A stretch of DNA of 54,742 nt. It comes from a virus (Duplodnaviria; Caudoviricetes). The DNA lies in IMG/VR virus record IMGVR_UViG_3300037332_000228, positions 1-54,742 of that record; one strand, given 5' to 3'. Shown here in pieces: positions 1 through 54,742 of this stretch (positions within the stretch are counted from its first letter, which is position 1; each line of letters begins with the position of its first letter). Made by a program: the position numbers and the translations under genes. The notes below the pieces were generated by a model. It was not told where the DNA came from and did not search any database. It saw only the letters and a program-made list of their open reading frames with translations.

Positions 1-2
1 AG

Positions 3-1736
3 TTTGCAGTCGATAATACTTATGATGTCAGACTGTTTTCGGACCGAGCCAAAGAAGTATACCAATGGTTCAATACTATTCCCAATATTTTGGGAAACAA
101 AATTGACATTGTACCAGTGGTATACAAAGAAGAAAATATTGTGCCGGGTGTTCATATTCTGGAGCACAGTACAGTCAGTCGAGCATTAATGGGTAATATC
201 GCATACCCAATCTCTACCCGTGATATCCCCAATGAAGCATTGGCGCGGGCAAAAATTGATCCTGAAACGTTCAGTCGTTTAAAATCATATTTGGGACAAA
301 ATCTAGTCATTGAATTTGCCATTGGCGCCATTGATTTTTCCGCCAGCCGAGAGACTTTGAGTTATACTACCAAGACAATTTCAGCCGTGGTAGCGAAACT
401 ATTGGAAATTGAAAATAACTTGGTTGATGAATTCAGTAAATCAGTTGAAATGAATACAGATGGTAATGTATGGCAATTGATGAAAAACGTTACGGCAAAG
501 GCGCAGACTAAAATTTACGAACATGCAGCGGGACAGTGGCTGTTGAAGAACAAAGATCGAGTGCCATATGATATTACAGCCGTAAATTTGAAGTACGGGT
601 GGGGCAGTCTTGTTCTTCTAAATATTAAAGATATTCAAGCTGCCTACAATGTAGATATTAGATCATACCGTCGGTCAACATCATATGCCGCGCCAAGTGG
701 ATTTGTCATCTCAGAACATGGCAAAGGAAGTACCACAGTGACACTGGGTGATTACAATATATATGATCATCTTCCTGTATTTGTTACCAATCAAAATAAA
801 ACTCTGGGCATCGCCAGGTTGAAAGGGCATTTTAGGCAAAGGAGTAATCCCGCGGGGCAAATTGTATTACTCACTAGACATGACAATTCTCTGCCAGCAG
901 ATTTTGACGGGTTCTTTGAATTCATTCATTCTCCTCCCAAATCATGCAGAATTGAAATTAGCAGCCTTGACAAAACAACCACTGTGAGTAAGGGCACAAC
1001 TGGTAAAAATTGTTTTATGAATTTACGCGTCCAAGGCAAAACATATTATGGTCATGGGTATGAATGGCTTTGGGAGGCAAATAAGACCGATACTGTTATG
1101 GAACTGGCAAAAAACAGCAAGGTTCCATATTTGTATACTACCATGGTGGGATTCCACAACAGCCGAGCGTGCGGGAACTCAATTGACCTCAAAATACTAA
1201 TGGAAAATTTACAGAATTCAAACCTACCTCAATTTCAAAATCTTCCCATATATGGTGTAAGGAAGGATGGTATGAAATTGATTGACAAGAACTGGCAACC
1301 AGTGGAAAAATGGCTAATTAAGCAATTGAAGTTACTCCCAGATGAATTCTGGGAAATCATAGTACGTGACAGTGCCACGCTGATCCCATCTGTCATTCTA
1401 AGTATGAATCAGAGGGACGTTGACATGATCGATGATAAAACAAGCACCGCGCATGAATTCTTACAATTAGAAGTCAATAAAACAAAAAGGCCCAAATTCA
1501 CAATGCAAGATGTGCAATACACCAAAAGACTAGCACTCCAATTGGGATTTAATGTTGACATTGATAAGAAACAAGCTATACTTGCAGCTAATAATTTGGA
1601 ATTTTTGACCAAGTACCCAATGATCAAATATGTCAAATCAAGCACAACCGACAGTGATGTGACTACTTCCACATTGGAATACATCAACCTAATAAACAAA
1701 CAACCCAAAAATAAAGAGGAAATTAAAATTGACTGA
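3..1736 (+). CDS. rIIA: rIIA-like protein, C-terminal part (5' end lies before the window)
   Basis: Frame is open from base 3 (FAVDNTYDVRLF...). MGNIAYP and IGAIDFSASRETLSY are typical of rIIA, and the gene lies directly upstream of an rIIB-like gene. Confidence 0.8.
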   Translation, partial: FAVDNTYDVRLFSDRAKEVYQWFNTIPNILGNKIDIVPVVYKEENIVPGVHILEHSTVSRALMGNIAYPISTRDIPNEALARAKIDPETFSRLKSYLGQNLVIEFAIGAIDFSASRETLSYTTKTISAVVAKLLEIENNLVDEFSKSVEMNTDGNVWQLMKNVTAKAQTKIYEHAAGQWLLKNKDRVPYDITAVNLKYGWGSLVLLNIKDIQAAYNVDIRSYRRSTSYAAPSGFVISEHGKGSTTVTLGDYNIYDHLPVFVTNQNKTLGIARLKGHFRQRSNPAGQIVLLTRHDNSLPADFDGFFEFIHSPPKSCRIEISSLDKTTTVSKGTTGKNCFMNLRVQGKTYYGHGYEWLWEANKTDTVMELAKNSKVPYLYTTMVGFHNSRACGNSIDLKILMENLQNSNLPQFQNLPIYGVRKDGMKLIDKNWQPVEKWLIKQLKLLPDEFWEIIVRDSATLIPSVILSMNQRDVDMIDDKTSTAHEFLQLEVNKTKRPKFTMQDVQYTKRLALQLGFNVDIDKKQAILAANNLEFLTKYPMIKYVKSSTTDSDVTTSTLEYINLINKQPKNKEEIKID

Positions 1737-2538
1737 ATATTCAACGGATGCACTGCCTTACTTGATTCAAGGTGAAAATATTATTGTGATTATTGACAAT
1801 ATCAACCACACTATCAGCAAGGCACATGTATCATATGGCAAAATCAGGGACTCTATCCGAGATCTCGACTGGGCGTCTGTACGTGAATTCGTCGATCCCG
1901 TCAAACGAATCATAAATTATGGACAAGGCCGCGTGAAAATTGTCGACGAACAAGTGTTCTGGGACGGAGAAGAAATGCATAATACTCTGTCTTCTCGCAT
2001 GGTGGAAATGCTGCGAGAAGGATTCTCAATTGATGCCATGGTGAAATTCATGGACAATCTCATGCTCAATCCGTCTTTCCGAAGCGTCAATGAACTGTAT
2101 GGGTTTCTTGAGCGCAACAACCTTCCTATCACTCCGGATGGTTGTTTTCTTGCATACAAGCGCGTCAGGGAAGATTATACTGATGTACACAGTGGTAAGA
2201 ATGATAATTCAGTTGGTGAAACTGTCATGATGGATCGTAACAAAGTGAATGACAATAAAGACCAGACGTGTTCACCTGGTCTGCATTTTTGCAGTAAAGA
2301 GTACCTTTCCAGCTTTGGCGGATCGCGTATTATGATTGTAAAGATTAATCCAGCTGATGTAGTGTCAATCCCAACTGATTATGGATTTTCCAAGGGACGT
2401 TGTTGCAAATACCAAGTGACGGGGGAACTGGGGATCAAGCCTGAACTGGCATTTACCAAGACAGTGCAGGAAAATGCAAATACACATGAAGATAACATTT
2501 TCACTCCGGACTGGTTAGATGATCCACGTTATCGCTAA
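1729..2538 (+). CDS. rIIB: rIIB-like protein
   Basis: Motifs LMLNPS..SVNELYGFL, ITPDGCFLAYKRV, TCSPGLHFCS and VKINPADVVSIP; overlaps the rIIA stop. Confidence 0.85.
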   Translation: MTEYSTDALPYLIQGENIIVIIDNINHTISKAHVSYGKIRDSIRDLDWASVREFVDPVKRIINYGQGRVKIVDEQVFWDGEEMHNTLSSRMVEMLREGFSIDAMVKFMDNLMLNPSFRSVNELYGFLERNNLPITPDGCFLAYKRVREDYTDVHSGKNDNSVGETVMMDRNKVNDNKDQTCSPGLHFCSKEYLSSFGGSRIMIVKINPADVVSIPTDYGFSKGRCCKYQVTGELGIKPELAFTKTVQENANTHEDNIFTPDWLDDPRYR

Positions 2539-2545
2539 ATGAACA

Positions 2546-2575
2546 GATACATGGGGCCACGTGGCCCCATGTATC
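2546..2575 (+). terminator. Perfect 30-bp palindrome, probable terminator or binding site
   Basis: GATACATGGGGCCAC-GTGGCCCCATGTATC just after the rIIB stop; no long U-tract. Confidence 0.6.
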
Positions 2576-2670
2576 ATTATCAGCATACTGTACCGAACAG
2601 TATCAATGATTGTTCTGTATCGCTTGAATTGAACACTCTAATAGTGATTATATGATATACATAAAATAAG

Positions 2671-2699
2671 TTGACAACATGTTCTACATGTCATATGGT
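2671..2699 (+). promoter_or_regulatory. sigma70-type early promoter
   Basis: TTGACA-17 bp-TATGGT upstream of an RBS and ATG 2721. Confidence 0.6.
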
Positions 2700-2720
2700 A
2701 TTACGAAATGGGGAATACAA

Positions 2721-2916
2721 TATGAACATTACTTTCAAATCACGTAAAATCTCAAAAATTGAAATAATCCCAGCTGGTACTGTTCTTGAGAATACATGGA
2801 CTACTGTCCAGTTTACTGATGGCAGTCTAAGTTCCACGATATCTGAAATCAAAGCAACTGTTGGTGATTGGATTGGCTTTGACGGGTATGGATGCATTTG
2901 GATCAAACAACAATAA
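2721..2916 (+). CDS. hypothetical protein (start approximate)
   Basis: ORF track 2671..2916; probable start MNITFK after GGGG RBS. Confidence 0.5.
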
Positions 2917-2926
2917 GGAATATAAA

Positions 2927-3937
2927 ATGGACTTTGTTGAAAAATATTATGTGGGGTTTCAGAAAAACCGATATAATACCTCAGAAACACAACGACTGCT
3001 GGGATTTATCACCCCAAAAACTGGTGCAAATTCTGACGGAGACTCGGCGTTTAAAAAGCGAAAGTCCACCGTGGATTCATGGCGGGAGGTTGATATTGCC
3101 CCGCGTGAGATTGATAATACCCCACAGCATGGGTTTCAAATTGTGGATACTACCACTCGAAATTCCACCAGTAACAAATTATTCAGAGTACTTGACCCCC
3201 GAGGGTTTGAATTGGAAATTTCGTCTGAAAATCTGTTTGATATCATCAAGGAATGTGGTATTGTACGTGGATTGATTACTGACCCCATGATCTGGGCCAG
3301 GCATACACAAAAACCATATTTAATCTCAGGTAATTCAGAGGCATACAAAGAATACCTTAAAGGTCCCAAAAAACCAACTGATATGATTCCTGGCACATTC
3401 TTTAAACATCTTGGTGCAGATATCATTTATCGGTATGAAGGCAAGTTTGCATACAACTTTATATCATGTAGTACAACTGTATCACACGCTCAAGGTTGGT
3501 CTGGGCATTACTGGTACCCAGCCAGAACTGATTACACTGGAGTCACTACACAAGTCACTGCCACAGTGGATCGCAAAATGGACAAATTGGTGACAGTATT
3601 CACCCAGTACGTCATTCGGGAAGATGGAGAGGTTGCGCAGTGTATGATTCATATCCGAAAATCACCATTTAAAGGCCTTGTCTCAATTGATACAGCCCAA
3701 GTGCCAGATTCAGTGAAAGTCTCAAGTAATCTCAAATTTGGTGAAGTCTTAAATGCTGATTCTGCTATTGGGTCATATGATACCAAGTATATCCTTTTTG
3801 AGACGCGAGCAGGAGCACTCGCCTCGACGTATACTCAGTCTGAACTTGAAACAATATGCAAACCGTATTGTAATAGAAATGGTATGGGATCATACGGCAC
3901 TATCAACTTTGACATTGAGTACAAGGAACCAAAATGA
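2927..3937 (+). CDS. conserved phage hypothetical protein
   Basis: AAGGA RBS before ATG 2927; the FRVLDPRGFELEISSENL motif resembles large-phage hypotheticals. Confidence 0.7.
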   Translation: MDFVEKYYVGFQKNRYNTSETQRLLGFITPKTGANSDGDSAFKKRKSTVDSWREVDIAPREIDNTPQHGFQIVDTTTRNSTSNKLFRVLDPRGFELEISSENLFDIIKECGIVRGLITDPMIWARHTQKPYLISGNSEAYKEYLKGPKKPTDMIPGTFFKHLGADIIYRYEGKFAYNFISCSTTVSHAQGWSGHYWYPARTDYTGVTTQVTATVDRKMDKLVTVFTQYVIREDGEVAQCMIHIRKSPFKGLVSIDTAQVPDSVKVSSNLKFGEVLNADSAIGSYDTKYILFETRAGALASTYTQSELETICKPYCNRNGMGSYGTINFDIEYKEPK

Positions 3938-4069
3938 TGCAACGTGAAAATATGTCATGGTACTATAAAGCCATTGCTGAAATTGAAAAACAATATAAAA
4001 ACAACGAAACAACTTATTTGGAATTTACAAATGCCATACGGGATTTGAACTCTGAATGGAACGAAAAGG

Positions 4070-4802
4070 ATGGGACTTATTAACATGAAACCAAGCGATC
4101 TAAAAATCGGTGATGTATTTTATGAATGTCAGAGTGGATTCAACATTGAAGCGCGAGTAACATCAACTCCTGAGTCGTCAACAGACGGTCATGAAGGCAG
4201 AACCCATTGGAAATGGATCGCTGAAAATACTCAGAATGGTGAAGTCATTAACTACGGTTTGACAGAAGGCATGGAACACTATGGTCCTCGTCTATATGAT
4301 TCGCCACAATATTGCCATATGGTTGATGGCAATATTGTGTTTAAATTGATAGGAGCGCCAGATGTGGCCGTTTAAAAAAGAACGAAAACTTACCGAAGAA
4401 GAAAAAACGGACATTTTGAAAGATTGGTCCAAGCCAACTACCGTCCCTGATATTCGAATACTGTATGAGCATACGATATCAGCTGATGTGTATTTGGTCG
4501 GGTACGCTGATCCTTTGACTGTTGAAGTAAGAGCGCAGGACTCTGTTGTGACCAAATATCATGACCTTAGATTATATAGTACCCAACTGGTCAGTACAAC
4601 ACCTGAGAAGATGATCCGTGAGTTTCAAATTGAATGCGCAGAAATCCAAGGTGTCAATAGTTCGAGTGACATTTTCTATCCTGCCCACCGAATCGACTAC
4701 ATCAAATTTGACAGCTCTTCAATTGTAATTGGGACTGGCGAGGTCGGGTTCGGGATCCCGCGCAAGAATGGCAAGTTAAAACGTGTTGACATTACAGTAT
4801 AA
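4070..4802 (+). CDS. two overlapping hypothetical proteins (4070..4375, 4362..4802)
   Basis: Tightly packed ORFs with RBS-like sequences. Confidence 0.6.
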
Positions 4803-4842
4803 GTATGTTAATTTGCCATTAAAAGAAGATCAAGGAAACAAA

Positions 4843-5355
4843 ATGAAAAAATGTTATGTCATGGTGGGTGTTCCCGCCAGTGGAAAATCAACATTCGTGA
4901 AAAATGTCATCTCTGTTGATCCGGAACATTTCTTTGTGTATAGCACTGATCAGTTTATTGACGATGCTGCTACTCATTTCAATTCAACGTACAATGAAAT
5001 GTTTGAGTCCAATATCAAGGGGGCAACTGCCTCAATGAATAAACTGTTGGAAGAAGCGGTTGCTGATAAACGTCAGTGGATCATCTGGGATCAGACAAAT
5101 CTGGGTATTAAGAAACGCAAGACAATTATTGACAAGATGAAATCCATGGGTTATTCCGTTAAGTGTGTTAGTTTTATCCCACCAGAAACACAAGATGAAC
5201 TTGCTGAGTGGACCCGGCGTCTTGAATCACGCCCAGGTAAGACTATCCCAGACCATATTCTAAATAGCATGATGGCAAACTATCAGAAGCCAGAATTGTC
5301 AGAAGGGTTCGATGACATCGAGACGTATGATATGTTTGGCACGGTGATCACGTGA
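4843..5355 (+). CDS. AAA_33 / polynucleotide kinase-like P-loop kinase
   Basis: Walker A GVPASGKST, STD and WDQTN motifs; AAGGA RBS; upstream promoter TTGACA at 4786. Confidence 0.75.
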   Translation: MKKCYVMVGVPASGKSTFVKNVISVDPEHFFVYSTDQFIDDAATHFNSTYNEMFESNIKGATASMNKLLEEAVADKRQWIIWDQTNLGIKKRKTIIDKMKSMGYSVKCVSFIPPETQDELAEWTRRLESRPGKTIPDHILNSMMANYQKPELSEGFDDIETYDMFGTVIT

Positions 5356-5512
5356 GTAACCTACTTCAAAAGGGCAGGAAATTAGGGTACACATCTGAAC
5401 AAGTTCGTTCCATGATTAACAAAGAACGATTGTTTCAAAGGATACTCGACTGTGAATCTGTCGAGGATATCAAGATACTTCTATTGGTGTGGGTTGAAGA
5501 AGGGAAAATTAG

Positions 5513-5725
5513 ATGAGCATTGAAGAACAATTGAAATCAAAGTTGACAGAAACTTCTGTCATTTTAGCTAAAACACGAGAAGGAGCAATTTATCAAATTG
5601 TTTTCTCTGAAGCAGAAGATGAAGATTGTTCCCCTTCATACCACACCGAGAATTGGTCGCACTGCTGGAATACAAACGGTGAATCTGTTAAGAATTCAAG
5701 TCTTGACATTGTAGAGGTAATGTAA
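5513..5725 (+). CDS. hypothetical protein
   Basis: ORF abutting thg1. Confidence 0.55.
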   Translation: MSIEEQLKSKLTETSVILAKTREGAIYQIVFSEAEDEDCSPSYHTENWSHCWNTNGESVKNSSLDIVEVM

Positions 5726-6538
5726 ATGAAACATGACGACTTTGGAAATAGAATGAAGGCATTTGAATCAGTTTACACTGATGCTCGAATTCCAATTGAA
5801 TTGCCAATGATGGTGAGAGTGGATGGTAAAGGGTTCAGCAAGTTTACAAAAGGATTCAACAAACCGTTTGACGATGACTTGAGTGGTGCCATGATTGCCA
5901 TGACCAAACTGTTAGTCAAAGAGACAGGGGCTGACTTTGGATACACACAGTCAGATGAAACGTCACTTGTGTTCTTTCCCCGAGGCAAACAAAGTGAACA
6001 CTATCTTGGTGGCAAAGTATCCAAGGTAAATTCCATCGTTGCTTCCATGGCTTCAGTAACCTTTAATCACTTCATTATGAAATCCTCACCCATCGCGATG
6101 GCAGGTAGAGGACTCCCATATTTTGATTGTCGTGTGTGGTCTGTAGACAGTGATGTAGAAGCAATGAATACCATGCTGTGGCGGATGCAAGATGCCAAGC
6201 GAAATTCAATTTCCAGCCTGTGTCACAACACAATGGGACACAAGAAGATGCAGAATCTGAGTGGGGACACAATGATTAGCACAATGAAGTCTGATTATGA
6301 TGTTGATTGGTTTTCTATTCCTGCTCGCTATCGCTTTGGTACAATTGTTACCAAAGTGGCAGAATTGACTGAACTTGATGCAGATATTGTGGCAACCATT
6401 CCAGTTGACAAACGACCAATTAACAACATGGTAATGCGGAACAAGATCAATGAAGAACATGCAGGCGAGTTCATGTCATCTACAATTGAGGGAAGATTGT
6501 CCATGATGCTGCACCCAAATTCTGTTGGTGGTCTGTGA
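5726..6538 (+). CDS. thg1: tRNA-His guanylyltransferase (Thg1-like 3'-5' polymerase)
   Basis: RVDGKGFSKFT, GYTQSDETS, FDCR and WRMQDAKRNSIS motifs. Confidence 0.92.
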   Translation: MKHDDFGNRMKAFESVYTDARIPIELPMMVRVDGKGFSKFTKGFNKPFDDDLSGAMIAMTKLLVKETGADFGYTQSDETSLVFFPRGKQSEHYLGGKVSKVNSIVASMASVTFNHFIMKSSPIAMAGRGLPYFDCRVWSVDSDVEAMNTMLWRMQDAKRNSISSLCHNTMGHKKMQNLSGDTMISTMKSDYDVDWFSIPARYRFGTIVTKVAELTELDADIVATIPVDKRPINNMVMRNKINEEHAGEFMSSTIEGRLSMMLHPNSVGGL

Positions 6539-6753
6539 GGATTACATATTCAATGTCGCCACCCTCTTTGGCTATAGCAAGGAACACTAGTCGCAGTGTC
6601 CTTTCACCAAGAAGACTGGTGTAACGTCCCATCAAATAAAGTCACTGAAATCATGATGAAATCATCAGGCGGTACGATTAGACCAGTACATGCAAGAACA
6701 TCTTTTTGTAGAATGGTACAAGAAACTGGACTTGATTCAATCGAATAATTGTG

Positions 6754-6782
6754 TTGACATTATCACTGGCATAGTTTATTAA
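6754..6782 (+). promoter_or_regulatory. sigma70-type early promoter
   Basis: TTGACA-17-TATTAA. Confidence 0.55.
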
Positions 6783-6818
6783 TACTATAAACAGAACACA
6801 ATGTAGAGAGACACAAAT

Positions 6819-7815
6819 ATGATCAGCACAGACACAAAACCACTCCTTGGTCCAAATCAAAAACTGTTGGTAGATGCACTACGAAGCGGTAAGTTTACCC
6901 AGACCACTGCAGGAGTTCTTCATGATGTACAAACAGACAGTATGTGTTGTCTAGGTGTAGCTGCCAAGTTGTTTCTCACTGATGAGGAAGTAGAGGAAGT
7001 AAACCTTGGTGATTCTTCTTCAACATATTACGCTTATGGCGGGGAGGTGAGGTCGGCACCAGAATACGTTGTCTCAAATCTGTCTCTGTTTTGTAGTCTA
7101 GGTAGCAATTGTGATAGAGGCGATACACTGGCGGACCTTAACGACGAGGGATCTACCTTTGTGGAAATCGCAGACCTATTAGAAGCTGATCCCAGTAGAT
7201 ACTTCTCTTCACCTACGTAAACCTACAATCAAGAGGCACACCAAATGACAAATGTGACGCAAACGATCCAAACGATTCGAAACCGAATTCTAGCTTCCGC
7301 AGCTGAAATCGTCCATTATACAAACTGGGACGATGAATATTCGCGCAAGTCTATCATAGAGGCAAGTTCACCTTCAAAATCTTTTGGTAATAGCCATGTT
7401 CCTTTTATTTTAATCTCGGAGTTACGGGCCTTGAGTTTTGATGCCCTCATGGATTTGGGCTTTTTCAACTTTGATGACAAGTTGATTTTAATCCCACTTT
7501 GGTTAAAGAATTTTATCGATCCAAGAGAAGAAGTGACTGCACTCTCAGGAACAGTAATGAAAATTGCTGATGCAGATAATGACAATCGTTACGGTGCAAT
7601 GGCTATGGGGTTCTTTTTGTCAGAGGAATTGACCAACAATGATTAAGCGATACTCAGTGACTGGACTGTTTAGTGATGGCGGCAGAGATGTTGGAATGAG
7701 TTCTGATCTGGGAGAAGCAAGACTTCTAGCTGAATCTGCAATTGGTAGTGGCGCACAAAGAGTGATAATCACTTTGGTCCAAGAAACTCACATCGAGTCA
7801 ATCAATTCAAAATGA
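6819..7815 (+). CDS. three hypothetical proteins (6819..7220, 7245..7646, 7639..7815)
   Basis: Co-oriented ORFs with RBS; the first has ALRSG..Q..G.L...CCLGV, a motif common in phage hypotheticals. Confidence 0.6.
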
Positions 7816-7819
7816 CACG

Positions 7820-7848
7820 TTGACAACATACAAGATGTAGTTTATAAC
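7820..7848 (+). promoter_or_regulatory. sigma70-type early promoter
   Basis: TTGACA-17-TATAAC. Confidence 0.65.
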
Positions 7849-7874
7849 AAGACATGTTTTAAAGGAGTTGTGAT

Positions 7875-8135
7875 ATGCAAAAAATCAAAATTTACCAAAT
7901 TGCACTGTGGGACGGCGGAGATAGGCATAACGCTAGTGATGTTTGTTTTTGGGAACGTGTAGATGCTGAATATTATTTGAAAGCTGGTGGACACAGACAT
8001 GATATCATCAATACTTGCGCATTCACAGTCTATAACAATGTGGATGATTACGCGGCTGTACATTCACAGGAAGTTAGGGACACTGCCCTTGCGAAGCTTA
8101 CTGATATTGAAAAGGGAGCATTGGGGCTATCCTAA
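7875..8135 (+). CDS. hypothetical protein
   Basis: AAGGAG RBS; LAKLT..EK.ALGL tail common in phage proteins. Confidence 0.65.
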   Translation: MQKIKIYQIALWDGGDRHNASDVCFWERVDAEYYLKAGGHRHDIINTCAFTVYNNVDDYAAVHSQEVRDTALAKLTDIEKGALGLS

Positions 8136-8169
8136 CTAAATTTAACAAAAGCCAAAGGAGTTTTGGTAA

Positions 8170-8781
8170 ATGGAAGTAGTAATGGCGATTATCGCCTATT
8201 TTTCGGGAACGTGGGGGCTTGTGGAACTTGCAGGCACTGTGTTCAGTCTTATTTGTGTGTACCTTGCAACCAAGCACAACCAATGGACTTGGTTCTTTGG
8301 TATATTGGGCATACTGTGTTTTGGTCCACTGTTCTACCACTACCTACTGTACAGCGATGCAATGCTTCAAATTCTGTTCTTTCTTCCCATGCAAGTATGG
8401 GGGTATATGAAGTGGCAAGAACTTTCACAACAATCCAACAACCAATCCATCACCTTGTCATTGCGCAATGACACAGTGATCTATATTGTGTTGGCAATTG
8501 CAGGTCTCACGTTGATTAATGGCTACTTGATGAGTACATATACCCTTGCTAGTTTTGCATATGCAGATGCATGGACCACTTGGATGAGTGTGTTTGCACA
8601 GGTGTTGATGATTAGAAAGTATTGGCAGGCATGGTTGCTTTGGATTATTATGGACATTGGTGCCATCTACATCTACTTCGCCAAGGGACTGTTCATGACA
8701 TCTGGTCTATATGCAGTGTTCTTGGTATTGGCCTCGGTTGGATTGTACAGATGGTATAGAAACTACAAGCAAATCACATAA
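8170..8781 (+). CDS. pnuC: nicotinamide riboside transporter PnuC
   Basis: Multi-pass membrane protein with LYSDAMLQ, GYMKW, DAWTT and W..WI..D motifs. Confidence 0.92.
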   Translation: MEVVMAIIAYFSGTWGLVELAGTVFSLICVYLATKHNQWTWFFGILGILCFGPLFYHYLLYSDAMLQILFFLPMQVWGYMKWQELSQQSNNQSITLSLRNDTVIYIVLAIAGLTLINGYLMSTYTLASFAYADAWTTWMSVFAQVLMIRKYWQAWLLWIIMDIGAIYIYFAKGLFMTSGLYAVFLVLASVGLYRWYRNYKQIT

Positions 8782-8785
8782 TAAC

Positions 8786-8825
8786 GAAAAGAGGGGTTGA
8801 CGAGGCCCCTCTTTTCTTTTATAAA
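8786..8825 (+). terminator. intrinsic terminator overlapping a promoter
   Basis: GAAAAGAGGGG...CCCCTCTTTTC plus T-run; TTGACG (8797)-17-TATAAA (8820) is embedded in it. Confidence 0.7.
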
Positions 8826-8855
8826 GGATATAGAAACACAAAATAGAGAGATGCA

Positions 8856-11800
8856 GTGATGAAAGTTTATGTTTTAGAAGCAAACACAATGACAGATGCT
8901 ACATGCCAAGTTACTTCAGGCGGCTATATAGTCGGAACATTTTCATCTCATGAGAAAGCGAGCGAAGCACTTGACGTGATCGGTGACGACTATACCCGAA
9001 AGCGCTGTGATTATGAAATTCAAGAATTTGAAATGGATGCTTGATCCATAGCGCCCAGGATCATTTAGAGTGAGGGCAATTGCACAATGAACAGCGGAGA
9101 TTTTGATGGACTTTGATCAGTTAAAACAGTGGGCAACCAAAGCACAACTGTCCGACCAGCACAAGGACAAACGAATGGATGAGTACTATTGTCTAGTAAA
9201 TTCCATAGATAACCTTTGTGGACAATCCAACTCTAAACTTGCAACTGCCATTGGCGTACTCATTGACAAACACTATGATATTTGATAAGACTCAAAAGGA
9301 CCTGTTTCGCATTGCGGCACTGGACGGACAGCTTCTATGATGAATGGAGAAATACCAAATGACAGATATGACAGAAGCAGCAAAAGTTCTATTGGATTCG
9401 TATTTGCCATACTTTGTAATTGAGTTTCCGGTAAATGCGGAAGGAAATGGGCCTGCTTCATCAGATGATGTAGACAAAGTTCTGTATGAAATTTGGGACG
9501 CAGAAACCATCGAATGTCTTCAATCACACGAACAACTGTCAAGTGCAATTTTAGGATGGTTGAAATTGCTATCTGAATACACCCAAGATACAAAACTCAA
9601 GGATTACAAATGATAAAACTGACATTCAGAGAAGAATTGGCAAATTGGATCACCGGCGGAGAGTTCATGGTGTTAAAAATAATGGCCTGTCTCGAAGGCG
9701 GATTGATGAATATGGTTATGGTCGACCGAGATACAAAACTTGCTGCACTGACATCCCGAATTGCCGAACTTGAATCTCAGGCAAAATCAATTTCCAACTT
9801 GGTAAACATCGTGAATGATCCAAAACAGTCTGATACCATAGCAGCCCTACGTGCCAAACTCGCAACGGTAGAGGATGAACGCGAGGCGTGGCATCTTTTA
9901 GTTGATGACCTCTCCGAGAGACTAGCGTCTGCAGAGGCACAGGTCAAAGATGTGGAAGCTGGTCAAGAGATATACGGGGAGGACGATTGGCAGGCCATGA
10001 AAAATATTGCATATCGAGCTGGATACTACCAAGCAGAGTGTGGACTACCAATTGACGATAAACTCCCCGAACTAAATCTCAAACTGTGCGGAAAAGTTTT
10101 GAAGGCACAGCGACGTGTCAGTAACCTGCCCCATGTTACAGAAGAAAAAATACCATGTCTGTTTTGCGGTAAGAGAGTAAATTCGAGGTGTGGAGATTGG
10201 CAAACCGCAGACCAGTGTGGGCTGTTTGCTACTCCGAAAGAAGGCTATCCAGAGCCCAAGCGTGACTCACAATGATAGACGTGATTGCGGTTCACATGCT
10301 CAGGCAGGCCCATGATCAACTTTGCTTTGAGCAAGGAGACCACAAGGATGAAATCGACACAGCATATTCCATGGGGGCTGACGCCATAGAGCGGCTCGGC
10401 GCAATGCAGCCCAGTGTGTCAAATACCGGACCATATCCAGACCGCCTATATATTCCTCATACGGCCCTTGAGCAGTGGCATCGTAAGTGGCCTGCTCTAC
10501 CAGCGTTTGACCCCGTCGAGGCCCAAGGTGAAAGCTATGAGGTTTATGTAATCCAATCAAGCAAAAACAAGTAGAGCATTCTATGATTAGCACGGTATTA
10601 CGTTACATTTTGGTCAGTTCAACGGTTTTAGCACTATTTTACCTATTCGTACTGCCATGCACATTAGACCCATTTTGGATTGTTAATGTGCATGGCAGTA
10701 TAGGATTGATTTTGGGTTCTCTTGCAATTATGTTAATTGTAATGATACCAGCTGGAGAATAAAAGACAACAATACAATTTAGGCGTTGACTACGAGTGGT
10801 GGATTTGCTACAACTAATTAACAGTAATGCAATCGGAGACAATAACATGACCCTTAAAATTAATGATCGCGTAACATTTAAGAGCAACGGCACAGAAGAG
10901 CATGGTCGCATCACCCACATTGATAGCGGAACAGCCACAATCAAAGTGTGGGACAGCATGGTCGGAGAGCATTATCTGACTTTTGAGAAGTTAGGCCGCT
11001 GCTCCAAGGATTAATAGATCAAATCAAGGAGATGCACATGTCACATATGTCAGATCAAATCATGAAGCTCACCGGAAGGTGCAAATTGGCAAATTGATTG
11101 AAACTGTGGAATCACTCAGACTGACTGCATATGGATATGATCATCGTTATGAAACTGCATTTCATGGTGAAGTATTTGAAACATTGACCGAGGCATTGAA
11201 CAATTTGACATTGACTTGAGATTCGCCATCATGTATTACATAGTTAAGCCACACAAAGGGACATGAACATGACTGTAACTGACAAAATTTCAAACAACGA
11301 CAACTTCATAGTAGTGACCAAATTCAATCACGTACTCACGTGCTTTGGATATGGCGGCACTGTGGATGAGGCTGTTTCTGACACAGACAGTCACATTGAT
11401 ATTCCTGGATTTGAAATTACTGATACCACAATTTGGAAAAACACACACAAAATCACAACCAGCCGAAAGGGATGTGAGTGGGCATTTGAGCGCGTGAGTG
11501 GTTCAGCAATCAAGATTGCATGACTGTTCAAGAATGGTACAACAAAAATCATACACATAAAGACTAGAATCGGACATCCTGGATTCGCTCATGGTTCCGA
11601 AGAGGTATATTTGTTCGCAGGGCCTGAATTTAATAACGTAGCTGGAGAATAACATGACACCATTAATTGCACGAATGCTCAAGCACGCCTTCCTCAGTGG
11701 GGTGGTTGCTGCAAAGAATTTACCAGCGCACGAACCATACAACGGCAATGAACTTTGGGAAGATTACGACCCCATGGATGAAGAACTCAAACAACTTCAT

Positions 11801-11953
11801 GCGGTAATTGACGAACATGACAAGAACATGAAACTGGCGTTTGTAGATGGGTTCAACAGTGTGGAATCACGTTCGCTTCATGAGAATACAGTGGAATCAG
11901 CTTGGAAAGATTCCGAAACAAAATATAGACAGAAGGACCCATTAAATGAATAA
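8856..11953 (+). CDS. cluster of small hypothetical early genes (8856..9044, 9103..9285, 9344..9613, 9610..10275, 10272..10574, 10847..11014, 11263..11523, 11654..11953)
   Basis: Co-oriented, often overlapping ORFs with RBS; promoters TTGACT at 10786 and 11211. Confidence 0.55.
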
Positions 11954-12965
11954 AATTGGCATTACCATTGGTAAATTTATGCCGCTTCACCTCGGCCACG
12001 AGCTCTTAATTGAGTTTGGTTCTGCCATGATGGATGAGTTTTATGTTGTGGTGTCAGGCAGGGAAACAGATGAAATTCCACTCACCTTTAGATTTGAGTG
12101 GGTCGAGTCATTTGTCGAAAAGAGCAGACTGAAAAATGTAACTGTGGTATATCACGTGGATGAGTCACCAACTCCTATTGATGTCGACGAACATGGGACA
12201 GTGCTGGACATTGAGTTTCAACAATATTGGGTTACAGAGTTCAATAAGATTGCACCCAATGCAACCCACTTTGTTTCCAGTGATCGTTATGGTAAGGCCA
12301 TGGCTGATGTCATGAGAATTAAATGGCTTCCTGTTGATCCTGATCGAGAAACAGTGAACATTTCAGCAACCAAAATCAGAAACCAACCCGCCTTCAACTA
12401 TCAAATGATTTCTGATGTGGCCAAGCCTTATTTTCAGAAACGGATTGCCGTCATTGGCGCAGAGAGTACAGGAAAGTCCACTATTGTCAAATACTTGGCT
12501 GAACTGTTCAGCACATTAGCAGCACATGAATATGGTCGCACTGTTAGTGAAACACGGAACAGTTCCTTCAATGTAGACGACTTCCATCAGATCTATCAGG
12601 GACAGAGAGCATTGATTGAAAGTTCAGCATGTAAGGCAAATGACATAGTGTTTACTGACACCGAGGCATTCACCACATATCTGTTTGGTAAATTGTATCT
12701 TGGTATGGATTTCACAGAAATGTTTGACTATGCAGTGTATGAACAGCAAATTGATCTTTATATTATTCTTGCTCCAACTGTGCCATGGATTCAGGACGGG
12801 GACAGGATTCTTGACAAACAAACAGACCGAGAGAAATTTCATAATGGACTCGTAAACTTTGTTGAAGAGTATAACAAGCCACATGTAATCATCGACCAGA
12901 AGCATTGGAGTGATAGAACGTACATGTCTATTAACGCAGTTGAACGGTTGAGAGAACCAAACTAA
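11946..12965 (+). CDS. nadR: NadR-like NMN adenylyltransferase / ribosylnicotinamide kinase (no HTH)
   Basis: GKFMPLHLGH (HxGH), ISATKIR, Walker A GAESTGKST, EYGR and DTE motifs. Confidence 0.92.
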   Translation: MNKIGITIGKFMPLHLGHELLIEFGSAMMDEFYVVVSGRETDEIPLTFRFEWVESFVEKSRLKNVTVVYHVDESPTPIDVDEHGTVLDIEFQQYWVTEFNKIAPNATHFVSSDRYGKAMADVMRIKWLPVDPDRETVNISATKIRNQPAFNYQMISDVAKPYFQKRIAVIGAESTGKSTIVKYLAELFSTLAAHEYGRTVSETRNSSFNVDDFHQIYQGQRALIESSACKANDIVFTDTEAFTTYLFGKLYLGMDFTEMFDYAVYEQQIDLYIILAPTVPWIQDGDRILDKQTDREKFHNGLVNFVEEYNKPHVIIDQKHWSDRTYMSINAVERLREPN

Positions 12966-13093
12966 TCGATTGCAAAATTCTTTAATTGACATTGCCTCTT
13001 ACTTAGTATAAGATAAAGTACAAGCAATTGGGAAAACAATTCTCATTCCAAAGTACCTAATGAAATACGTCAAAATGAAACAGGAAAGACACA

Positions 13094-15100
13094 ATGAATA
13101 ACTTCAAACACTTTGCAGATCTAGTGAATAAACAAATTTCATATATGTCAGATCATGGTGATTTGTACATCAGTGATGCTGACAAAAATGAACTTTGGGA
13201 TCTATATCTCAGTTCATTCCCAGAAGGCACCAATGAGATCTACAAAGAACGAACTGAGCATGACTGTAATTGCTGTAAGCATTTTGTCCGAAACATTGCC
13301 AACATGGTTGCAATTTCAAATAGTGAAATCACCACAGTGTGGGACACGGCTGAAGAACATGCCAAATACCCATTTAATATTGTCGCGGGCAAGCTGGCAG
13401 AACGAGTGCGCGGGTCCAAAATTGAAACAGTATTTTTTAAGCAAGAAGAAAAATATGGGACTCCCACCAGTGTTCAACTCGCCGATGATATGTCAACTGT
13501 GACCTGGGACCACTTTCACGTGAAATTGGATAAGAAGCATGTGAAATTGGATGCTGCCACGCTGCAATCAGATGCGAATTCCAAGGCGCAGGTGCTGCGG
13601 CGATCACTCGATGAACTATCCAAATCTGCTGTTGAATCTGTACAGGAATTAATCAATGAAAATTCCATATATCGTGGCGCAGAGTTCAAGTCTGCGGTTG
13701 ACGAATTCGCCAAACTTAAAACTGCATATGATCAATTGAACTCACAAACATCACGTGATCTTTTTGTATGGAAACATGTGAACAGTTTTGTCTCCAGATT
13801 CAAAAATACAGTGATTGGTACTCTGGTTGAAGATATTTCAACAGGCGTCGATTTGGAACATGCTGTTCGATCATATGAAACCAAGGTTGCTCCCACTAAC
13901 TATAAGCGCCCAAAGAGTTTGATTACCCCTTCCATGATCAAGGCCGCGATGAAGACCGTTGATGATCTTGCAATTGAGCCCAGTCTACATCGCCGCCACG
14001 CTGCGCTGTCAGATGTGTCAGTGAACAATGTACTATATGTCAATACCAAAAGCCGCGCCAAGATGCGAGACACGGGTAGTATTTCTGACATGCTCATGGG
14101 CGAATCCAAAGCCAAGAAGCCTAAGACTCAACCGGCCATGGGTATTTCAATTCAGGACTTTGTGGACAATATTGTTCCGATGTCAAGTGAAATTGCTGTT
14201 GAATTTAAAAATTCCATGGTTGGCAACTTGATGAGCGTGACTGCTCCCAAGACGGCAACTGCCCCTAGTATTTTTAAATGGGATAACAATTTTGCATGGA
14301 GTTATAATGGCAACGTCACTGACTCAATTAAAGAAAAAGTCAAACGTGCCGGTGGTAACGTGGATGCAGTCATGCGAGTCAGTCTCAATTGGTTTAACAC
14401 AGACGATCTTGATATTCAAGTTCATGAACCAAATGACAATCACATCTACTTTGGTAACAAAGACAACAAACTTGATATTGACATGAATGCAGGGTACGGC
14501 AAAGTTCGCGATGCAGTGGAAAACGTACAATGGCGATCAACCCCACGTGACGGTATTTACAGAGTTCGCGTACATAACTTCGCCAAACGAGAATCGATTG
14601 ATGTTGGATTCAACCTGCAAGTGGAATTTGATGGAGTAATTTATGATTATTCATATGATAAACCTGCCACTGGGTATATTGATTCACTGCGTATTCATGT
14701 CGTCAATGGCAAATTGGATAAGATTGTTAAAGACAAGTCAATTCTGGACCATAGTAGTTCACAGGATGCATGGGGGATTTCCACCGAAAGCTTCGTGCCA
14801 GTCAATACTGTAATTGCAAGTCCAAACCACTGGGATGACAATAAATCAGGCAATAAGCATTGGTTCTTTATTGTGGAAAATTGTCTAAATCCTGAACCGG
14901 TTCGGGGTATCTATAATGAATACTTATCCTCAGATCTTGATAAGCATCGCAAAGTGTTTGAAATCTTGGGAGACAAACTTAAATGTGATTTCTCAGAGAA
15001 TCAAATGAGTGGGTTTGGGTTCTCGTCTACAAAGCAAGAGTCAGTGGTTGCCCGCGTGACAACTGCTACATCAACCAAACTATATAATATCAATTTTTAA
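13094..15100 (+). CDS. large conserved phage protein with a YfaP/DUF2135-like C-terminal segment
   Basis: 668 aa; HDCNCCKHF; W.NTDDLDI.V.EP..LDID..AVENV motif; promoter TTGACA at 12986. Confidence 0.7.
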   Translation: MNNFKHFADLVNKQISYMSDHGDLYISDADKNELWDLYLSSFPEGTNEIYKERTEHDCNCCKHFVRNIANMVAISNSEITTVWDTAEEHAKYPFNIVAGKLAERVRGSKIETVFFKQEEKYGTPTSVQLADDMSTVTWDHFHVKLDKKHVKLDAATLQSDANSKAQVLRRSLDELSKSAVESVQELINENSIYRGAEFKSAVDEFAKLKTAYDQLNSQTSRDLFVWKHVNSFVSRFKNTVIGTLVEDISTGVDLEHAVRSYETKVAPTNYKRPKSLITPSMIKAAMKTVDDLAIEPSLHRRHAALSDVSVNNVLYVNTKSRAKMRDTGSISDMLMGESKAKKPKTQPAMGISIQDFVDNIVPMSSEIAVEFKNSMVGNLMSVTAPKTATAPSIFKWDNNFAWSYNGNVTDSIKEKVKRAGGNVDAVMRVSLNWFNTDDLDIQVHEPNDNHIYFGNKDNKLDIDMNAGYGKVRDAVENVQWRSTPRDGIYRVRVHNFAKRESIDVGFNLQVEFDGVIYDYSYDKPATGYIDSLRIHVVNGKLDKIVKDKSILDHSSSQDAWGISTESFVPVNTVIASPNHWDDNKSGNKHWFFIVENCLNPEPVRGIYNEYLSSDLDKHRKVFEILGDKLKCDFSENQMSGFGFSSTKQESVVARVTTATSTKLYNINF

Positions 15101-15111
15101 AGGAATAAAAT

Positions 15112-16015
15112 ATGACCAAGTTAGACTGGGCCAAGACTGAACTGGAGTTTGCAGGATATCCTGCAAACGATCCAGAAGATGGACCAAATAAATGGCTTCG
15201 TGAAGGCACTCTGGAACTTTTGGAAGTATTCAGTACACAAGGACACAGCGGATCATCTGCACCATTTGCCCTCAATCTATTCTCAAAATTGGCAGCATAT
15301 AAACCATTGACTCCTCTGACCGGGAATGATTCTGAATGGATGGAAGTGTCTGATGATGGGATTTGTCAGAATGTACGGGACGGATCAGTATTCCGTGGGG
15401 CTGATGGACAAGCATATTGGCTGGATGGTGTTGTATTCTGGGAATGGCATTCAGCTGATGACATGTATGATGGTGAACCATTCAAGACATACTTTACATC
15501 CATTGACAGTCATGTTAATATTGAGTTTCCGTGGTGTCAACCTGAGAGTTCAGAATACAAGTTCCGACCAAGTGACGAATACCCAAATGAACAATTAACC
15601 CAAGTAGGAGAATAAGACTATGAATATTTTTGAAAATGCAACCCGCAAGAACTATATGTTTGCCAGCAAAGTTGGAGAACTCAATGTGATCATGCTATGG
15701 GAACTGCCTTTGACGTCAACGCGGCAGGCGTGTCTCAATGATGTGGCCAAGGGCATTAATGCTCAACTCAAAGCAGAACAAGAGGACAGCTTCGTTGAAG
15801 TGTCTACCAACGCGAAGAAGGCAGAGCTTGAGGCCAAGTTGGAAATCGTCAAGCATGTGATCGCAGTCAAGATGCAAGAGAACGCGGACCGTACCGAGGC
15901 GGCTGAGAAGCATGCTCGCAAGGCACAACTCACAGAACTACTGGCTCGAAAGCGTGATCAGGTACTTGAGTCCAAGACAGTGGAAGAGATCGAAGCTGAA
16001 CTGGCAGCAATGTAA
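15112..16015 (+). CDS. two hypothetical proteins (15112..15615; coiled-coil 15620..16015)
   Basis: RBS-led ORFs; QGHSGSSA motif in the first. Confidence 0.7.
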
Positions 16016-16020
16016 ACGAA

Positions 16021-16054
16021 CTCTGGGGCGACTAGTCAAATAGTCGCCCCAGAG
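16021..16054 (+). terminator. strong hairpin terminator
   Basis: CTCTGGGGCGACTA-gtcaaa-TAGTCGCCCCAGAG. Confidence 0.75.
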
Positions 16055-16152
16055 CATTATTAGTAAGTTATATCTTGACATACAAATGTGATTATTTTAT
16101 ATTGTCAATTACAATGTAGGAGAATAATAATGCAATCCAATTATGAAATCAT

Positions 16153-16213
16153 TTAGAACAAATTAGTTGACACTACGTTCCAATTAGCTTACAACAATAT
16201 ATAATAACAAAGG
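16153..16213 (+). repeat. promoter-RBS cassette, copy A1
   Basis: TTAGAACAAA.TAGTTGACAC....TTCCAATTAGCTTA.AACAAT..ATATAATAACAAAGG, near-identical to 16970..17033. Confidence 0.8.
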
Positions 16214-16222
16214 TATTGCATA

Positions 16223-16963
16223 ATGACTGATCGAGCATCTAAATTTCAAGTGACCTTCCGAAAAAAGCAGGAAGACGGCACTGTTATCAGCAGAGAAGAA
16301 GACTGGGTCATGCGAATTCCCAATGTGGGAGAATCGGTTATGATCAATGTTGATGGCAACCAGCCTAACTTTAGCGGCGTGGTCGAGGACATTAGAACGG
16401 TTGTTGTCAACAATGGCGAATATTGGTTAAGGCCAAATGACAGCCTTGATGTATTCTGCTATTACGTTGTGACCCTATCGGTCAAAGACCTGTAGGGTCA
16501 CAATATACTTTGGCTTTGATCACACAACTCAAAAGGATAATTTAATGAACATTGATTACAGCAAACTTCCCTTTCACATGCAAGACGGAACAAGGCGTTA
16601 CATCGAGAATGGTATCCCACCAGGCGGATTCTTGTCAGCAGTAATTTGCAACGACTTGAGCGGTGCATACGGTAAAGCAGACCACCACAATCGCACTGTA
16701 ATTGAAGACTGGATTAGTTTCTTCCACAATGATGCGCCTAGGGGCTGTTCGGGAAGTGTGGTCGCATTTAACGATTGGTGCAGTTCAGGTGGAACGATGA
16801 AAGGTGTTATGACATGAACGATTATCAAAAATTAAAAGATGTTCTTAAGAAACTGATCCAAGAACAGAGTGAAGGAGAATGGGACGATGCAACTGTCAAA
16901 TCTGATGTTGTAATTTTCGCATTGAAAATTAGCCAAACATTTCCGGAGTTGTTTAACAAATGA
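16223..16963 (+). CDS. three hypothetical proteins (16223..16495, 16545..16817, ~16814..16963)
   Basis: RBS-led ORFs; the second has RYIENGIPPGGFLSAV..NDL, a widespread phage hypothetical motif. Confidence 0.6.
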
Positions 16964-16969
16964 AAACAG

Positions 16970-17033
16970 TTAGAACAAAGTAGTTGACACCATATTCCAA
17001 TTAGCTTATAACAATAGATATAATAACAAAAGG
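16970..17033 (+). repeat. promoter-RBS cassette, copy A2
   Basis: Near-identical to 16153..16213; TTGACA at 16984. Confidence 0.8.
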
Positions 17034-17041
17034 ACGATGCA

Positions 17042-17623
17042 ATGAAAGTTTACATTTATTTAAATAACTGGCAGATTGATTATGGGACGTTCGGTACTGA
17101 TATCGTCTGGGTGTCAGATCGACTACATCCACCATATTCCAGATCTGAAATTAATGTATGTGATCAAGTGGAGTTTTGGGAAGATGGGATCAAACAATGG
17201 TCCAAGGAACATGACGGGGAAATGTCACCAAATTGGATCTGATAAATAGGAGTCTACATAATGCAGAAGACTAAGCTTGCATTTATGGATGCAGAAACAA
17301 AAGAATACTTTGTCAATGATAAATTTGACAAGTTTATTTTTTCATTGGACATCAACAAGGCAAAACTTTACTATAGAGTTCCCGGAGTCCTCGGAATATT
17401 TGAGTGGGTCAGGATCCGAACAAAAACAAAAAGACTATTGACATTGGTCGACGTTGAAGTTAAACTTGATAATACAGGTACATCACAGTATCTCGATGAA
17501 TTACGCGATGACCGACTCAAAGAGTTCCAGCAGCTGGATCTATTGGCAACAAAGAATTTGGAAGAAATGGAGACATCGTCATATTATCGGTGGCGCACGC
17601 TAAGGAAAGAATTTACAACTTAA
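17042..17623 (+). CDS. two hypothetical proteins (17042..17242, 17261..17623)
   Basis: RBS-led ORFs. Confidence 0.55.
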
Positions 17624-17644
17624 TTAACCAAAGGAGTTTTGGTA

Positions 17645-18658
17645 ATGACTAAAGAATTTGATACACTTGTAACGGTAATGAGGATGCAACCGTTCCACCT
17701 CGGTCACCAAGCAGTGATTGACGCTGCATTGAAAAATGCACATGAAGTAGTAGTGGTAATTGGATCCAGTTTCCAACCACGAACCACAAAAAACCCATTT
17801 ACATTTGAAGAACGCGAAGCCATGGTGCTTGCATGTTATCCTGATCAACCAGTCCGAGTGGTTGGTGTTCGGGACTATCCTTATGACGATAATGCTTGGG
17901 TGTCTGCTGTTCAATATGCAGTGGATTCGGTTAAGACTGGTACTCGAACAGGGTTGATTGGGCACTCCAAAGATTCAAGTTCATACTACTTGAAAATCTT
18001 TCCAAATTGGCGGAAACATGTGGAGGTTGAAAATTATCAGGGTATTAACGCAACTGATATCCGAGCAGATTTATTCTCCAATGGGATACACTTCATTGGT
18101 GGTGATTTGATGCCGACACCAGCCCTCAAATCCATGTCGATCTCGTTGTTGGAAGGAACATGGTGGTCTGAACTCAAAGAGGAATATACGCAGATTAAAG
18201 CATACCATGAGGAATGGCAAGTGGCACCAAAACCACCAACCTTTGTGACAACAGATGCAGTGATTGTACAATCTGCTCATGTATTGTTAATCAAGCGTGG
18301 TAACTTCCCGTTCAAAGGGTGTTGGGCATTGCCAGGTGGGTACCTCGAAAAAGACAAGACAATTGAGGGAAACATGATCAAAGAACTCAGAGAAGAAACG
18401 TGCATCAAACTTCCTGCCAAGGTTCTTAAAGGTTCCATCAAGTCAACTCAAGTGTTTGATCACCCTGAACGTGATCCCAGAGGTCGTACCGTTACACACG
18501 CCTTTTATATTGATCTTGGATTTCCAGATGAAAAACTGCCCCGTGTAAAGGGAGCAGACGATGCAGTCCACGCAGAATGGGTTCCTCTCAGCCAAGTATC
18601 AAGTGACAACATGGCGTTTGACCACTACTCTATTATTTCACACTTTGTAAAAATTTGA
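17645..18658 (+). CDS. bifunctional NMN adenylyltransferase / Nudix hydrolase (NadM-Nudix, NatV-like)
   Basis: RMQPFHLGH, NPFT..ER, NATDIR; Nudix box WALPGG...ELREET; RDPRGR and FDH motifs. Confidence 0.93.
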   Translation: MTKEFDTLVTVMRMQPFHLGHQAVIDAALKNAHEVVVVIGSSFQPRTTKNPFTFEEREAMVLACYPDQPVRVVGVRDYPYDDNAWVSAVQYAVDSVKTGTRTGLIGHSKDSSSYYLKIFPNWRKHVEVENYQGINATDIRADLFSNGIHFIGGDLMPTPALKSMSISLLEGTWWSELKEEYTQIKAYHEEWQVAPKPPTFVTTDAVIVQSAHVLLIKRGNFPFKGCWALPGGYLEKDKTIEGNMIKELREETCIKLPAKVLKGSIKSTQVFDHPERDPRGRTVTHAFYIDLGFPDEKLPRVKGADDAVHAEWVPLSQVSSDNMAFDHYSIISHFVKI

Positions 18659-18889
18659 GGGTAATTATAGATGAAAACGTTTAAATGGGTGTTGGCCGCA
18701 AGTGGAGGGTTCTTTGTTTTATATGGAAGTGTATTCTATAGCACACCTTACCCAGTACTAATAGGAGTCGCATGTCTCATGTATCTGGCGTATATTCATT
18801 ATACTGATAATGACAAATAAGTTCTAATGAATTCAGTTGATATTGAAATATGAGTGTGCTAGTTTGGTAACAACAACAAGGAAGAAACA

Positions 18890-20888
18890 ATGGAAAATTT
18901 AATCAAGGCACTACAGATGATTCAATCCAAGATGACAAAGGATGTTGCATTTCCAACATGTTGTGATCATGACGTACTCAGAGTATTTGCAGGAATTGAT
19001 CCTTCACACTTTACATTGGAAGAACTCGATCAATTGACAGACTGGGGATTCGATTGGGATGATGACGACGAATGTTTCGAGTCCAGCTGGTACGGGAGTT
19101 GCTGACATGCCATATGGTGATTATGATGGACCTGACAAACCAGACAAGGGATTGAAACATGGGAGTTGCAACCGAACACGGTGTCAGGACTCCCCAGCAA
19201 TACATTACAACCACGGATCATATGCATGGTATTGTACTGGGTGTATGCTTGAGATAAATGATGCGTGGGCAAGGGATAATTGGGCACGAAATTTTTCAGC
19301 CCATAATCATCCACAATTTGAAACAAATGAACAAATGATAGACCGCGGCGCATTGAGCGAGAAAACAAAAGGAAATTGAAATGACAACAGTGGGCGAACT
19401 CATTAAACGATTGGCAGACTTTGATCTGGGCATGCCTGTTTATTTTGAAACAGTCAATGATAACTCAGCAGAAATGAAATCAATTGACGACAATCTTTAT
19501 TCTGGCCATGGAAGATACCGTGGCGTTTACATTGAATTGGATGAGGGACAAAAATGAAACGAACAGTTAGAATTGCATTGAGAATGATTGGACTACCTTT
19601 GATTATATCTTTTCAGATGTTAGTGGCAGTGAGTACATTGATTTACATGTTAAAGGACTAAATCTTTGAAACCCCTGGGAAATTTTATTCCTCTACTGAT
19701 TGGCTCCGCGACGAGGTCCAAAATTTCAAACAGTTCTGGTGGTCGTTTTTCAAATGAACGTATATACGAAGTGGAATACGTGTCCAATGAAGGCGGCAAA
19801 TTTGGAGAGTATGTTGTTGCTGAAGACGAATGTGACGCCATGGATCTTGTGGCAAACAATTTTTACTTTATGTACATAGTATCTTGTGAATATATTCGAG
19901 CGGCCACAGATGAAGAAATCAGAATAGGAGAAGTATATGACTCTGCGTAAAATACCGCTCAAACCGCTGGAAAATGTATATGGTGACAAGCAATTCGATT
20001 ACAAATATGTTGATGCCATGAAACCTAGGCTGGTCAGACACCAAGAACTGCTTCGGATCGCACAGACTGGCCCGATCATTATCAATTGGGAGGGCTACTT
20101 TGTTTATACAAAAGATCTCAGAGAATTGGTCAAAATGAAGGCTTTGGTTATGAAACGCGACTACATATCAACCCGAAGGAAAATGAGCAAGTTGCACATT
20201 ACCGAACTGGGACAAACACTTTTAGGAGAAACAAAATGACAATCAATATTGAAATTTCAGGACATTCAGGCGTAGGAAAAACCACAGTGGCCGCCTATAT
20301 CAATCGAATCCTCAACGATCATGGCTTTGACGTAACGGTGACAGATGATGATAAGCAAGCGGTATTCGACTCAAAGGCCACTGACGAAGCACTGGCTCGA
20401 ATCACAACACAGCCTATTAAAATCACCTGCAAGCAATTGCCAAGAAACACACTGGATATGACAATATGAAAACATTACACAACAAAGGATGGCTTCTTAA
20501 AATCTCTTCATGGGAAAATGATGGAGATCATAAAAACACTGTTGAATTGGCAGCGAACAGTTCTGAAAAGGCAAAGCAGATGTTTGAATTTGCAAGTCTT
20601 TTTAAAGATACTGAAAGATCTAATCGTATCGGGAACATATATGAACCAGATGATCGAGATATTCAAAATATCTTGCGAGTAGCAAATGCCTTTATTGTAA
20701 AATACCCCGGGTTCATCGAAACCCAAGACGGAGACGACGATGAACTGATTGTAGAATGTTTCATCGAAACAGCATATGACTACGGCCTTACTAGAGGCGA
20801 GCAATATACTAGACTGTGTGAAACAGTAAAAGTTCTATATTTTCCAGAAGATGTACTTTATGAAGATGTAACAAAAGAATATCGTTGA
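18890..20888 (+). CDS. cluster of small hypothetical genes (incl. 18890..19105, ~19107..19379, 19937..20239, 20236..20469 with P-loop GHSGVGKT, 20466..20888)
   Basis: Co-oriented, overlapping start/stop codons with RBS. Confidence 0.55.
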
Positions 20889-20913
20889 CAAACAACATGA
20901 CATGTGTTATAAA
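20885..20913 (+). promoter_or_regulatory. sigma70-type promoter of NAMPT
   Basis: TTGACA-17-TATAAA. Confidence 0.65.
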
Positions 20914-20944
20914 TAACAATATCATTAACTAGAGGAGTTCTATA

Positions 20945-21721
20945 ATGAAAAATATTCTAAGCCTGCTTACTTCCATCATGCGTACCGATGGATACAAAAC
21001 TTCACAATTCTTACAATACCCAGCTGATACCCAATACATCAGCTCATATATTGAATCGCGCGGCGGCGCTGACACCAGTGTATTCTTTGGTCTACAAGCA
21101 TTCATCAAAGACTACATGCAAACCCCCATTACTCAATCTGATATCAACTTTGCAGAAGCAGTTTTTACAAAGTATGGTACTCCCTTCAACCGAGCGGGGT
21201 GGGAGATCATCGTCAACGAGTTTGATGGATATCTGCCACTGGAGATTGAAGCGGTTCCAGAAGGTACTGTGATGGCAACCAGAAACATCCAAGTTCAAGT
21301 TGTAAATACTGATCCCAGAATGGGATGGTTGACATCATATGTTGAGACTGCTCTGCTACGTGGGGTATGGTATCCTTCAACTGTGGCAACCAAGTCACGT
21401 GATATGAAGGTGATGATTGCACAAGCACTGTTCAAGTCCAGTGACATTCCAGTTGATATTCTAATGGGGCCTGTGTTGAATTTCACTCTCAATGATTTTG
21501 GTGCTCGTGGGGCAAGTTCAACAGAAACAGCCGTTCTTGGTGGGATGAGTCACCTTGTAAATTTCTGGGGCAGTGACACAATTGAGGGCATGATTGGCGC
21601 ACATGTTTACTACTCCGCTGATGTTACAGACATGTCTGCGTCTGTTGTAGCAGGGTCAATCCCTGCAAGTGAACACTCAATTTCTAGTTCATGGGCGACC
21701 GCTGCTCCGACGCCGGAATGA
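20945..21721 (+). CDS. nadV: nicotinamide phosphoribosyltransferase, N-terminal fragment
   Basis: TDGYK, FFGLQ, AVPEG, WYPSTVAT, DFGARG, GSDT and SIPASEHS motifs; stops 14 codons after the conserved His. Confidence 0.92.
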   Translation: MKNILSLLTSIMRTDGYKTSQFLQYPADTQYISSYIESRGGADTSVFFGLQAFIKDYMQTPITQSDINFAEAVFTKYGTPFNRAGWEIIVNEFDGYLPLEIEAVPEGTVMATRNIQVQVVNTDPRMGWLTSYVETALLRGVWYPSTVATKSRDMKVMIAQALFKSSDIPVDILMGPVLNFTLNDFGARGASSTETAVLGGMSHLVNFWGSDTIEGMIGAHVYYSADVTDMSASVVAGSIPASEHSISSSWATAAPTPE

Positions 21722-21730
21722 CTTAAGAAC

Positions 21731-21764
21731 ATAAATACATGCATAAAAGGAATTATGCATGTAT
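21731..21764 (+). promoter_or_regulatory. late-type promoter ATAAATA plus RBS/ATG-sequestering hairpin
   Basis: 12-bp inverted repeat ATACATGCATAA-aaggaa-TTATGCATGTAT covering the SD and ATG 21759. Confidence 0.75.
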
Positions 21765-23093
21765 TACACAATCTACAAGATAACAAACATAATGAACAAT
21801 AAAATTTATATAGGAAGACACAAAACCATGGACTTAGATGATGGCTATATGGGTTCAGGTACTCGAATCTGCGCTGCCATTAAAAAATATGGGGTTGATA
21901 ACTTCTTAAAGGAAATAATATTACAATGTGATAATTATAATGATATGATACTGCGTGAGTCTGAGATGGTGAACTCCGAGTTTGTGAAGTGCGATAGCAA
22001 TTACAACGTCATACCAGGTGGGGACGGATTTAATACTACCGGAATGGTGAGTGCAATATTGGTAGAAACTGGAGAAAATGTTTTTATTAGATCTGAAGAC
22101 TATCAAAAAAACAAGAATAAATATACCACTGCATCTTCTGGATTTGTCACGGTTTGGTGTGATATCAATGAAAAATATCATAGAATTACCACTTCTGAAT
22201 TTGACGGTGATATTCACCGTGCTATAGCCAAGGGCAGAACCTCGGTATGGAATTCTGAAAAGAATAGATTCCACAAAATCCCATCTTCTGATTACGACAG
22301 ACATATACATAGAACCCCATCAGATGGTTTCGTACGGGCGAGACGCATAGGAGAACCCCAATTTAGAAGTGTACCATGTCATGAATATAAAGAAAATAAA
22401 ACTCAATTTGAAACACCGTCCTCGGGCAAACGATCAGTGAAACATAAAGTAACTGGAGAGACATCTTCTATTGGCGTTCACGAATTCGACCAGTTTATAC
22501 ATGAAAGTGTATTCGGCGGAATCGTGGCAATGAAAAACGGAGTTCGACAATATGTAACAGCTGACGAATATTACAATGATAACAGTATGAAAGTAACTGC
22601 GTCTGGAAATGTGACAGCATATGATACAATTGAGAATAGAATAAGGCATGTTCCTTCAGAAGAATATAGACGCAATAAGTCTAGATATCTAGCAAACGGC
22701 AGTGGTACGGTTACAGTAATTGACAAGAAATCAAAAGAGCAGCTCACAATTACGACTGAAGAATTTCATAAAAACAAAGATCTTTATAACACTCCTTCTA
22801 CTGGCAAGAGAACAGTATGGTTGATAACTGATAAAGTATTTAAAAATATACTTAAAGAAGATTTTGACAGAAAATATCACGCATATGCGTCTGATAAACA
22901 TCTGATATGCACTGATGCTAGCGGTGAAGTTATCTTTGATTATTTTGGATCTAAAAGAGATTTTTGTGATTTATACCCGGAGTCATTATATAATGCGGCT
23001 AAAAAAAGTACAAAAATGTGGAAACCATATACAAGAGACAAACGACTAGAAATGTTTAATGGATGCAACTTCGAAAACAGAAAATGGAGATAA
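21759..23093 (+). mobile_element. free-standing GIY-YIG (Seg-like) homing endonuclease inside NAMPT
   Basis: YTIYKITN..NNKIYIG.H..DDGYMGSG...YN domain followed by about nine 31-33 aa degenerate repeats. Confidence 0.88.
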
Positions 23094-23094
23094 T

Positions 23095-23844
23095 ATGATT
23101 GAAGATAACCATAATGAAAAAGCGTATATTAAACATATGCTTACCCTATTAGGCCCGGGGAAAACAGTGGCCATTGTTGCAGATACATATGATGTGTATA
23201 ATTTTTGTAGATTAGTAGGGGAACTCAAGGTTCAAGTGATTGCATCCGGAGGCACTCTGGTTGTACGGCCAGACTCTGGTAATCCGGTTACTGTGCCAAT
23301 CGAAATCCTTGACATACTGTCAGAGCAGTTTGGCTATACAGTAAACAGCAAAGGGTTCAAGGTGTTAGCACAACGTGAAGATGGGTCCGCCATTGTGAAA
23401 GTCATCCAAGGTGATGGCCTTGATGTGGTCACCATGAAACAATTACTGGACAATGTGATTGAGGCTGGATACAGTGTGGAAAACATTGCGCTGGGCATGG
23501 GCGGCGGACTCTTGCAAAAAGTAGACCGTGACACTCTGAAATATGCCATGAAGGCTTCTGCCAGATGTGATTCAGATGGAGTGTGGCATGATGTATTCAA
23601 AGATCCTATTACTGATCCAGGTAAGACTTCCAAGAAAGGTCGGCTGGGACTGATCTACGAATGTGGAGTTGGTTCATGTGGTTACAGGACACTGCCCAAG
23701 AAATTTGCAGATGAAAAGAACAATCTGCTCCGTGAAGTATATCGCAATGGCAAATTGTTGATTGAAGATGACTTTGAAACGGTGCGAGTCCGCGGTGCAC
23801 TTGTTGAGTCCGAATATAATCCACAGATTTCTGAACGCTACTGA
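23095..23844 (+). CDS. nadV: nicotinamide phosphoribosyltransferase, C-terminal fragment
   Basis: Own GGAG RBS and ATG; VADTYD, VRPDSGNP, IQGDG, GMGGGLLQ, RDT and KDPITDPGK.SKKG motifs. Confidence 0.92.
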   Translation: MIEDNHNEKAYIKHMLTLLGPGKTVAIVADTYDVYNFCRLVGELKVQVIASGGTLVVRPDSGNPVTVPIEILDILSEQFGYTVNSKGFKVLAQREDGSAIVKVIQGDGLDVVTMKQLLDNVIEAGYSVENIALGMGGGLLQKVDRDTLKYAMKASARCDSDGVWHDVFKDPITDPGKTSKKGRLGLIYECGVGSCGYRTLPKKFADEKNNLLREVYRNGKLLIEDDFETVRVRGALVESEYNPQISERY

Positions 23845-23851
23845 ATCCAAA

Positions 23852-23881
23852 ATGGCCCAAATGGTTTTCTGTTTGGGCCAT
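23852..23881 (+). terminator. hairpin terminator
   Basis: ATGGCCCAAA...TTTGGGCCAT after the NAMPT-C stop. Confidence 0.6.
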
Positions 23882-24190
23882 CATGTCGGATGACATCACT
23901 AACAGCAAAGAAAACGGTAATTCAATGATAGCTACATTCCAACTAAAATTTGAAACTAGAATCCAGAGGTTTCTCTGGAAACTGGGACCCAAGAATAGAA
24001 AATACATTCTAAAATTATTTAGGGCATGGACACTGGAAGATGATTTATATGAAATCCTAGCTGAAGAAATACAAACTGAAATCAACAAAGAAATTATGGA
24101 AGTTTTGATGCGTGATCAATGATGTGCATTTGCTGACATCATACTCAATATTGGTAAATATGAACACACTCACATATCAGGATCAGCAGC

Positions 24191-24292
24191 ATGAGACTTT
24201 CAGAAATATCACAGATAAAATTCTACCACGGCAGCATGACAGAACTTGATGTTGGCACTGTGTTGAAACTGTTCGGACACGGACAAATCTGA
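24191..24292 (+). pseudogene. 33-aa remnant resembling the start of an ADP-ribosyltransferase-like (YHG) protein
   Basis: MRLSEISQIKFYHGSMTELDVGTVLK followed by an early stop; preceded by TAAATA and AGGA. Confidence 0.4.
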
Positions 24293-24342
24293 AAGAATCA
24301 GAATATAATCCACAACCAATTGAACGATTCTAAACAAAACCT

Positions 24343-24377
24343 AATAGTCCAAGTGGTCGTCTACTTGGACTATTTTT
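24343..24377 (+). terminator. intrinsic terminator
   Basis: AATAGTCCAAGT...ACTTGGACTATT followed by T-run. Confidence 0.8.
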
Positions 24378-24449
24378 GTGACAATAACAGTTGACATCAT
24401 GCTTTGTAGACTATAAAACTATATTAACAGCAACAAAGGAATATGTAAC

Positions 24450-25088
24450 ATGAAGATCGTAGCAACAAACAAAGATTTCAAAGTTGAGTTTAACCAGTCC
24501 TCAACATATTTCGTTACAGACAACAATGGAGATTGCTGGAAAACCTACAAGAGTGAAAAAGCCGCAATCAAATATATGGACAGTGTCGCATAACAGTTGC
24601 CAGTACAACGAAGGAAATTCAAATGGATCTCAAAACACTATTCAACGATGATGGCAATTTAAACTTCGACCCTAGGCGAGTGGGCCCAGACGATGCCCGG
24701 TATATGACACTGTTTGATGAAGAAGGTGCTTTGTTGTGTGGGATTGATCGTAAATTAAAAAAGCTTGTCAAGAACAACTCGTGGTCACCGTGGTGTGATG
24801 CAGTGGGGTTGGTCCATGCTGAACAGTTTTCGTGGGGCACCAAAGGAAAGTACACCACGATCTATTATTTTCGTTGATAATCAAAAGGTAAATGAAATGA
24901 ATGAATATGACCATGGTCGCAAAGATGTTCTTCTGGAACTGTTGACAAAGTTCAAGCCCTCACGTCCTGAACCCAGCGTGGATTGTAGCAACCCAGGTGA
25001 CATTGTGGATCATGCCACGTGGGCAAGTGACAACTATCACTATAATGCAATTCAAGATCTTCTTGACACCATGATGCGAACAGTGTAG
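24450..25088 (+). CDS. three small hypothetical proteins (24450..24593, 24623..24877, 24897..25088)
   Basis: AAGGA-type RBS; promoter TTGACA at 24391. Confidence 0.6.
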
Positions 25089-25300
25089 AACTATAATTAT
25101 GCATGTCCATAAAGTTCGTCGAACTCTACAGGTTTGCTAGTCGCTTCAATGAGGTTTGCCAAACGATTCCTTTGCAGGAACCATTCTGGTCTTATATCCT
25201 CTCCACGATTGTTGATGTCGGGTAATTCCTCCGACAATAGGCCATGAAAATTCTTCATGCCTTCTTTGTAAATGTTTTTGGCAGCATTTATGTCTCTGTC
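25089..25300 (-). ncRNA. putative omega/reRNA scaffold overlapping the tnpB 3' end (bounds approximate)
   Basis: Known position of TnpB omegaRNAs; minus-strand TTGAAGCG and terminal hairpin GTAGAGTTC-gac-GAACTTTAT. Confidence 0.55.
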
Positions 25301-26344
25301 ATGCTCAGTGTGGCAGGATGGACATGTCCAATCTCTTGTTCCAAGATCCAGCGCATCTAGCTTGTGACCACAACATGAACAGGTCTTGCTTGAGGCAAAG
25401 AACCTGTTCACTTTGCAAACTTCTTTGCCGTACCAATCAGCTTTGTATGCCATCATTCCAACTAAAGTCGACCACGAAACGTCTGCGATTGCCTTGCTGA
25501 GTTTCCTGTTTTTGATCATGTTTTTGACTGCAAGATCTTCAACGAAAATTGAATCGTAGTTGGTAACAACATAGTTACTGATCTGGTGATAATACCAGTT
25601 TCTCTGTCTGGTTATTTTCTCGTGTATTTTGGCAACTTTTAGCCGAGCCTGGTTGTATCTGTTGCTGCCTTTAGTCTTTCGTGACAAATGCTGTTGCATC
25701 TTCTTCAATTTCGCTTGAGTTTTGCGAAAATATTTTGGATTAGTAAATTTAGTGCCGTCAGATAGGATAGCAAGGTGGTTAATACCAAGATCAATCCCGA
25801 TATCCTTGCCTGTTTTAGGTTTTTCTTGTATTTCCTCACATACGAGAATCGATACATAATATTCGTTGGTTTTAGTCTTGGATAAGGTGACGCTTCTTAA
25901 CTCTCCAGTAAAAGTTCTGTCATAGACCACTTTAATTGGCGTCATCTTTGGGATCTTAATTGTACCTGCTTCGAAGTCTACTGCTTTGTTGTATGCCAGT
26001 GCTTGGCCAGGAATTCTCATCGAGTCTCTTGATACTCCCTTTTTCTTGAAATTTGGTCTGCCAGATTTTATCTTGCGTTTCTTGTTGAAAAACTGCTTGG
26101 TGGTTTCATAGAAGTCCATTCTTTTCTGTTGAATAGAATAGGAAATGCATTCCTTGAGCCAATCGTGTTCTGATTTCACATGAGCTTCCGACATATTTTT
26201 AACATGATCATCCGTGCCATAGTTGTTAAAGTTTGCAACCAACTGGTTCCAGACAAATCTTGCTGCACCGAAATTCCGATCGAGAGTACGTCTTTGATCA
26301 AAGGTCGGATAGATCCTGTATTTGTAGGCTTTATAAATAGACAT
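25097..26344 (-). mobile_element. tnpB: IS200/IS605-family TnpB RNA-guided nuclease, no adjacent TnpA
   Basis: KAYKYRIYP, GAARFVWN; RuvC GIDLG, VEDL and DRDINAA all intact; Zn finger CSCC..CPSC. Confidence 0.95.
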
Positions 26345-26421
26345 GTGCTGGTTGAGACCTTGAATAAGACTAGTGGCAATGGATATGTTCAGTATCGCGA
26401 TTGCCTATACCCTTATTTATA
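26345..26421 (-). promoter_or_regulatory. TATAAATA late-type promoter and structured leader of tnpB
   Basis: TATAAATA...GGCAAT-CGC-GATA-ctgaaca-TATC-C-ATTGCC on the minus strand. Confidence 0.65.
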
Positions 26422-26444
26422 TAAAATGTAACTTCGCTCTTAGA

Positions 26445-26490
26445 TGTGCAAATAACACTTGACATGTAGATGTGGATAGCATACAAACAT
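26445..26490 (+). repeat. promoter cassette, copy B1
   Basis: TGCAAATA.CA.TTGACATGT.GATGTG.ATAG, similar to 28114..28160. Confidence 0.65.
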
Positions 26491-26514
26491 GTTAGCAACA
26501 AAGGAATTGATAGA

Positions 26515-28131
26515 ATGGCAACTTTCACAAAATGGATTGACGCACTTGTTTCCGAAAAAGGTATTACTGGACGGACAATTGAAATTCAAGGTGCCAGCGG
26601 TGTTAATCATATGCCATTGGAAGTTGTAATTGACACCATCAAGCAGGCGCCAACGCACGAACAAGCACAAATCAAAAACATATTGATTGCAATTGATTTC
26701 AAGAATGGCGACATCATGCACTTCTTCAAACACCTTGCTGGCGCAATTGCAATTTAATTTTAGGAAGTATTATTATGACAATGATGATTCTAAAGATGGA
26801 AAACAATTCTTTTAACAGCGGCGGGGAATGTGTGTTCTTTGAAATGGCATACAGTCCTTCTCATCACTCTCCCCAACATTTGAAACATGTCATGAACTCT
26901 CATCCAGTCACTATTAAATATCGAGAAATGGGGTATGTAGGGCCTGTCATTGATTCGCAATATTTAAAGTCTTGGGAGCAGGAATACCTAGAAATGCAGG
27001 AAGCATTGAAGATTCCCAGACTTCAACCTAGATTTGCTACTATCTACAAAGAATCCATTATAAATTTACTTCGAGTAAAAGAATTGTATGAAGCCGGTAT
27101 GGTAATTGTTGAATCACATCCTCACTTGACCATTCAGTATGCGACATGGCAGGCTGAAGTGTTCAAATTGAATGATCAAAACAACAAAGAGAAGACAAAG
27201 AATGAAATTAAAAATTAAATGGCATCAAGGAAGTGAATGTCCAGAAAAGTACCAAGCCCAAGTAATCGACGATTTGATTAAAACATGTGAAAGGATGACT
27301 ACCGCCAGTGATCTCCTTGAGCATGTGATTATTTTAACAGATGATTTTGATGGTCCATCCGTATATGCGTATGGCGATCTTGATACTCTACAGTGTACAT
27401 ATTCTGAAAATACACCATGGGAGACACTTAATGAAATGGAAGACTAAATCCAAAATCAAAGAGGGTGAACGACGAACAAGAAAATTGTTTGCGTTCACTA
27501 CAACGGAACTCACTGACGGTAACACAGTGCTGTGGGAAACATATTGGGCACTTGAAGAATTCGCGAGTGGTGGAATGCCTGGTGATTTTTGGGTCATCAA
27601 AAAGACATGGGCAGTGGGAAATTAACATGAGGTGGACTGATGAAATCGGAAATATACTGTTTTCACAGATGCCAGGTGATACGGTAATATTAGACTGGCA
27701 TTCTAACTCTAACCTCGTCCCAGGTGACAAGATTAGAAGGGTATTGGATTGTATGGAAAAGAGAGCAATTATATGTGCAGCTGGACTCGATGAACTCAAC
27801 GAGCTTGAAAAGTTGGCAGTGGAACTACTACTTGATTCGGCATTTTTGAGAGAATATCATGACTGATTTAACATCACTACTGCCCAAACATAAGTCATCG
27901 CTTACTATTATTCACAATGATCACTTGAACTCGTACGAAACGGTTGAATGCTATTTGTCTGCGTTCGGTGACTTTAATAAACACGAATGGTATTCTCAGT
28001 CGGAGTACGACACTGCTGTAGAAACCAACGAACTCTGGGAAATTCACTGGTACCCTGATACCCCGATTAGGTCATATAAAATATATGGGTCAACTTTGGA
28101 AAATGCCCTCAGGTATGCAAATAGTATTTGA
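26515..28131 (+). CDS. cluster of hypothetical proteins (26515..26757, 26775..27218, ~27202..27447, ~27431..27625, ~27627..27866, 27859..28131)
   Basis: Co-oriented overlapping ORFs. Confidence 0.55.
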
Positions 28132-28160
28132 CATGTGGATGTGCATAGTGTATCAACTTA
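28114..28160 (+). repeat. promoter cassette, copy B2
   Basis: TTGACA at 28128-17-TATCAA; similar to B1. Confidence 0.65.
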
Positions 28161-28190
28161 TTAACAAACAAACAAACAAGGATGCACACA

Positions 28191-29000
28191 ATGACAACTG
28201 CAATTAAAATTGAAAAAACAGATGGTCGTATGAAGATTCTCCAGCGTGTTATGAACTTGCGCAACCGTGCAGAAGATGCAGGATCTTCAGAAGCCGAAAT
28301 GCATACTGCATTCACAATGGCCATGAAGCTGATGGATTCATATGGCATCGAAGAAGCAGAGTTGGCAATTGCAGAAGCCAGTGGTGAGATCAAATTGGAC
28401 GTGATCACCAAAGAAGCCAGTACTTCTTTGCGCAAGGGCAAAAGTCAGCTTCACAAAGTATTGAATTGTCTGAATGCAATTGCTGAATTTACTGAAACGC
28501 GGGCTGTATATACCAAACATACTGGGGCGGCAACATTCACAGGGCACCGCCCGGACATTGAACTTGCAGACTTTCTGGTTGCAGTAATCAAGGAAGCAAT
28601 GGATCGTGAATATCATAACTACCGTGCTCGCATGGGGACAGTTGGCAATGGTGCAAAGAACTCATTCCAAACAGCAATGACATACCGAGTAAGTGGTCGC
28701 TTGCGTGAAATGGCAGAGGAGCGTGTTCGTGAACGCCAAACAAACAAAATCAAAGCAGAGCGTCTGAAGATTGAGAATGCAGCAACCTCAACGTCAACTG
28801 CCATTATGGTGTCTGATATTGCAGAGCAGAAAGCCAAAGAAGTAGAGTCTGAATTCAAAATGGCACACCCCCGTCTTCGCACTGTTCGGACAGTTAGTCG
28901 TTCCACTAACTCAACAGCACATGGCGCAGGGTATACCGCTGGTGATCGTGTAAACCTTGGGCGCGCAATTACACAAGGGTCGACCAAGTCACTTGCGTAA
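28191..29000 (+). CDS. DUF2786-type protein
   Basis: L...AED.GSSEAE...A...A.KLM..YGI N-terminus; GY.AG..VNL C-terminus. Confidence 0.7.
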   Translation: MTTAIKIEKTDGRMKILQRVMNLRNRAEDAGSSEAEMHTAFTMAMKLMDSYGIEEAELAIAEASGEIKLDVITKEASTSLRKGKSQLHKVLNCLNAIAEFTETRAVYTKHTGAATFTGHRPDIELADFLVAVIKEAMDREYHNYRARMGTVGNGAKNSFQTAMTYRVSGRLREMAEERVRERQTNKIKAERLKIENAATSTSTAIMVSDIAEQKAKEVESEFKMAHPRLRTVRTVSRSTNSTAHGAGYTAGDRVNLGRAITQGSTKSLA

Positions 29001-29037
29001 TAAATAGGCAACACTTTCATTCAAAAAGGAAAATAAT

Positions 29038-30954
29038 ATGAAAATTGGGATTAGCACGGTCCTCGGCGTTTCGGTAATTGAAATTGATTATATGGAAACC
29101 GCAGATCTCATTACAAGGATTAGTGCAATGGCAGACAGTGATGAACTTGCTCACTGGGGTGGGATTATCACAGACCTGGGTGAACTAGATGATGCAGAGG
29201 AGACTGGCCTGTTTATCACCATGGATCAGGCCAAAGCGGCCATGGTGAAATTGATGAACATGACACACCATAACACATTGAATGATGACGATTTCTTGGA
29301 TGTCTGGCAGAATGATCTGAATCTTTTCTAAATTGCACTTGACAACATGTTGCAAGTTGTGTTATTCATTAGTTGAAATACAGGAGAACGTGATATGCTG
29401 CATGCGATTGATTCAACAGGTTGGGACACATTCACATCTTGGTGTGTCCCAACAGTGATCAGTTTTCTTTCTGGGATTCCTCTGATTCATTCTCACTCTC
29501 GAGCCGCTTTTATCCAAGACAAGACATTAAAGGAAGTTAAGGGCGTATACGCGGCGGAGGCACTGTTGATGCTCAGAGAACAGGGATACAAAGGTGAGAG
29601 AGTTGATCTCAGCAGCCGGTACAATGATGCCCCCAGACTTAAGAAATTTCTCGAAGGTCGTACATCATGGGAGAAGGTCATGCCCCTAATGATTCAAATT
29701 GAGGATTCCAAAGGGTTTTGTCATATGATTGCAAGTCACTTTGAGTATGCCGCTGACAACCATACAATGAAGCCTGTAACAATTGATAAATTCCCACACC
29801 TTAACAAATATGTGACATCAGCTTGGGTTGTGTCAAAACTTTAATGGAGAATACTATGAAACTACTTTTAGGACTACTGGCTATTCTTATGGTTACGTTC
29901 GTGCCATTTGTACTGATCTGGGCGGTGAACACTTTGTTTCCGATTGCTGCCATCCCGTTCACACTTGAGACTTGGTTGGCTGCACTTGTGATCGGCTCCC
30001 TGTTTAGTAAAACCACTTACAGTAAATAATGGAGAACACAATGAATCGACATAAATTGGACGGCAATGCAATTGCAGCAGATGCCCACTATGCACAAACC
30101 ACAGTAGCCGATGATGCAATGAACATTCTCGAAGCACTATCCAATTCAGAATTTGAAGATATTGCACGGGATCTGTCAGATTCTGACGATGATTTTGATT
30201 ATTCTGCACCAGAAGATGCTGTACTTGATTATATCGTTGCCAATATTGGGTTGTTTGTTCCGAACTTTGAAGAATAGTAGATAGCACATGGACAATAAAA
30301 TGACACCACAGTCGCCCGCAGAGGGAATTCTAAAAACTGGTGATTGGGGAGATTCCATATCGTATCATGTTGTATGTGAATGTACGGATGATGATTGCTC
30401 ACACTCAGTTGAGGTTGAAGCAGACGACCATTCAGTCACTGTGTACATCTACACCAATCATCGTACCAAATTTTGGGAGAAATCACGGTGGTCACAGATC
30501 TGGCAAATTCTCACAAAGGGATATGCAGAATACCAAACCACTACTATCATGAGCCAACAGACTGCAATCAATTATTCTGCTGCTCTCACTTCAGCATCAA
30601 ACGATGTAACTGAATTTAAAAGAAAGAGACAAAATGAAACTGTATAAGTATGAAGAAGATTTTGGAAGAATGGGTTCCTTGGATGGTCTGTTCTTTGCAA
30701 CAGACGATGAATACACTTACTTCATGGGTAGAACAATCTGGCAAGGTGATATCCTCGGCAAACATTCACAAATCCAACTTGACTTTGACAAAACCACTGT
30801 AACAGAAGTCAAACTTAGTCAAACTACAATTGACGAGATGTTCGCAGTGTTCGGGTCACATGTTTCTGGGGTTTCACCCTTGTATAATTTTGATCAGTGG
30901 GCAGAGGAAGATGAGGAATCTGATGATGAGGAAGATGAATCAGAAGATGAATAA
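29038..30954 (+). CDS. cluster of hypothetical proteins (29038..29331, 29395..29844, ~29857..30029, ~30041..30277, 30288..30647, 30634..30954)
   Basis: RBS-led co-oriented ORFs; promoter TTGACA at 29339. Confidence 0.6.
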
Positions 30955-31150
30955 AATATTGAGGTTTCTAAAATTATGGGCATTGATTGTTGTGGCCATA
31001 ATTTCATTGTTCGCGGTTGTCATTATATCTATTTCAATAATAGCATGGACTCTACCTGTAATAAATCCATTCAACTGGGCCATGCTGCGACTATTTGTAG
31101 TGTTTGGGTTTATCCTTGCCAGTCTAATATCAGTGATGGATCGGTGTTAA
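30947..31150 (+). CDS. small two-TM membrane protein
   Basis: Hydrophobic ORF overlapping the previous stop. Confidence 0.55.
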   Translation: MNKILRFLKLWALIVVAIISLFAVVIISISIIAWTLPVINPFNWAMLRLFVVFGFILASLISVMDRC

Positions 31151-31163
31151 TAGGAAAAATGAC

Positions 31164-31428
31164 ATGATAATTAATTGGTGTAAAGTTGGAGCCGCGCTTG
31201 AAAGGTCCTTTTTGCCTGTCCTAGGGTTTTTGGTATTAATACTGATTCTAATTTTTTCTATGGTTCGTTTCACTTTTTATCTTTGTCGTAGTATGGGTGC
31301 TGTCCACGTGGCTTGTGCCAACCATGCCTGTTCTCATGATTAAAATAGTGACGGGAGTCATCAGTCTGTTCATTGGTGTAAATGCATTTGTGATTTGGTA
31401 CAAGCTTTTCGTTCATTGGGATGGTTAA
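31164..31428 (+). pseudogene. small membrane protein frameshifted in a T6 run (31252..31257)
   Basis: Removing one T gives a continuous hydrophobic ORF MIINW...LILILIFLWFVSLF...HWDG. Confidence 0.55.
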
Positions 31429-31534
31429 ATTATCAATGACTGACGGTTACTACTATATTATTACTTGACACCACGTTATTGATTATAATATAATATAGTA
31501 TGTGGACATTACTCAATGAAATAGGATACATGAC

Positions 31535-31762
31535 ATGCCCAGTGATACAAATTTTCTAGATTCATTCAATCGAGCGTTAATCATTGCCATCAGTCTAAAA
31601 TTCTTGTTAGTGGGATTGGCACTTTTTGTATTTTACAGTTGTGTTTTTGTCTTGATTCTGTCTGTATTCATTCAATCACAGATCATACTGAATGTAATCA
31701 CTGCAATTGTTATAATCATTAATGCAATAATTGCTGTTCTTTGCCTGTGTATTTTGGTATGA
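31535..31762 (+). CDS. small membrane protein
   Basis: Hydrophobic ORF with AGGA RBS. Confidence 0.55.
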   Translation: MPSDTNFLDSFNRALIIAISLKFLLVGLALFVFYSCVFVLILSVFIQSQIILNVITAIVIIINAIIAVLCLCILV

Positions 31763-31871
31763 ATACACAACGGGTCGTCGTTGAAATATACCAAGTAATA
31801 TGTGCATAGCTAATGCGAATTGAGTCAATATTAAAGAACTATTCAGAAATGCAATTCAAAGGATAAAGGCA

Positions 31872-32834
31872 ATGACTAAATTTAAGAAATTTACCTCAAT
31901 TGAGAAGTTTTCAGATGTATGGGCTAAGGCCCAGAAATACAATGTTGGCAAAGTACAACTACGATCCAAGATAAAACTGCATGGGACTAATGCAGGCGTC
32001 CGTATTGTAGACGGGGTGTTTACTGCGCAGAAACGTACCAGTGACATTACTCCACTCTCTGACAATGCAGGGTTTGCATTCTGGGCATCAAACATCCAAT
32101 GGAAAACAAAACAGGACGTGATCATGTATGGTGAATGGGCCGGACCAGGTGTACAAAAATCGGATGCAATCTCACTTATTGATCGCAAACGATTCTTTGT
32201 GTTTGGTATTTTGATGCTGGACGTTGATGAAGACAAAAACAACTACATTATTTGTCCTGACATCATTTCCAAATATCTACCTGACGATCCAAATATCATG
32301 AGCATCCCTTGGCATGGGGAACCCATGTTGCTGGACAGTGACAATGTGGGGACAGCCAGAGCAATCCAAACCATAGTTGAAGAGCAGGTTCACGCAATCG
32401 GCGATGAAGATCCGTATGTAAAAGAACAGTTTGGTATTTCTGGAGTCGGCGAGGGTCTAGTCATTGCTCCCTATAATGAATCGGGAATTATCAACCAGGC
32501 TTACTATAATACCTATGTCTTCAAAGTAAAATCAGAAGCGCATATGGTTAAGAAAACCAAGTCTGCTGCTCACATCCAAACAGAAGTACCAGATTCAGTA
32601 AAGAACTTTGCCCGAGACTTTGTCACTGATGTGCGTTGCCAACAAATGATCGACGAATATTGTGAAGGATCAATGTCTCCCAAGTCAATTGGTACATTTC
32701 TAAAGAATATCAATGCAGATATCCTGAAGGAGTCAACTAATGAGCTTGCGGGCATGGATGTTGAATGGAAGCAAGTAGCAAAGGAAATTAACAAGCGGGC
32801 GCTATCCTGGTTCCAAGAACAGAATCGAGTTTGA
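31872..32834 (+). CDS. RNA ligase, Rnl2-like
   Basis: Motif I KLHGTNA, YGEWAG, GEGLV and FKVK nucleotidyltransferase motifs. Confidence 0.8.
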   Translation: MTKFKKFTSIEKFSDVWAKAQKYNVGKVQLRSKIKLHGTNAGVRIVDGVFTAQKRTSDITPLSDNAGFAFWASNIQWKTKQDVIMYGEWAGPGVQKSDAISLIDRKRFFVFGILMLDVDEDKNNYIICPDIISKYLPDDPNIMSIPWHGEPMLLDSDNVGTARAIQTIVEEQVHAIGDEDPYVKEQFGISGVGEGLVIAPYNESGIINQAYYNTYVFKVKSEAHMVKKTKSAAHIQTEVPDSVKNFARDFVTDVRCQQMIDEYCEGSMSPKSIGTFLKNINADILKESTNELAGMDVEWKQVAKEINKRALSWFQEQNRV

Positions 32835-32861
32835 ATCCAAATTCATTGCTGGATTCAAACT
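32828..32861 (+). terminator. hairpin at end of RNA ligase gene
   Basis: AGTTTGAATCCA...TGGATTCAAACT. Confidence 0.55.
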
Positions 32862-32958
32862 GATAAATAGTGTTATAATGAATTTGACTGCATATATATA
32901 TCATCTTGGTGAGTTCAAGAACCAGTCAGATCAAAAATCACACAAGGAAACAATCGTA

Positions 32959-34044
32959 ATGTGGTCACCTCAGCAAGAACTTGGCTTGAAAAGTGTAGGC
33001 GTATGGTATCATTCGCTTGATCGCAAACAGGTATTTAAGGTGCTGGGATACGCAGGAACAGGCAAAACTACTTTGGCCAAGCATTTTGCATCCTTGATTA
33101 ATGGCGAAGTGCTTTATGCATCATTCACTGGTAAGGCCGCGTTGGTATTGAGAAAAGCCGGATGCCATGGTGCGACCACCATCCACAGTTTGATATACAA
33201 ACCTGTAAAGAATGAGTTTGGTGTACTGGAATTCTCTATCAACAGAAATTCATCACTCAAAGATGCCGCATTATTGATCGTGGATGAATGCAGTATGGTG
33301 GATGATGAATTAGGCAAGGATCTATTGAGTTTTGGTATTCCCATTCTTGTACTGGGAGACCCTGCGCAACTACCTCCCCCTGGCGGAACTGGGTTCTTTA
33401 CTGAGGGGGAGGGAGACGTCATGTTGACAGAAATCCATCGCCAAGCAGAAGATTCCCCAATTATTCATCTTGCCACTAGTGTGAGAAACGGTGTTATCCC
33501 CAAATTAGGCGAGTACGGTACCAGTAAGATCGTCAATGACGTATCAGCTGATGAGTTCATGCAGTATGACCAAATGATTGCCGGTAGGAACATCACACGG
33601 TCATCTTTGAATGCCATGCACCGTGAAGCATTGGGAAGAGAATCCGTATTTCCAGTAACTGGAGATAGACTGATCTGTCTCAAAAATAAACCAAAGATGG
33701 GACTGTTCAATGGCGGAATGTTTGAAGTTCTAAAAACAACCAAAACCAAATCCAAGATGTTCAAGCAATATACCATTAAGAATCTGGACACCCCTACCCA
33801 AGCAGCGTTTCAGGTCAAAGTACATGATTCATTCTTTACTGGGACCGAAAAGCCAAATTGGAAGACTCTTACTGGATCTCAAGAATTTGATTTTGGATTC
33901 TGTATTACAGCGCACAAATCACAAGGTTCACAGTGGGATTCAGTACTGGTATTTGATGAAAGTTATTGCTTCAGAGACGACAAGTTCAGATGGCTATATA
34001 CTGCTATTACTCGGGCATCTGAGCGTGTTACTATCTATCGTTGA
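32959..34044 (+). CDS. Dda/RecD-like SF1B DNA helicase
   Basis: GYAGTGKTT, TIHS, VDECSM, GDPAQL, LTEIHRQ, TAHKSQGS and YTAITRA motifs. Confidence 0.9.
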   Translation: MWSPQQELGLKSVGVWYHSLDRKQVFKVLGYAGTGKTTLAKHFASLINGEVLYASFTGKAALVLRKAGCHGATTIHSLIYKPVKNEFGVLEFSINRNSSLKDAALLIVDECSMVDDELGKDLLSFGIPILVLGDPAQLPPPGGTGFFTEGEGDVMLTEIHRQAEDSPIIHLATSVRNGVIPKLGEYGTSKIVNDVSADEFMQYDQMIAGRNITRSSLNAMHREALGRESVFPVTGDRLICLKNKPKMGLFNGGMFEVLKTTKTKSKMFKQYTIKNLDTPTQAAFQVKVHDSFFTGTEKPNWKTLTGSQEFDFGFCITAHKSQGSQWDSVLVFDESYCFRDDKFRWLYTAITRASERVTIYR

Positions 34045-36658
34045 CTCTATACATTGTAGATCCGATATGATCACATCTAATAGAGCTATCGGCCCATATT
34101 TTAAATCCTTGATCGAGTGCCTTTTCACAAAAATATATGTCCTCACTTATAGTATTTTCTGAAGTCAATGCACTCTTATATAGATAATGTGGATACTTTA
34201 TAAGTTGAAAGACCTTTGATTTTATCAGACAGCATCCCATCCCACATCCTACTATTTCAAACTGCGTATCCTTGGGTAATTCATCAAGGTGGATGTTAAT
34301 GGATCCGCCAGTCTGAGTTCTCTTATATATCTCCAATGTGTGAGTATTTGGTATTCGTTGTATATACAATCCGGATATGATGTCTTTGTCTGCTGAGATC
34401 ATTTTGGTCAGACAGTCCTTTGGTAATACAATGTCAGAATCAACTGACAACAAATAATCATAATCCAACGACCATTTGGCAATTAGATTTCTAATTTGGT
34501 CAATCTGATATCCATGAAAAAATTGAAAGTCAGTTGAGTATCCATCTGGAATTTCCAGATCATATATTGATTTCATAGTTTCAGGCTCAATATATCTATT
34601 AGTGGGGATTGCTATCAATATGGTTTTTTTCTTCGTAGTGGGCTGATATGATGTCATTGCGTTTTTATTTTGCTCCTGGCCATTTATTTTATAATCATTA
34701 ATGGGATTGATGTCATTGTATATACATACTATTTCTTTATTGCAGTATATTTTGTCAGTTGGTACTTGTTCGATTAATTCATAGAACAATGGGTTATCTG
34801 CTCCCGACTGCATATATTCTCCTGACTCAGTCATGAATTTTACATGATCCAAGGTTTGAAAATACTTGGCAATACATGTCCTCAAGTGAGTGTAAGGTAT
34901 TTTCCAATTGAAAAGATGTGCTCTATATGTTTTATTCTGCTTAACTTCGTCTGGGTATTCTTGTGCAACCAATGGGATCTGGTCTGCAAGACTAAACATA
35001 CTGCCATAAGTGTATTCATATCCTTGATCACATAGATCATTATAATAATGAAATAATGTGTTATTGTTGACCAGCCAGTCGTCCCCATCCAATAACATCA
35101 CCAGAGTATCTTCAGTCGTTCTCCCACTTGACACCATGCGGTTTACAGTGATCAATTGATTGTAAACTGCTCCTTGCCTTTTATTATTTTTAATCAATAT
35201 GAATTTATTTTGTATTTCTTTGGGCAGAGCGGCGATGGTGTCTTTGGCGATGATCCACCCTTCATCAGTGGAATTGTCGTCTATCAATACATGTTGGTAA
35301 GATTCATAATTCTGTTGGGCAACTGACAGGATATTCTTTTGGATGAAATCGGCTGCATTATAGAAGGGGCTTATCACCAGCAGAGGCTTCTCAGAAACGT
35401 ATGAGTGGTATTTTGTGTACGCGGGCATAGTATTACATCTACCGAACACGCGGGCCACTTTATCGTTAATCTTAGATACTGTTCGATACTCTGCCCTTGA
35501 CAAGAATTCTCCCATGATGCCATATATGAATTGTTTCCATTGCAGTGCAACGGTGTCCCACGTGGTAATATCATGAACAACTGAGCAATAATTTTGCTTT
35601 TGTTGATGTAAATATGGGGTATGATATGCAGTTATGACTTGCTCAACAAATTTAGCTACCTGTTCATCATGGTCAATGTCAGGGAATAAAGAATTTGGTT
35701 CAATTGCATAATTGATTTTATAACATGCCATGTCAACTGCGGTTTCTTCCAGTGCACCAAATCTAGTCGTGACAATTGGAGTATTGTACAATAATGATTC
35801 AAGACTTGATATTCCAAACGTTTCTGGAAATGCACATGGATACAGCATCATGTTGGCCTTGGCTAAAATTTTAGCCACTTGTTGCTGTGAGATAATCCCA
35901 GTAAATTCAATACCAGACTGGGCAATATCCGCTGCGTTCATGAGTTCACGAACTATTTGCTCTTGTGCATCTGGGCCGGTGGGAAATTCATAGTACCCTC
36001 CCAATATTAATAATCGTGCCTCTGGTATCTGTTTTTTAATTTCTGGCCAAATTTTGTGTACCAGAGGGATCATTCCCTTGGTGGCGCTGGAATTATACAC
36101 AAATAGATTGGGGTCCTTGTCTGCAATGCGTACATCATTTAGATACTTGACTGCTCCATTCCTCGTTTGAAATATGGATTTCTTCAAGACTTCATAATTT
36201 CTACGTGGGCCTTTGTGATTTGCGTTCAAAATATATGAAGTGTGCCAGTCCGAAAGGGTAAGTACATGATCAATTGTGCCATCCACAATCAACTGTTCCA
36301 TTAAATGGTCACCTTGAATAAACGTGTCATGTAACCATAACATTCTTTTGGTTGCAAACTTTACAAAAGGATGAGAATCAGTAATAAACGGAATTACAGT
36401 CCTTGATACAACCACTACGTCATATATCTCATTGTGTTCTGTTGCCTGTGAGTTGTCTATATATTCAACTCCAGAGTATGTGCCGGGTGAACAGTCTTCA
36501 CCGGATTGGCAATTATTGAAGACTGTGACCTCAAACCCTTGCTTGTATAACTCATTCGCCATGAGAATTACTGCTGATTCTGATCCGCCCAGCCCACGTG
36601 TCTTTAGGGTGTAGCCGTCATATGACAGTCCCATGGTGTCTATTATTGCGATTTTCAT
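34031..36658 (-). CDS. multidomain glycosyltransferase (GT-B/GT4 plus two GT-A/GT2 domains)
   Basis: GLGGSE and ETFGISSLE (GT4); SPFYNA..IDDNSTD..LDGDDW (GT2); SVDSDIV..GMGCCLI..SEDIYFC (GT2). Confidence 0.88.
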   Translation of the reverse strand: MKIAIIDTMGLSYDGYTLKTRGLGGSESAVILMANELYKQGFEVTVFNNCQSGEDCSPGTYSGVEYIDNSQATEHNEIYDVVVVSRTVIPFITDSHPFVKFATKRMLWLHDTFIQGDHLMEQLIVDGTIDHVLTLSDWHTSYILNANHKGPRRNYEVLKKSIFQTRNGAVKYLNDVRIADKDPNLFVYNSSATKGMIPLVHKIWPEIKKQIPEARLLILGGYYEFPTGPDAQEQIVRELMNAADIAQSGIEFTGIISQQQVAKILAKANMMLYPCAFPETFGISSLESLLYNTPIVTTRFGALEETAVDMACYKINYAIEPNSLFPDIDHDEQVAKFVEQVITAYHTPYLHQQKQNYCSVVHDITTWDTVALQWKQFIYGIMGEFLSRAEYRTVSKINDKVARVFGRCNTMPAYTKYHSYVSEKPLLVISPFYNAADFIQKNILSVAQQNYESYQHVLIDDNSTDEGWIIAKDTIAALPKEIQNKFILIKNNKRQGAVYNQLITVNRMVSSGRTTEDTLVMLLDGDDWLVNNNTLFHYYNDLCDQGYEYTYGSMFSLADQIPLVAQEYPDEVKQNKTYRAHLFNWKIPYTHLRTCIAKYFQTLDHVKFMTESGEYMQSGADNPLFYELIEQVPTDKIYCNKEIVCIYNDINPINDYKINGQEQNKNAMTSYQPTTKKKTILIAIPTNRYIEPETMKSIYDLEIPDGYSTDFQFFHGYQIDQIRNLIAKWSLDYDYLLSVDSDIVLPKDCLTKMISADKDIISGLYIQRIPNTHTLEIYKRTQTGGSINIHLDELPKDTQFEIVGCGMGCCLIKSKVFQLIKYPHYLYKSALTSENTISEDIYFCEKALDQGFKIWADSSIRCDHIGSTMYRVNDR

Positions 36659-36758
36659 TGATTTTCCTATGAGTTCAATTAATTCAAATTGAGTATTGAG
36701 TTCATACTGATAGTTATCATGGAAAATAATGATCTTTTCAACAGTTTGAATTATTTTC

Positions 36759-36787
36759 TTGACTATTAATTAGATATATAGTAGAGT
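36759..36787 (+). promoter_or_regulatory. sigma70-type promoter facing the ORF-free structured region
   Basis: TTGACT-17-TAGAGT. Confidence 0.5.
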
Positions 36788-36794
36788 AATAATT

Positions 36795-37405
36795 AAGCTT
36801 GATATCGGAACACGCTGTTCACTAATGTGTGATTGTCTCCGAAGACAGCAATGAAACGTGCAGGTATACATTTGTACCGACTTTCAATCAAAAAACAGAA
36901 CATAAAGGTTGATGCGCCGATTATAGTTATGCATCGTCAAAGACCACGGCAATAAGGTGGCAACTGGGCAATTCTCACTATCTGTTTGTGAGGCTACGGA
37001 GACTATCCTTAACAGGACGCCGATCAGGGTAATGCCTGGTTTCTCCCTAGCATAAAGAATCCTGATTGTTTATCCCAGAGAGATGCTATAGCTGTGTCAC
37101 TTGTTATTAAGGATATTCAATTGGACGGTGAGTGGTTTTCTTCATGCTAGATGATCGAAGAAAACAATTGATACAGAGGAGGTTTTTCACTCGCCAAGAA
37201 GCATTTGAGTCCTATGAGATGATACAGTCACCTGAAAATCATCCTTAAAAATCGTAGCGGCAGGGTAAGGTACAGAGCCCAAGGACAACGCTTGAAAGAC
37301 CGCTGATAGAGTGACGACGCGCACCTCACATGAAGATACGCATAATCATTGAGTCATCCACCTGTTATAGGGTGACTCATGACTCGACACTCTACATGAA
37401 GACCT
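36795..37405 (+). ncRNA. candidate large structured ncRNA (~600 nt), family unassigned
   Basis: No ORF of 60 aa or more in any frame; more GC-rich than flanks; many nested stems with G-U pairs (see findings). Confidence 0.6.
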
Positions 37406-37532
37406 AAGAATTAGTACAATAGATTATATAATAATTAAACTTTAAAACCGTAATACTAAATGAAATGAATATATACAATAGAACGATTACTGAAGCAGAG
37501 CGAAGGTAATAGGTGATAGCAGTATATATGAA

Positions 37533-37548
37533 GTGGCTTGAAAGCCAC
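37533..37548 (+). terminator. small hairpin
   Basis: GTGGCT-tgaa-AGCCAC followed by an A-run, so possibly a minus-strand terminator. Confidence 0.4.
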
Positions 37549-37673
37549 AAAAGACTAGATGACTATACTATATAATGAACGTCTATGTCCAACCAATATT
37601 CAAAACACACTCGTGAATAAAACTTGAATTCATTCGCATATGAATGTAAACTCATGACTAACAAGGAAAATAT

Positions 37674-38171
37674 ATGAAATTATTAATAATAGGCCATGGT
37701 AGACATGGCAAGGACACTGTATGTGATATTCTAGCTGACAAGTACCACATGTCATTTCAGTCGTCGAGTGCATTCTGTGCTGAGCATGTGGTATTCCCAG
37801 TGCTAAGTGAATTATATGGGTATTCAAACTTCATGCAATGTTTTGATGATAGGCACAACCATAGAACAGAATGGTTCAATCTCATTAGTGAATATTGTGA
37901 AATTGATGGTGCTAGGTTGGGCAGAGAGATATTTTCAGAATATGACATCTACGGTGGTCTTCGTAATCCCAGAGAATTTGCGGCCATGAAAGAACAAAAG
38001 GTATTTGATTGGTGCGTCTGGGTGGATAGAAGTCACCATTTGCCTCCTGAGCCATTTGCAAGTATGGGCTTGACAGTTGATCATGCAGACTATATTGTCA
38101 ATAACAATGGTTCACTGAGTGACTTGGCAATACAAGTGGACAATCTAATGAAGGAACTGAACAGTGTCTAA
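37674..38171 (+). CDS. dNMP kinase-like P-loop protein
   Basis: IIGHGRHGKDT, R..RE and ADYIVNNNGSL motifs. Confidence 0.7.
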   Translation: MKLLIIGHGRHGKDTVCDILADKYHMSFQSSSAFCAEHVVFPVLSELYGYSNFMQCFDDRHNHRTEWFNLISEYCEIDGARLGREIFSEYDIYGGLRNPREFAAMKEQKVFDWCVWVDRSHHLPPEPFASMGLTVDHADYIVNNNGSLSDLAIQVDNLMKELNSV

Positions 38172-38805
38172 ATCAATATGGGTGATATCAGATACTCATT
38201 TCAATCATGCATCTATGCTAAAGTTTACTGATCGAACTACTAGGCAGATGATACGTGGTTGTAAATTTTCATCAGTTGAAGAAATGAACGAACACATGAT
38301 TGAACGCTGGAATTCAGTCGTCAAACAGGGCGATACTGTATATCACTTGGGAGATGTAGTCATGGGAGCCAATTCAGAAAATTGGATGAAACTCAATTGG
38401 GGTAGATTGAATGGCAGTAAGAGATTGATTGTGGGCAACCATGACGATGTCAAGATGCTTTCCACGGGAGGATGGTTCAAGAAAGTATCAATGTGGCGAA
38501 TGTTCCCAGAGTTTTCCTGTGTATTGACACATGCGCCAATTCATGCTAGTGGATTGCTCAAACAGCCCAGGGGATCAACTGCTGTTTGGCCAGACGATAC
38601 TGATGTTTTGATGAATGTTCATGGCCATATCCATCAAAACAAATCACCTCAGGGACCATATATGAATGTTTCTGTTGAAATGATTGATTATACTCCAGTG
38701 AATATGGAAGATATTGCAGTTATTGCTGGAAATTATGCAGAGAATTCTTGGCCAGTTGACAAATATAGAGTGCTTCCTGAAATGTTTTCAGTTGACAATG
38801 CATAA
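38164..38805 (+). CDS. calcineurin-like metallophosphoesterase
   Basis: SDTH, HLGDV, GNHD, HAP and HGHIH motifs. Confidence 0.9.
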   Translation: MSKSIWVISDTHFNHASMLKFTDRTTRQMIRGCKFSSVEEMNEHMIERWNSVVKQGDTVYHLGDVVMGANSENWMKLNWGRLNGSKRLIVGNHDDVKMLSTGGWFKKVSMWRMFPEFSCVLTHAPIHASGLLKQPRGSTAVWPDDTDVLMNVHGHIHQNKSPQGPYMNVSVEMIDYTPVNMEDIAVIAGNYAENSWPVDKYRVLPEMFSVDNA

Positions 38806-40209
38806 CTTACTTGTCTTTCTTTTATTATAATGTGTCATACCTGCCACAAAACCAGATGGAGGGCTTTCGGATTTTAATATTTTTATATTTGTTACGCCGT
38901 CAGTATAACATTTCTTCGGAAGAGTGGTTAATGTACGTCCCGGCCAAAATCCCGACGGGGGAGAATCATTCTCCCAAACCGTTTTATTAGTTATACCGTT
39001 AGTATATATTTTACGGTTACGTGATGGTAATTTACCTTTAATGAATCCATTGGGGACTGTGTCCCCAATGGATATCAATTTGTTAATCTTATTGTTGTTG
39101 TAATATGCTGTACGTTTGTTAACTTGGTACTTTAACTCCCCAGTATTCAGTCTAGTATCATCTGGATACACTAAAACGATATTACCATAATTATCTTCTG
39201 CTTTTTTCATACCACGCATCCATGGTACCAGTTCTCCTGAAATATATCTAATATCCATTTTATTGACGTAAAATTTATCATTATTTCGTCTATCCGAATA
39301 TTTCACTAACACAAGTCCAGACGTAATTCCCTTGAGCTCCCCAGATAGATATTTTTCGTCAGTTACTGAAACTCGTTGCGTTCTACCGTCTTTATCTTTT
39401 ACAACCACCATCCCGCTTGTGAATTGTTTGAACTCTCCACTAAGTATACGTGAGTCATACTTGGACACATAATGTGAGTGTCCTTTCGAATCGAATACGG
39501 TGTTCATTCCAGTGGTCACCCCAACTAGTTCCCCACTAATAAACCGATCGTCGTCTTTGTTAATTTGAAATGTATTTCCATCTTTATCTTTTACGGATAT
39601 TTTATTTGCCGAAAAGGATGTATACCCTAAATTTATTGCTTCTTCTCTAGTTGTATAGACATAGTTATCACTTGCGTCTAGGTACTGTGATTTGGTTTTG
39701 TTTAGACTTTCCAGCTCACCGGTATTCCATCTAATATCATGTACATCAAAAACTGAAGTTTCACCCGTCTCGATAATGCGCCCGGGTTTTTTCCCTTTAG
39801 TGGCACCTGTCAGTTTACCAGAAACATAATCTGGATTGGTTGTTGCAACTTGGAAAGTAAAGCCAAATGAGTCAATGACTGTTGCTTTTCCCGTATTGTC
39901 AAAAAATTTCCAGTCATTGTCATGGTTATTATAGAATTTATCATTCTGAGCCGCCTTGACTTTAGTTAAAAACTTCTTTTCATAGTCATATGTATCATTT
40001 GCAGTGTCAAAGATTTTAATTTTTCTAATCAAAAATGTTACTAAACCATGTGAATTAATTATCGATTTAATAACTTTGGAACTTGTCTGATACCCATTAA
40101 TAGTCATAAGTGTTGATGGTGTTGCTAATTTAGCCCATTGTGCGCCGGCATAATATATGCCGTTCCGTTTGTCCTGAATAATATAAAAATATGGCGAATA
40201 AATAGTCAT
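38788..40209 (-). mobile_element. free-standing GIY-YIG-like homing endonuclease
   Basis: PYFYIIQ..NGIYYAG, Y.TSS, E..FL..V.A..N..FYN; about eight 32-aa repeats ending SGEL plus three YTNG..N...P.GF..G repeats; antisense to neighbours. Confidence 0.8.
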
Positions 40210-40277
40210 GTTGGGATCCTTTTCTCCTAATGTAGTTGGGAAGATTTCCACAATTCCGCGAACTACGTTTATTTATT
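40210..40277 (-). promoter_or_regulatory. TAAATA late-type promoter and structured leader
   Basis: GTAGTT-CGC-GGAA-loop-TTCC-C-AACTAC on the minus strand. Confidence 0.65.
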
Positions 40278-40284
40278 ATTCTAG

Positions 40285-40313
40285 TTGACAGTTAGATACT
40301 ATTACAATATCAT
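40285..40313 (+). promoter_or_regulatory. sigma70-type promoter of the topoisomerase operon
   Basis: TTGACA-17-TATCAT. Confidence 0.65.
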
Positions 40314-40335
40314 AAGAAAAATTTAAGGAACTAAG

Positions 40336-42165
40336 ATGCTCGAAGAATTTAAGATACTATCACCAAGGGACCACGTACGACAACGAATGGGGTTGTATTT
40401 GGGATCAAGTTCCATGGAATCAGTAGAGAGATTCGTACGAGGAAAATGGGAAACAACCAAGTATGTGCCTGCCTTGAACAAAATAATTGATGAAATATTG
40501 GATAATTCAATTGACGAAGCCATACGAACTGAATTCAAGCATGCCAATAAAATTGACGTATCTATCTCAGGTGAATGGGTTACAGTTACTGATAATGGCC
40601 GAGGCATACCTCAGGACGAAATATATGACTCTGCTTCGGACGAGTATATCAAACGACCTGTTGCTGCATGGACTAGAGTAAATGCGGGTACCAGCTTCAC
40701 TGAGGACCGTGTTTCAATCGGTGCGAATGGAGTTGGATCGTCATGTGTGAATTTCGTAAGTTCTGAATTCCAAGGCGAAACATGGTGTAAAGGTACCATG
40801 GTGAAAGTTTATTGCACTGATGGTGGCCTTGAAGTCAAAGTCATTGAAATGCCCCGGTCAGGATCAGGTACCAAAGTATCATTTACTCCAGACTTTGAAT
40901 TGTTTGAAACTGATAGTCTTGTCAAACATGACATTTGGAATTTAGTCGAAGATCGCGTCATGAGTTTACAACTGGCATTTCCGGAAATTACATTCAGTTT
41001 AAATGGCAAACGAGTACAAGTGAATACTTTGAAAAAGTATTCAGAGTTGTTTAGAAACAATGAAAATGATTCTGTGGTCGTGGCACAAACTGACACGGTG
41101 TCATATTTCATTACTTCATCTGAGGATGGATTTAGAAGTAACAGTTTTGTAAATGGAGTTAATACTCGACAAGGTGGTACATATGTGGACTGGATGACAA
41201 ATTCCTTAGTGGATGAACTCACCAGCATGATCAAACGAAAATTCAAGATTGAAGTTACCAAGAGCACCATCAAGAGTGGCCTGACCTTTGTGCTGTTTTC
41301 CAGAAACTTTACAAATCCAAAGTTTGACAGTCAGACCAAAGAACGTTTGACTAACACGGTGGGAGCAGTCAAGGAGCATTATGAGTCATCCGGTGCCATG
41401 GACTTTGTGACAATGGGCCGCAAGATCATGGCATCCGAAGATATCATTGGCCCCATTGTGGAGGCACAACTTGCAAAGAAGTTGGCAGCAGATAAACGAG
41501 CAGCAACATTGGCTCAGAAGAAACTCAAGAAAGTCAAAGTGCCCAAGCATGTTGCTGCCAATGGCAAAAATGCCACATGTATGTTAGTCGAGGGGGATTC
41601 AGCTATTTCTTCATTTTTAGAAGTAAGAAACAAAGATATGTTGGGGGGCTATCCTCTTCGTGGCGTAGTGATGAACACATGGGATATGAAACCAGCCGAC
41701 GTACTAAAGAACAAAGAACTGAGTGAATTAGTGTCAGTATTAAATCTTGACATAACCCATCCAGACAGCTACAAAGACATGTCGTACCAAGACGTGGCAA
41801 TTTTTGCGGACCCAGATCATGATGGTGGCGGCCATATTTGTCCACTACTTATTGCATTCTTTTATAAATTCTGGCCTGGATTGATCCTGGATGGTAGGAT
41901 AAAGATAACTCGGACTCCGATTATGATATCCACTAATGGTAAGAACACAGAATGGTTTTACACTTACAATGATGCACAAGCATTCAAGGCAACATCAAAA
42001 GGATATAGTCACAGATACATCAAGGGACTGGCCAGTCTAGTCAATGATGAATATGAAAAAATAATTAATAATCCAATCAATGATGTAGTCAACATGGATG
42101 ATGCACAATGCTTTCAAATTATGTTTGGCAATGATCCAGAACTCAGGAAAGAATACCTAACATGA
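40336..42165 (+). CDS. DNA topoisomerase II large subunit (T4 gp39+gp60 fused)
   Basis: EILDNSIDE, DNGRGIP, GANGVG, FDSQTKERL, VEGDSA, PLRG, D.D.DG and YIKGL motifs. Confidence 0.95.
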   Translation: MLEEFKILSPRDHVRQRMGLYLGSSSMESVERFVRGKWETTKYVPALNKIIDEILDNSIDEAIRTEFKHANKIDVSISGEWVTVTDNGRGIPQDEIYDSASDEYIKRPVAAWTRVNAGTSFTEDRVSIGANGVGSSCVNFVSSEFQGETWCKGTMVKVYCTDGGLEVKVIEMPRSGSGTKVSFTPDFELFETDSLVKHDIWNLVEDRVMSLQLAFPEITFSLNGKRVQVNTLKKYSELFRNNENDSVVVAQTDTVSYFITSSEDGFRSNSFVNGVNTRQGGTYVDWMTNSLVDELTSMIKRKFKIEVTKSTIKSGLTFVLFSRNFTNPKFDSQTKERLTNTVGAVKEHYESSGAMDFVTMGRKIMASEDIIGPIVEAQLAKKLAADKRAATLAQKKLKKVKVPKHVAANGKNATCMLVEGDSAISSFLEVRNKDMLGGYPLRGVVMNTWDMKPADVLKNKELSELVSVLNLDITHPDSYKDMSYQDVAIFADPDHDGGGHICPLLIAFFYKFWPGLILDGRIKITRTPIMISTNGKNTEWFYTYNDAQAFKATSKGYSHRYIKGLASLVNDEYEKIINNPINDVVNMDDAQCFQIMFGNDPELRKEYLT

Positions 42166-43490
42166 AATATCAAGAAACCTCGCGGCCCTACAAACTATCC
42201 GATTTGACTAATAATGAATGGCGAGAATTTGCATTATACACTATTGCTCATCGAGCCATACCAAATATGTACGATTCACTGAAACCAGTACAGCGATTCT
42301 ATTTATATTCATCATTGATTAGCTCAATGAAAGAATTCAAGAAAGTGTCGAGTATATCAGGTTCACTCAGTAACCATGGTTATAACCATGCTGAAGCAAG
42401 TGGGGCGTCTGCTGGTAAACTCATGGCGGCAAAATGGTATAATAATATTTGCCTAGTCGAAGGCAGAGGGGCATTTGGTACTAGGCTCATTCAATCCCAA
42501 GGCGCGGATCGTTATGTGTATACCAGAGTTCATCCAAATTTCAACAAATACGTCAAGGATTTGGATCTTAGTCCAACGCACTCTGATCCGGAGCATGAAC
42601 CTCCTGCATTCTATTTGCCTGTTATTCCACTTGTTCTTGTAAATGGCACCAAGGGTATTGCCACGGGGTTTGCCACAAATATTCTACCCCGTAGTGTCAA
42701 GCATATTGTTGCGGCATGTGAAGAATATGTGAAGACAGGCAAAATTAATCAATCATTACCAATTAGTTTTCCTGAGTTCTCGGGAACTACGGTATATGAT
42801 GTAGAAGCTGATCGTTACGTTTCAGAAGGAATTTATACACGACCATCAAAAACCAGGATTGTAATTGAGGAGGTACCATATGGGTTTGACCGAGAAGGGT
42901 ATATCAAGATTTTAGACAAGCTGGAAGATGCGGGTGAGATCGTTGGGTATGATGACTTGTGTGACAGTAATGGGTTTGGGTTTGATGTCAAACTCAAAAA
43001 TGTAAACTCATCCTGGAAGCATGAAGACATCATAAAGCATTTCAAGCTTACCAAGACACACAGTGAAAACTTGAATGTAATTGATGAGAATAACAAGCTT
43101 AGATCATATTCTGATGCCCGAGACTTGGTCAAGGATTTCTGCAATTTTAGAAATGGTATTTTGCAAAAACGTATCGACTTACGGATCAAAGAATTACTGG
43201 AAGAAGTCAGATGGCTAACAGTTAAAATGCAATTTATTCAGGCAGTAATTGATAACAAAATTATTTTCAAGAATAAAAAGAAACAGTTGGTAGTGGATCA
43301 GATCATTGCAGTCACTGATGCAATTGATGCGGATTGTGACCGATTGTTGAGAATTAACATCATGAGCTTGACTGATGAAATGGTAAAAGATCTCATGGCT
43401 CAGCAAAAAACCGCAGGCCAGAGTCTGTTGTTTTGGCAAGCAACCACAGTAAAGGCACAATTCCTTTCAGACCTCAAAGAAATAAAATAA
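42162..43490 (+). CDS. DNA topoisomerase II medium subunit (T4 gp52-like)
   Basis: RAIPN..D.LKPVQR, catalytic ADRY and LVNG..GIATGF motifs. Confidence 0.95.
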   Translation: MKYQETSRPYKLSDLTNNEWREFALYTIAHRAIPNMYDSLKPVQRFYLYSSLISSMKEFKKVSSISGSLSNHGYNHAEASGASAGKLMAAKWYNNICLVEGRGAFGTRLIQSQGADRYVYTRVHPNFNKYVKDLDLSPTHSDPEHEPPAFYLPVIPLVLVNGTKGIATGFATNILPRSVKHIVAACEEYVKTGKINQSLPISFPEFSGTTVYDVEADRYVSEGIYTRPSKTRIVIEEVPYGFDREGYIKILDKLEDAGEIVGYDDLCDSNGFGFDVKLKNVNSSWKHEDIIKHFKLTKTHSENLNVIDENNKLRSYSDARDLVKDFCNFRNGILQKRIDLRIKELLEEVRWLTVKMQFIQAVIDNKIIFKNKKKQLVVDQIIAVTDAIDADCDRLLRINIMSLTDEMVKDLMAQQKTAGQSLLFWQATTVKAQFLSDLKEIK

Positions 43491-43552
43491 CACTTGCGGG
43501 TTGATCAAAAATCAACTAAAGTAACTTTACATTGTAATTTAGGAGAACTTCA

Positions 43553-44138
43553 ATGGCCAAAGGTAAATCATCCAGTGCAAAAGGTATTCAGTCAGCTGGT
43601 ATCCATCGCGCAGTATCTCGCGCGACTACTCAATTGATCCGAAAAGGATATCGCGCCAGCGGTGAACGAGTCACTAACCAACGTAATGCGTTTGACTCTG
43701 GAAAGCGTGTCATGGTAACCATTCCAAATCCAAATCCCAATGAGACTAATAAATTGTTCATTCGGGTGTCGGCCAAGGACGCAAACTGGAAGCCCAAAGA
43801 ATTCAAGAAAGGTGCCTAAGGCAAAGGCATCTAAATCCATTAGATTACAGCAAGCCAGAGCAGAACAGGTGCTCTGGCTTGCTAGATATGGGATTGATGG
43901 GACTAAAAAACCAAAAATAAAATCTCAGGTAAATTCATTGCCCAATCTCAAAGTCAAATCAAATGGTGTGGACATGGGTAATCAAGTTGCCACTCATGGT
44001 ATTGCAAAATGTATAAATAGATATACAGGCGACGAACTTATGGGAATAGGCCTGGTCCATAAAAGTGGATATGCTCCCATTAGAAAAGATAACCCCCAGT
44101 CAGCTAAAGATTTGGCCAATATGCGCCGATCAACATAA
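43553..44138 (+). CDS. two basic hypothetical proteins (43553..43819, ~43812..44138)
   Basis: VTIPNPNPNETNK.FIRV and YTG..L.GI...HKS motifs, typical of T4-like phage hypotheticals. Confidence 0.65.
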
Positions 44139-44150
44139 CAAGGAATTTAC

Positions 44151-44690
44151 ATGACAACTCATGCCATGATTGACTTAGAGACTCTCTGTACTCTGCCAAC
44201 GGCTCAAGTCTTGACTATTGGTGCAGTAAAATTTGACCCAAATTCGCCGACGGCTCCTCACAGTGATTATTACCATAGAATTAATATTGATGAACAGGAC
44301 GCCAAGGGCCGGACGATATCCCAGAGCACTCTAGATGAGTTCTGGGCAGTACAATCACCTGAAATTGTAGAAGAAGCTTTCTCAGATAAAGATAGACAGA
44401 CTGTGGAATCCGTGCTACTATCACTAAGAAAGTGGTTAGTGGGTGTGGATAATATCTGGTGTCAAGGATCATTTGATAATGTAATCCTTGAGGATATGTA
44501 TCGACAGTGGAATATTCCCATCCCATGGGCATTTTGGCAAATTGACAACTGTCGATCAGTATTCAAGGTTATGCCCAGTGATCCACGTAAAAAGTACACT
44601 TTCGCCGCCCACAATGCACTCGAAGATGCAAAAGTTCAGGCTCGGGCATTACAAGATACACTCAAGCACCTAGGTGTAAAATTAAAATAG
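44151..44690 (+). CDS. DEDDh 3'-5' exo(ribo)nuclease (DexA/RNase AS-like)
   Basis: MIDLETL, FD..IL and HNALEDA motifs. Confidence 0.85.
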   Translation: MTTHAMIDLETLCTLPTAQVLTIGAVKFDPNSPTAPHSDYYHRINIDEQDAKGRTISQSTLDEFWAVQSPEIVEEAFSDKDRQTVESVLLSLRKWLVGVDNIWCQGSFDNVILEDMYRQWNIPIPWAFWQIDNCRSVFKVMPSDPRKKYTFAAHNALEDAKVQARALQDTLKHLGVKLK

Positions 44691-44697
44691 GAATTAT

Positions 44698-45054
44698 ATG
44701 AAATATCAAGAAAGCGTAAATCGTTGGCTCATTGAGTGTTTTGGTGAGAAAATTGCCCGAGACAAAGTTGAACGTAATCATAGGTTCATGGAAGAGAGTT
44801 TGGAACTAGTGCAGTCCACTGGATGCACCAAAGAAGAAGTTCTCCTACTAGTTGACTATGTATTTTCCAGAGAAATTGGCGAAATTGAACAGGAAGTTGG
44901 TGGTGTAATGAACACATTAGCTGCTCTATGTTTGTCCCAAGGCATTGACATGCAACATGCAGGCGATATTGAATTGGAAAGATGTTTTATGAACGTTGAA
45001 AAAATCCGAATCAAACAGGCAAATAAGCCAAAATTTTCACCACTACCACAATAA
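44698..45054 (+). CDS. MazG-like NTP pyrophosphohydrolase-fold protein
   Basis: RF.EE..ELVQ...EQEVGGV..TLAAL. Confidence 0.55.
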   Translation: MKYQESVNRWLIECFGEKIARDKVERNHRFMEESLELVQSTGCTKEEVLLLVDYVFSREIGEIEQEVGGVMNTLAALCLSQGIDMQHAGDIELERCFMNVEKIRIKQANKPKFSPLPQ

Positions 45055-45067
45055 GGAAAAATTACAT

Positions 45068-45571
45068 ATGATCAATCAACCTGTTGCATACAAATATGTT
45101 TCAACAAAAGAATACGTGGATGCCTTTCCATGTGCATATCGCCAATGGCGTGCAGACAGTCATTGTAACAAAAATCATGGATATTCCTTTTCCATGAAGT
45201 TTTATTTTGGCACTGACAGTTTGGATGCACGAAACTGGGCTGCTGATTATGGGGGACTTCGTGAACTCAAGAAGATACTCGAAGATCAATTTGATCATAC
45301 TACATTAGTGGCCGAGGATGACCCGGAACTTGAATTCTACAAGGAAATGCAAAATCGAAAACTGGCCAAACTCACAATTCTACCAAGCCTAGGATGTGAG
45401 TCACTTGCTGATCAATTGTACAAATATGTGAATGGGGTTTATATCCCTGATCTTTGGGGCCAATCTGAATCAGATAGAATATGGTGCTTCAAAGTGGAAG
45501 TCAGGGAAACACAGGCCAATATGGCATATCGAGCCGGCCACCGCGAGTGGAATGAAAATCTTTTCGAATAA
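45068..45571 (+). CDS. queD: 6-carboxy-tetrahydropterin synthase (QueD/PTPS-like)
   Basis: C...HGYS, DYG.L..LK..L...FDH, E.LA and VRET..N motifs. Confidence 0.85.
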   Translation: MINQPVAYKYVSTKEYVDAFPCAYRQWRADSHCNKNHGYSFSMKFYFGTDSLDARNWAADYGGLRELKKILEDQFDHTTLVAEDDPELEFYKEMQNRKLAKLTILPSLGCESLADQLYKYVNGVYIPDLWGQSESDRIWCFKVEVRETQANMAYRAGHREWNENLFE

Positions 45572-45588
45572 TAAACAAAGGAAAACAA

Positions 45589-46002
45589 ATGACAACCAAC
45601 AATGAAAAATTTCTAAACGACTATTCTGAATTTGTGGAATCAGTTATGAGCGCCACTAGTCTGGACACTGAGGTCTATATTGATAGACTTCGCGAACTCA
45701 TGGGAACAGGCATTGAGCCCAGTCTTTTGCAAACCGGCGCAATTGGCCTAGCTGGCGAAAGTGGCGAATTCAATGATCTTGTAAAAAAGATCATGTTTCA
45801 AGGTAAACCAATTACTGACGAGACACGCACCCATCTGGAAAAAGAACTTGGAGACATTTTCTTTTATTGGACAACTGCCTGTATGGCTCTGAGCGTGGAT
45901 CCCTATGCTGTGATAGCCAAGAATCAATTCAAGCTCAGCAACCGCTATCCAGAAGGTTTCAGCACTACACGTTCTGAGAATAAGCCTGCGACAGATGTCT
46001 GA
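45589..46002 (+). CDS. mazG: MazG-like pyrophosphatase
   Basis: GLAGESGEF.D.VKK, KELGDI and N..KL..RYP motifs. Confidence 0.85.
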   Translation: MTTNNEKFLNDYSEFVESVMSATSLDTEVYIDRLRELMGTGIEPSLLQTGAIGLAGESGEFNDLVKKIMFQGKPITDETRTHLEKELGDIFFYWTTACMALSVDPYAVIAKNQFKLSNRYPEGFSTTRSENKPATDV

Positions 46003-46240
46003 TGAAATAACAGATGTCAATGAAATCAATGCATATTTGACCAAAATCTTCACTAAGAAAGAAGAGGCTGAAAAGCGTAGATTGCAGGCATACAGTATGG
46101 GACTAAGTAGGGGCATCACTAGTCAATTGGACAATATCATTGAGGCCATGGAATATGACATTCTTTACTATAATGCCAAGAAATCACTGATCAATGAGCA
46201 GAATGGTGAAGACGATGACGACGAGGGATTGATTGTCTAA
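45995..46240 (+). CDS. hypothetical protein
   Basis: ORF overlapping the mazG stop. Confidence 0.5.
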   Translation: MSDEITDVNEINAYLTKIFTKKEEAEKRRLQAYSMGLSRGITSQLDNIIEAMEYDILYYNAKKSLINEQNGEDDDDEGLIV

Positions 46241-46243
46241 TTT

Positions 46244-46753
46244 ATGCCCACACGAAACTCAAATCATCAAGTTGTAATAACTGAAGAAGATGCAATAAGG
46301 GCGTTATTATCTGACATGCGACTACATGAAATTGTTACGATTGATAAAAATTGGGCGGAAAAATATAATCAAACCAGCAGGTTGTTCGATCTGCATGACC
46401 CGCTGGTTTATACTGAATCAGATGAAAACAGTGATTTTTTAGATTCATGTGTAAATGAATGGCATATTCCAACGGAATATCAAGTACTCGATGTTCATGA
46501 ATATATACTTGATAAATGTAACACATCTTCACAAATTGACAGAGTAACATATGAACTTGGTGAGTTTGAGTCTAGAAAAATGATGCCAGTGTTGAAATTT
46601 ATGATTTATTTTGTTGCAAATATGCGCAAAAATAATATAGTATGGGGAGTAGGCAGAGGATCCAGCGTGGCCAGTTATGTACTCTACTTGATTGGCATTC
46701 ACAAAATCGATTCACTAAAATATAATTTGGACGTAGGAGAATTTTTAAGATGA
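46244..46753 (+). CDS. DNA polymerase III alpha-like fragment
   Basis: RV..EL, GVGRGSSVASYVLYLIGIH.ID and Y.L...EFL from the DnaE palm start. Confidence 0.8.
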   Translation: MPTRNSNHQVVITEEDAIRALLSDMRLHEIVTIDKNWAEKYNQTSRLFDLHDPLVYTESDENSDFLDSCVNEWHIPTEYQVLDVHEYILDKCNTSSQIDRVTYELGEFESRKMMPVLKFMIYFVANMRKNNIVWGVGRGSSVASYVLYLIGIHKIDSLKYNLDVGEFLR

Positions 46754-47127
46754 CTGTGATTAAAACTGCCATGGGCAAAACACTTGACATGGATGCATTG
46801 CGACGACAACATGAAGAAATAGAAGCAGTGGGCAATGTCAAAATGAACTCGCGCGGCGACCGACTGGATTCACAAGGAGACGTGAAATATACAGTACAGG
46901 AAGTTGTCAGAGAACAAGCCACAATACCAAACCAACCACGGCAGGCCAAAATGAGCGATACTGTTACCCCGTCTAAGACAGGCAAAAAATTAAAGAAAAC
47001 ATCACATGAGGTTTCGCGGAATCCCGTCTTCAATGATGAAGGCAAGACCGTATCGGAAGAAATTGAATACAGTGATGGCAGCATGGAAGTGATTGACGTA
47101 CTACCAGACGCTGATATAGGAGAGTAA
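46750..47127 (+). CDS. hypothetical protein
   Basis: TAMGK.LDM..L, AVGN...N.RGD motifs. Confidence 0.65.
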   Translation: MTVIKTAMGKTLDMDALRRQHEEIEAVGNVKMNSRGDRLDSQGDVKYTVQEVVREQATIPNQPRQAKMSDTVTPSKTGKKLKKTSHEVSRNPVFNDEGKTVSEEIEYSDGSMEVIDVLPDADIGE

Positions 47128-47128
47128 A

Positions 47129-47443
47129 ATGAGAACACTAACAGCAATCCGCGATAAAGTCATTGGTAAAATGATAGACGGCTTTGGAATTAAAAAGACA
47201 TCAGGTGGACTGATTGTCAATGAACACGACGGCACTGAAGAAGCCATCCGCGCCAGATGGTTTGAAATTACCCACACGGGACCTGACGTCATTGATATTG
47301 TAGTGGGTGACTGGGTATATGTCTCCCATGGCCGCTGGAGCCGAGGATTCCCAATTGATAAATCAGATGATACCAAGTATTATCACTTGGACAATGATGA
47401 AATTCTATGTAAATCAGATGAATACCCAATTGTAAAGGACTAA
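47129..47443 (+). CDS. GroES-like co-chaperonin
   Basis: AIRDKV..KTSGGLI..GPDV..I.VGDWV.V.HGRW. Confidence 0.75.
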   Translation: MRTLTAIRDKVIGKMIDGFGIKKTSGGLIVNEHDGTEEAIRARWFEITHTGPDVIDIVVGDWVYVSHGRWSRGFPIDKSDDTKYYHLDNDEILCKSDEYPIVKD

Positions 47444-47445
47444 GA

Positions 47446-48372
47446 ATGACCATTCAGAAACTTTGGTTTGAAAAATACCGACCAAAAGCAATCACAGAAT
47501 ACGTATTCAAAAATTCAGCATTAAAAAACCAAGTTGATAGATGGATTGCTGACAAGGATATGTCGGGCCATCTACTGTTAGCAGGCCCTCCCGGTACTGG
47601 CAAAACCAGTCTGGCCAAAGTTTTAATGAATGAGTTTGAAGTTGAAGAAGCGGATAGACTATATATCAACGCCTCCAGGGATAATGGCGTTGATCTATTC
47701 CGTAAAAAAGTGCAATCATTTTGTGAAACTATGCCATGGGGTGATTACAAGGTTGTTCTACTCGACGAAAGTGACCACCTCAGTAAGGAAGCACAGGCTG
47801 CGTTTCGAGGAGTCATGGAACAATATGCAGCAGGCGTGAGATTTATCATGACATGTAATTACCCAAACATGATGATTCCTGCAATCCATAGTCGAAGTCA
47901 AGTAGTATACCTTGATCAACTGGACATGACAGATTTCACCGTGAGATTGGCCGAGATTCTAATGGCAGAGTCAGTTGAATTTGAAATTGAAACGTTGGAT
48001 TCTTTCACCAAGGCGTCATACCCTGATCTCCGAAAAGCCATTAACAATATTCAATTGCATTCCACTTCTGGTAAATTAAAATTGCCAGAACAGGATGATT
48101 CATCAAGTGACTGGCGATTGACAATGATTGCATTATTCAGAGAAGGCAAGATGACTGAGGCCAGAAAATTTATTACCAAAACCATTAGGCCAGATGAATA
48201 TATCGACACATTTACATTCTTATATAATAATTTAGAATTCTATGGGTCAACCCAGGATCAACAAGACGAAGCAGTTTTAGTGATCAGGAATGGACTTGTA
48301 AAACATTCACAATGTGCTGACCCTGAAATCAACTTGTCAGCTACTCTAATTGAACTCGAAAGGATTACCTAA
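47446..48372 (+). CDS. clamp loader subunit (RFC/gp44-like)
   Basis: WFEKYRP, GPPGTGKT, INAS, LDE.D, HSR and PDLRK motifs. Confidence 0.92.
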   Translation: MTIQKLWFEKYRPKAITEYVFKNSALKNQVDRWIADKDMSGHLLLAGPPGTGKTSLAKVLMNEFEVEEADRLYINASRDNGVDLFRKKVQSFCETMPWGDYKVVLLDESDHLSKEAQAAFRGVMEQYAAGVRFIMTCNYPNMMIPAIHSRSQVVYLDQLDMTDFTVRLAEILMAESVEFEIETLDSFTKASYPDLRKAINNIQLHSTSGKLKLPEQDDSSSDWRLTMIALFREGKMTEARKFITKTIRPDEYIDTFTFLYNNLEFYGSTQDQQDEAVLVIRNGLVKHSQCADPEINLSATLIELERIT

Positions 48373-48374
48373 TC

Positions 48375-49594
48375 ATGCAAACCCCTGTCATTACTTATAA
48401 TGTATTGCCGAGAGAATTTAAGAAAACGTTCACTGTACTTGCTCATGAATATAGACTGGATTCAAAAATAATTGGGTACCTTGATCAATTGCAGTCCAGT
48501 TCTCTGAATGATTCACTGGATCTAGAGATTGATGTACGGGCAGACGGTGAGCCTGATAATGATGTAATTATAAAACTCATCAGTATAACATCACAGAAGG
48601 TTATCAAATATATATCACCGCCGACGACTTCCCCCCAGGTTACTGTATTACCTTCACAGGCACCGGCACAGTATCAAATGGTTGAAAAAATCGAGACTCA
48701 ACATGTTGATACAGTGACTGCTAAAATTTTCGTTTCGTACTCTTTCCTAAGTAACAGATACATGCATCCAGATTTCTATGTTCGATCATGGGATCTGTTG
48801 GCCAGACACATTGCAGCAGGCATTTATCTTGAATATTCAAATTTTTGCGATGAATATGATTTGACTGGAGTACACGAATTCTATCATAACGGTAAATGGT
48901 TGAATAATGAAGAGTATAGGACCGAAATGATTGCACAAGAAACCAATCGTATTATATATGAATCTGACTTGGTTTTAGTTACATGAATCTATTTAGTGGA
49001 ATTGACTTGCATATTGTTGTAAATGATCATAAACTAACAGATGACATAACGGTAACACATGGATCTCCTGCTACGAACGGACGTATTATGTACCTTACAC
49101 AAATTGATTATGATAAATTGAAAGAACAAAGTAATGACATCACAAGAAACAAATGAAGCCAAGAGAAATATTGAAACTGGTTATTATATTATACGAGTCC
49201 CATTTCCAGACGAGGGACTGTGGACATATCTCACTGTTACCAGCCATTCTGGCGAAATGTTGTTGCGTAAGTTTTATGACATTACAATGGCGAATAAAAT
49301 AGCCGCACAATATACAGGCGCCCAAGTGATATTTAAAGAATTATGAGGATCAATTTCTCAATTCTTAATAAAATAGATGAAACTGCACCTGTGACAATTA
49401 CCCGCACAGAGTATAATGAATACCAATGTATGAAAACAACTAGAGACCGAGAAACTGCTAGAATTCGAGAATATATTCTTATCAAGTCTGTTTGTTCATC
49501 TTGCGGTGTACAAAGCATGGATATTTATCCCGATTTGGGCAATATGTGTAGTGGCACTTGGTGCGAAGGCAGTATGATTTCACTAAAAAATTAA
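48375..49594 (+). CDS. hypothetical proteins (48375..48986, 49134..49346, 49343..49594)
   Basis: Co-oriented ORFs; the last has CxxC motifs. Confidence 0.55.
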
Positions 49595-49606
49595 AGGAAT
49601 AAGGTA

Positions 49607-50206
49607 ATGGCAAGTAGACTTCAAATGATGAACAAGAAAGGACTTGTTCATCCACCAAGATGGTTACCACAAAATGTACATTACGAAGTAATCACGGGAT
49701 CGGTGAGTTACGGTGCCTCGAATGATTCATCTGATATGGACATTGTGGGAGTTGTTATCCCGCCCAAAGAAGACATATTCCCCCACTTGAAGGGTGAAAT
49801 TCCAGGATTCGGTAGGCAAATCAAGAAGTTTGAACAATATCAGGAACACCACATCAATGACAACGATACTGGCAAGGAATATGACTTTACGTTTTATTCT
49901 ATTGTCAAATTCTTTAACCTTGCAATGGAAAACAATCCAAATATTGTTGATATTTTGTTTACCCCACAACAATGTGTTCTTTTTGCATCTCAGGTTGGCC
50001 AAATAATCAGAGACAACCGAAAGATCTTCCTCCACAAAGGCTCATATCAGAAACTGAGAGGGTATTCCTATGCCCAATTACATAAGATTGGCACCAAATC
50101 CATCCCCATGCCCGACAATATATCAGAAATTCTTTCTAAAATCGACAAAAATGATCTTAAATTGATCGATCAAGAAAAGATTAGAAGGGTATCTGAACAA
50201 CAGTAG
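49607..50206 (+). CDS. YcgL/RlaP-type nucleotidyltransferase, N-terminal fragment
   Basis: GSVSYG...SD.D..G, D..Y...KF and NPN..D.LF motifs. Confidence 0.85.
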   Translation: MASRLQMMNKKGLVHPPRWLPQNVHYEVITGSVSYGASNDSSDMDIVGVVIPPKEDIFPHLKGEIPGFGRQIKKFEQYQEHHINDNDTGKEYDFTFYSIVKFFNLAMENNPNIVDILFTPQQCVLFASQVGQIIRDNRKIFLHKGSYQKLRGYSYAQLHKIGTKSIPMPDNISEILSKIDKNDLKLIDQEKIRRVSEQQ

Positions 50207-50207
50207 T

Positions 50208-51158
50208 CTACATTCTTAAAGGCTTTGTCTTCCCCAGCCGCCAACCATCAGTGAGATACTCATCTACTTTTTCTGGTTGTACTCTTTTATTTTTGCCATC
50301 TTTCGTGATGGTTATAATACCCTTGCAATTGGATCCAACAGTCCAACCATCAGTGAGATACTCATCTACTTTTTCTGGTTGTACTCTTTTATTTTTGCCA
50401 TCTTTCGTGATGGTTATAATACCCTTAAAGCATTCACTTCTAAGCTTCCTTAATTCTGGATTATTAATATATGATTGCTTAACTGATTCACTCGAAGACA
50501 GTGCCCGCTCTCTTTTTTCTTTGTCGGTCAACCCATCCCATGAATCTTTTCCTTTTTGTGATCTTTCTTCTCTTTGGGACTCGGTTATATTTTTCTCTTC
50601 TTCAATACGACGAAGACTGGTGTTTTTCGAATGAGATTGTAGTTTCGGAGATGTTTTCCATGATTCTTGTTTTTTCTGCTTCATGGCTTTTCTAAATTCG
50701 TTATCCCAGTTCTCGGATATAGTCTTTAGTCTCTTATCATTTATTTCTGGTTGTTTATTTTTAATTATTGACTTCCAGTATTCAGTTTGAGAGATGTTTG
50801 TTATTCCATCACCATATAAAAGCTCAGTTATAAATTTATTTTTGTCAGAATCAAAAATGAAATCGTTGTTATGCATATTATAAAAATCAATATTCTTCCT
50901 GGCATTCACTTTTTTTAGAAATCTTGTTTCATAGTCGACCGCGGCTCGACCATCTTCGAATATTTTAATTTTTCTAATCTTGAATGAGTCAATTCCGTTT
51001 TTCTTGATTATATTTTTGATAGTATTAGATGATGTATTATACCCATCTAATTTTAATAATTCCTCCGGATCGCAGTCCTTGATCCATCTTGCTCCGGCAT
51101 AATACATGCCGTTGCTGGTATCTTGTAAGATATAGAAATATGGGGCATAAATATACAT
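50208..51158 (-). mobile_element. free-standing GIY-YIG-like homing endonuclease inside the nucleotidyltransferase gene
   Basis: N-terminus closely paralogous to 38788..40209 (PYFYILQ..NGMYYAG, Y.TSS, IRKIKIF, FYN.H.ND). Confidence 0.8.
50241..50426. repeat. identical 84-bp direct repeat, 102-bp period
   Basis: 50241..50324 equals 50343..50426; encodes KGIITITKDGKNKRVQPEKVDEYLTDGW twice. Confidence 0.95.
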
Positions 51159-51244
51159 ATGCTGTGTTCCTTTTGCAAAATTTAAACATAGAGTGGGCAG
51201 GTTTCGACCAAGTCACCGTGGCCCACAATGTAATTCTATTTACC
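51159..51244 (-). promoter_or_regulatory. TAAATA late-type promoter and structured leader
   Basis: GTGGGC-CAC-GGT-loop-ACC-T-GCCCAC on the minus strand. Confidence 0.6.
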
Positions 51245-51267
51245 AAATAGAATTCAGTATACACTCA

Positions 51268-51296
51268 TTGATATATGTGTTACAATAAGCTATATT
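51268..51296 (+). promoter_or_regulatory. sigma70-type promoter for the C-terminal nucleotidyltransferase fragment
   Basis: TTGATA-17-TATATT, then GAGG RBS. Confidence 0.55.
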
Positions 51297-51314
51297 AAAA
51301 TCAATGAGGCTCTA

Positions 51315-51773
51315 ATGAAAAGTACATTATCAAATTTATCAGACTCTGAACTAACAGAACTATCTAATTGGTACGAGTCATTGACTAAACGCAATAAGGA
51401 CATTCTAGTACATTCTTATTCAACCAAATTTGGGATGCATGTTGTCAGGCTGTTATTGCAATGTGAGCAGATTCTAACTGAACACGATCTCAATCTTCAG
51501 AGAAATGGCGGGATACTCAAGGCAATCCGCAGGGGAGAGTGGAGTGAAGTCAAGCTGCGTTCATGGTTTGATGAAAAAGAAAAACACCTCGAGGAACTGT
51601 ATGTGAAATCCACTCTTAGACATTCTCCAGATGAGGATGCGATCAAAATACTTCTTTTAAATTGCCTTGAGCACCATTATGGTGACCTGTCAACGGCAGT
51701 AAAAAAAGAACACTCAACTGTTGACAAGTTAGTGGAAGAATTGTATGCTGTACTGAACAAGAACGGATATTAA
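51315..51773 (+). CDS. nucleotidyltransferase, C-terminal fragment
   Basis: YSTKFGMHVVRLL, LKAIRRGE and STL...PD motifs. Confidence 0.85.
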   Translation: MKSTLSNLSDSELTELSNWYESLTKRNKDILVHSYSTKFGMHVVRLLLQCEQILTEHDLNLQRNGGILKAIRRGEWSEVKLRSWFDEKEKHLEELYVKSTLRHSPDEDAIKILLLNCLEHHYGDLSTAVKKEHSTVDKLVEELYAVLNKNGY

Positions 51774-51775
51774 TT

Positions 51776-53265
51776 ATGCTGTCAATGCGATCAAAGGTAT
51801 ATTCAGTTGGCACTGTGAATAACGTTTTCAATCGAAATAAAATTACCATGATTGACGACGACGGCATCGAGTGGCATCGATATGATAGACTGAGTCTAGA
51901 ATACTATATCGTCGAATGGCGGGTCATTGGACTAGTACAATATCATGTCACTGGCGAATTAGTTGAATTTGCAGACCAGGTGGTTGATGGTGAAATTTGT
52001 TATCACCTTCGCTGCACTGACACAGGAGCTGATGAACGATATTATTCTACATACGATGACGACATATATATGACACGCGCGGATGCACTAGTAGAAATCA
52101 AGGAGAGACAAGATGCAGAAGCCTGATAACTGGGTTGTACTTAAACTAGAGCACGAGTCTGGTAATATTACTTATAAAATTCTGGCAGGCTGGAGTGGCG
52201 GGTATACTCAAGGCAGTTCATGGTCTATGAACAGTGGAATTGTAAAAATAACAGACCATATCACCCACTGGGATTTTCATGGAACATCAGGGTCTACGTA
52301 TTCATGCAGTAAACAATCATATGGTCTGCGTATGAATAACGCATATGTGTGGCATCGACTGAAAGAAATGCATGGTGATAAGGTTCACATGATGGACGAA
52401 CACACCGACTGGCAGACAATAGTATGGGAAGAGGAACATGATTAAATTCTTCAAAAGACACAGGATTAATTATTGGAGTTGCACTGATTTTGCAGATTGG
52501 ATAAGAGGATCTGGCAAATTACCATATGGCACTGCGGATGAGTGGAAATCTTGGCATGAGGACGCCAAAATTAAATCCATTCGTTATTGGATTGCAGAAG
52601 ATTTACTTGACATATTGCAGGGAATCTGGTTGTTTATTCCTGATATCTCACATAGTATAATTTATTACATCAGGAATCGTTGGATGGACCAAACCAACGC
52701 ATTAGTTGCACATTCCAAGCATATCAAATCAGGGGACTGGTGTGACCTTGATCATAGAATCCTTTACTGTTTATTTGATGAATTAGTTGACTTTGTTGAG
52801 ATTGAAAAAGCCCTATCAAATGTAAGGTCTGGTGATGTTGTCAGACCCAAGTTCTGGCAGAGTGGTAAATGGCGACTTGGAAACTGGCGAGATGCTGAAT
52901 TGGGCAAGGATCATCTTAACTGGGAAGTTAATCTTATTATGGACGAGGATTATACTAGTGATCCAGAGCAATATGGAACCCCCACACTGCAATCAATTTC
53001 GGCATCTGAAATACTTGCACTATATGAATGGTGGACAGTGACCTATCCCAACCGCATTGATGCATATGATAAATCTGGATGGAGTGCCTATTGTGATGAC
53101 AAGACTGCCCGAGGTATAGGATTTATGGAAACTGACCCCATGGAAGACCGAGAAAAAACGGCAGTAATACTAAAAACATCAAATGAAATTGATGCAGAAT
53201 ACGATCAAGAAGACGAAGACATGCTAATACGTTTAATCAAAATAAGGAAAAGTCTATGGACATGA
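51776..53265 (+). CDS. three hypothetical proteins (51776..52126, 52113..52445, 52438..53265)
   Basis: Overlapping ORFs; YKILAGWSGGY..G.SW..NSGI is a familiar phage hypothetical motif. Confidence 0.65.
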
Positions 53266-53516
53266 AAATTTCAAAAGAAGATATCAAGAAATCACTGACC
53301 GAGAATGTGGTCACGATCAAATTCAATAAAGTTTCAGGAGAAGAACGGGTGATGTCATGTACTCTGAATCCAGTGTATCTACCTGCACTTGTTGAGTCAT
53401 CTGATCAGACAAATACTACTCGCGCTGATAGTCCAGGCGTACTTCGAGTATGGGACGTAGAGAAGTCAGGCTGGCGCTCCATGCTCTGGGACAATATCAA
53501 AGAAGTCACAGTGTGA
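53256..53516 (+). CDS. WYL/SH3-like small protein (DUF2693-like)
   Basis: F.K..GEER.M.CTL and VWDVEK.GWRS motifs. Confidence 0.7.
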   Translation: MDMKISKEDIKKSLTENVVTIKFNKVSGEERVMSCTLNPVYLPALVESSDQTNTTRADSPGVLRVWDVEKSGWRSMLWDNIKEVTV

Positions 53517-54070
53517 CTTTGAATCTCCGAGAACTTTCCAAAGACGAACATACTCGTGCCGAAAAGACTCCATTCATCAAACGAATGCTCAAAAAGCAAA
53601 TCAGTGACTATGAATATTATGTGTACCTGTTCAATCAATACATCATGTATTCTGCACTCGAAGCCAGAGCCGATGAACTTGGGCTACTCAAAGGTATTGA
53701 ATCATCAGCTAGACTAGATGGAATTATGAAAGATCTCAGAGAACTAGAAGCGTTGGGGGGATTTACTGCTCCCCAACCGTTAGTCTCTTCTGTGAAATAT
53801 TGGAATTACATTACCAATGACATCACCATGGACGAAGATAAACTCATGGCGCACTTGTATGTTAGACATTTGGGAGACATGGCAGGGGGACAAATCCTCA
53901 AACGTATGACTCCAGGCTCTGGTCGTTATTATTCTTTCCCAGGCGAAGATATCACTGTATTAAAATCACAATTGAAAGAACGATTGAATAACGATATGAT
54001 TGATGAAGTCAAGAAATGTTTTGAAATGGTGATTGCTTGCATGATTGAACTTGGTGAATTTCTTGAGTGA
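53513..54070 (+). CDS. hemO: heme oxygenase
   Basis: LRE....H..AE proximal His, Y.ALE, AHLYVRHLGDMAGGQI; probable GTG start at 53513. Confidence 0.92.
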   Translation: MTLNLRELSKDEHTRAEKTPFIKRMLKKQISDYEYYVYLFNQYIMYSALEARADELGLLKGIESSARLDGIMKDLRELEALGGFTAPQPLVSSVKYWNYITNDITMDEDKLMAHLYVRHLGDMAGGQILKRMTPGSGRYYSFPGEDITVLKSQLKERLNNDMIDEVKKCFEMVIACMIELGEFLE

Positions 54071-54742
54071 AGTATGGGATTCATTGATTTCAATCCAGGA
54101 TTATTTGATTGAGAAATTAAATAAAGACGGAACTGAATATCATGAAAAAAGCATGGAACCATTTAATCATGCTGGCTGGACCAACCGCCTTTGGCAGGGG
54201 GATGGGTACCGCCGCGCGCACATTGACACAGTGGATGCAAGATCAACAAAAGGACTTTGGATGATGCATTGTTGTATTCAACCAAATTTGGACAACAATG
54301 CTCCTATTTTCGGACTGGATGTCATTGCAGGAGAAAACAAAGTCACTGGGTTTTTTCATGATTACTCACCAGTCTCTTCTCATGATCATGATCTTTCCAA
54401 AGAGTTTGCTAATATGGTTGCAGATCTGGATTGGTCTAAGAAACGAGAGTTGCCAGATTGGGCCAAAGCAATCTTTAGTGATGATATGATCGCCGCGGGC
54501 AATGTCAGAGCAGGCACACAGGATCTCACACAGATTGTTGAAATTAGCAAATCAAGTGTTGACTATTATCTCATGAGAGTAGCTGATTTCAACGAAACAA
54601 TGGAAATAGAACAAGGAAAAATAGCACACAATCGATACGCTCACTATCAGAAACAAAATCCACATACACCAAGAACGATGAAATCACTTGGTCTGAGCGA
54701 AAATGATGTCGACACATTCATCTCAGAATGTCTATTCCCAGA
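54063..54742 (+). CDS. pcyX: ferredoxin-dependent bilin reductase, PcyX/PcyA-like (runs off the window end; missing from the ORF track)
   Basis: Manual translation from TTG 54063: SEVWDSL...W.N..W....RRAHI...KGLWMMHCCIQP...PIFGLDVIAG..KVTGFFHDYSP...RELPDWAK.IFS...QKQNPHT...LFP. Confidence 0.88.
   Translation, partial: MSEVWDSLISIQDYLIEKLNKDGTEYHEKSMEPFNHAGWTNRLWQGDGYRRAHIDTVDARSTKGLWMMHCCIQPNLDNNAPIFGLDVIAGENKVTGFFHDYSPVSSHDHDLSKEFANMVADLDWSKKRELPDWAKAIFSDDMIAAGNVRAGTQDLTQIVEISKSSVDYYLMRVADFNETMEIEQGKIAHNRYAHYQKQNPHTPRTMKSLGLSENDVDTFISECLFP

Follow-up and report, generated by a model that had tools for sequence, protein, structure and literature searches.

Several phage enzymes are encoded in pieces, and nrdA, gene 39/60, and gene 43, each split by a homing endonuclease gene (HEG), are described as yielding working enzymes (PMC2988022). 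In Aeromonas phage Aeh1, the free-standing endonuclease gene mobE lies in a critical conserved coding region of nrdA, a metabolic gene of a T4-like phage. The two halves are translated separately with no intron or intein, and related phages have an uninterrupted gene (PMC2988022). All of this is shared by the locus described here, which lies in a window (the whole 54,742-nt stretch of DNA that we analyzed) from a T4-like salt-lake phage. The likeness extends to the ribosome-binding site of mobE, which sits in a hairpin beside a late-promoter-like motif as in the window, and the same source describes hairpin and late-promoter control for both mobE and segB (PMC2988022). The earlier note had chosen an apt precedent. 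The two systems differ in that Aeh1 has an HNH endonuclease and an RNR target, whereas the window has a GIY-YIG/Seg-like endonuclease and a NAMPT target, and in that the activity of the split Aeh1 enzyme has been demonstrated (PMC2988022), whereas that of the split NAMPT is proposed here. In addition, unlike in Aeh1, the block inserted in the window carries donor-derived flanking coding sequence, and homologous endonucleases fill the same site in at least three NAMPT backbones. T4 gene 39/60 (with mobA) and gene 43A/43B of Aeromonas phage 25 (with seg43) likewise have a Seg or Mob gene between the reassembling halves of an essential enzyme, although these enzymes differ from NAMPT, and in the gene 43 split the role of the endonuclease as the cause is described as uncertain (PMC2988022). 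In the window, it is the insertion that made NAMPT split, because an intact sister allele exists at 94 to 98% identity.

In terms of pathway, a related system is NARP2 of Vibrio phage KVP40 (NadV/NatV), which, like the window, combines NAMPT and NMN adenylyltransferase in a large T4-like phage and is reported to counter NAD-depleting defense systems (bioRxiv 10.1101/2024.02.11.579819). The KVP40 Nampt, unlike that of the window, is described as one protein, and the main text of that report contains none of the words "split," "homing," and "interrupted" (bioRxiv 10.1101/2024.02.11.579819). Our literature search for a split NAMPT found no description, in line with the earlier note, which knew of none. 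A NAMPT split by a homing endonuclease is an addition to the known "genes-in-pieces" enzymes and, as far as we could find, is previously unreported for NAMPT.

The locus consists of three open reading frames (ORFs) on the + strand. NAMPT-N (20945 to 21721, 258 aa) encodes the N-terminal half, which covers the NAMPT_N domain and the first part of the catalytic barrel with the DFGARG motif and the EHS histidine motif, and it ends with SIPASEHSISSSW, an 8-residue tail without homology (ATAAPTPE), and TGA. After a 37-nt spacer (21722 to 21758) comes a free-standing GIY-YIG endonuclease gene of the SegB/SegE type (21759 to 23093, 444 aa), whose TAA stop (23091 to 23093) is followed by a single T and then by the ATG of NAMPT-C at 23095. 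NAMPT-C (23095 to 23844, 249 aa) encodes the C-terminal half, with the VADTYD, RPDSG, QGDG, and GMGGG motifs and the C-terminal extension of its clade. Its putative Shine-Dalgarno sequence, GGAG (23086 to 23089, + strand), lies 5 nt 5' of the ATG, within the 3' end of the endonuclease ORF. This is, base for base, the arrangement that had been read from the DNA in the earlier note: an NAMPT-N stop, a 37-nt spacer, a GIY-YIG ORF, and an NAMPT-C that starts 1 nt after the endonuclease stop behind its own GGAG. The three ORFs are in three frames (starts 2, 0, and 1 modulo 3), and the NAMPT halves are 1373 nt apart rather than forming a single polypeptide of ~460 to 500 aa. A gap of 1373 nt rules out translational bypass of the gene-60 type.

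Both ORFs combined cover the NAMPT_N domain and the catalytic domain of the NAPRTase family. In Pfam, NAMPT-N matches NAMPT_N (PF18127; E 8e-21) and profile positions 1 to 59 of NAPRTase (PF04095), and NAMPT-C matches positions 73 to 238 of the latter (E 3e-29). When aligned to 7yqo, the solved Xanthomonas NAMPT, residues 10 to 251 of the N-half correspond to chain residues 21 to 250, and residues 10 to 233 of NAMPT-C, counted from the ATG at 23095, correspond to chain residues 257 to 476 (the same match reads as residues 22 to 245 if numbered from an ATG at 23059). This alignment, a check proposed in the earlier note, shows that both halves together span the complete fold, and it places the break ~7 residues past the EHS histidine, which we take to be the autophosphorylated residue of NAMPT, with no residue of the fold lost. 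At the break, ~8 residues of the N-half and ~4 of the C-half are unmatched. The cut tentatively falls in a short loop after the phospho-histidine (EHS) strand. An AlphaFold2 model of the intact relative L089 (mean pLDDT 76) has, near the break, a helix at 244 to 248, a loop at 249 to 251, and a helix at 252 to 266, a rough placement only, since the model is poor just ahead of the break (pLDDT <50 at residues 232 to 246, as also at 176 to 212). An alignment of 126 distinct intact NAMPTs, all single ORFs, has 140 columns with a conservation of at least 95%. The catalytic columns E243, H244, S245, D184 to G189, R308 to G312, and Q355 to G358 (L089 numbering) are kept, and the EHS, DFGxRG, RPDSG, and QGDG motifs are all retained, as had been claimed for both halves. 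Outside the inserted block, the changes at conserved columns are S16G, H77Y, H183N, R352K, and F383L, all common to intact L089, while the head of the C-half, which belongs to the block, alters 6 of its 10 such columns (N261K, M262H, S277A, S279T, A285F, and W290G).

Could the halves nonetheless be joined into a single-chain NAMPT? Many phage GIY-YIG endonucleases are intron-encoded, and environmental "fractured genes" are described that, like the window, have a gene in two parts with a free-standing endonuclease gene between them, flanked in their case by split inteins (PMC2677866). A group I or II intron containing the endonuclease ORF, or a (split) intein, would thus restore one polypeptide, but this is very improbable here. 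An Rfam scan of 20000 to 25000 on both strands gave 0 matches at E ≤ 1, and the 37 nt 5' and 1 nt 3' of the endonuclease ORF are too little for an intron core. In contrast to the fractured genes (PMC2677866), the window has at the break only ~8 extra N-side and ~4 extra C-side residues, much less than an intein half, and split inteins are ruled out on length. Moreover, the ORFs lie in three frames with intervening stop codons, and in each of the three lineages described below the C-half starts from an ATG and ribosome-binding site of its own. The statement of the earlier note that no group I/II core or intein is visible thus holds. These findings support a structural reading in which a free-standing GIY-YIG endonuclease, with neither intron nor intein, splits NAMPT into two separately translated ORFs.

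The limits of the insertion are apparent from two near-identical metagenome relatives, L089 and L090, in which NAMPT is a single uninterrupted ORF of 499 aa. At the amino acid level, the N-half of the window is 98% identical to L089 and 94% to L090, and the distal C-half 96% (from ELKVQVI onward) and 94%, but the first ~42 residues of NAMPT-C are only 45% identical to L089. Nucleotide identity to L089 in 60-nt bins is 93 to 100% up to ~21672 and from ~23221, and ~40% or less in between, and the comparison with L090 gives limits that agree. The inserted or converted block therefore extends from 21673 to 23220 (+ strand), with 1548 nt replacing 148 nt of the uninterrupted allele. It runs from the divergent end codons and tail of the N-half through the spacer and the endonuclease gene to codon 42 of NAMPT-C. 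Its NAMPT-coding stretches (21673 to 21721 and 23095 to 23220) fall to ~40% identity to L089, and in a tblastn search among 191 loci the top non-self matches of the C-half head are two other split lineages. The flanking NAMPT sequence thus appears to have been co-converted with the endonuclease gene. A 13-nt match between the endonuclease stop/C-half start and internal codons of L089 is probably due to chance.

Both alleles occur in nature. In run X2, an independent salt-lake metagenome, a contig joins 21672 to 23221 via 148 other letters (depth 9.6), and the same run also has split-allele contigs (depth 6.6), so both alleles are present in one run. In runs X3, X4, and X5 (2017 to 2020), contigs bridge the split junctions with 0 to 1 differences. 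The runs found to contain this sequence included no RNA run. Two genetic backgrounds are found each with and without the insert: SASVVAG, which is split in the window and intact in L089, and STPVTAG, which is split in P0001, a 98%-identical split N-half on another contig, and intact in L110. Close relatives thus differ in the presence or absence of the insert at one precise site. These data also bear on the notion that the endonuclease gene came to lie within NAMPT through the assembly of a chimeric contig. As an IMG/VR record that derives from a metagenome and has an estimated completeness of 21%, the window invites such a doubt, but contigs of four other runs bridge the junctions with 0 to 2 differences, P0001 comes from a different contig, and the architecture is repeated in two other lineages; an assembly artefact is so improbable as to be practically negligible.

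The endonuclease matches Pfam SegE_GIY-YIG (PF19835) with 25.5 bits against a cut-off of 25, its best stretch being residues 5 to 71, with no single stretch under the E-value limit by itself, and it matches phrog_314 "homing endonuclease" with E 1.8e-28. The closest named relatives of its first ~148 to 207 residues are SegB-annotated and other homing endonuclease genes (33 to 39% identity, E 1e-17 to 1e-23). It resembles T4 SegB and other Seg GIY-YIG endonucleases in being free-standing, with apparent intron-less homing and co-conversion of flanks, but it is longer (444 aa). A catalytic domain (residues 1 to ~100) is followed by ~6 to 9 tandem modules of ~30 aa, which also set it apart from the Seg proteins, and by a conserved FNGC..F...W tail. 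The three endonucleases found at this NAMPT site (window, L138, and L023) have in common the conserved motifs IY..TN, IY.G.H, GSGTR, E.E.VN, and YN...GG, which presumably map to the catalytic residues of I-TevI. None of 881 isolate phage records covers at least 80% of the 444 aa, a search by sequence against solved structures gave 0 matches at E ≤ 1, and a protein atlas search with residues 100 to 444 returned none at 0.9 or above and named no family. Two relatives of the endonuclease in isolates were inspected (Vibrio phages 2.275.O and Va1), and neither adjoins NAMPT.

Putative control signals precede the endonuclease gene. An RNA hairpin predicted by folding at 21734 to 21765 (+ strand), with a 13-bp stem and a 6-nt loop, holds an AAGGAA ribosome-binding site in the loop and the endonuclease ATG in the 3' arm. 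Its dG is −15 kcal/mol (z −5.2), a stability matched by 0 of 200 shuffles; when the 5' arm is removed, dG is −0.2 kcal/mol. The hairpin was also picked up by the scan for promoter- and terminator-like sites described below. A late-promoter-like CATAAATA at 21730 to 21737 (+ strand) matches 7 of 8 positions of TATAAATA, which we take to be the T4 late-promoter consensus, and similar motifs, CATAAATA and CTAAATAA, lie upstream of the endonuclease genes of L138 and L023. In the window, TATAAATA was observed 5 times, where 2.9 are expected and 16 of 100 shuffles attain as many, and CATAAATA was observed twice, where 3.9 are expected; because the motif is not enriched, we only infer late-promoter function at 21730 to 21737. 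Of the "late-type promoter and RBS hairpin" proposed earlier, the hairpin stands, while the promoter comes down to a motif match. The hairpin may sequester the ribosome-binding site and start codon, and the endonuclease might be under late-promoter/hairpin control. Just 5' of NAMPT-N, a promoter-like site at 20897 to 20925 (+ strand; ATGACA-17-TATCAT, a consensus match only, at 10 of 12 positions) overlaps TATAAATA at 20908 to 20915. It is a candidate start of one transcript over all three ORFs, and scanning 20945 to 23844 revealed no + strand terminator-like site at any ORF boundary.

We wondered how widespread this architecture might be. Two more IMG/VR phage lineages (L137/138/139 and L023/026) have homologous full-length endonucleases at the same NAMPT codon, with 35% (L138; E 1e-72) and 30% (L023; E 3e-48) identity to that of the window over the full length. 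In all three lineages the start of the C-half, an ATG behind a ribosome-binding site (AAGGAG in L138, and AAGGAAA with an ATGA stop/start overlap in L023), falls on the same alignment position, and both halves are full-length ORFs in 3/3 of these DNA-verified cases. Three further putative N/C pairs (P0004+P0147, P0008+P0135, and P0121+P0156) were seen at the protein level only, matched to each other by the equal length of their contigs; all four loci matching P0004 in GTDB genomes are intact bacterial NAMPTs. The block-borne heads are 39 to 51% identical between the three lineages, the distal enzyme has a mean of 47 to 57%, and the endonucleases are at 30 to 46%. The heads share the substitutions S277A/G and A285F and the loss of W290, which are present in 7/7 split C-halves vs. 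at most 5/126 intact NAMPTs per position. The idea that these are an adaptation specific to the split is weakened, since the intact L131 and L122 carry the same head substitutions. Megablast with the region found nothing similar among 50,697 phage records, and in isolate phages tblastn with the halves found ~1,950 to 1,990 records with NAMPT, all below 60% identity. Three odd isolate rows were inspected: NAMPT is intact in RsoM2USA and DSS3P8, and in Klebsiella phage CPRSA it is broken into three CDS, apparently by frameshifts, as no endonuclease gene separates them. A second interruption site is suggested by 183-aa N-parts ending in DFGA, but 13/13 IMG/VR loci found with P0037 are uninterrupted (the ORF is nearly complete in 12, and one is ended by the contig edge).

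Are the halves functional? Between the window and L089, dN/dS is 0.033 for the N-half (17 synonymous and 2 nonsynonymous changes) and 0.078 for the distal C-half (28 and 8), as compared to 0.087 and 0.131 between the intact L089 and L090. The insert looks recent, as the two parts compared differ from L089 at only 19 and 36 nucleotides, and these ratios therefore mostly reflect evolution before the split and are compatible with a recent loss of function. Predicted docking of the N- and C-halves gave an ipSAE of 0.92 vs. 0.00 for the best control, with at least 95% of contacts agreeing between runs and a partner pLDDT of at least 92. Among solved complexes 58 of 80 attain this mark, as do 2 of 110 mismatched pairs, but a pass is expected for any cut single-chain fold, and the result very likely reflects similarity to solved single-chain NAMPT structures. 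The conserved columns, low dN/dS, recurrence, and docking prediction thus lend indirect support to the halves folding together in trans.

The main rival holds that the insertion inactivated NAMPT and left the two ORFs as a recently formed pair of pseudogenes, which are tolerated since many hosts can do without NAD salvage. A phage could bear the loss of an accessory gene such as NAMPT, and a selfish element would spread whatever the function of NAMPT. The recency of the insert, which makes dN/dS weak for the time after insertion, the six altered highly conserved columns in the C-half head, and an HEG-minus allele whose depth in run X2 is no lower than that of the split allele all fit such decay. 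We nevertheless consider it unlikely. In every DNA-verified lineage both halves are full-length and the C-half has an ATG and ribosome-binding site at the same position, and three more putative pairs exist at the protein level. The heads are about as conserved as the distal enzyme, which is unexpected for a decaying segment, and their substitutions also occur in uninterrupted NAMPTs. Finally, the split allele recurs with 0 to 1 differences in runs dated 2017 to 2020. Each piece appears to have its own translation signals and is conserved, and we think it likely that the locus encodes a functional two-piece NAMPT that arose by intron-less homing.

How might a two-piece NAMPT have arisen? We propose that NAMPT (NadV) in a T4-like phage was invaded by a free-standing GIY-YIG homing endonuclease gene through the repair of a double-strand break, along with a co-conversion tract from a divergent donor allele that would comprise NAMPT coding sequence on both sides, ~20 nt upstream and 126 nt downstream. 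The 1548-nt block would supply the stop of the N-half, the hairpin-controlled start of the endonuclease, and the Shine-Dalgarno sequence and ATG of the C-half, and given this stop, Shine-Dalgarno sequence, and ATG, NAMPT would therefore be made as two polypeptides. The halves would associate noncovalently into a normal NAMPT protomer and dimer. NMN adenylyltransferase acts after NAMPT in the pathway, and the window has two candidate genes for this step: a nicotinamide-nucleotide adenylyltransferase-type gene (11946 to 12965, + strand; phrog_3462, E 1.7e-74) and a Cytidyltransferase/NMNAT plus Nudix gene of the NadM-Nudix type (17639 to 18658, + strand; phrog_395, E 7e-73), which also matches phrog_1198 (Nudix; E 1e-16) and phrog_3462 (E 2e-6). 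Nampt and NMN adenylyltransferase are thus both encoded, as for an NAD+ reconstitution pathway of the NARP2 type, and the reassembled NAMPT would make NMN that feeds the phage's own adenylyltransferases. In mixed infections, the endonuclease would cut the uninterrupted allele, and the block would spread.

A bolder reading, which we offer tentatively and hold to be somewhat improbable, is that the endonuclease moves as part of a self-contained "split-and-restart" cassette, which would endow whatever NAMPT it enters with a pre-adapted junction. Such a cassette would end the upstream half with a stop codon, restart translation of the downstream half with a ribosome-binding site and start codon, and bring its own version of the ~50 NAMPT codons that surround the break, with EHS-I/V-S upstream and VADTYD..FC..LG downstream, W290 being lost, as the codon signatures.

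With this locus, NAMPT, the first enzyme of phage NAD+ salvage (NARP2), joins RNR, topoisomerase II, and DNA polymerase as an enzyme split by an HEG. Nature provides matched controls, namely an intact allele at 94 to 98% identity and a split allele, both in one sample, so direct tests of the homing site, of co-conversion, and of what the split costs are possible. The cut just after the phospho-histidine strand of the NAMPT fold points to a candidate permissive site that could serve split-enzyme design, and many of the half-length NAMPT ORFs seen in phage metagenomes are probably genuine two-piece genes, not fragments. If the cassette reading is true, it would add, beside introns and inteins, a third way for a homing endonuclease to be harmless, via protein-fragment complementation, and NAMPT, an anti-defense gene, would be a recurrent target in uncultured T4-like phages.

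The coordinates and details that the earlier note gave for a NAMPT gene split in two by an endonuclease gene proved correct when we re-read the sequence. NAMPT-N (20945-21721, 258 aa) ends in ...SIPASEHSISSSW plus eight unrelated residues, and a 37-nt spacer separates it from the endonuclease ORF (21759-23093, 444 aa, Pfam SegE_GIY-YIG), whose TAA is separated by a single base from the ATG of NAMPT-C at 23095 (running to 23844, 249 aa), with a GGAG five bases before this start. The three ORFs use three different frames. In Pfam, NAMPT-N matches the NAMPT_N domain and positions 1-59 of the NAPRTase profile, and NAMPT-C matches positions 73-238 of the latter; in the solved Xanthomonas NAMPT (7yqo), chain residues 21-250 are covered by the N-half and 257-476 by the C-half. 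Judging from these matches, no part of the NAMPT fold is absent across the two halves. The break lies about seven residues past the EHS histidine when aligned to 7yqo and, in the uninterrupted sister protein as modelled by AlphaFold2, it falls in a short loop (249-251) ahead of helix 252-266, with poor confidence just upstream.

That no intron core or intein is present, as previously claimed, was borne out. Scanning 20000-25000 by Rfam E-value gave no match at E ≤ 1, and the non-ORF sequence flanking the endonuclease gene amounts to 37 nt and 1 nt. Beyond what aligns with intact NAMPT, the new termini add only about 8 residues on the N side and 4 on the C side, which excludes split-intein halves as in the "fractured genes" of PMC2677866. 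An assembly artefact was likewise ruled out by contigs from four other public runs, which span and reproduce the junctions with 0-2 differences.

We scanned metagenomes for NAMPT relatives and recovered 24 loci. In two of these, L089 (on a contig of 9.6 kb) and L090 (208 kb), NAMPT is a single unbroken ORF of 499 aa, to which the window N-half is 98 and 94% identical at the amino acid level, respectively, and the distal C-half (the part beyond its first ~42 codons) 96 and 94%. At the nucleotide level, bins up to ~21672 and again from ~23221 are 93-100% identical to L089; in the intervening stretch, the NAMPT coding sequence on either side of the endonuclease gene cannot be aligned or is ~40% identical. 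As independent confirmation, in a public run holding both alleles, a contig (depth 9.6) joins 21672 to 23221 via 148 other letters, the split-allele contigs having a depth of 6.6. The L089 comparison and this contig together indicate that a 1548-nt block (21673-23220) has taken the place of 148 nt. This block takes in the end of the N-half (its final codons and tail), the spacer and the whole endonuclease gene, and extends over 42 codons into the C-half; it represents a co-conversion tract, as expected of intron-less homing. Since the "SASVVAG" background is split in the window and intact in L089, and the "STPVTAG" background is split in the database protein P0001 and intact in locus L110, the block appears to have been transferred between variants. 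About 850 nt downstream of its complete NAMPT gene, L089 also carries a second fragment of 48 residues matching the NAMPT C-terminus (L089:4401-4544, 67% identity).

The same split recurs. Among 191 loci there are three distinct split lineages (the window, L023 = L026, and L137 = L138 = L139), all broken at the same NAMPT codon, and the intervening ORFs of the other two are full-length homologues of the window endonuclease, with 35% identity in the L138 group (E 1e-72) and 30% in the L023 group (E 3e-48), these two groups being 46% identical to each other (E 4e-109). All three C-halves have their ribosome-binding site and ATG at one shared position of the alignment, and in L023 this start forms an ATGA overlap with the stop of the endonuclease gene. 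Long contigs represented in the protein database bear many further NAMPT ORFs of half length: 10 of the 22 N-type proteins examined end 5-23 residues past EHS, and at the protein level C-halves starting M(D/K)D.KN.. match N-types, with contigs of equal size.

Other short NAMPT ORFs have different junctions. Four N-parts of 183 aa (P0013, P0015, P0021 and P0037) all end ...FKLHDFGA, and five C-parts of 275-287 aa (P0133, P0142, P0158, P0163 and P0173) start MGHLVNF, MNFMGTDT or MGTDT, leaving ~13-20 conserved residues unaccounted for; these ORFs may point to a second interruption, perhaps by an intron, at a different active-site motif. P0002 and P0148, both on 44,068-bp contigs, end ...EHSTITSWGS and start MIDKFSAPGK, respectively, ~10 residues (RENEVKAYEN in relatives) being absent at a junction unlike that of the window. 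In Klebsiella phage CPRSA (L002, OM971648.1 24951-26191), the NAMPT annotation consists of three CDS in a row, uninterrupted by any other gene, which looks more like frameshift errors or decay than like a mobile insertion.

We also considered whether the NAMPT flanks, including the head of NAMPT-C (the first ~42 codons, carried by the block), belong to the mobile unit. Several observations favour shared flanks. The distal parts are closest to different intact genes: L089 for the window (96%), L171 for L138 (80%) and L032 for L023 (67%); for the database protein P0147, the nearest is P0156, a split half and its sister (90%), followed by intact L114 (81%). In the heads, S277 (L089 numbering) is replaced by A or G in 7/7 split versus 2/126 intact sequences, A285F occurs in 7/7 versus 1/126, and W290 is lost in 7/7 versus 5/126. 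By tblastn, the best matches of the window head among all loci are the two other split lineages, and 31 nt around EHSIS match L138 at 90%. Split-specific adaptation of the head is nevertheless countered by percent identity, the window head averaging 0.34 to split heads and 0.35 to intact ones, and by the uninterrupted loci L131 and L122, which carry the split-type signature (EHSVSTSYG ... AIVADTYDVYNFC..ILG). On these two grounds, we favour descent from a donor NAMPT clade as the reading of the signature over a proven adaptation to the split. L131, which at about 5001-5102 matches the window head at 82% over 39 nt, and L122 are candidate representatives of that clade, or alleles that lost the endonuclease.

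The spacer folds into a 13-bp hairpin (dG -15 kcal/mol, z -5.2), whose 5' arm overlaps CATAAATA and which hides both the ATG and the ribosome-binding site of the endonuclease gene. Of the late-type promoter proposed earlier, the motif match is present, but the window shows no enrichment of this motif. Comparable motifs occur in L138 and L023, where the hairpins are weaker (z -1.6). This arrangement resembles the hairpin-plus-late-promoter control of mobE, segB and I-TevI described in PMC2988022. After the GIY-YIG domain, endonuclease residues ~105-385 consist of tandem ~30-aa modules, for which Pfam and the PDB gave no match and which presumably form a modular region for DNA binding. Copy number varies: a self-trained HMM found six strong and three weak copies in the window endonuclease, more than in its homologues from L138 and L023.

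Matches by PHROG to RIIA and both topoisomerase II subunits mark the window, from a record estimated to be 21% complete, as part of a T4-like phage. At 3-9 kb upstream of NAMPT there are two genes of NMN-adenylyltransferase type, one at 11946-12965 (phrog_3462 and a thymidylate-kinase-like family) and one of NadM-Nudix type at 17639-18658, so the enzyme acting after NAMPT is encoded nearby, much like NadV/NatV (NARP2) of KVP40 in the main text of a preprint (10.1101/2024.02.11.579819). The two genes differ from each other. A TnpB/IS200-IS605 OrfB-like transposase ORF of 415 aa (25097-26344, minus strand; phrog_506, E 1.9e-117) lies 1.2 kb downstream of NAMPT-C. Farther on, the opposite strand carries a 487-aa ORF with an HNH endonuclease match (38788-40251, minus strand; phrog_12434, E 5.5e-22), immediately upstream of the gene (40336-42165) for the large subunit of topoisomerase II; it may be another mobile endonuclease beside a classic target gene.

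The mechanism is the same as for Aeh1 nrdA/mobE, T4 39/60/mobA and phage 25 gene 43/seg, as described in PMC2988022. In the accessible parts of the literature on NAMPT or NadV with homing endonucleases we found no report of a split NAMPT; the papers linking NadV and a homing endonuclease mention, in those parts, a split nrdD but not nadV, and the main text of the above preprint has no occurrence of "split," "homing" or "interrupted," although its supplementary tables could list such genes. The mechanism is thus already known, and NAMPT as the split target is new as far as this literature shows.

Is the two-piece enzyme functional? In favour, every window change outside the block in the 140 columns conserved at 95% or more is common to intact L089. 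The dN/dS values against L089 (0.033 and 0.078) are not higher than those between intact genes (0.087 and 0.131), and since the window insertion is young, selection since the split is barely measurable. The head segments of the three lineages are 39-51% identical, much like the enzyme's remainder, while the endonucleases have drifted to 30-46%, and runs from 2017-2020 again contain the split allele with hardly any change. In the docking check suggested by the earlier note, the halves are predicted to dock (ipSAE 0.92 versus 0.00 for the best control), with at least 95% of contacts agreeing between runs and a partner pLDDT of at least 92, at a mark reached by 58/80 solved complexes and 2/110 mismatched pairs; a resemblance to single-chain NAMPT structures is the probable source of this pass. 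Arguing against function would be the young insertion, the six conserved head columns changed in the window and the accessory nature of the gene.

Taken together, with a natural set of controls that is unusually complete, the split NAMPT is a real and well-supported case of a two-piece gene, whose enzyme activity is predicted.

Follow-up and report, generated by a model that had tools for sequence, protein, structure and literature searches.

We found that the hairpins shared by three nuclease genes of an uncultured T4-like phage belong to a widespread cassette, a portable unit of 80-95 bp found in uncultured T4-like phages ahead of selfish nuclease genes, and that their base pairing is conserved on the opposite strand from the nuclease gene. 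We postulate that the cassette specifies a small cis-antisense RNA, made late, in which one loop is anti-Shine-Dalgarno and the 3' hairpin resembles a terminator; this RNA would limit translation of the nuclease. Resting on sequence features, the proposal has in our judgement an even chance of being right.

Results

The window (the whole 54.7-kb contig analysed here) is the early region of the phage. The initial annotation had described hairpins ahead of three minus-strand nuclease genes, and we verified them in the sequence at 26375-26405, 40232-40266 and 51193-51226. Each has an outer stem of 6 bp, a C-R-C bulge (CGC, CGC and CAC in turn), an inner stem of 4, 4 and 3 bp and a single unpaired pyrimidine (C, C and T), with TAAATA upstream and AAGG ahead of the ATG at 3/3 sites. 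The annotated order of elements was thus correct but its spacing had to be restated, since TAAATA lies 8, 3 and 10 nt from the stem and the hairpin 30, 19 and 34 nt from the ATG, rather than 20-35 nt.

We scored the window copies with two covariance models, R1 (trained on 6 copies, with the tnpB and 51193 sites excluded) and R2. The first cassette, running from antisense to sense octamer (26332..26421, both strands; R2 51.2 bits on the + strand, R1 30.1 bits), heads tnpB (25097..26344, -; 415 aa; Pfam OrfB_IS605, Cas12f1-like_TNB and HTH_OrfB_IS605; phrog_506). An exact T4-type late-promoter octamer, TATAAATA, faces tnpB at 26414..26421 (-), with promoter geometry taken from the available text of PMC2988020; TATAAATA is also made on the + strand by tnpB codons 2-5 (26332..26339; M-S-I-Y-K), where it matches the family motif ATAAATANNCAT and is a candidate promoter for the antisense RNA. 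The R2 alignment and the fold place the 5' part of the predicted antisense RNA at 26345..26374 (+), a segment that includes hairpin A and, at 26358-26361, the sequence complementary to the tnpB AAGG. Hairpin B follows (26375..26405, +); in it two bulged G flank one base pair ahead of a U-rich tail, and its strand was assigned from family-wide G.U vs. A.C counts (fold of 26345-26421, +: -19.9 kcal/mol, z -1.85).

The second cassette (40197..40277, both strands; R2 57.0 bits, R1 47.5 bits) heads a homing-endonuclease-like gene of 474 aa from the ATG at 40212 (38788..40212, -; phrog_12434 HNH endonuclease, phrog_37840). Its sense octamer AATAAATA (40270..40277, -) corresponds to the T4 late octamer with A(-13), a variant that occurs at 9/50 T4 late sites in the portion of PMC2988020 consulted, and AATAAATA is again made by codons 2-5 (M-T-I-Y; 40197..40204, +). 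Folding of the predicted antisense RNA gives hairpin A at 40210..40231 (+), with a 7-bp stem including G.U pairs and a pyrimidine-rich anti-Shine-Dalgarno loop; hairpin B at 40232..40266 (+) precedes a U-rich tail (40267-40281), the fold of 40210-40281 (+) having -15.3 kcal/mol and z -1.83. In the third cassette (51146..51244, both strands; R2 53.7 bits, R1 19.1 bits), ahead of a homing-endonuclease-like gene of 316 aa (50208..51158, -; phrog_314), the octamer facing the gene, GGTAAATA (51237..51244, -), agrees at 6/8 late-octamer positions and codons 2-5 (M-Y-I-Y) make CATAAATA (51146..51153, +); the 5' portion of the predicted antisense RNA, containing hairpin A, is assigned to 51159..51192 (+), and sequence and fold place hairpin B at 51193..51226 (+; fold of 51159-51244, +: -20.5 kcal/mol, z -1.64). 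The 474-aa and 316-aa products had been called GIY-YIG-type: they do share an N-terminal domain, 54% identical between them, but its match to Pfam GIY-YIG is below cut-off (E 0.005-0.013).

That three unrelated hairpins merely look alike might be argued from the frequency of the bare shape in the contig (8 plus-strand and about 10 minus-strand sites, ~18 in all) and from the lack of TAAATA enrichment there (19 and 14 found vs. 24 and 19 expected). Demanding the C-R-C and the opposite pyrimidine leaves 6 sites in the window, and only 3 of these, the annotated ones, have TAAATA upstream. When R1 was run over the entire 54.7-kb contig on both strands with filters off, the held-out tnpB site ranked 2nd (E 0.0019) and the held-out 51193 site 3rd (E 0.24). 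These independent recoveries, together with covariation across at least 217 unique relatives and just 7 matches in the control collection described below, rule out chance resemblance, the probability of which we consider negligible. The R1/R2 scans of the contig found no copy at the plus-strand GIY-YIG gene (21759-23093) or at the fourth long minus-strand gene, a glycosyltransferase (34031-36658).

Relatives were sought in IMG/VR with two patterns. The first (TATAAATA-N5-G-N5-CRCG...ATGNNTATTTAT, pairing not required) gave at least 120 matches, and the hairpin was present in 95/97 unique copies among the matches listed; in 596 Gb of prokaryote genomes it gave 7 matches, all on MAG contigs. The second scan, with the antisense side alone fixed, gave at least 120 matches and at least 104 further unique copies, with hairpin B in 104/104 among the matches listed. 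At least 217 distinct copies were gathered in this way, most of them retrieved by patterns fixing one of the two octamers; phylogenetically, the copies are not independent. Among the matches listed, the downstream genes chiefly encode homing endonucleases, which represent several folds, and cassette-headed proteins include GIY-YIG, HNH, TnsA-like and other types as well as TnpB; 92 downstream proteins were scanned and 10 families matched. One conserved, covarying structure is therefore common to unrelated selfish nucleases, as the initial annotation had claimed. A blastn query for the cassette in cultured phages returned no match.

Presence/absence comparison with a close relative (G001, 92-97% identity) shows that none of the three cassettes, and none of the nuclease genes they head, is present there; G001 instead has a fourth copy at a different site, ahead of an endonuclease of its own. 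The cassette thus moves together with free-standing homing-endonuclease genes, and in this contig it also heads tnpB. It could act as a DNA-level signal, i.e. a single-stranded hairpin for mobility or recombination, either an IS200/IS605-like TnpA end or a cassette-shuffling site: DNA hairpins tolerate G.T pairs too, IS200/IS605 ends have imperfect subterminal hairpins, the cassette stands at the border of inserted DNA, and its junction with unrelated ORFs falls exactly after codon 4, suggesting recombination at that point. However, the opposite end of tnpB lacks a matching second hairpin, other phage TnpB loci have the cassette in 0/80 cases, Pfam OrfB_IS605/TnpB is absent from the 10 families (0/92 scanned downstream ORFs, among the matches listed), and > 200 cassette-headed homing-endonuclease-type genes lack IS features. 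We therefore rejected an IS200/IS605 end, and with it the annotated idea of a shared mobilisation end; a DNA signal of any kind, which would give the promoter-like, anti-Shine-Dalgarno and U-tail features no role, seems very unlikely to us.

At its two ends the cassette has NATAAATA motifs of T4 late-promoter type that point towards each other. The outer one faces the nuclease gene, and the inner one consists of codons 2-4 of the nuclease ORF read on the opposite strand, which is why every cassette-headed ORF begins M-x-I-Y. The motif ATAAATANNCAT occurs in 199/209 cassettes recognised by linker and tail (among the matches listed) and in 6/6 copies found via the hairpin descriptor alone. Among the matches listed, the antisense octamer begins with A in 56, T in 49, G in 35 and C in 6 (n=146), and the commonest sense octamers of the unbiased set of 104 are GATAAATA (28), TATAAATA (21), ACTAAATA (16) and CATAAATA (10); family-wide, neither octamer is the strict T4 consensus. 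In a complete cassette-bearing genome, 39/79 ATAAATA are followed on the same strand, after 5-80 nt, by an ORF start vs. about 5 expected from position alone, as estimated from window fractions. We infer that both octamer motifs are active promoters, and the common phage control envisaged for these nucleases does look like a shared late-phase control element.

Covariation was assessed in an alignment of 100 sequences (A5), in which 95.8% of cells are paired vs. 74.0 +/- 0.7 in shuffles (0/500 as high) and 31-59% in slid controls; the covariation score was 0.624 vs. 0.204, 13/17 pairs showed double changes, and hairpins A and B both covary strongly. To assign the strand, G.U and A.C were parsed alike in 217 unique cassettes among the matches listed. 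Read in the antisense orientation, hairpin B has 79 G.U and 0 A.C among its 10 core pairs, with a middle pair that is G-C in 137, G.U in 49, A-U in 31 and A.C in 0; hairpin A has an invariant G.U (210/210 cassettes, among the matches listed) followed by two positions with 51 and 65 G.U vs. 0 and 1 A.C. Since the non-Watson-Crick pairs are G.U on the antisense strand and A.C mismatches in the leader, the structure evolves as an antisense-strand fold, and the cis-regulatory leader on the sense strand that had been annotated is not supported; as a whole, the initial interpretation is partly supported. In 90/97 cassettes the antisense strand folds more stably than the sense strand (mean -17.4 vs. 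-12.8 kcal/mol), with control windows split 154 to 133, and mean z against shuffles is -1.72 on the antisense and -1.09 on the sense strand. The antisense strand is G+U-rich, and this composition alone favours folding.

A sense-strand role for the hairpin is possible. On this view the nuclease mRNA, started at a late promoter, would carry a stem-loop at its 5' end that makes it more stable or governs its translation, and in read-through transcripts the octamer may pair with codons 2-4 and mask the start codon, as in T4 I-TevI and Aeh1 mobE. In the available text of PMC2988020 the T4 late octamer spans -13 to -6, so that the commonest octamer-to-stem spacer, 5 nt (49/104, among the matches listed), would put the late start on the first G of the stem and yield an mRNA with a 5'-terminal hairpin. 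The two octamers are exact inverted repeats across 7 nt and are paired by RNAalifold, the plus-strand GIY-YIG gene at 21759 has the classical I-TevI/mobE-type arrangement of octamer and start codon, and Dassa et al. 2009 (PMC2677866, in the parts available) read endonuclease 5' UTR hairpins as translational regulators. Against this, the sense RNA would have A.C mismatches at 79 core positions in hairpin B and at hundreds of positions in hairpin A, and G.U at none, the reverse of the pattern that selection on a sense fold would produce; hairpin B lies away from the Shine-Dalgarno sequence and entirely within the late transcript, the octamer-octamer helix is not lengthened by covarying pairs (46 pairable observed vs. 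47.8 expected), and folding the three window copies on the sense strand gives z -1.33, -0.62 and -0.24. We regard this reading as distinctly unlikely.

Discussion

In the antisense RNA model that we favour, the inner promoter would fire late in infection and give an RNA of roughly 60-85 nt. Hairpin A, at its 5' side, would display an anti-Shine-Dalgarno sequence in the loop of an 8-bp stem with the invariant G.U, and hairpin B, at its 3' side, with two bulged G and the U-rich tail, would serve as terminator, so that the RNA probably ends there. It would be fully complementary to the 5' UTR, Shine-Dalgarno sequence and AUG of the nuclease mRNA, itself started at the outer promoter, and we surmise that it represses the nuclease by limiting its translation, perhaps also triggering mRNA decay. 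Among the matches listed, the hairpin A loop holds CUCC, UCCU or CCUU in 147/210 cassettes. The tail after hairpin B reads A-Y-U-U-W-U-W-U-U-U-A, a weak-looking terminator because A residues interrupt it, and a simple consensus terminator scan did not call it; TAAATA is absent in 14/104 cassettes (among the matches listed), several of which have plain U runs instead.

The strand asymmetry and the U-rich tail are accommodated equally well if hairpin B and its tail are an intrinsic terminator or insulator on the antisense strand, with no dedicated small RNA and no repression, which blocks antisense-direction transcripts leaving the nuclease gene, e.g. early transcripts of a host operon into which the gene was inserted backwards. 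In the window, 3/3 cassettes lie backwards within the early-gene strand, and after each of them the + strand has a sigma-70-like promoter serving the next gene (TTGACA-17-TATCAT at 40285-40313 is the top sigma-70-like promoter of its region); crude ORF calls put the upstream neighbour on the other strand for 112/216 cassettes among the matches listed. This explanation, however, accounts neither for the conserved ATAAATANNCAT inside the ORF nor for hairpin A, which covaries and has an anti-Shine-Dalgarno loop, and in 70/216 cassettes (again by crude ORF calls, among the matches listed) the upstream neighbour is co-oriented and no host transcript is expected from that side. We consider it unlikely.

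The logic of the proposed antisense control would be that of IS10 RNA-OUT against RNA-IN. In IS10, convergent promoters bracket the 5' end of the transposase gene, and RNA-OUT is a short, stable stem-loop antisense RNA with an irregular stem that covers the ribosome-binding site and start codon. The cassette likewise has convergent promoter motifs bracketing the 5' end of a selfish nuclease gene and a predicted antisense RNA over the ribosome-binding site and start; it differs in having late-phage-type rather than sigma-70-type promoters, two hairpins, exchange among unrelated nuclease genes, and an antisense control that is predicted from sequence.

Dassa et al. (PMC2677866) described free-standing homing endonucleases in marine metagenomic 'fractured gene' loci, with hairpins in 15/16 endonuclease 5' UTRs (10 with TATAAATA), and read the structure as a sense-strand hairpin sequestering the ribosome-binding site. 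In the available parts of that paper, these hairpins resemble the cassette in that 1) they occur in DNA of uncultured T4-like phages and precede endonuclease ORFs from several families; 2) 10/15 have a T4 late-promoter octamer; 3) the stem is built from two complementary conserved motifs; 4) they can outlast loss of the endonuclease gene. Compared by text description alone, the same parts leave M-x-I-Y codons, a motif on the other strand, a second hairpin, strand-specific wobble and TnpB unmentioned. According to the available sections of PMC2988022, T4 I-TevI/II/III, segB and Aeh1 mobE combine a late promoter with a hairpin that sequesters the ribosome-binding site, the late start lying inside it. 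Shared with the cassette are the T4-type late promoter immediately upstream of the nuclease, an RNA structure adjoining the gene start and the purpose of keeping a selfish nuclease low or late; in the cassette, however, hairpin B is 19-34 nt upstream of the ATG, clear of the Shine-Dalgarno sequence and wholly in the late transcript, and the fold is kept on the other strand. The same source mentions an odd case in Aeromonas phage 25, seg43(25), where the hairpin lies upstream of the ribosome-binding site without sequestering it.

An antisense RNA opposite a homing-endonuclease gene has a precedent in CfrI of cyanophage S-PM2, presented in the available text of PMC2984593 as the first antisense RNA described for T4-like phages. 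CfrI, at about 225 nt and reaching into psbA, is unlike the predicted cassette RNA, and R2 had no match at E <= 1 in the whole S-PM2 genome; we therefore take it as an analogue, not a family member. The PeSL cassettes of T4-type phages, an early sigma-70-type promoter plus terminator (PMC4122927; also PMC2839356, both as available in part), are, like the nuclease cassette, small conserved promoter-terminator composites bordering variable genes and implicated in module shuffling, whereas late promoters, endonucleases and antisense RNA go unmentioned in the available text of PMC4122927. A PeSL-like cassette, separate from the nuclease cassette, is present in the window at about 24343-24450.

Results

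Genome setting and the three nuclease leaders

By its PHROGs matches, the window (54,742 bp, 40% G+C, a whole virus record) is the early region of a T4-like phage, with rIIA (90-1736), a Dda-like helicase (32878-34044) and the large and medium subunits of topoisomerase II (40336-42165 and 42162-43490). Nearly all long ORFs lie on the + strand; on the - strand are a glycosyltransferase gene (34031-36658) and three nuclease genes, namely tnpB (25097-26344; Pfam OrfB_IS605, Cas12f1-like_TNB and HTH_OrfB_IS605) and two endonuclease-like genes (38788-40212 and 50208-51158), which follow copies 1, 2 and 3, respectively, of a unit of 80-95 bp that we call the cassette (26332-26421, 40197-40277 and 51146-51244). 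The two endonuclease-like proteins have in common an N-terminal domain of ~100 residues, 54% identical, with a Pfam GIY-YIG match below the cut-off (E 0.005-0.013). None of the cultured phages proved to be closely related: topoisomerase matches in the phage collection reach 47% identity at best, megablast of window 24000-44000 and tblastn of rIIA gave no match to cultured phages, the 316-aa endonuclease of copy 3 and one common cassette-linked endonuclease gave weak partial matches only, and a blastn search with one cassette was without a match, so that no phage in culture turned up with a cassette. As single-protein queries in IMG/VR the three window nucleases returned almost no matches, and relatives were obtained via searches with topoisomerase and a neighbouring ORF and via motif scans. 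Between the divergent glycosyltransferase gene and next + gene, window 36659-37673 comprises ~1 kb without any ORF of >=50 aa, has no Rfam match and lies inside a block 97.5% identical in a close relative.

The initial annotation had described a hairpin of common architecture upstream of each nuclease gene (hairpin B; 26375-26405, 40232-40266 and 51193-51226), and all three are present in the sequence as described, with TAAATA-to-stem spacers of 8, 3 and 10 nt and hairpin-to-ATG distances of 30, 19 and 34 nt (copies 1, 2 and 3). The bare hairpin shape is common in the window (8 sites on the + strand, ~10 on the - strand) and TAAATA is not enriched there; once the C-R-C bulge and the opposite pyrimidine were demanded, 6 window sites were left, and the three among them with TAAATA upstream were these same three. 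A covariance model of the cassette (R1) was built from six copies, since MAFFT misaligned two of all eight early copies, with the tnpB copy and the 51193 copy left out; upon searching the contig on both strands with filters off, R1 ranked the held-out tnpB copy 2nd (30.1 bits, E 0.0019) and the 51193 copy 3rd (19.1 bits, E 0.24). Despite the frequency of the bare shape, a chance resemblance of the three hairpins is hardly credible. A counterpart in Rfam was sought in vain, with Rfam 15 giving no match at gathering score over the entire window and permissive scans of two cassettes returning only chance-level scores of 16-18 bits vs. cut-offs of 40-97.

Size and spread of the family

A first IMG/VR scan, which fixed TATAAATA, a few bulge bases and the start codons only and demanded no pairing, yielded at least 120 matches, and a hairpin with varied stems was found in 95 of the 97 unique sequences among the matches listed. 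The second scan, fixing only the antisense side (the strand opposite the nuclease gene, + in the window), added 104 further unique copies among the matches listed, every one of them with the hairpin (104/104). After a descriptor pass over all fetched loci the family comprised at least 217 unique cassettes, a figure to be read with the facts that each collection scan fixed one of two octamers, that counts come from matches listed, and that cassettes are related by descent, so that cells, rather than independent events, are being counted. Distant T4-like contigs contributed more copies, 5' of NUMOD3-bearing ORFs. In 596 Gb of prokaryote genomes the pattern of the first scan gave 7 matches, all on short contigs of metagenome-assembled genomes from unrelated phyla (loci L340-L346), which are probably misbinned phage contigs.

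Copy number varies among genomes, with 4 cassettes in a 349-kb genome, 7 in a complete genome of 210 kb, 5 in a 139-kb fragment and 3 in the window, and two related genomes (221 and 183 kb, complete or nearly so) have none. When R1 was run over 803 kb of loci picked by topoisomerase or neighbouring ORF, it found only its own 4 training copies; because of this, and of the two related genomes without a copy, we conclude that the cassette tracks endonucleases rather than the phage backbone. At four loci (L150, L170, L214 and L227) the ORF behind an intact cassette is only 13-37 aa long, so that either the endonuclease gene has decayed there or the cassette persists without a gene; one locus with a hairpin and a lost endonuclease gene is also noted in the available part of Dassa et al. 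(PMC2677866).

The conserved fold belongs to the antisense strand

The initial annotation had read hairpin B as a leader structure shared by nuclease genes, a view of which one half has stood, in that there is a covarying family 5' of endonucleases, and the other half has not, in that the fold is kept on the antisense strand. In an alignment of 100 cassettes (A5), 95.8% of cells were paired vs. 74.0% in shuffles, with a covariation score of 0.624 vs. 0.204, and none of 500 shuffles reached either observed value; slid controls were 31-59% paired. On the nuclease strand of 95 cassettes, the outer stem displayed 10 A.C and no G.U pairs, and the middle position of the "bulge" was G-C in 61, A-U in 13, A.C in 21 and G.U in none. 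Upon parsing 217 cassettes in the antisense orientation, with G.U and A.C treated alike, the ten core pairs of hairpin B harbored 79 G.U and no A.C, the middle pair being G-C in 137, G.U in 49 and A-U in 31. Given this one-sided balance, hairpin B forms one uninterrupted helix on the antisense strand, from which two single G residues bulge out.

A second hairpin nearer the ATG (hairpin A) comprises 8 bp on the antisense strand only, with one invariant G.U (210/210), G.U at the next two positions in 51 and 65 cassettes (vs. 0 and 1 for A.C), and an anti-Shine-Dalgarno sequence in its loop in 147/210 cassettes. In addition, the antisense fold was more stable in 90/97 cassettes (mean -17.4 vs. 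-12.8 kcal/mol), with control windows from the same loci splitting 154 to 133 between strands. The + strand folds of window copies 1, 2 and 3 reached -19.9, -15.3 and -20.5 kcal/mol (z -1.85, -1.83 and -1.64), and the corresponding sense leaders had z of -1.33, -0.62 and -0.24. The conserved secondary structure thus belongs to the antisense strand and not to the mRNA; as a point of method, the balance of G.U vs. A.C can overturn an obvious strand assignment of a structure. Two candidate classes for the fold were rejected by inspection of the sequence, namely a kink-turn (no tandem G.A beside the bulge) and an RNase III site (a helix of only ~10-11 bp).

Promoter-like motifs at both ends of the cassette

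In the nuclease direction, the cassette comprises (N)NTAAATA, 3-5 nt (rarely more), hairpin B, a TCTAA-like linker, a short stem displaying the Shine-Dalgarno sequence, CAGC, and ATG NNT ATT TAT, so that the ORF starts with M-x-I-Y in every copy. The sense octamer, a motif resembling the T4 late promoter, lies directly upstream of the nuclease ORF at all three window copies, on the - strand at 26414-26421 (TATAAATA), 40270-40277 (AATAAATA) and 51237-51244 (GGTAAATA), and across the family it is NATAAATA or NNTAAATA in 90/104 copies among the matches listed. The reverse complement of the ORF-start element, NATAAATA-NN-CAT, constitutes a second late-promoter-like motif in the opposite direction, kept in 199/209 cassettes and seen in all three of the window. 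The whole cassette is thus bracketed by 7-nt inverted repeats. A signal acting at the level of DNA we regard as very improbable.

The T4 late promoter is described in the available text of PMC2988020 as a TATA box of 8 bp that precedes the start by roughly one turn of the helix, with A(-13) as the commonest variant and late transcripts in either direction, and cyanophage late promoters are given as NATAAATA in that of PMC2984593. The sense octamer is positioned 3-10 nt upstream of the hairpin B stem, and with a 5-nt spacer the late start predicted from the PMC2988020 geometry, as given in that text, would be the first stem base. In one complete cassette-bearing genome, ATAAATA occurred 5-80 nt upstream of a same-strand ORF start in 39/79 cases, vs. 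~5 predicted by position alone (our estimate, positional expectation being the only usable control); in two genomes with cassettes, the 120-nt stretch preceding gp23 contained no ATAAATA. The cassette has no -35/-10 pair, and nearby sigma-70-like promoters lie outside the conserved unit.

On the antisense strand, hairpin B is followed by a tail of A-Y-U-U-W-U-W-U-U-U-A; TAAATA is absent in 14/104 cassettes, several of which have plain U runs. Such a tail would also suit a terminator or insulator without a promoter of its own, an unlikely reading in our judgment, as the inner motif pointing into the unit is so widely kept. By crude ORF calls, the gene upstream runs on the opposite strand in 112 of 216 cassettes and in the same direction in 70.

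Discussion

A portable antisense RNA gene as the proposed mechanism

The selfish nucleases found in phage genomes are chiefly homing endonucleases and TnpB, and how phages limit the harm they do has, to our knowledge, been worked out for only a handful of genes, in T4 and Aeh1. On the antisense strand, the stretch from promoter-like motif to terminator-like hairpin is the exact extent of the conserved unit, which therefore looks like a small RNA gene. Under the mechanism that we infer, a late antisense RNA of ~60-85 nt would run from the inner motif to hairpin B, a region that is by geometry the exact complement of the UTR, and the predicted RNA could pair along its full length with the nuclease mRNA, across UTR, Shine-Dalgarno sequence and AUG. 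Such pairing may limit translation of this mRNA or destabilize it. As the predicted RNA gene is inside a mobile cassette, control would travel wherever the nuclease goes, and the M-x-I-Y start would be a by-product of a promoter housed in codons 2-4. The complementary sense hairpin, with which the late mRNA would begin when the spacer is 5 nt, may have a role of its own alongside.

A further, tentative proposal, nearly as likely as not in our view, is that T4-like phages carry widespread and uncatalogued portable "governor" cassettes, each encoding a late antisense RNA matched to the leader of its gene, that are swapped between nucleases of five or more folds (GIY-YIG, HNH, TnsA/Vsr-like, others and TnpB), with a promoter in codons 2-4 that stamps M-x-I-Y on the protein, covarying stems that make mutually orthogonal antisense-RNA/mRNA pairs, and an adopting TnpB that is regulated, and perhaps behaves, like a homing endonuclease. 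A single cassette in hundreds of uncultured phage contigs, absent from Rfam, would amount to a general solution that moves with the gene; if it acts by way of an antisense RNA, homing endonucleases would for the first time be linked to a conserved family of small RNAs. The cassette is also a case of non-coding constraint that extends into an ORF and dictates the first four residues of the protein. It would also offer many natural orthogonal antisense-RNA/leader pairs for engineering.

Comparison with known systems

The hairpins of I-TevI, segB and mobE hide the Shine-Dalgarno sequence, the start codon or both, whereas hairpin B stops short of the ATG by 30, 19 and 34 nt in copies 1, 2 and 3 and leaves AAGG outside. 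In those genes the late start is inside the RBS-sequestering hairpin, as described in the available part of Edgell, Gibb and Belfort 2010 (PMC2988022), whereas in the cassette, with a 5-nt spacer, it would be the first stem base; that text also mentions one unexplained hairpin upstream of the RBS of seg43(25). A sense leader, as the literature assumes, is quite unlikely in our view. The small sense hairpin overlaps the Shine-Dalgarno sequence only in part and is weak (tail folds of 0 to -4.4 kcal/mol). For an I-TevI-like pairing of octamer with octamer, 46 were pairable vs. 47.8 expected, with no covariation at the eighth pair, a result that lends this helix no support and does not refute it either. 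Speaking for the sense leader, Dassa et al. 2009 (PMC2677866), in the part available, report hairpins in 15/16 endonuclease 5' UTRs from "fractured gene" loci of marine origin, of which 10 have TATAAATA and two complementary conserved motifs, and read them as mobE-like translational hairpins; our comparison with the cassette is by the available text only and does not establish that the motif is the same.

Returning to the antisense RNA, a limited search of partly available texts turned up none that describes such a cassette for homing endonucleases. S-PM2 has an antisense RNA, CfrI, that runs opposite an endonuclease gene, according to the part of PMC2984593 available; a link to it was rejected, as R2, our other covariance model, finds no cassette in S-PM2. 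PeSLs, early promoter-terminator cassettes in the available text of PMC4122927, were likewise set aside, since the cassette carries NATAAATA motifs and not a sigma-70-type early promoter.

The + strand GIY-YIG gene at 21759-23093 has no cassette copy by R1 or R2; within 21730-21770 (+), CATAAATA lies directly 5' of a 9-bp hairpin with the Shine-Dalgarno sequence in its loop and the start codon in its 3' arm, which is the classical T4 I-TevI/mobE arrangement. With cassettes elsewhere, the same phage thus uses two designs for endonuclease genes. At 20908-20948 (+), 5' of ORF 20945-21721, there is an exact TATAAATA and, behind it, a small hairpin that takes in the GAGG and ATG of this ORF; this site is not a family member because R1 and R2 give only 14-15 bits.

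Mobility of the cassette with its gene

Contig G001, a close relative 92-97% identical to window 24029-51555, is without all three cassettes. Where the window has 38808-40461, comprising the endonuclease, its leader and ~126 nt from the start of the topoisomerase gene, G001 has 175 diverged bases; for window 50097-51426 it has 59 bases, and the tnpB segment (24453 to ~26448) has a different 340-bp module in its place, with the same repeated early promoter/UTR cassette at the flanks of both. Elsewhere G001 carries an endonuclease paralogue of its own, in divergent orientation to the homologue of window gene 28182-29000, and a fourth leader copy precedes it, combining the copy 2 outer stem with a different inner stem that is still paired and with the 3' flank of copy 3. 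The cassettes move together with the genes they head. In the genes adjoining both endonuclease cassettes, the initial 110-130 nt (window 40336-40461 and 51315-51426) are strongly diverged from the endonuclease-free relative, the rest being 96-97% identical, and these diverged starts look like co-conversion tracts from homing. The PeSL-like copies flanking the tnpB segment (24343-24450 and 26450-26515, +) and, in G001, those flanking a different 102-aa ORF (815-930 and 1265-1345 of locus L086, reverse complement) consist of a terminator hairpin and its T run, an early promoter of the TTGACA type and a conserved UTR that has AGCAACAAAGGAAT at its end, which suggests module swapping by recombination between the repeated PeSL-like cassettes.

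TnpB as a passenger

Among 92 distinct downstream proteins scanned against PHROGs and Pfam, PHROGs assigned 57 to phrog_314 (homing endonuclease), 33 to phrog_655 and 12 to an HNH family, and the Pfam matches were NUMOD3 (29), GIY-YIG (9), HNH (6), SegE_GIY-YIG (5), HNH_3 (4), DUF7487 (3) and TnsA-like (2), with none to OrfB_IS605. The cassette was found at 0/80 other phage TnpB loci, and only 3/120 of the nearest TnpB representatives start with M-x-I-Y, two of them being 93% and 83% relatives of the window protein; tnpB is therefore an unusual passenger on a homing-endonuclease cassette. A TnpB plugged into homing-endonuclease regulation bears on the idea of TnpB as a homing-type nuclease.

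The alternative in the initial annotation, a shared mobilization end, did not hold up: there is no partner hairpin at the other end of tnpB, and second copies of the 26375-26405 hairpin were seen neither in 24400-26800 nor in shape scans of the window. An IS200/IS605 end was rejected on the same ground, together with the lack of a general tnpA/tnpB association. The 3' flank of tnpB (24450-25096), the expected place of the omega RNA and right end, is overlapped by + ORFs 24623-24877 and 24765-25088, and no end hairpin was seen in it. Many TnpB relatives that are 54-65% identical to the window TnpB (P0004-P0027 and P0070) start M-S-L-F-I-(R/K)-S-Y-K-Y-R and, depending on the codons, this start could hold the TATTTATA word in another reading frame.

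What the first reader, a model, noticed from the sequence alone, without database searches (positions are those of the whole stretch)
36795..37405. Candidate large, highly structured phage ncRNA (~600 nt) with its own promoter
Seen: in a gene-dense genome, about 1 kb (36659-37630) has no ORF of 60 aa or more, a TTGACT-17-TAGAGT promoter points into it, and its core is more GC-rich than the flanks. Nested helices found by eye: CTGGG(36964)/CCCAG(37074) encloses GCTACGGAGA/TCTCCCTAGC, which closes two hairpins (TCCT/AGGA, TCAGG/CCTGG). TTAAGGAT(37107)/ATCCTTAA(37241) encloses GGTGAGTG/CACTCGCC and GTTTTCTTC/GAAGAAAAC. AGCGG(37256)/CCGCT(37300) encloses GGG/CCC and CAAG/CTTG. TAGAGTG(37307)/CACTCTA(37388) encloses TGAGTCATCC/GGGTGACTCA. 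CTGTGTCA(37092) can pair with either of two TGATACAG copies, a possible pseudoknot or switch. G-U pairs read on the + strand favour a + strand RNA. Known: phages encode large RNAs of this size class (ROOL, GOLLD). I see no hallmark of tmRNA, RNase P or group I/II introns. Inference: a new or divergent large ncRNA family of unknown function.
Basis: partly seen in the sequence, partly recalled or inferred. Interest (0 to 1): 0.88.

Follow-up and report, generated by a model that had tools for sequence, protein, structure and literature searches.

The report
Large structured phage RNA, Polynucleobacter-1 relative
The gene-free stretch encodes a real, roughly 500-base folded RNA belonging to a large family carried by uncultured freshwater phages, of which only the first third was previously catalogued as a small motif of unknown function.

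Summary
The gap 36659-37673 holds a genuine structured RNA on the + strand, with a conserved core at 36902-37402. Folding energy does not show this (z -0.18). Homologs and covariation do.

An 18-mer from the core recurs in 56 viral contigs. In a sequence-based alignment of 41 members, 94.8% of cells pair against 78% in shuffles, and 18 of 27 pairs show compensatory changes, one pseudoknot helix included.

A model of the 5' domain built without the window's subfamily hits the window once, at 36902-37050 (E 6.6e-7). That stretch also matches Rfam Polynucleobacter-1 (RF01718) below threshold (24.8 bits, cutoff 37). Seven loci score with both models. So the 141-nt Rfam motif looks like the 5' third of a 350-500-nt phage RNA. 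Covariation continues 3' of the Rfam model in RF01718-positive loci.

Five reader helices are supported by covariation and one is invariant. Two are not supported. Four lie in or depend on a ~135-nt insert found only in this lineage.

Function is unknown. I favour a stand-alone, trans-acting RNA with alternative pairings in its 3' domain. Novelty: new variant of a known kind.

The parts
36759..36787 (+). Promoter-like TTGACT-17-TAGAGT, 115 nt upstream of the conserved RNA start. Unverified.
   Evidence: 9 of 12 match. Six such sites were found in 1.3 kb against 5.3 +/- 2.1 in shuffles.
36795..36901 (+). Variable leader, possibly transcribed, not part of the conserved RNA.
   Evidence: 5 substitutions against L001 fall here; no counterpart in relatives.
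36902..37402 (+). Conserved core of the structured RNA: 5' domain, insert and 3' domain.
36902..37050 (+). 5' domain, a divergent Polynucleobacter-1-like domain.
   Evidence: model R1, 25.6 bits, E 6.6e-7, the only hit in 54.7 kb. RF01718 at 36906-37048, 24.8 bits (cutoff 37), E 0.0044.
36907..36919 (+). Candidate 5' pseudoknot: GGUU (36907-36910) pairing with GCC just 3' of the first hairpin's 5' strand.
   Evidence: By eye: GGUU/GCC in most rows, GGCG/CGCC in L036, L067, L071, L073 and L079, GGUG/CACC in L028 and L039. Not counted formally because the alignment register differs between groups.
36911..36935 (+). First hairpin, GAUGC/GCAUC.
   Evidence: 4 covarying pairs in the main family; only 62% paired on A7, where MAFFT shifts the register.
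36993..37051 (+). Helix GCUACGGAGA/UCUCCCUAGC, which encloses two hairpins.
   Evidence: 91% paired, 4 pairs with changes on both sides; the equivalent main-family helix has 7 covarying pairs.
37006..37017 (+). Hairpin UCCU/AGGA inside the conserved ACUAUCC..GGACG block.
   Evidence: 92% paired..
37024..37039 (+). Hairpin UCAGG/CCUGG with loop GUAAUG.
   Evidence: 100% paired, 3 pairs with changes on both sides.
37063..37210 (+). Region holding a ~135-nt lineage-specific insert. Its exact borders are ambiguous because its ends resemble each other.
   Evidence: present only in the window and L001, absent from 8 other window-type sequences. It sits at a site where other members also vary in length.
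37202..37308 (+). 3' core with a pseudoknot.
   Evidence: model R2, 50.2 bits (the window was in the training set). L176 was not in the training set and scores 51.1 bits.
37209..37286 (+). Long-range helix GUCCU (37209-37213) / AGGAC (37282-37286).
   Evidence: 100% paired, 1 covarying pair; helices 1 and 2 have 7 covarying pairs.
37218..37243 (+). Hairpin GAUGAU/AUCAUC with the conserved loop ACAGUCACCUGAAA.
   Evidence: 100% paired, 5 of 6 pairs covary; 6 of 6 covary, 97.3% paired.
37244..37257 (+). Near-invariant segment CUUAAAAAUCGUAG, single-stranded except for its last two bases, which begin the AGCGG strand.
   Evidence: invariant columns.
37256..37304 (+). Pseudoknot helix AGCGG (37256-37260) / CCGCU (37300-37304). 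It crosses the 37209/37282 helix.
   Evidence: helix 4: 96.8% paired, 5 covarying pairs; 100% paired.
37263..37280 (+). Hairpin GGGUAAGGUACAGAGCCC.
   Evidence: an exact copy in 56 viral contigs. Its invariance in my alignments follows from how they were collected.
37325..37334 (+). X1: CUC + ACAUGAA.
   Evidence: parallel covariation with X2.
37350..37379 (+). Hairpin UGAGUCAUCC/GGGUGACUCA. Its 3' strand GGUGAC (37371-37376) is also complementary to the loop GUCACC (37227-37232).
   Evidence: 86% paired; loop against 3' strand gives A-U 32, U-A 10, G-C 7, G-U 2, and no mismatch in 51 scorable sequences.
37391..37400 (+). X2: UCU + ACAUGAA, at the 3' end of the conserved core.
37403..37611 (+). 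AT-rich trailer with GAGCGAAGG (37498-37506) and hairpin GUGGCU-UGAA-AGCCAC (37533-37548). Possibly the 3' part of the transcript.
   Evidence: no difference from L001 across the trailer 37403-37611. The wider span 36902-37611 has one, at 37113 in the insert. GCGAA-type motifs and a hairpin recur downstream in relatives.

Best explanation
The gap encodes a stand-alone non-coding RNA gene read left to right.

Its conserved core (36902-37402) is a divergent, insert-bearing member of a large family of 350-450-nt RNAs. These are carried by uncultured, mostly large T4-like and jumbo phages. The family has two parts:
- A 5' domain that is the same structure Rfam lists as the 141-nt Polynucleobacter-1 motif.
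- A 3' domain, not catalogued, built around a pseudoknot and a set of near-invariant unpaired segments.

Shown: homology, strand, extent, most helices, and one pseudoknot counted formally. A second long-range pairing (GCCU/AGGU) comes only from my own scan, and a 5' pseudoknot is seen by eye only.

Inferred, about 0.55: the RNA acts in trans as a folded RNA (scaffold, RNP component or ribozyme) during infection, as is assumed for GOLLD and ROOL. It does not regulate the next gene.

Inferred, about 0.3: its 3' domain switches between two conformations. The strand GGGUGAC can pair with either of two look-alike partners, the hairpin strand 37350-37359 or the loop 37227-37232. Two identical 6-7-nt sites (X1 at 37328, X2 at 37394) are kept identical across the family. 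This is what one would expect if one factor or one active site reads both.

The confidence of 0.75 is for the identity claim together with the stand-alone reading. The identity claim alone is about 0.9.
For: Family: the 18-mer at 37263-37280 is in 56 viral contigs. Window-type relatives: 4 viral and 12 metagenome stretches.

Structure:
- RNAalifold on 41 sequences gives 44 pairs, 33 with compensatory changes.
- On the 3' core, 94.8% of cells pair against 78.0 +/- 0.7 in shuffles (0 of 500 reach it) and 36-47% when partners are slid. 18 of 27 pairs change on both sides, and 189 such cells compare with 48 in shuffles.
- On 10 window-type sequences, 87.4% pair against 78.5%, with 17 of 53 pairs covarying.

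Membership independent of how homologs were collected: R1, built from 37 main-family 5' domains, hits the window once at 36902-37050 (E 6.6e-7).

Link to RF01718:
- The window scores 24.8 bits over model positions 1-141.
- L133, L131, L119, L106, L129, L110 and L135 score with R1 (22-36 bits) and with RF01718 above its cutoff (39-75 bits) at the same coordinates.
- RF01718-positive loci have covarying helices 3' of the Rfam model: 6, 3 and 2 covarying pairs in 95 representatives.

Stand-alone rather than leader: the next ORF of 70 aa or more is on the opposite strand in 17 of 47 main-type and 57 of 102 RF01718-type loci. Neighbours of main-type copies differ from locus to locus.

Purifying selection: 1 difference from L001 in 36902-37611, against 11 in the other 304 nt of the gap.

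Alternative pairing. Identical X1 and X2: (4 variable columns), by eye, and (54 of 66 scorable RF01718-type sequences are 6 of 6 identical, with 9 distinct 6-mers).
Against: - No transcript evidence of any kind. The promoter is a chance-level match and no + strand terminator was found.
- Folding energy is no better than shuffles.
- RF01718 is below its curated cutoff in the window (24.8 against 37).
- R2, the 3' core model, finds nothing in RF01718-type loci even with filters off (best 12.1 bits, E 2.9). Homology of the 3' domains across the whole superfamily therefore rests on shared architecture, the shared CAAUCU end and the X1/X2 repeat, not on a score.
- Sequences are related, so cell counts overstate independent events. 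The loop/strand covariation reflects about three clades.
- No cis or trans partner for X1/X2 was found.
- The switch idea is inference only.
- No isolate phage in GenBank carries the RNA, so nothing links it to a phenotype.
Confidence: 0.75

Rival explanations
1. Cis-regulatory leader or riboswitch. The RNA is the 5' untranslated region of the next + strand gene (37674-38171, dNMP-kinase-like) and controls it by ligand- or protein-dependent refolding. This matches how the 2010 paper tabulated Polynucleobacter-1.
For: PMC2864571 (table passage seen) marks Polynucleobacter-1 'cis-reg: y, switch: ?'. The window RNA and the next gene share a strand. Mutually exclusive pairings are typical of riboswitch expression platforms.
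Against: - A 272-nt AT-rich spacer lies between the core and the start codon.
- Relatives of that gene at 46-57% identity lack the RNA.
- The downstream ORF is convergent in 74 of 149 scorable loci, and downstream genes differ between loci.
- In 113 of 130 RF01718-type loci the RNA follows a gene rather than preceding a conserved one.
- 350-500 nt with at least one pseudoknot counted formally is far larger than known riboswitch aptamers (established knowledge).
Confidence: 0.1
2. Unconventional self-processing RNA linked to mobile endonucleases. This would be a degenerate or novel intron-like ribozyme that cleaves or joins at the two identical sites X1 and X2, releasing the ~66-nt piece between them.
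For: X1 and X2 each lie directly 3' of a short pyrimidine block (CUC and UCU) and covary in parallel. The fold has crossing helices and near-invariant unpaired segments. In 113 of 130 RF01718-type loci a 142-aa SegE-like GIY-YIG endonuclease-domain gene ends a median of 5 nt before the RNA. An HNH endonuclease-like ORF lies 1.4 kb away in the window.
Against: - No group I, group II or small-ribozyme family appears even at E up to 10.
- No split host gene flanks the RNA.
- The GIY-YIG gene is absent from the window and from main- and window-type loci. The 113 loci share gene order, so the linkage may be inherited synteny.
Confidence: 0.08
3. Replication-origin transcript. The promoter, folded RNA and AT-rich trailer would act like T4 oriF/oriG or ColE1 RNA II, with the RNA forming a persistent R-loop that primes DNA synthesis.
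For: The RNA sits at a divergent-transcription point, with a - strand gene to the left and + strand genes to the right. It has AT-rich flanks. GC skew turns positive from about 36600. Relatives carry 2-4 AGGCA/AGGCU repeats just upstream: 44 copies against 11 in control stretches across 42 loci.
Against: - The window itself has none of the AGGC repeats.
- Skew follows gene strand here.
- The copy moves to many different genomic contexts.
- The crossing helices and invariant loops go beyond what known primer RNAs need (established knowledge).
Confidence: 0.06
4. No RNA function. The gap would be decayed or regulatory DNA, or would hold small proteins, and the helices are chance.
For: Folding energy equals shuffles. 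Promoter match is chance-level. A 25-codon ORF (37330-37407) spans X1 to X2.
Against: Compensatory changes appear in dozens of pairs against shuffled and slid controls. Indels are not in multiples of three. Most members have no AUG at X1 or X2. R1 gives a single significant hit.
Confidence: 0.01

Closest known systems
Polynucleobacter-1 RNA motif (Rfam RF01718; Weinberg et al. 2010, PMC2864571)
   Same: The window's 36906-37048 aligns to all 141 model positions and shares ACUAUCCUUAACAGGACG and the enclosing multi-stem junction. Intermediates score with both RF01718 and my main-family model. Habitat also fits: the paper lists Burkholderiales and fresh water/estuary, and one full copy here is on a contig of a Polynucleobacter MAG.
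   Different: The window scores 24.8 bits against a cutoff of 37. The Rfam model stops after 141 nt, whereas the RNA continues for 200-350 more conserved, covarying nucleotides. The window lacks the upstream 142-aa GIY-YIG gene seen in 113 of 130 RF01718-type loci.
GOLLD and ROOL large ornate RNAs
   Same: Both are large, pseudoknotted RNAs of unknown function encoded by phages and prophages, 'often near tRNA islands' (PMC12286853, passages seen). Here 16 of 60 family loci hold tRNA or tmRNA genes in the fetched stretch, and four near-identical loci have a tmRNA gene about 60-70 nt upstream. GOLLD also has one well-conserved half and one less-conserved half.
   Different: No GOLLD or ROOL match even at E up to 10. 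This RNA is shorter, 350-500 nt against about 580 and over 800. The window has no tRNA in 54.7 kb. Oligomerisation was not tested.
Group I introns of T4-like phages, with GIY-YIG or HNH endonuclease ORFs
   Same: Similar size. Crossing long-range helices in the order A5', hairpin, B5', hairpin, A3', B3'. An endonuclease-domain gene is adjacent in one subfamily.
   Different: No RF00028 match. No interrupted host gene. The hairpin order differs from P3-P8-P7 (recalled). No guanosine-site signature was identified.

Membership tests
Rfam RF01718 Polynucleobacter-1 | Score at or above the curated gathering cutoff of 37 bits | tested here: not met
   no hit at gathering in the window; 24.8 bits, E 0.0044 for the 1.1-kb stretch searched.
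Rfam RF01718 Polynucleobacter-1 | Full-length match to the model's helices and conserved blocks | tested here: met
   model 1-141 aligned without truncation. ACUAUCC..GGACG and the closing helix are kept. GGGAuGGAA and GCaGUA are not.
Rfam RF01718 Polynucleobacter-1 | Connected to bona fide members through intermediates | tested here: met
   Seven loci are hit by R1 and by RF01718 above cutoff at the same coordinates. R1 also hits the window.
Rfam RF01718 Polynucleobacter-1 | Usual gene context: directly after the 142-aa SegE-like GIY-YIG gene (113 of 130 loci here) | tested here: not met
   no homolog in the window. Flanks are a glycosyltransferase and a dNMP-kinase-like gene.
Extended phage RNA family defined here (5' domain + 3' pseudoknot core + X1/X2) | Significant score with the 5' domain model built without the window's subfamily | tested here: met
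   25.6 bits, E 6.6e-7 (rough calibration), the single hit in the window.
Extended phage RNA family defined here (5' domain + 3' pseudoknot core + X1/X2) | 3' core helices and pseudoknot kept through compensatory change | tested here: met
   L176, which was not in the training set, scores 51.1 bits with R2.
Extended phage RNA family defined here (5' domain + 3' pseudoknot core + X1/X2) | Identical 6-7 nt after CUC and after the terminal UCU | tested here: met
   ACAUGAA at 37328-37334 and at 37394-37400.
GOLLD / ROOL | Match to the Rfam covariance models | tested here: not met
   neither model appears at gathering or at E up to 10.
Group I / group II intron, RNase P RNA, tmRNA | Match to Rfam models, or ARAGORN for tmRNA | tested here: not met
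   none listed.

The most novel reading that the evidence does not exclude
The family is a new class of large phage ribozyme or RNA switch. A pseudoknotted core toggles one strand (GGGUGyC) between two look-alike partners. It also reads two identical, phage-specific 6-7-nt sites (X1, X2), either to cut or join its own 3' module or to dock two copies of one trans partner. On this reading the 16-year-old orphan motif Polynucleobacter-1 is only its 5' domain.
Probability: 0.12. Interest if true: 0.9.

Novelty: new variant of a known kind. Interest (0 to 1): 0.62.

Why it matters
- It turns an orphan 141-nt Rfam motif, tabulated in 2010 as probably cis-regulatory, into the 5' domain of a much larger pseudoknotted RNA gene.
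- It places two sister subfamilies, including this window's, below Rfam's detection threshold. Current annotation pipelines therefore miss them.
- Large, highly conserved RNAs without known function are rare and have repeatedly led to new biochemistry.
- This one offers concrete handles for experiments: mutually exclusive pairings and two co-varying identical sites.

Tried and rejected
- Thermodynamic test: no signal on the + strand.
- Rfam at curated thresholds: 0 hits in the window.
- blastn against 50,697 GenBank phage records with the window gap, a main-family RNA and an RF01718-type RNA: no match each time.
- Synteny through the downstream gene: 9 loci, only the 98%-identical L001 has the RNA.
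- R2 on RF01718-type loci: nothing with default filters or with filters off.
- R1 on bona fide RF01718 loci L010-L021: no hit at E up to 0.01.
- A terminal helix AGGUUG/CAAUCU closing the molecule: considered by eye, then dropped. The 5' strand covaries with the loop GCC instead, and the 3' strand does not follow it (rows L028, L036).
- RNase P-like reading of AAAGUC and ACAGA: recalled resemblance only. The order of elements does not fit and no Rfam hit supports it.
- Cis complement for X1/X2 within -600..+350: none consistent.
- tRNA linkage: only 16 of 60 loci, none in the window.
- Exact 18-mer in 185,579 species genomes: 3 hits. Two are full copies on 4.7- and 6.1-kb MAG contigs and one is a chance match.
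- Sequencing runs: no RNA holder listed.
- Literature: 'Polynucleobacter-1' occurs in 1 paper of the library. Searches listed no description of a longer RNA or of this family. Only listings were seen apart from passages of PMC2864571 and PMC12286853, and supplements were closed.
- In some searches I mis-specified GGG/CCC by one base. Those rows are void, and helix 5 is the valid count.

Full report
**Setting**

The window is a 54.7-kb fragment of an uncultured T4-like phage; genome-search runs it an IMG/VR record, CheckV 21% complete. Around the finding lie these genes:
- an RNA ligase and a Dda-like helicase;
- an 875-aa multi-domain glycosyltransferase on the - strand (34031-36658);
- on the + strand, a dNMP-kinase-like gene (37674-38171) and a metallophosphoesterase;
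- an HNH-endonuclease-like ORF and the topoisomerase II subunits.

**Checking the observation**

- The gap 36659-37673 has no ORF above 48 aa inside it.
- GC rises to 0.41-0.46 in 36800-37400 against about 0.30 on both sides.
- The promoter-like hexamers and every helix arm are at the stated coordinates.

Two of these signals are no better than chance.
- The + strand folds no better than dinucleotide shuffles (z -0.18). The - strand gives z -1.86.
- Promoter-like sites are as frequent in shuffled sequence, 6 against 5.3 +/- 2.1.

Rfam at curated thresholds finds nothing in the window, and ARAGORN finds no tRNA or tmRNA.

**First lead**

A permissive Rfam scan of the gap alone gave one notable match. 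Polynucleobacter-1 (RF01718) aligns over its whole 141 positions at 36906-37048 (+), at 24.8 bits against a cutoff of 37, E 0.0044.

**Finding relatives**

- A 98%-identical contig (L001) carries the same gap. Only 1 of its 12 differences falls in 36902-37611; the rest lie in 36660-36901 and 37612-37673. This argues for constraint on the core and the trailer.
- More distant relatives of the downstream gene lack the gap.
- A pattern shared by the window and the Rfam consensus pulled 16 viral stretches. Twelve of the 15 scanned are bona fide RF01718 at 84-101 bits. Two of the three misses appeared to lie within coding sequence, judged by eye from the printed flanks. The third, L022, is a true diverged homolog of the whole window RNA.
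- The 18-mer GGGUAAGGUACAGAGCCC, shared by the window and L022, occurs in 56 viral contigs, many of them 100-350 kb.
- The 5' motif ACUAUCCUUNACAGGACG occurs in at least 120.
- A window-type pattern added 4 viral and 12 metagenome stretches.
- No GenBank phage record matches by blastn.
- Among 185,579 species genomes, only two short MAG contigs carry full copies.

**Three subfamilies**

1. Main type: 350-450 nt, with CACUACC in place of ACUAUCC. It gets no Rfam hit at gathering in 14 loci tested.
2. Window type: the window, L001, L022, L176 and the metagenome loci. About 350 nt, except in the window and L001.

**Structure**

On a sequence-based alignment of 41 full-length RNAs, RNAalifold gives 44 pairs, 33 of them with compensatory changes. 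My own scan recovers these helices and adds two long-range pairings that cross other helices.

For the 3' core, 27 pairs in 5 helices were counted:
- 94.8% of cells pair, against 78.0 +/- 0.7 in shuffles (0 of 500 reach it) and 36-47% when partners are slid.
- 18 pairs change on both sides.

G-U pairs fixed in 29-38 of 38 sequences settle the strand as +.

On 10 window-type sequences the consensus structure is 87.4% paired against 78.5% in shuffles, with 17 of 53 pairs covarying.

- Five are supported by covariation.
- One (GGG/CCC) always pairs but never varies.
- CAAG/CTTG (65.8% paired) and TAGAGTG/CACTCTA (52.3% paired) are not supported.
- Four cannot be tested, because their letters exist only in the window and L001.

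**The insert**

The window and L001 carry about 135 extra nucleotides within 37063-37210. All eight other window-type sequences lack them. The insert sits where other members also vary in length.

The start of the insert resembles the sequence just after it (UCCCAGAGAGAUG... against UCCUAUGAGAUG...), which suggests a local duplication that later diverged. The TTAAGGAT/ATCCTTAA helix would disrupt the conserved hairpin GAUGAU/AUCAUC (5 of 6 pairs covary) and the near-invariant CUUAAAAAUCGUAG.

**Is the window a member, independent of how I collected homologs?**

Yes. A covariance model of the 5' domain, built from 37 main-type sequences only, gives a single hit in the whole window on either strand: 36902-37050 (+), 25.6 bits, E 6.6e-7 with rough calibration.

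**Link to the known motif**

- The same model hits 9 of 100 further loci. Seven of them are RF01718 hits above cutoff at the same coordinates (where 19 of 20 loci pass; the miss is window-type L176).
- In RF01718-type loci the motif sits at the 5' end of a roughly 700-nt ORF-free gap.
- Conservation runs on well past the model.
- In 95 representatives, helices with 6, 3 and 2 covarying pairs lie 3' of it.

So the Rfam entry appears to be the 5' third of a longer RNA.

Caveat: my 3' core model does not score in RF01718-type loci. Homology of the 3' domains across all three subfamilies therefore rests on shared layout, the shared CAAUCU end and the feature described next.

**Two unusual features**

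1. Identical sites X1 and X2. The 6-7 nt after an internal CUC (X1) always equal the 6-7 nt after the terminal UCU (X2), while differing between phages. Variants seen include AGCAAA, AACAAA, AGCGAA, AGAUGAA, GGAUGAA and ACAUGAA. This is the only parallel-covarying run in the 41-sequence alignment, with 4 variable columns. It also holds in 54 of 66 scorable RF01718-type sequences, though my script picked the best pair per sequence, which biases this upward. No complementary strand was found nearby.
2. Two partners for one strand. The loop GxCACC of the conserved hairpin is complementary to GGGUGyC about 140 nt downstream. The counts for x-y are A-U 32, U-A 10, G-C 7 and G-U 2, with no mismatch in 51 scorable sequences. 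Two partners for one strand suggest alternative conformations. Only about three clades carry the changes, so this is suggestive, not proven.

**Context and function**

- Main-type copies sit among unrelated genes.
- In 15 of the 42 loci tested, 2-4 AGGCA/AGGCU repeats lie just upstream; many loci also show a TGTATAAT-type extended -10 about 40-55 nt upstream, noted by eye.
- The next ORF is convergent in 74 of 149 scorable loci, which argues against a leader role.
- RF01718-type copies follow a 142-aa SegE-like GIY-YIG domain gene in 113 of 130 loci. That gene is absent from the window and the other subfamilies.
- tRNA or tmRNA genes occur in 16 of 60 loci. Four near-identical loci have a tmRNA gene directly upstream.

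I could list no RNA sequencing run, so expression is untested.

**Verdict**

This is a real RNA, correctly spotted by eye. Its core is 36902-37402 (+). It is a divergent, insert-bearing member of a large phage RNA family whose 5' domain is already known as Polynucleobacter-1.

I favour a stand-alone trans-acting RNA (about 0.55), with a 3' conformational switch as a weaker inference (about 0.3). Rival readings are a cis-regulatory leader (0.1), a self-processing intron-like RNA (0.08) and an origin transcript (0.06).

My literature searches found no description of the longer RNA. The supplements of the 2010 paper were not available to me.

Noticed in passing
window 38788-40251 (-), compared with L001:5132-5184: The 487-aa HNH-endonuclease-like ORF between the phosphoesterase and topoisomerase II genes seems absent from the 98%-identical contig L001. 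There the two genes are about 52 nt apart instead of about 1.5 kb (ORF lists). It looks like a free-standing homing endonuclease present in one contig and missing from the other.
   Followed up: partly
100 nt upstream of the RNA in relatives, e.g. L022, L033, L036, L051, L061, L069, L176, L206: Two to four copies of AGGCA/AGGCU, spaced about 10-12 nt apart, lie just before the RNA start: 44 copies against 11 in control stretches across 42 loci. The window has none. They could be binding sites for a phage regulator or a phage-specific promoter element.
   Followed up: partly
L028, L029, L036, L038, L039, L049, L051, L067, L069-L071, L073, L078, L079, about 40-55 nt upstream of the RNA: A shared UUUUGG(A/C)U..TGTATAAT extended -10-like element precedes many main-type RNAs (sequences printed). 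This fits an independent transcription unit.
   Followed up: no
window 37498-37548; 60-200 nt downstream of the RNA in relatives: GAGCGAA(A)GCGAAG-like motifs followed by a hairpin recur after the RNA. GCGA[AG] occurs 23 times against 9 in control stretches across 38 loci, and the motif is part of the RF01718-type consensus. It may be the true 3' end of the transcript or a separate small element.
   Followed up: partly
L030:2967-3366, L035:13250-13649, L048, L052, L051:2656-3125; also L029 and L033: Phage contigs with their own tmRNA genes. In four near-identical loci the tmRNA lies about 60-70 nt upstream of the RNA on the same strand.
   Followed up: no
L033:3364-3438, L059:8093-8167, L071:3855-3928: ARAGORN calls tRNAs with anticodon CUA, labelled tRNA-Pyl, which would be amber suppressors. 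These phages may read TAG as a sense codon.
   Followed up: no
L039:1245-3296 and 11 other main-type loci: A 684-aa CHASE2 plus adenylate/guanylate cyclase protein gene neighbours the RNA in 12 main-type loci. This is an unusual signalling gene for a phage.
   Followed up: no
window 37330-37407 (+): In this lineage both X copies contain AUG and lie in one frame, giving a 25-codon ORF, MKIRIIIESSTCYRVTHDSTLYMKT. Most family members have no AUG at these sites, so it is probably incidental.
   Followed up: yes
window 34031-36658 (-): An 875-aa protein combining glycosyltransferase group 1, family 2 and a third phage glycosyltransferase-like domain. It is a large fused glycosyltransferase next to the RNA gene.
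   Followed up: no
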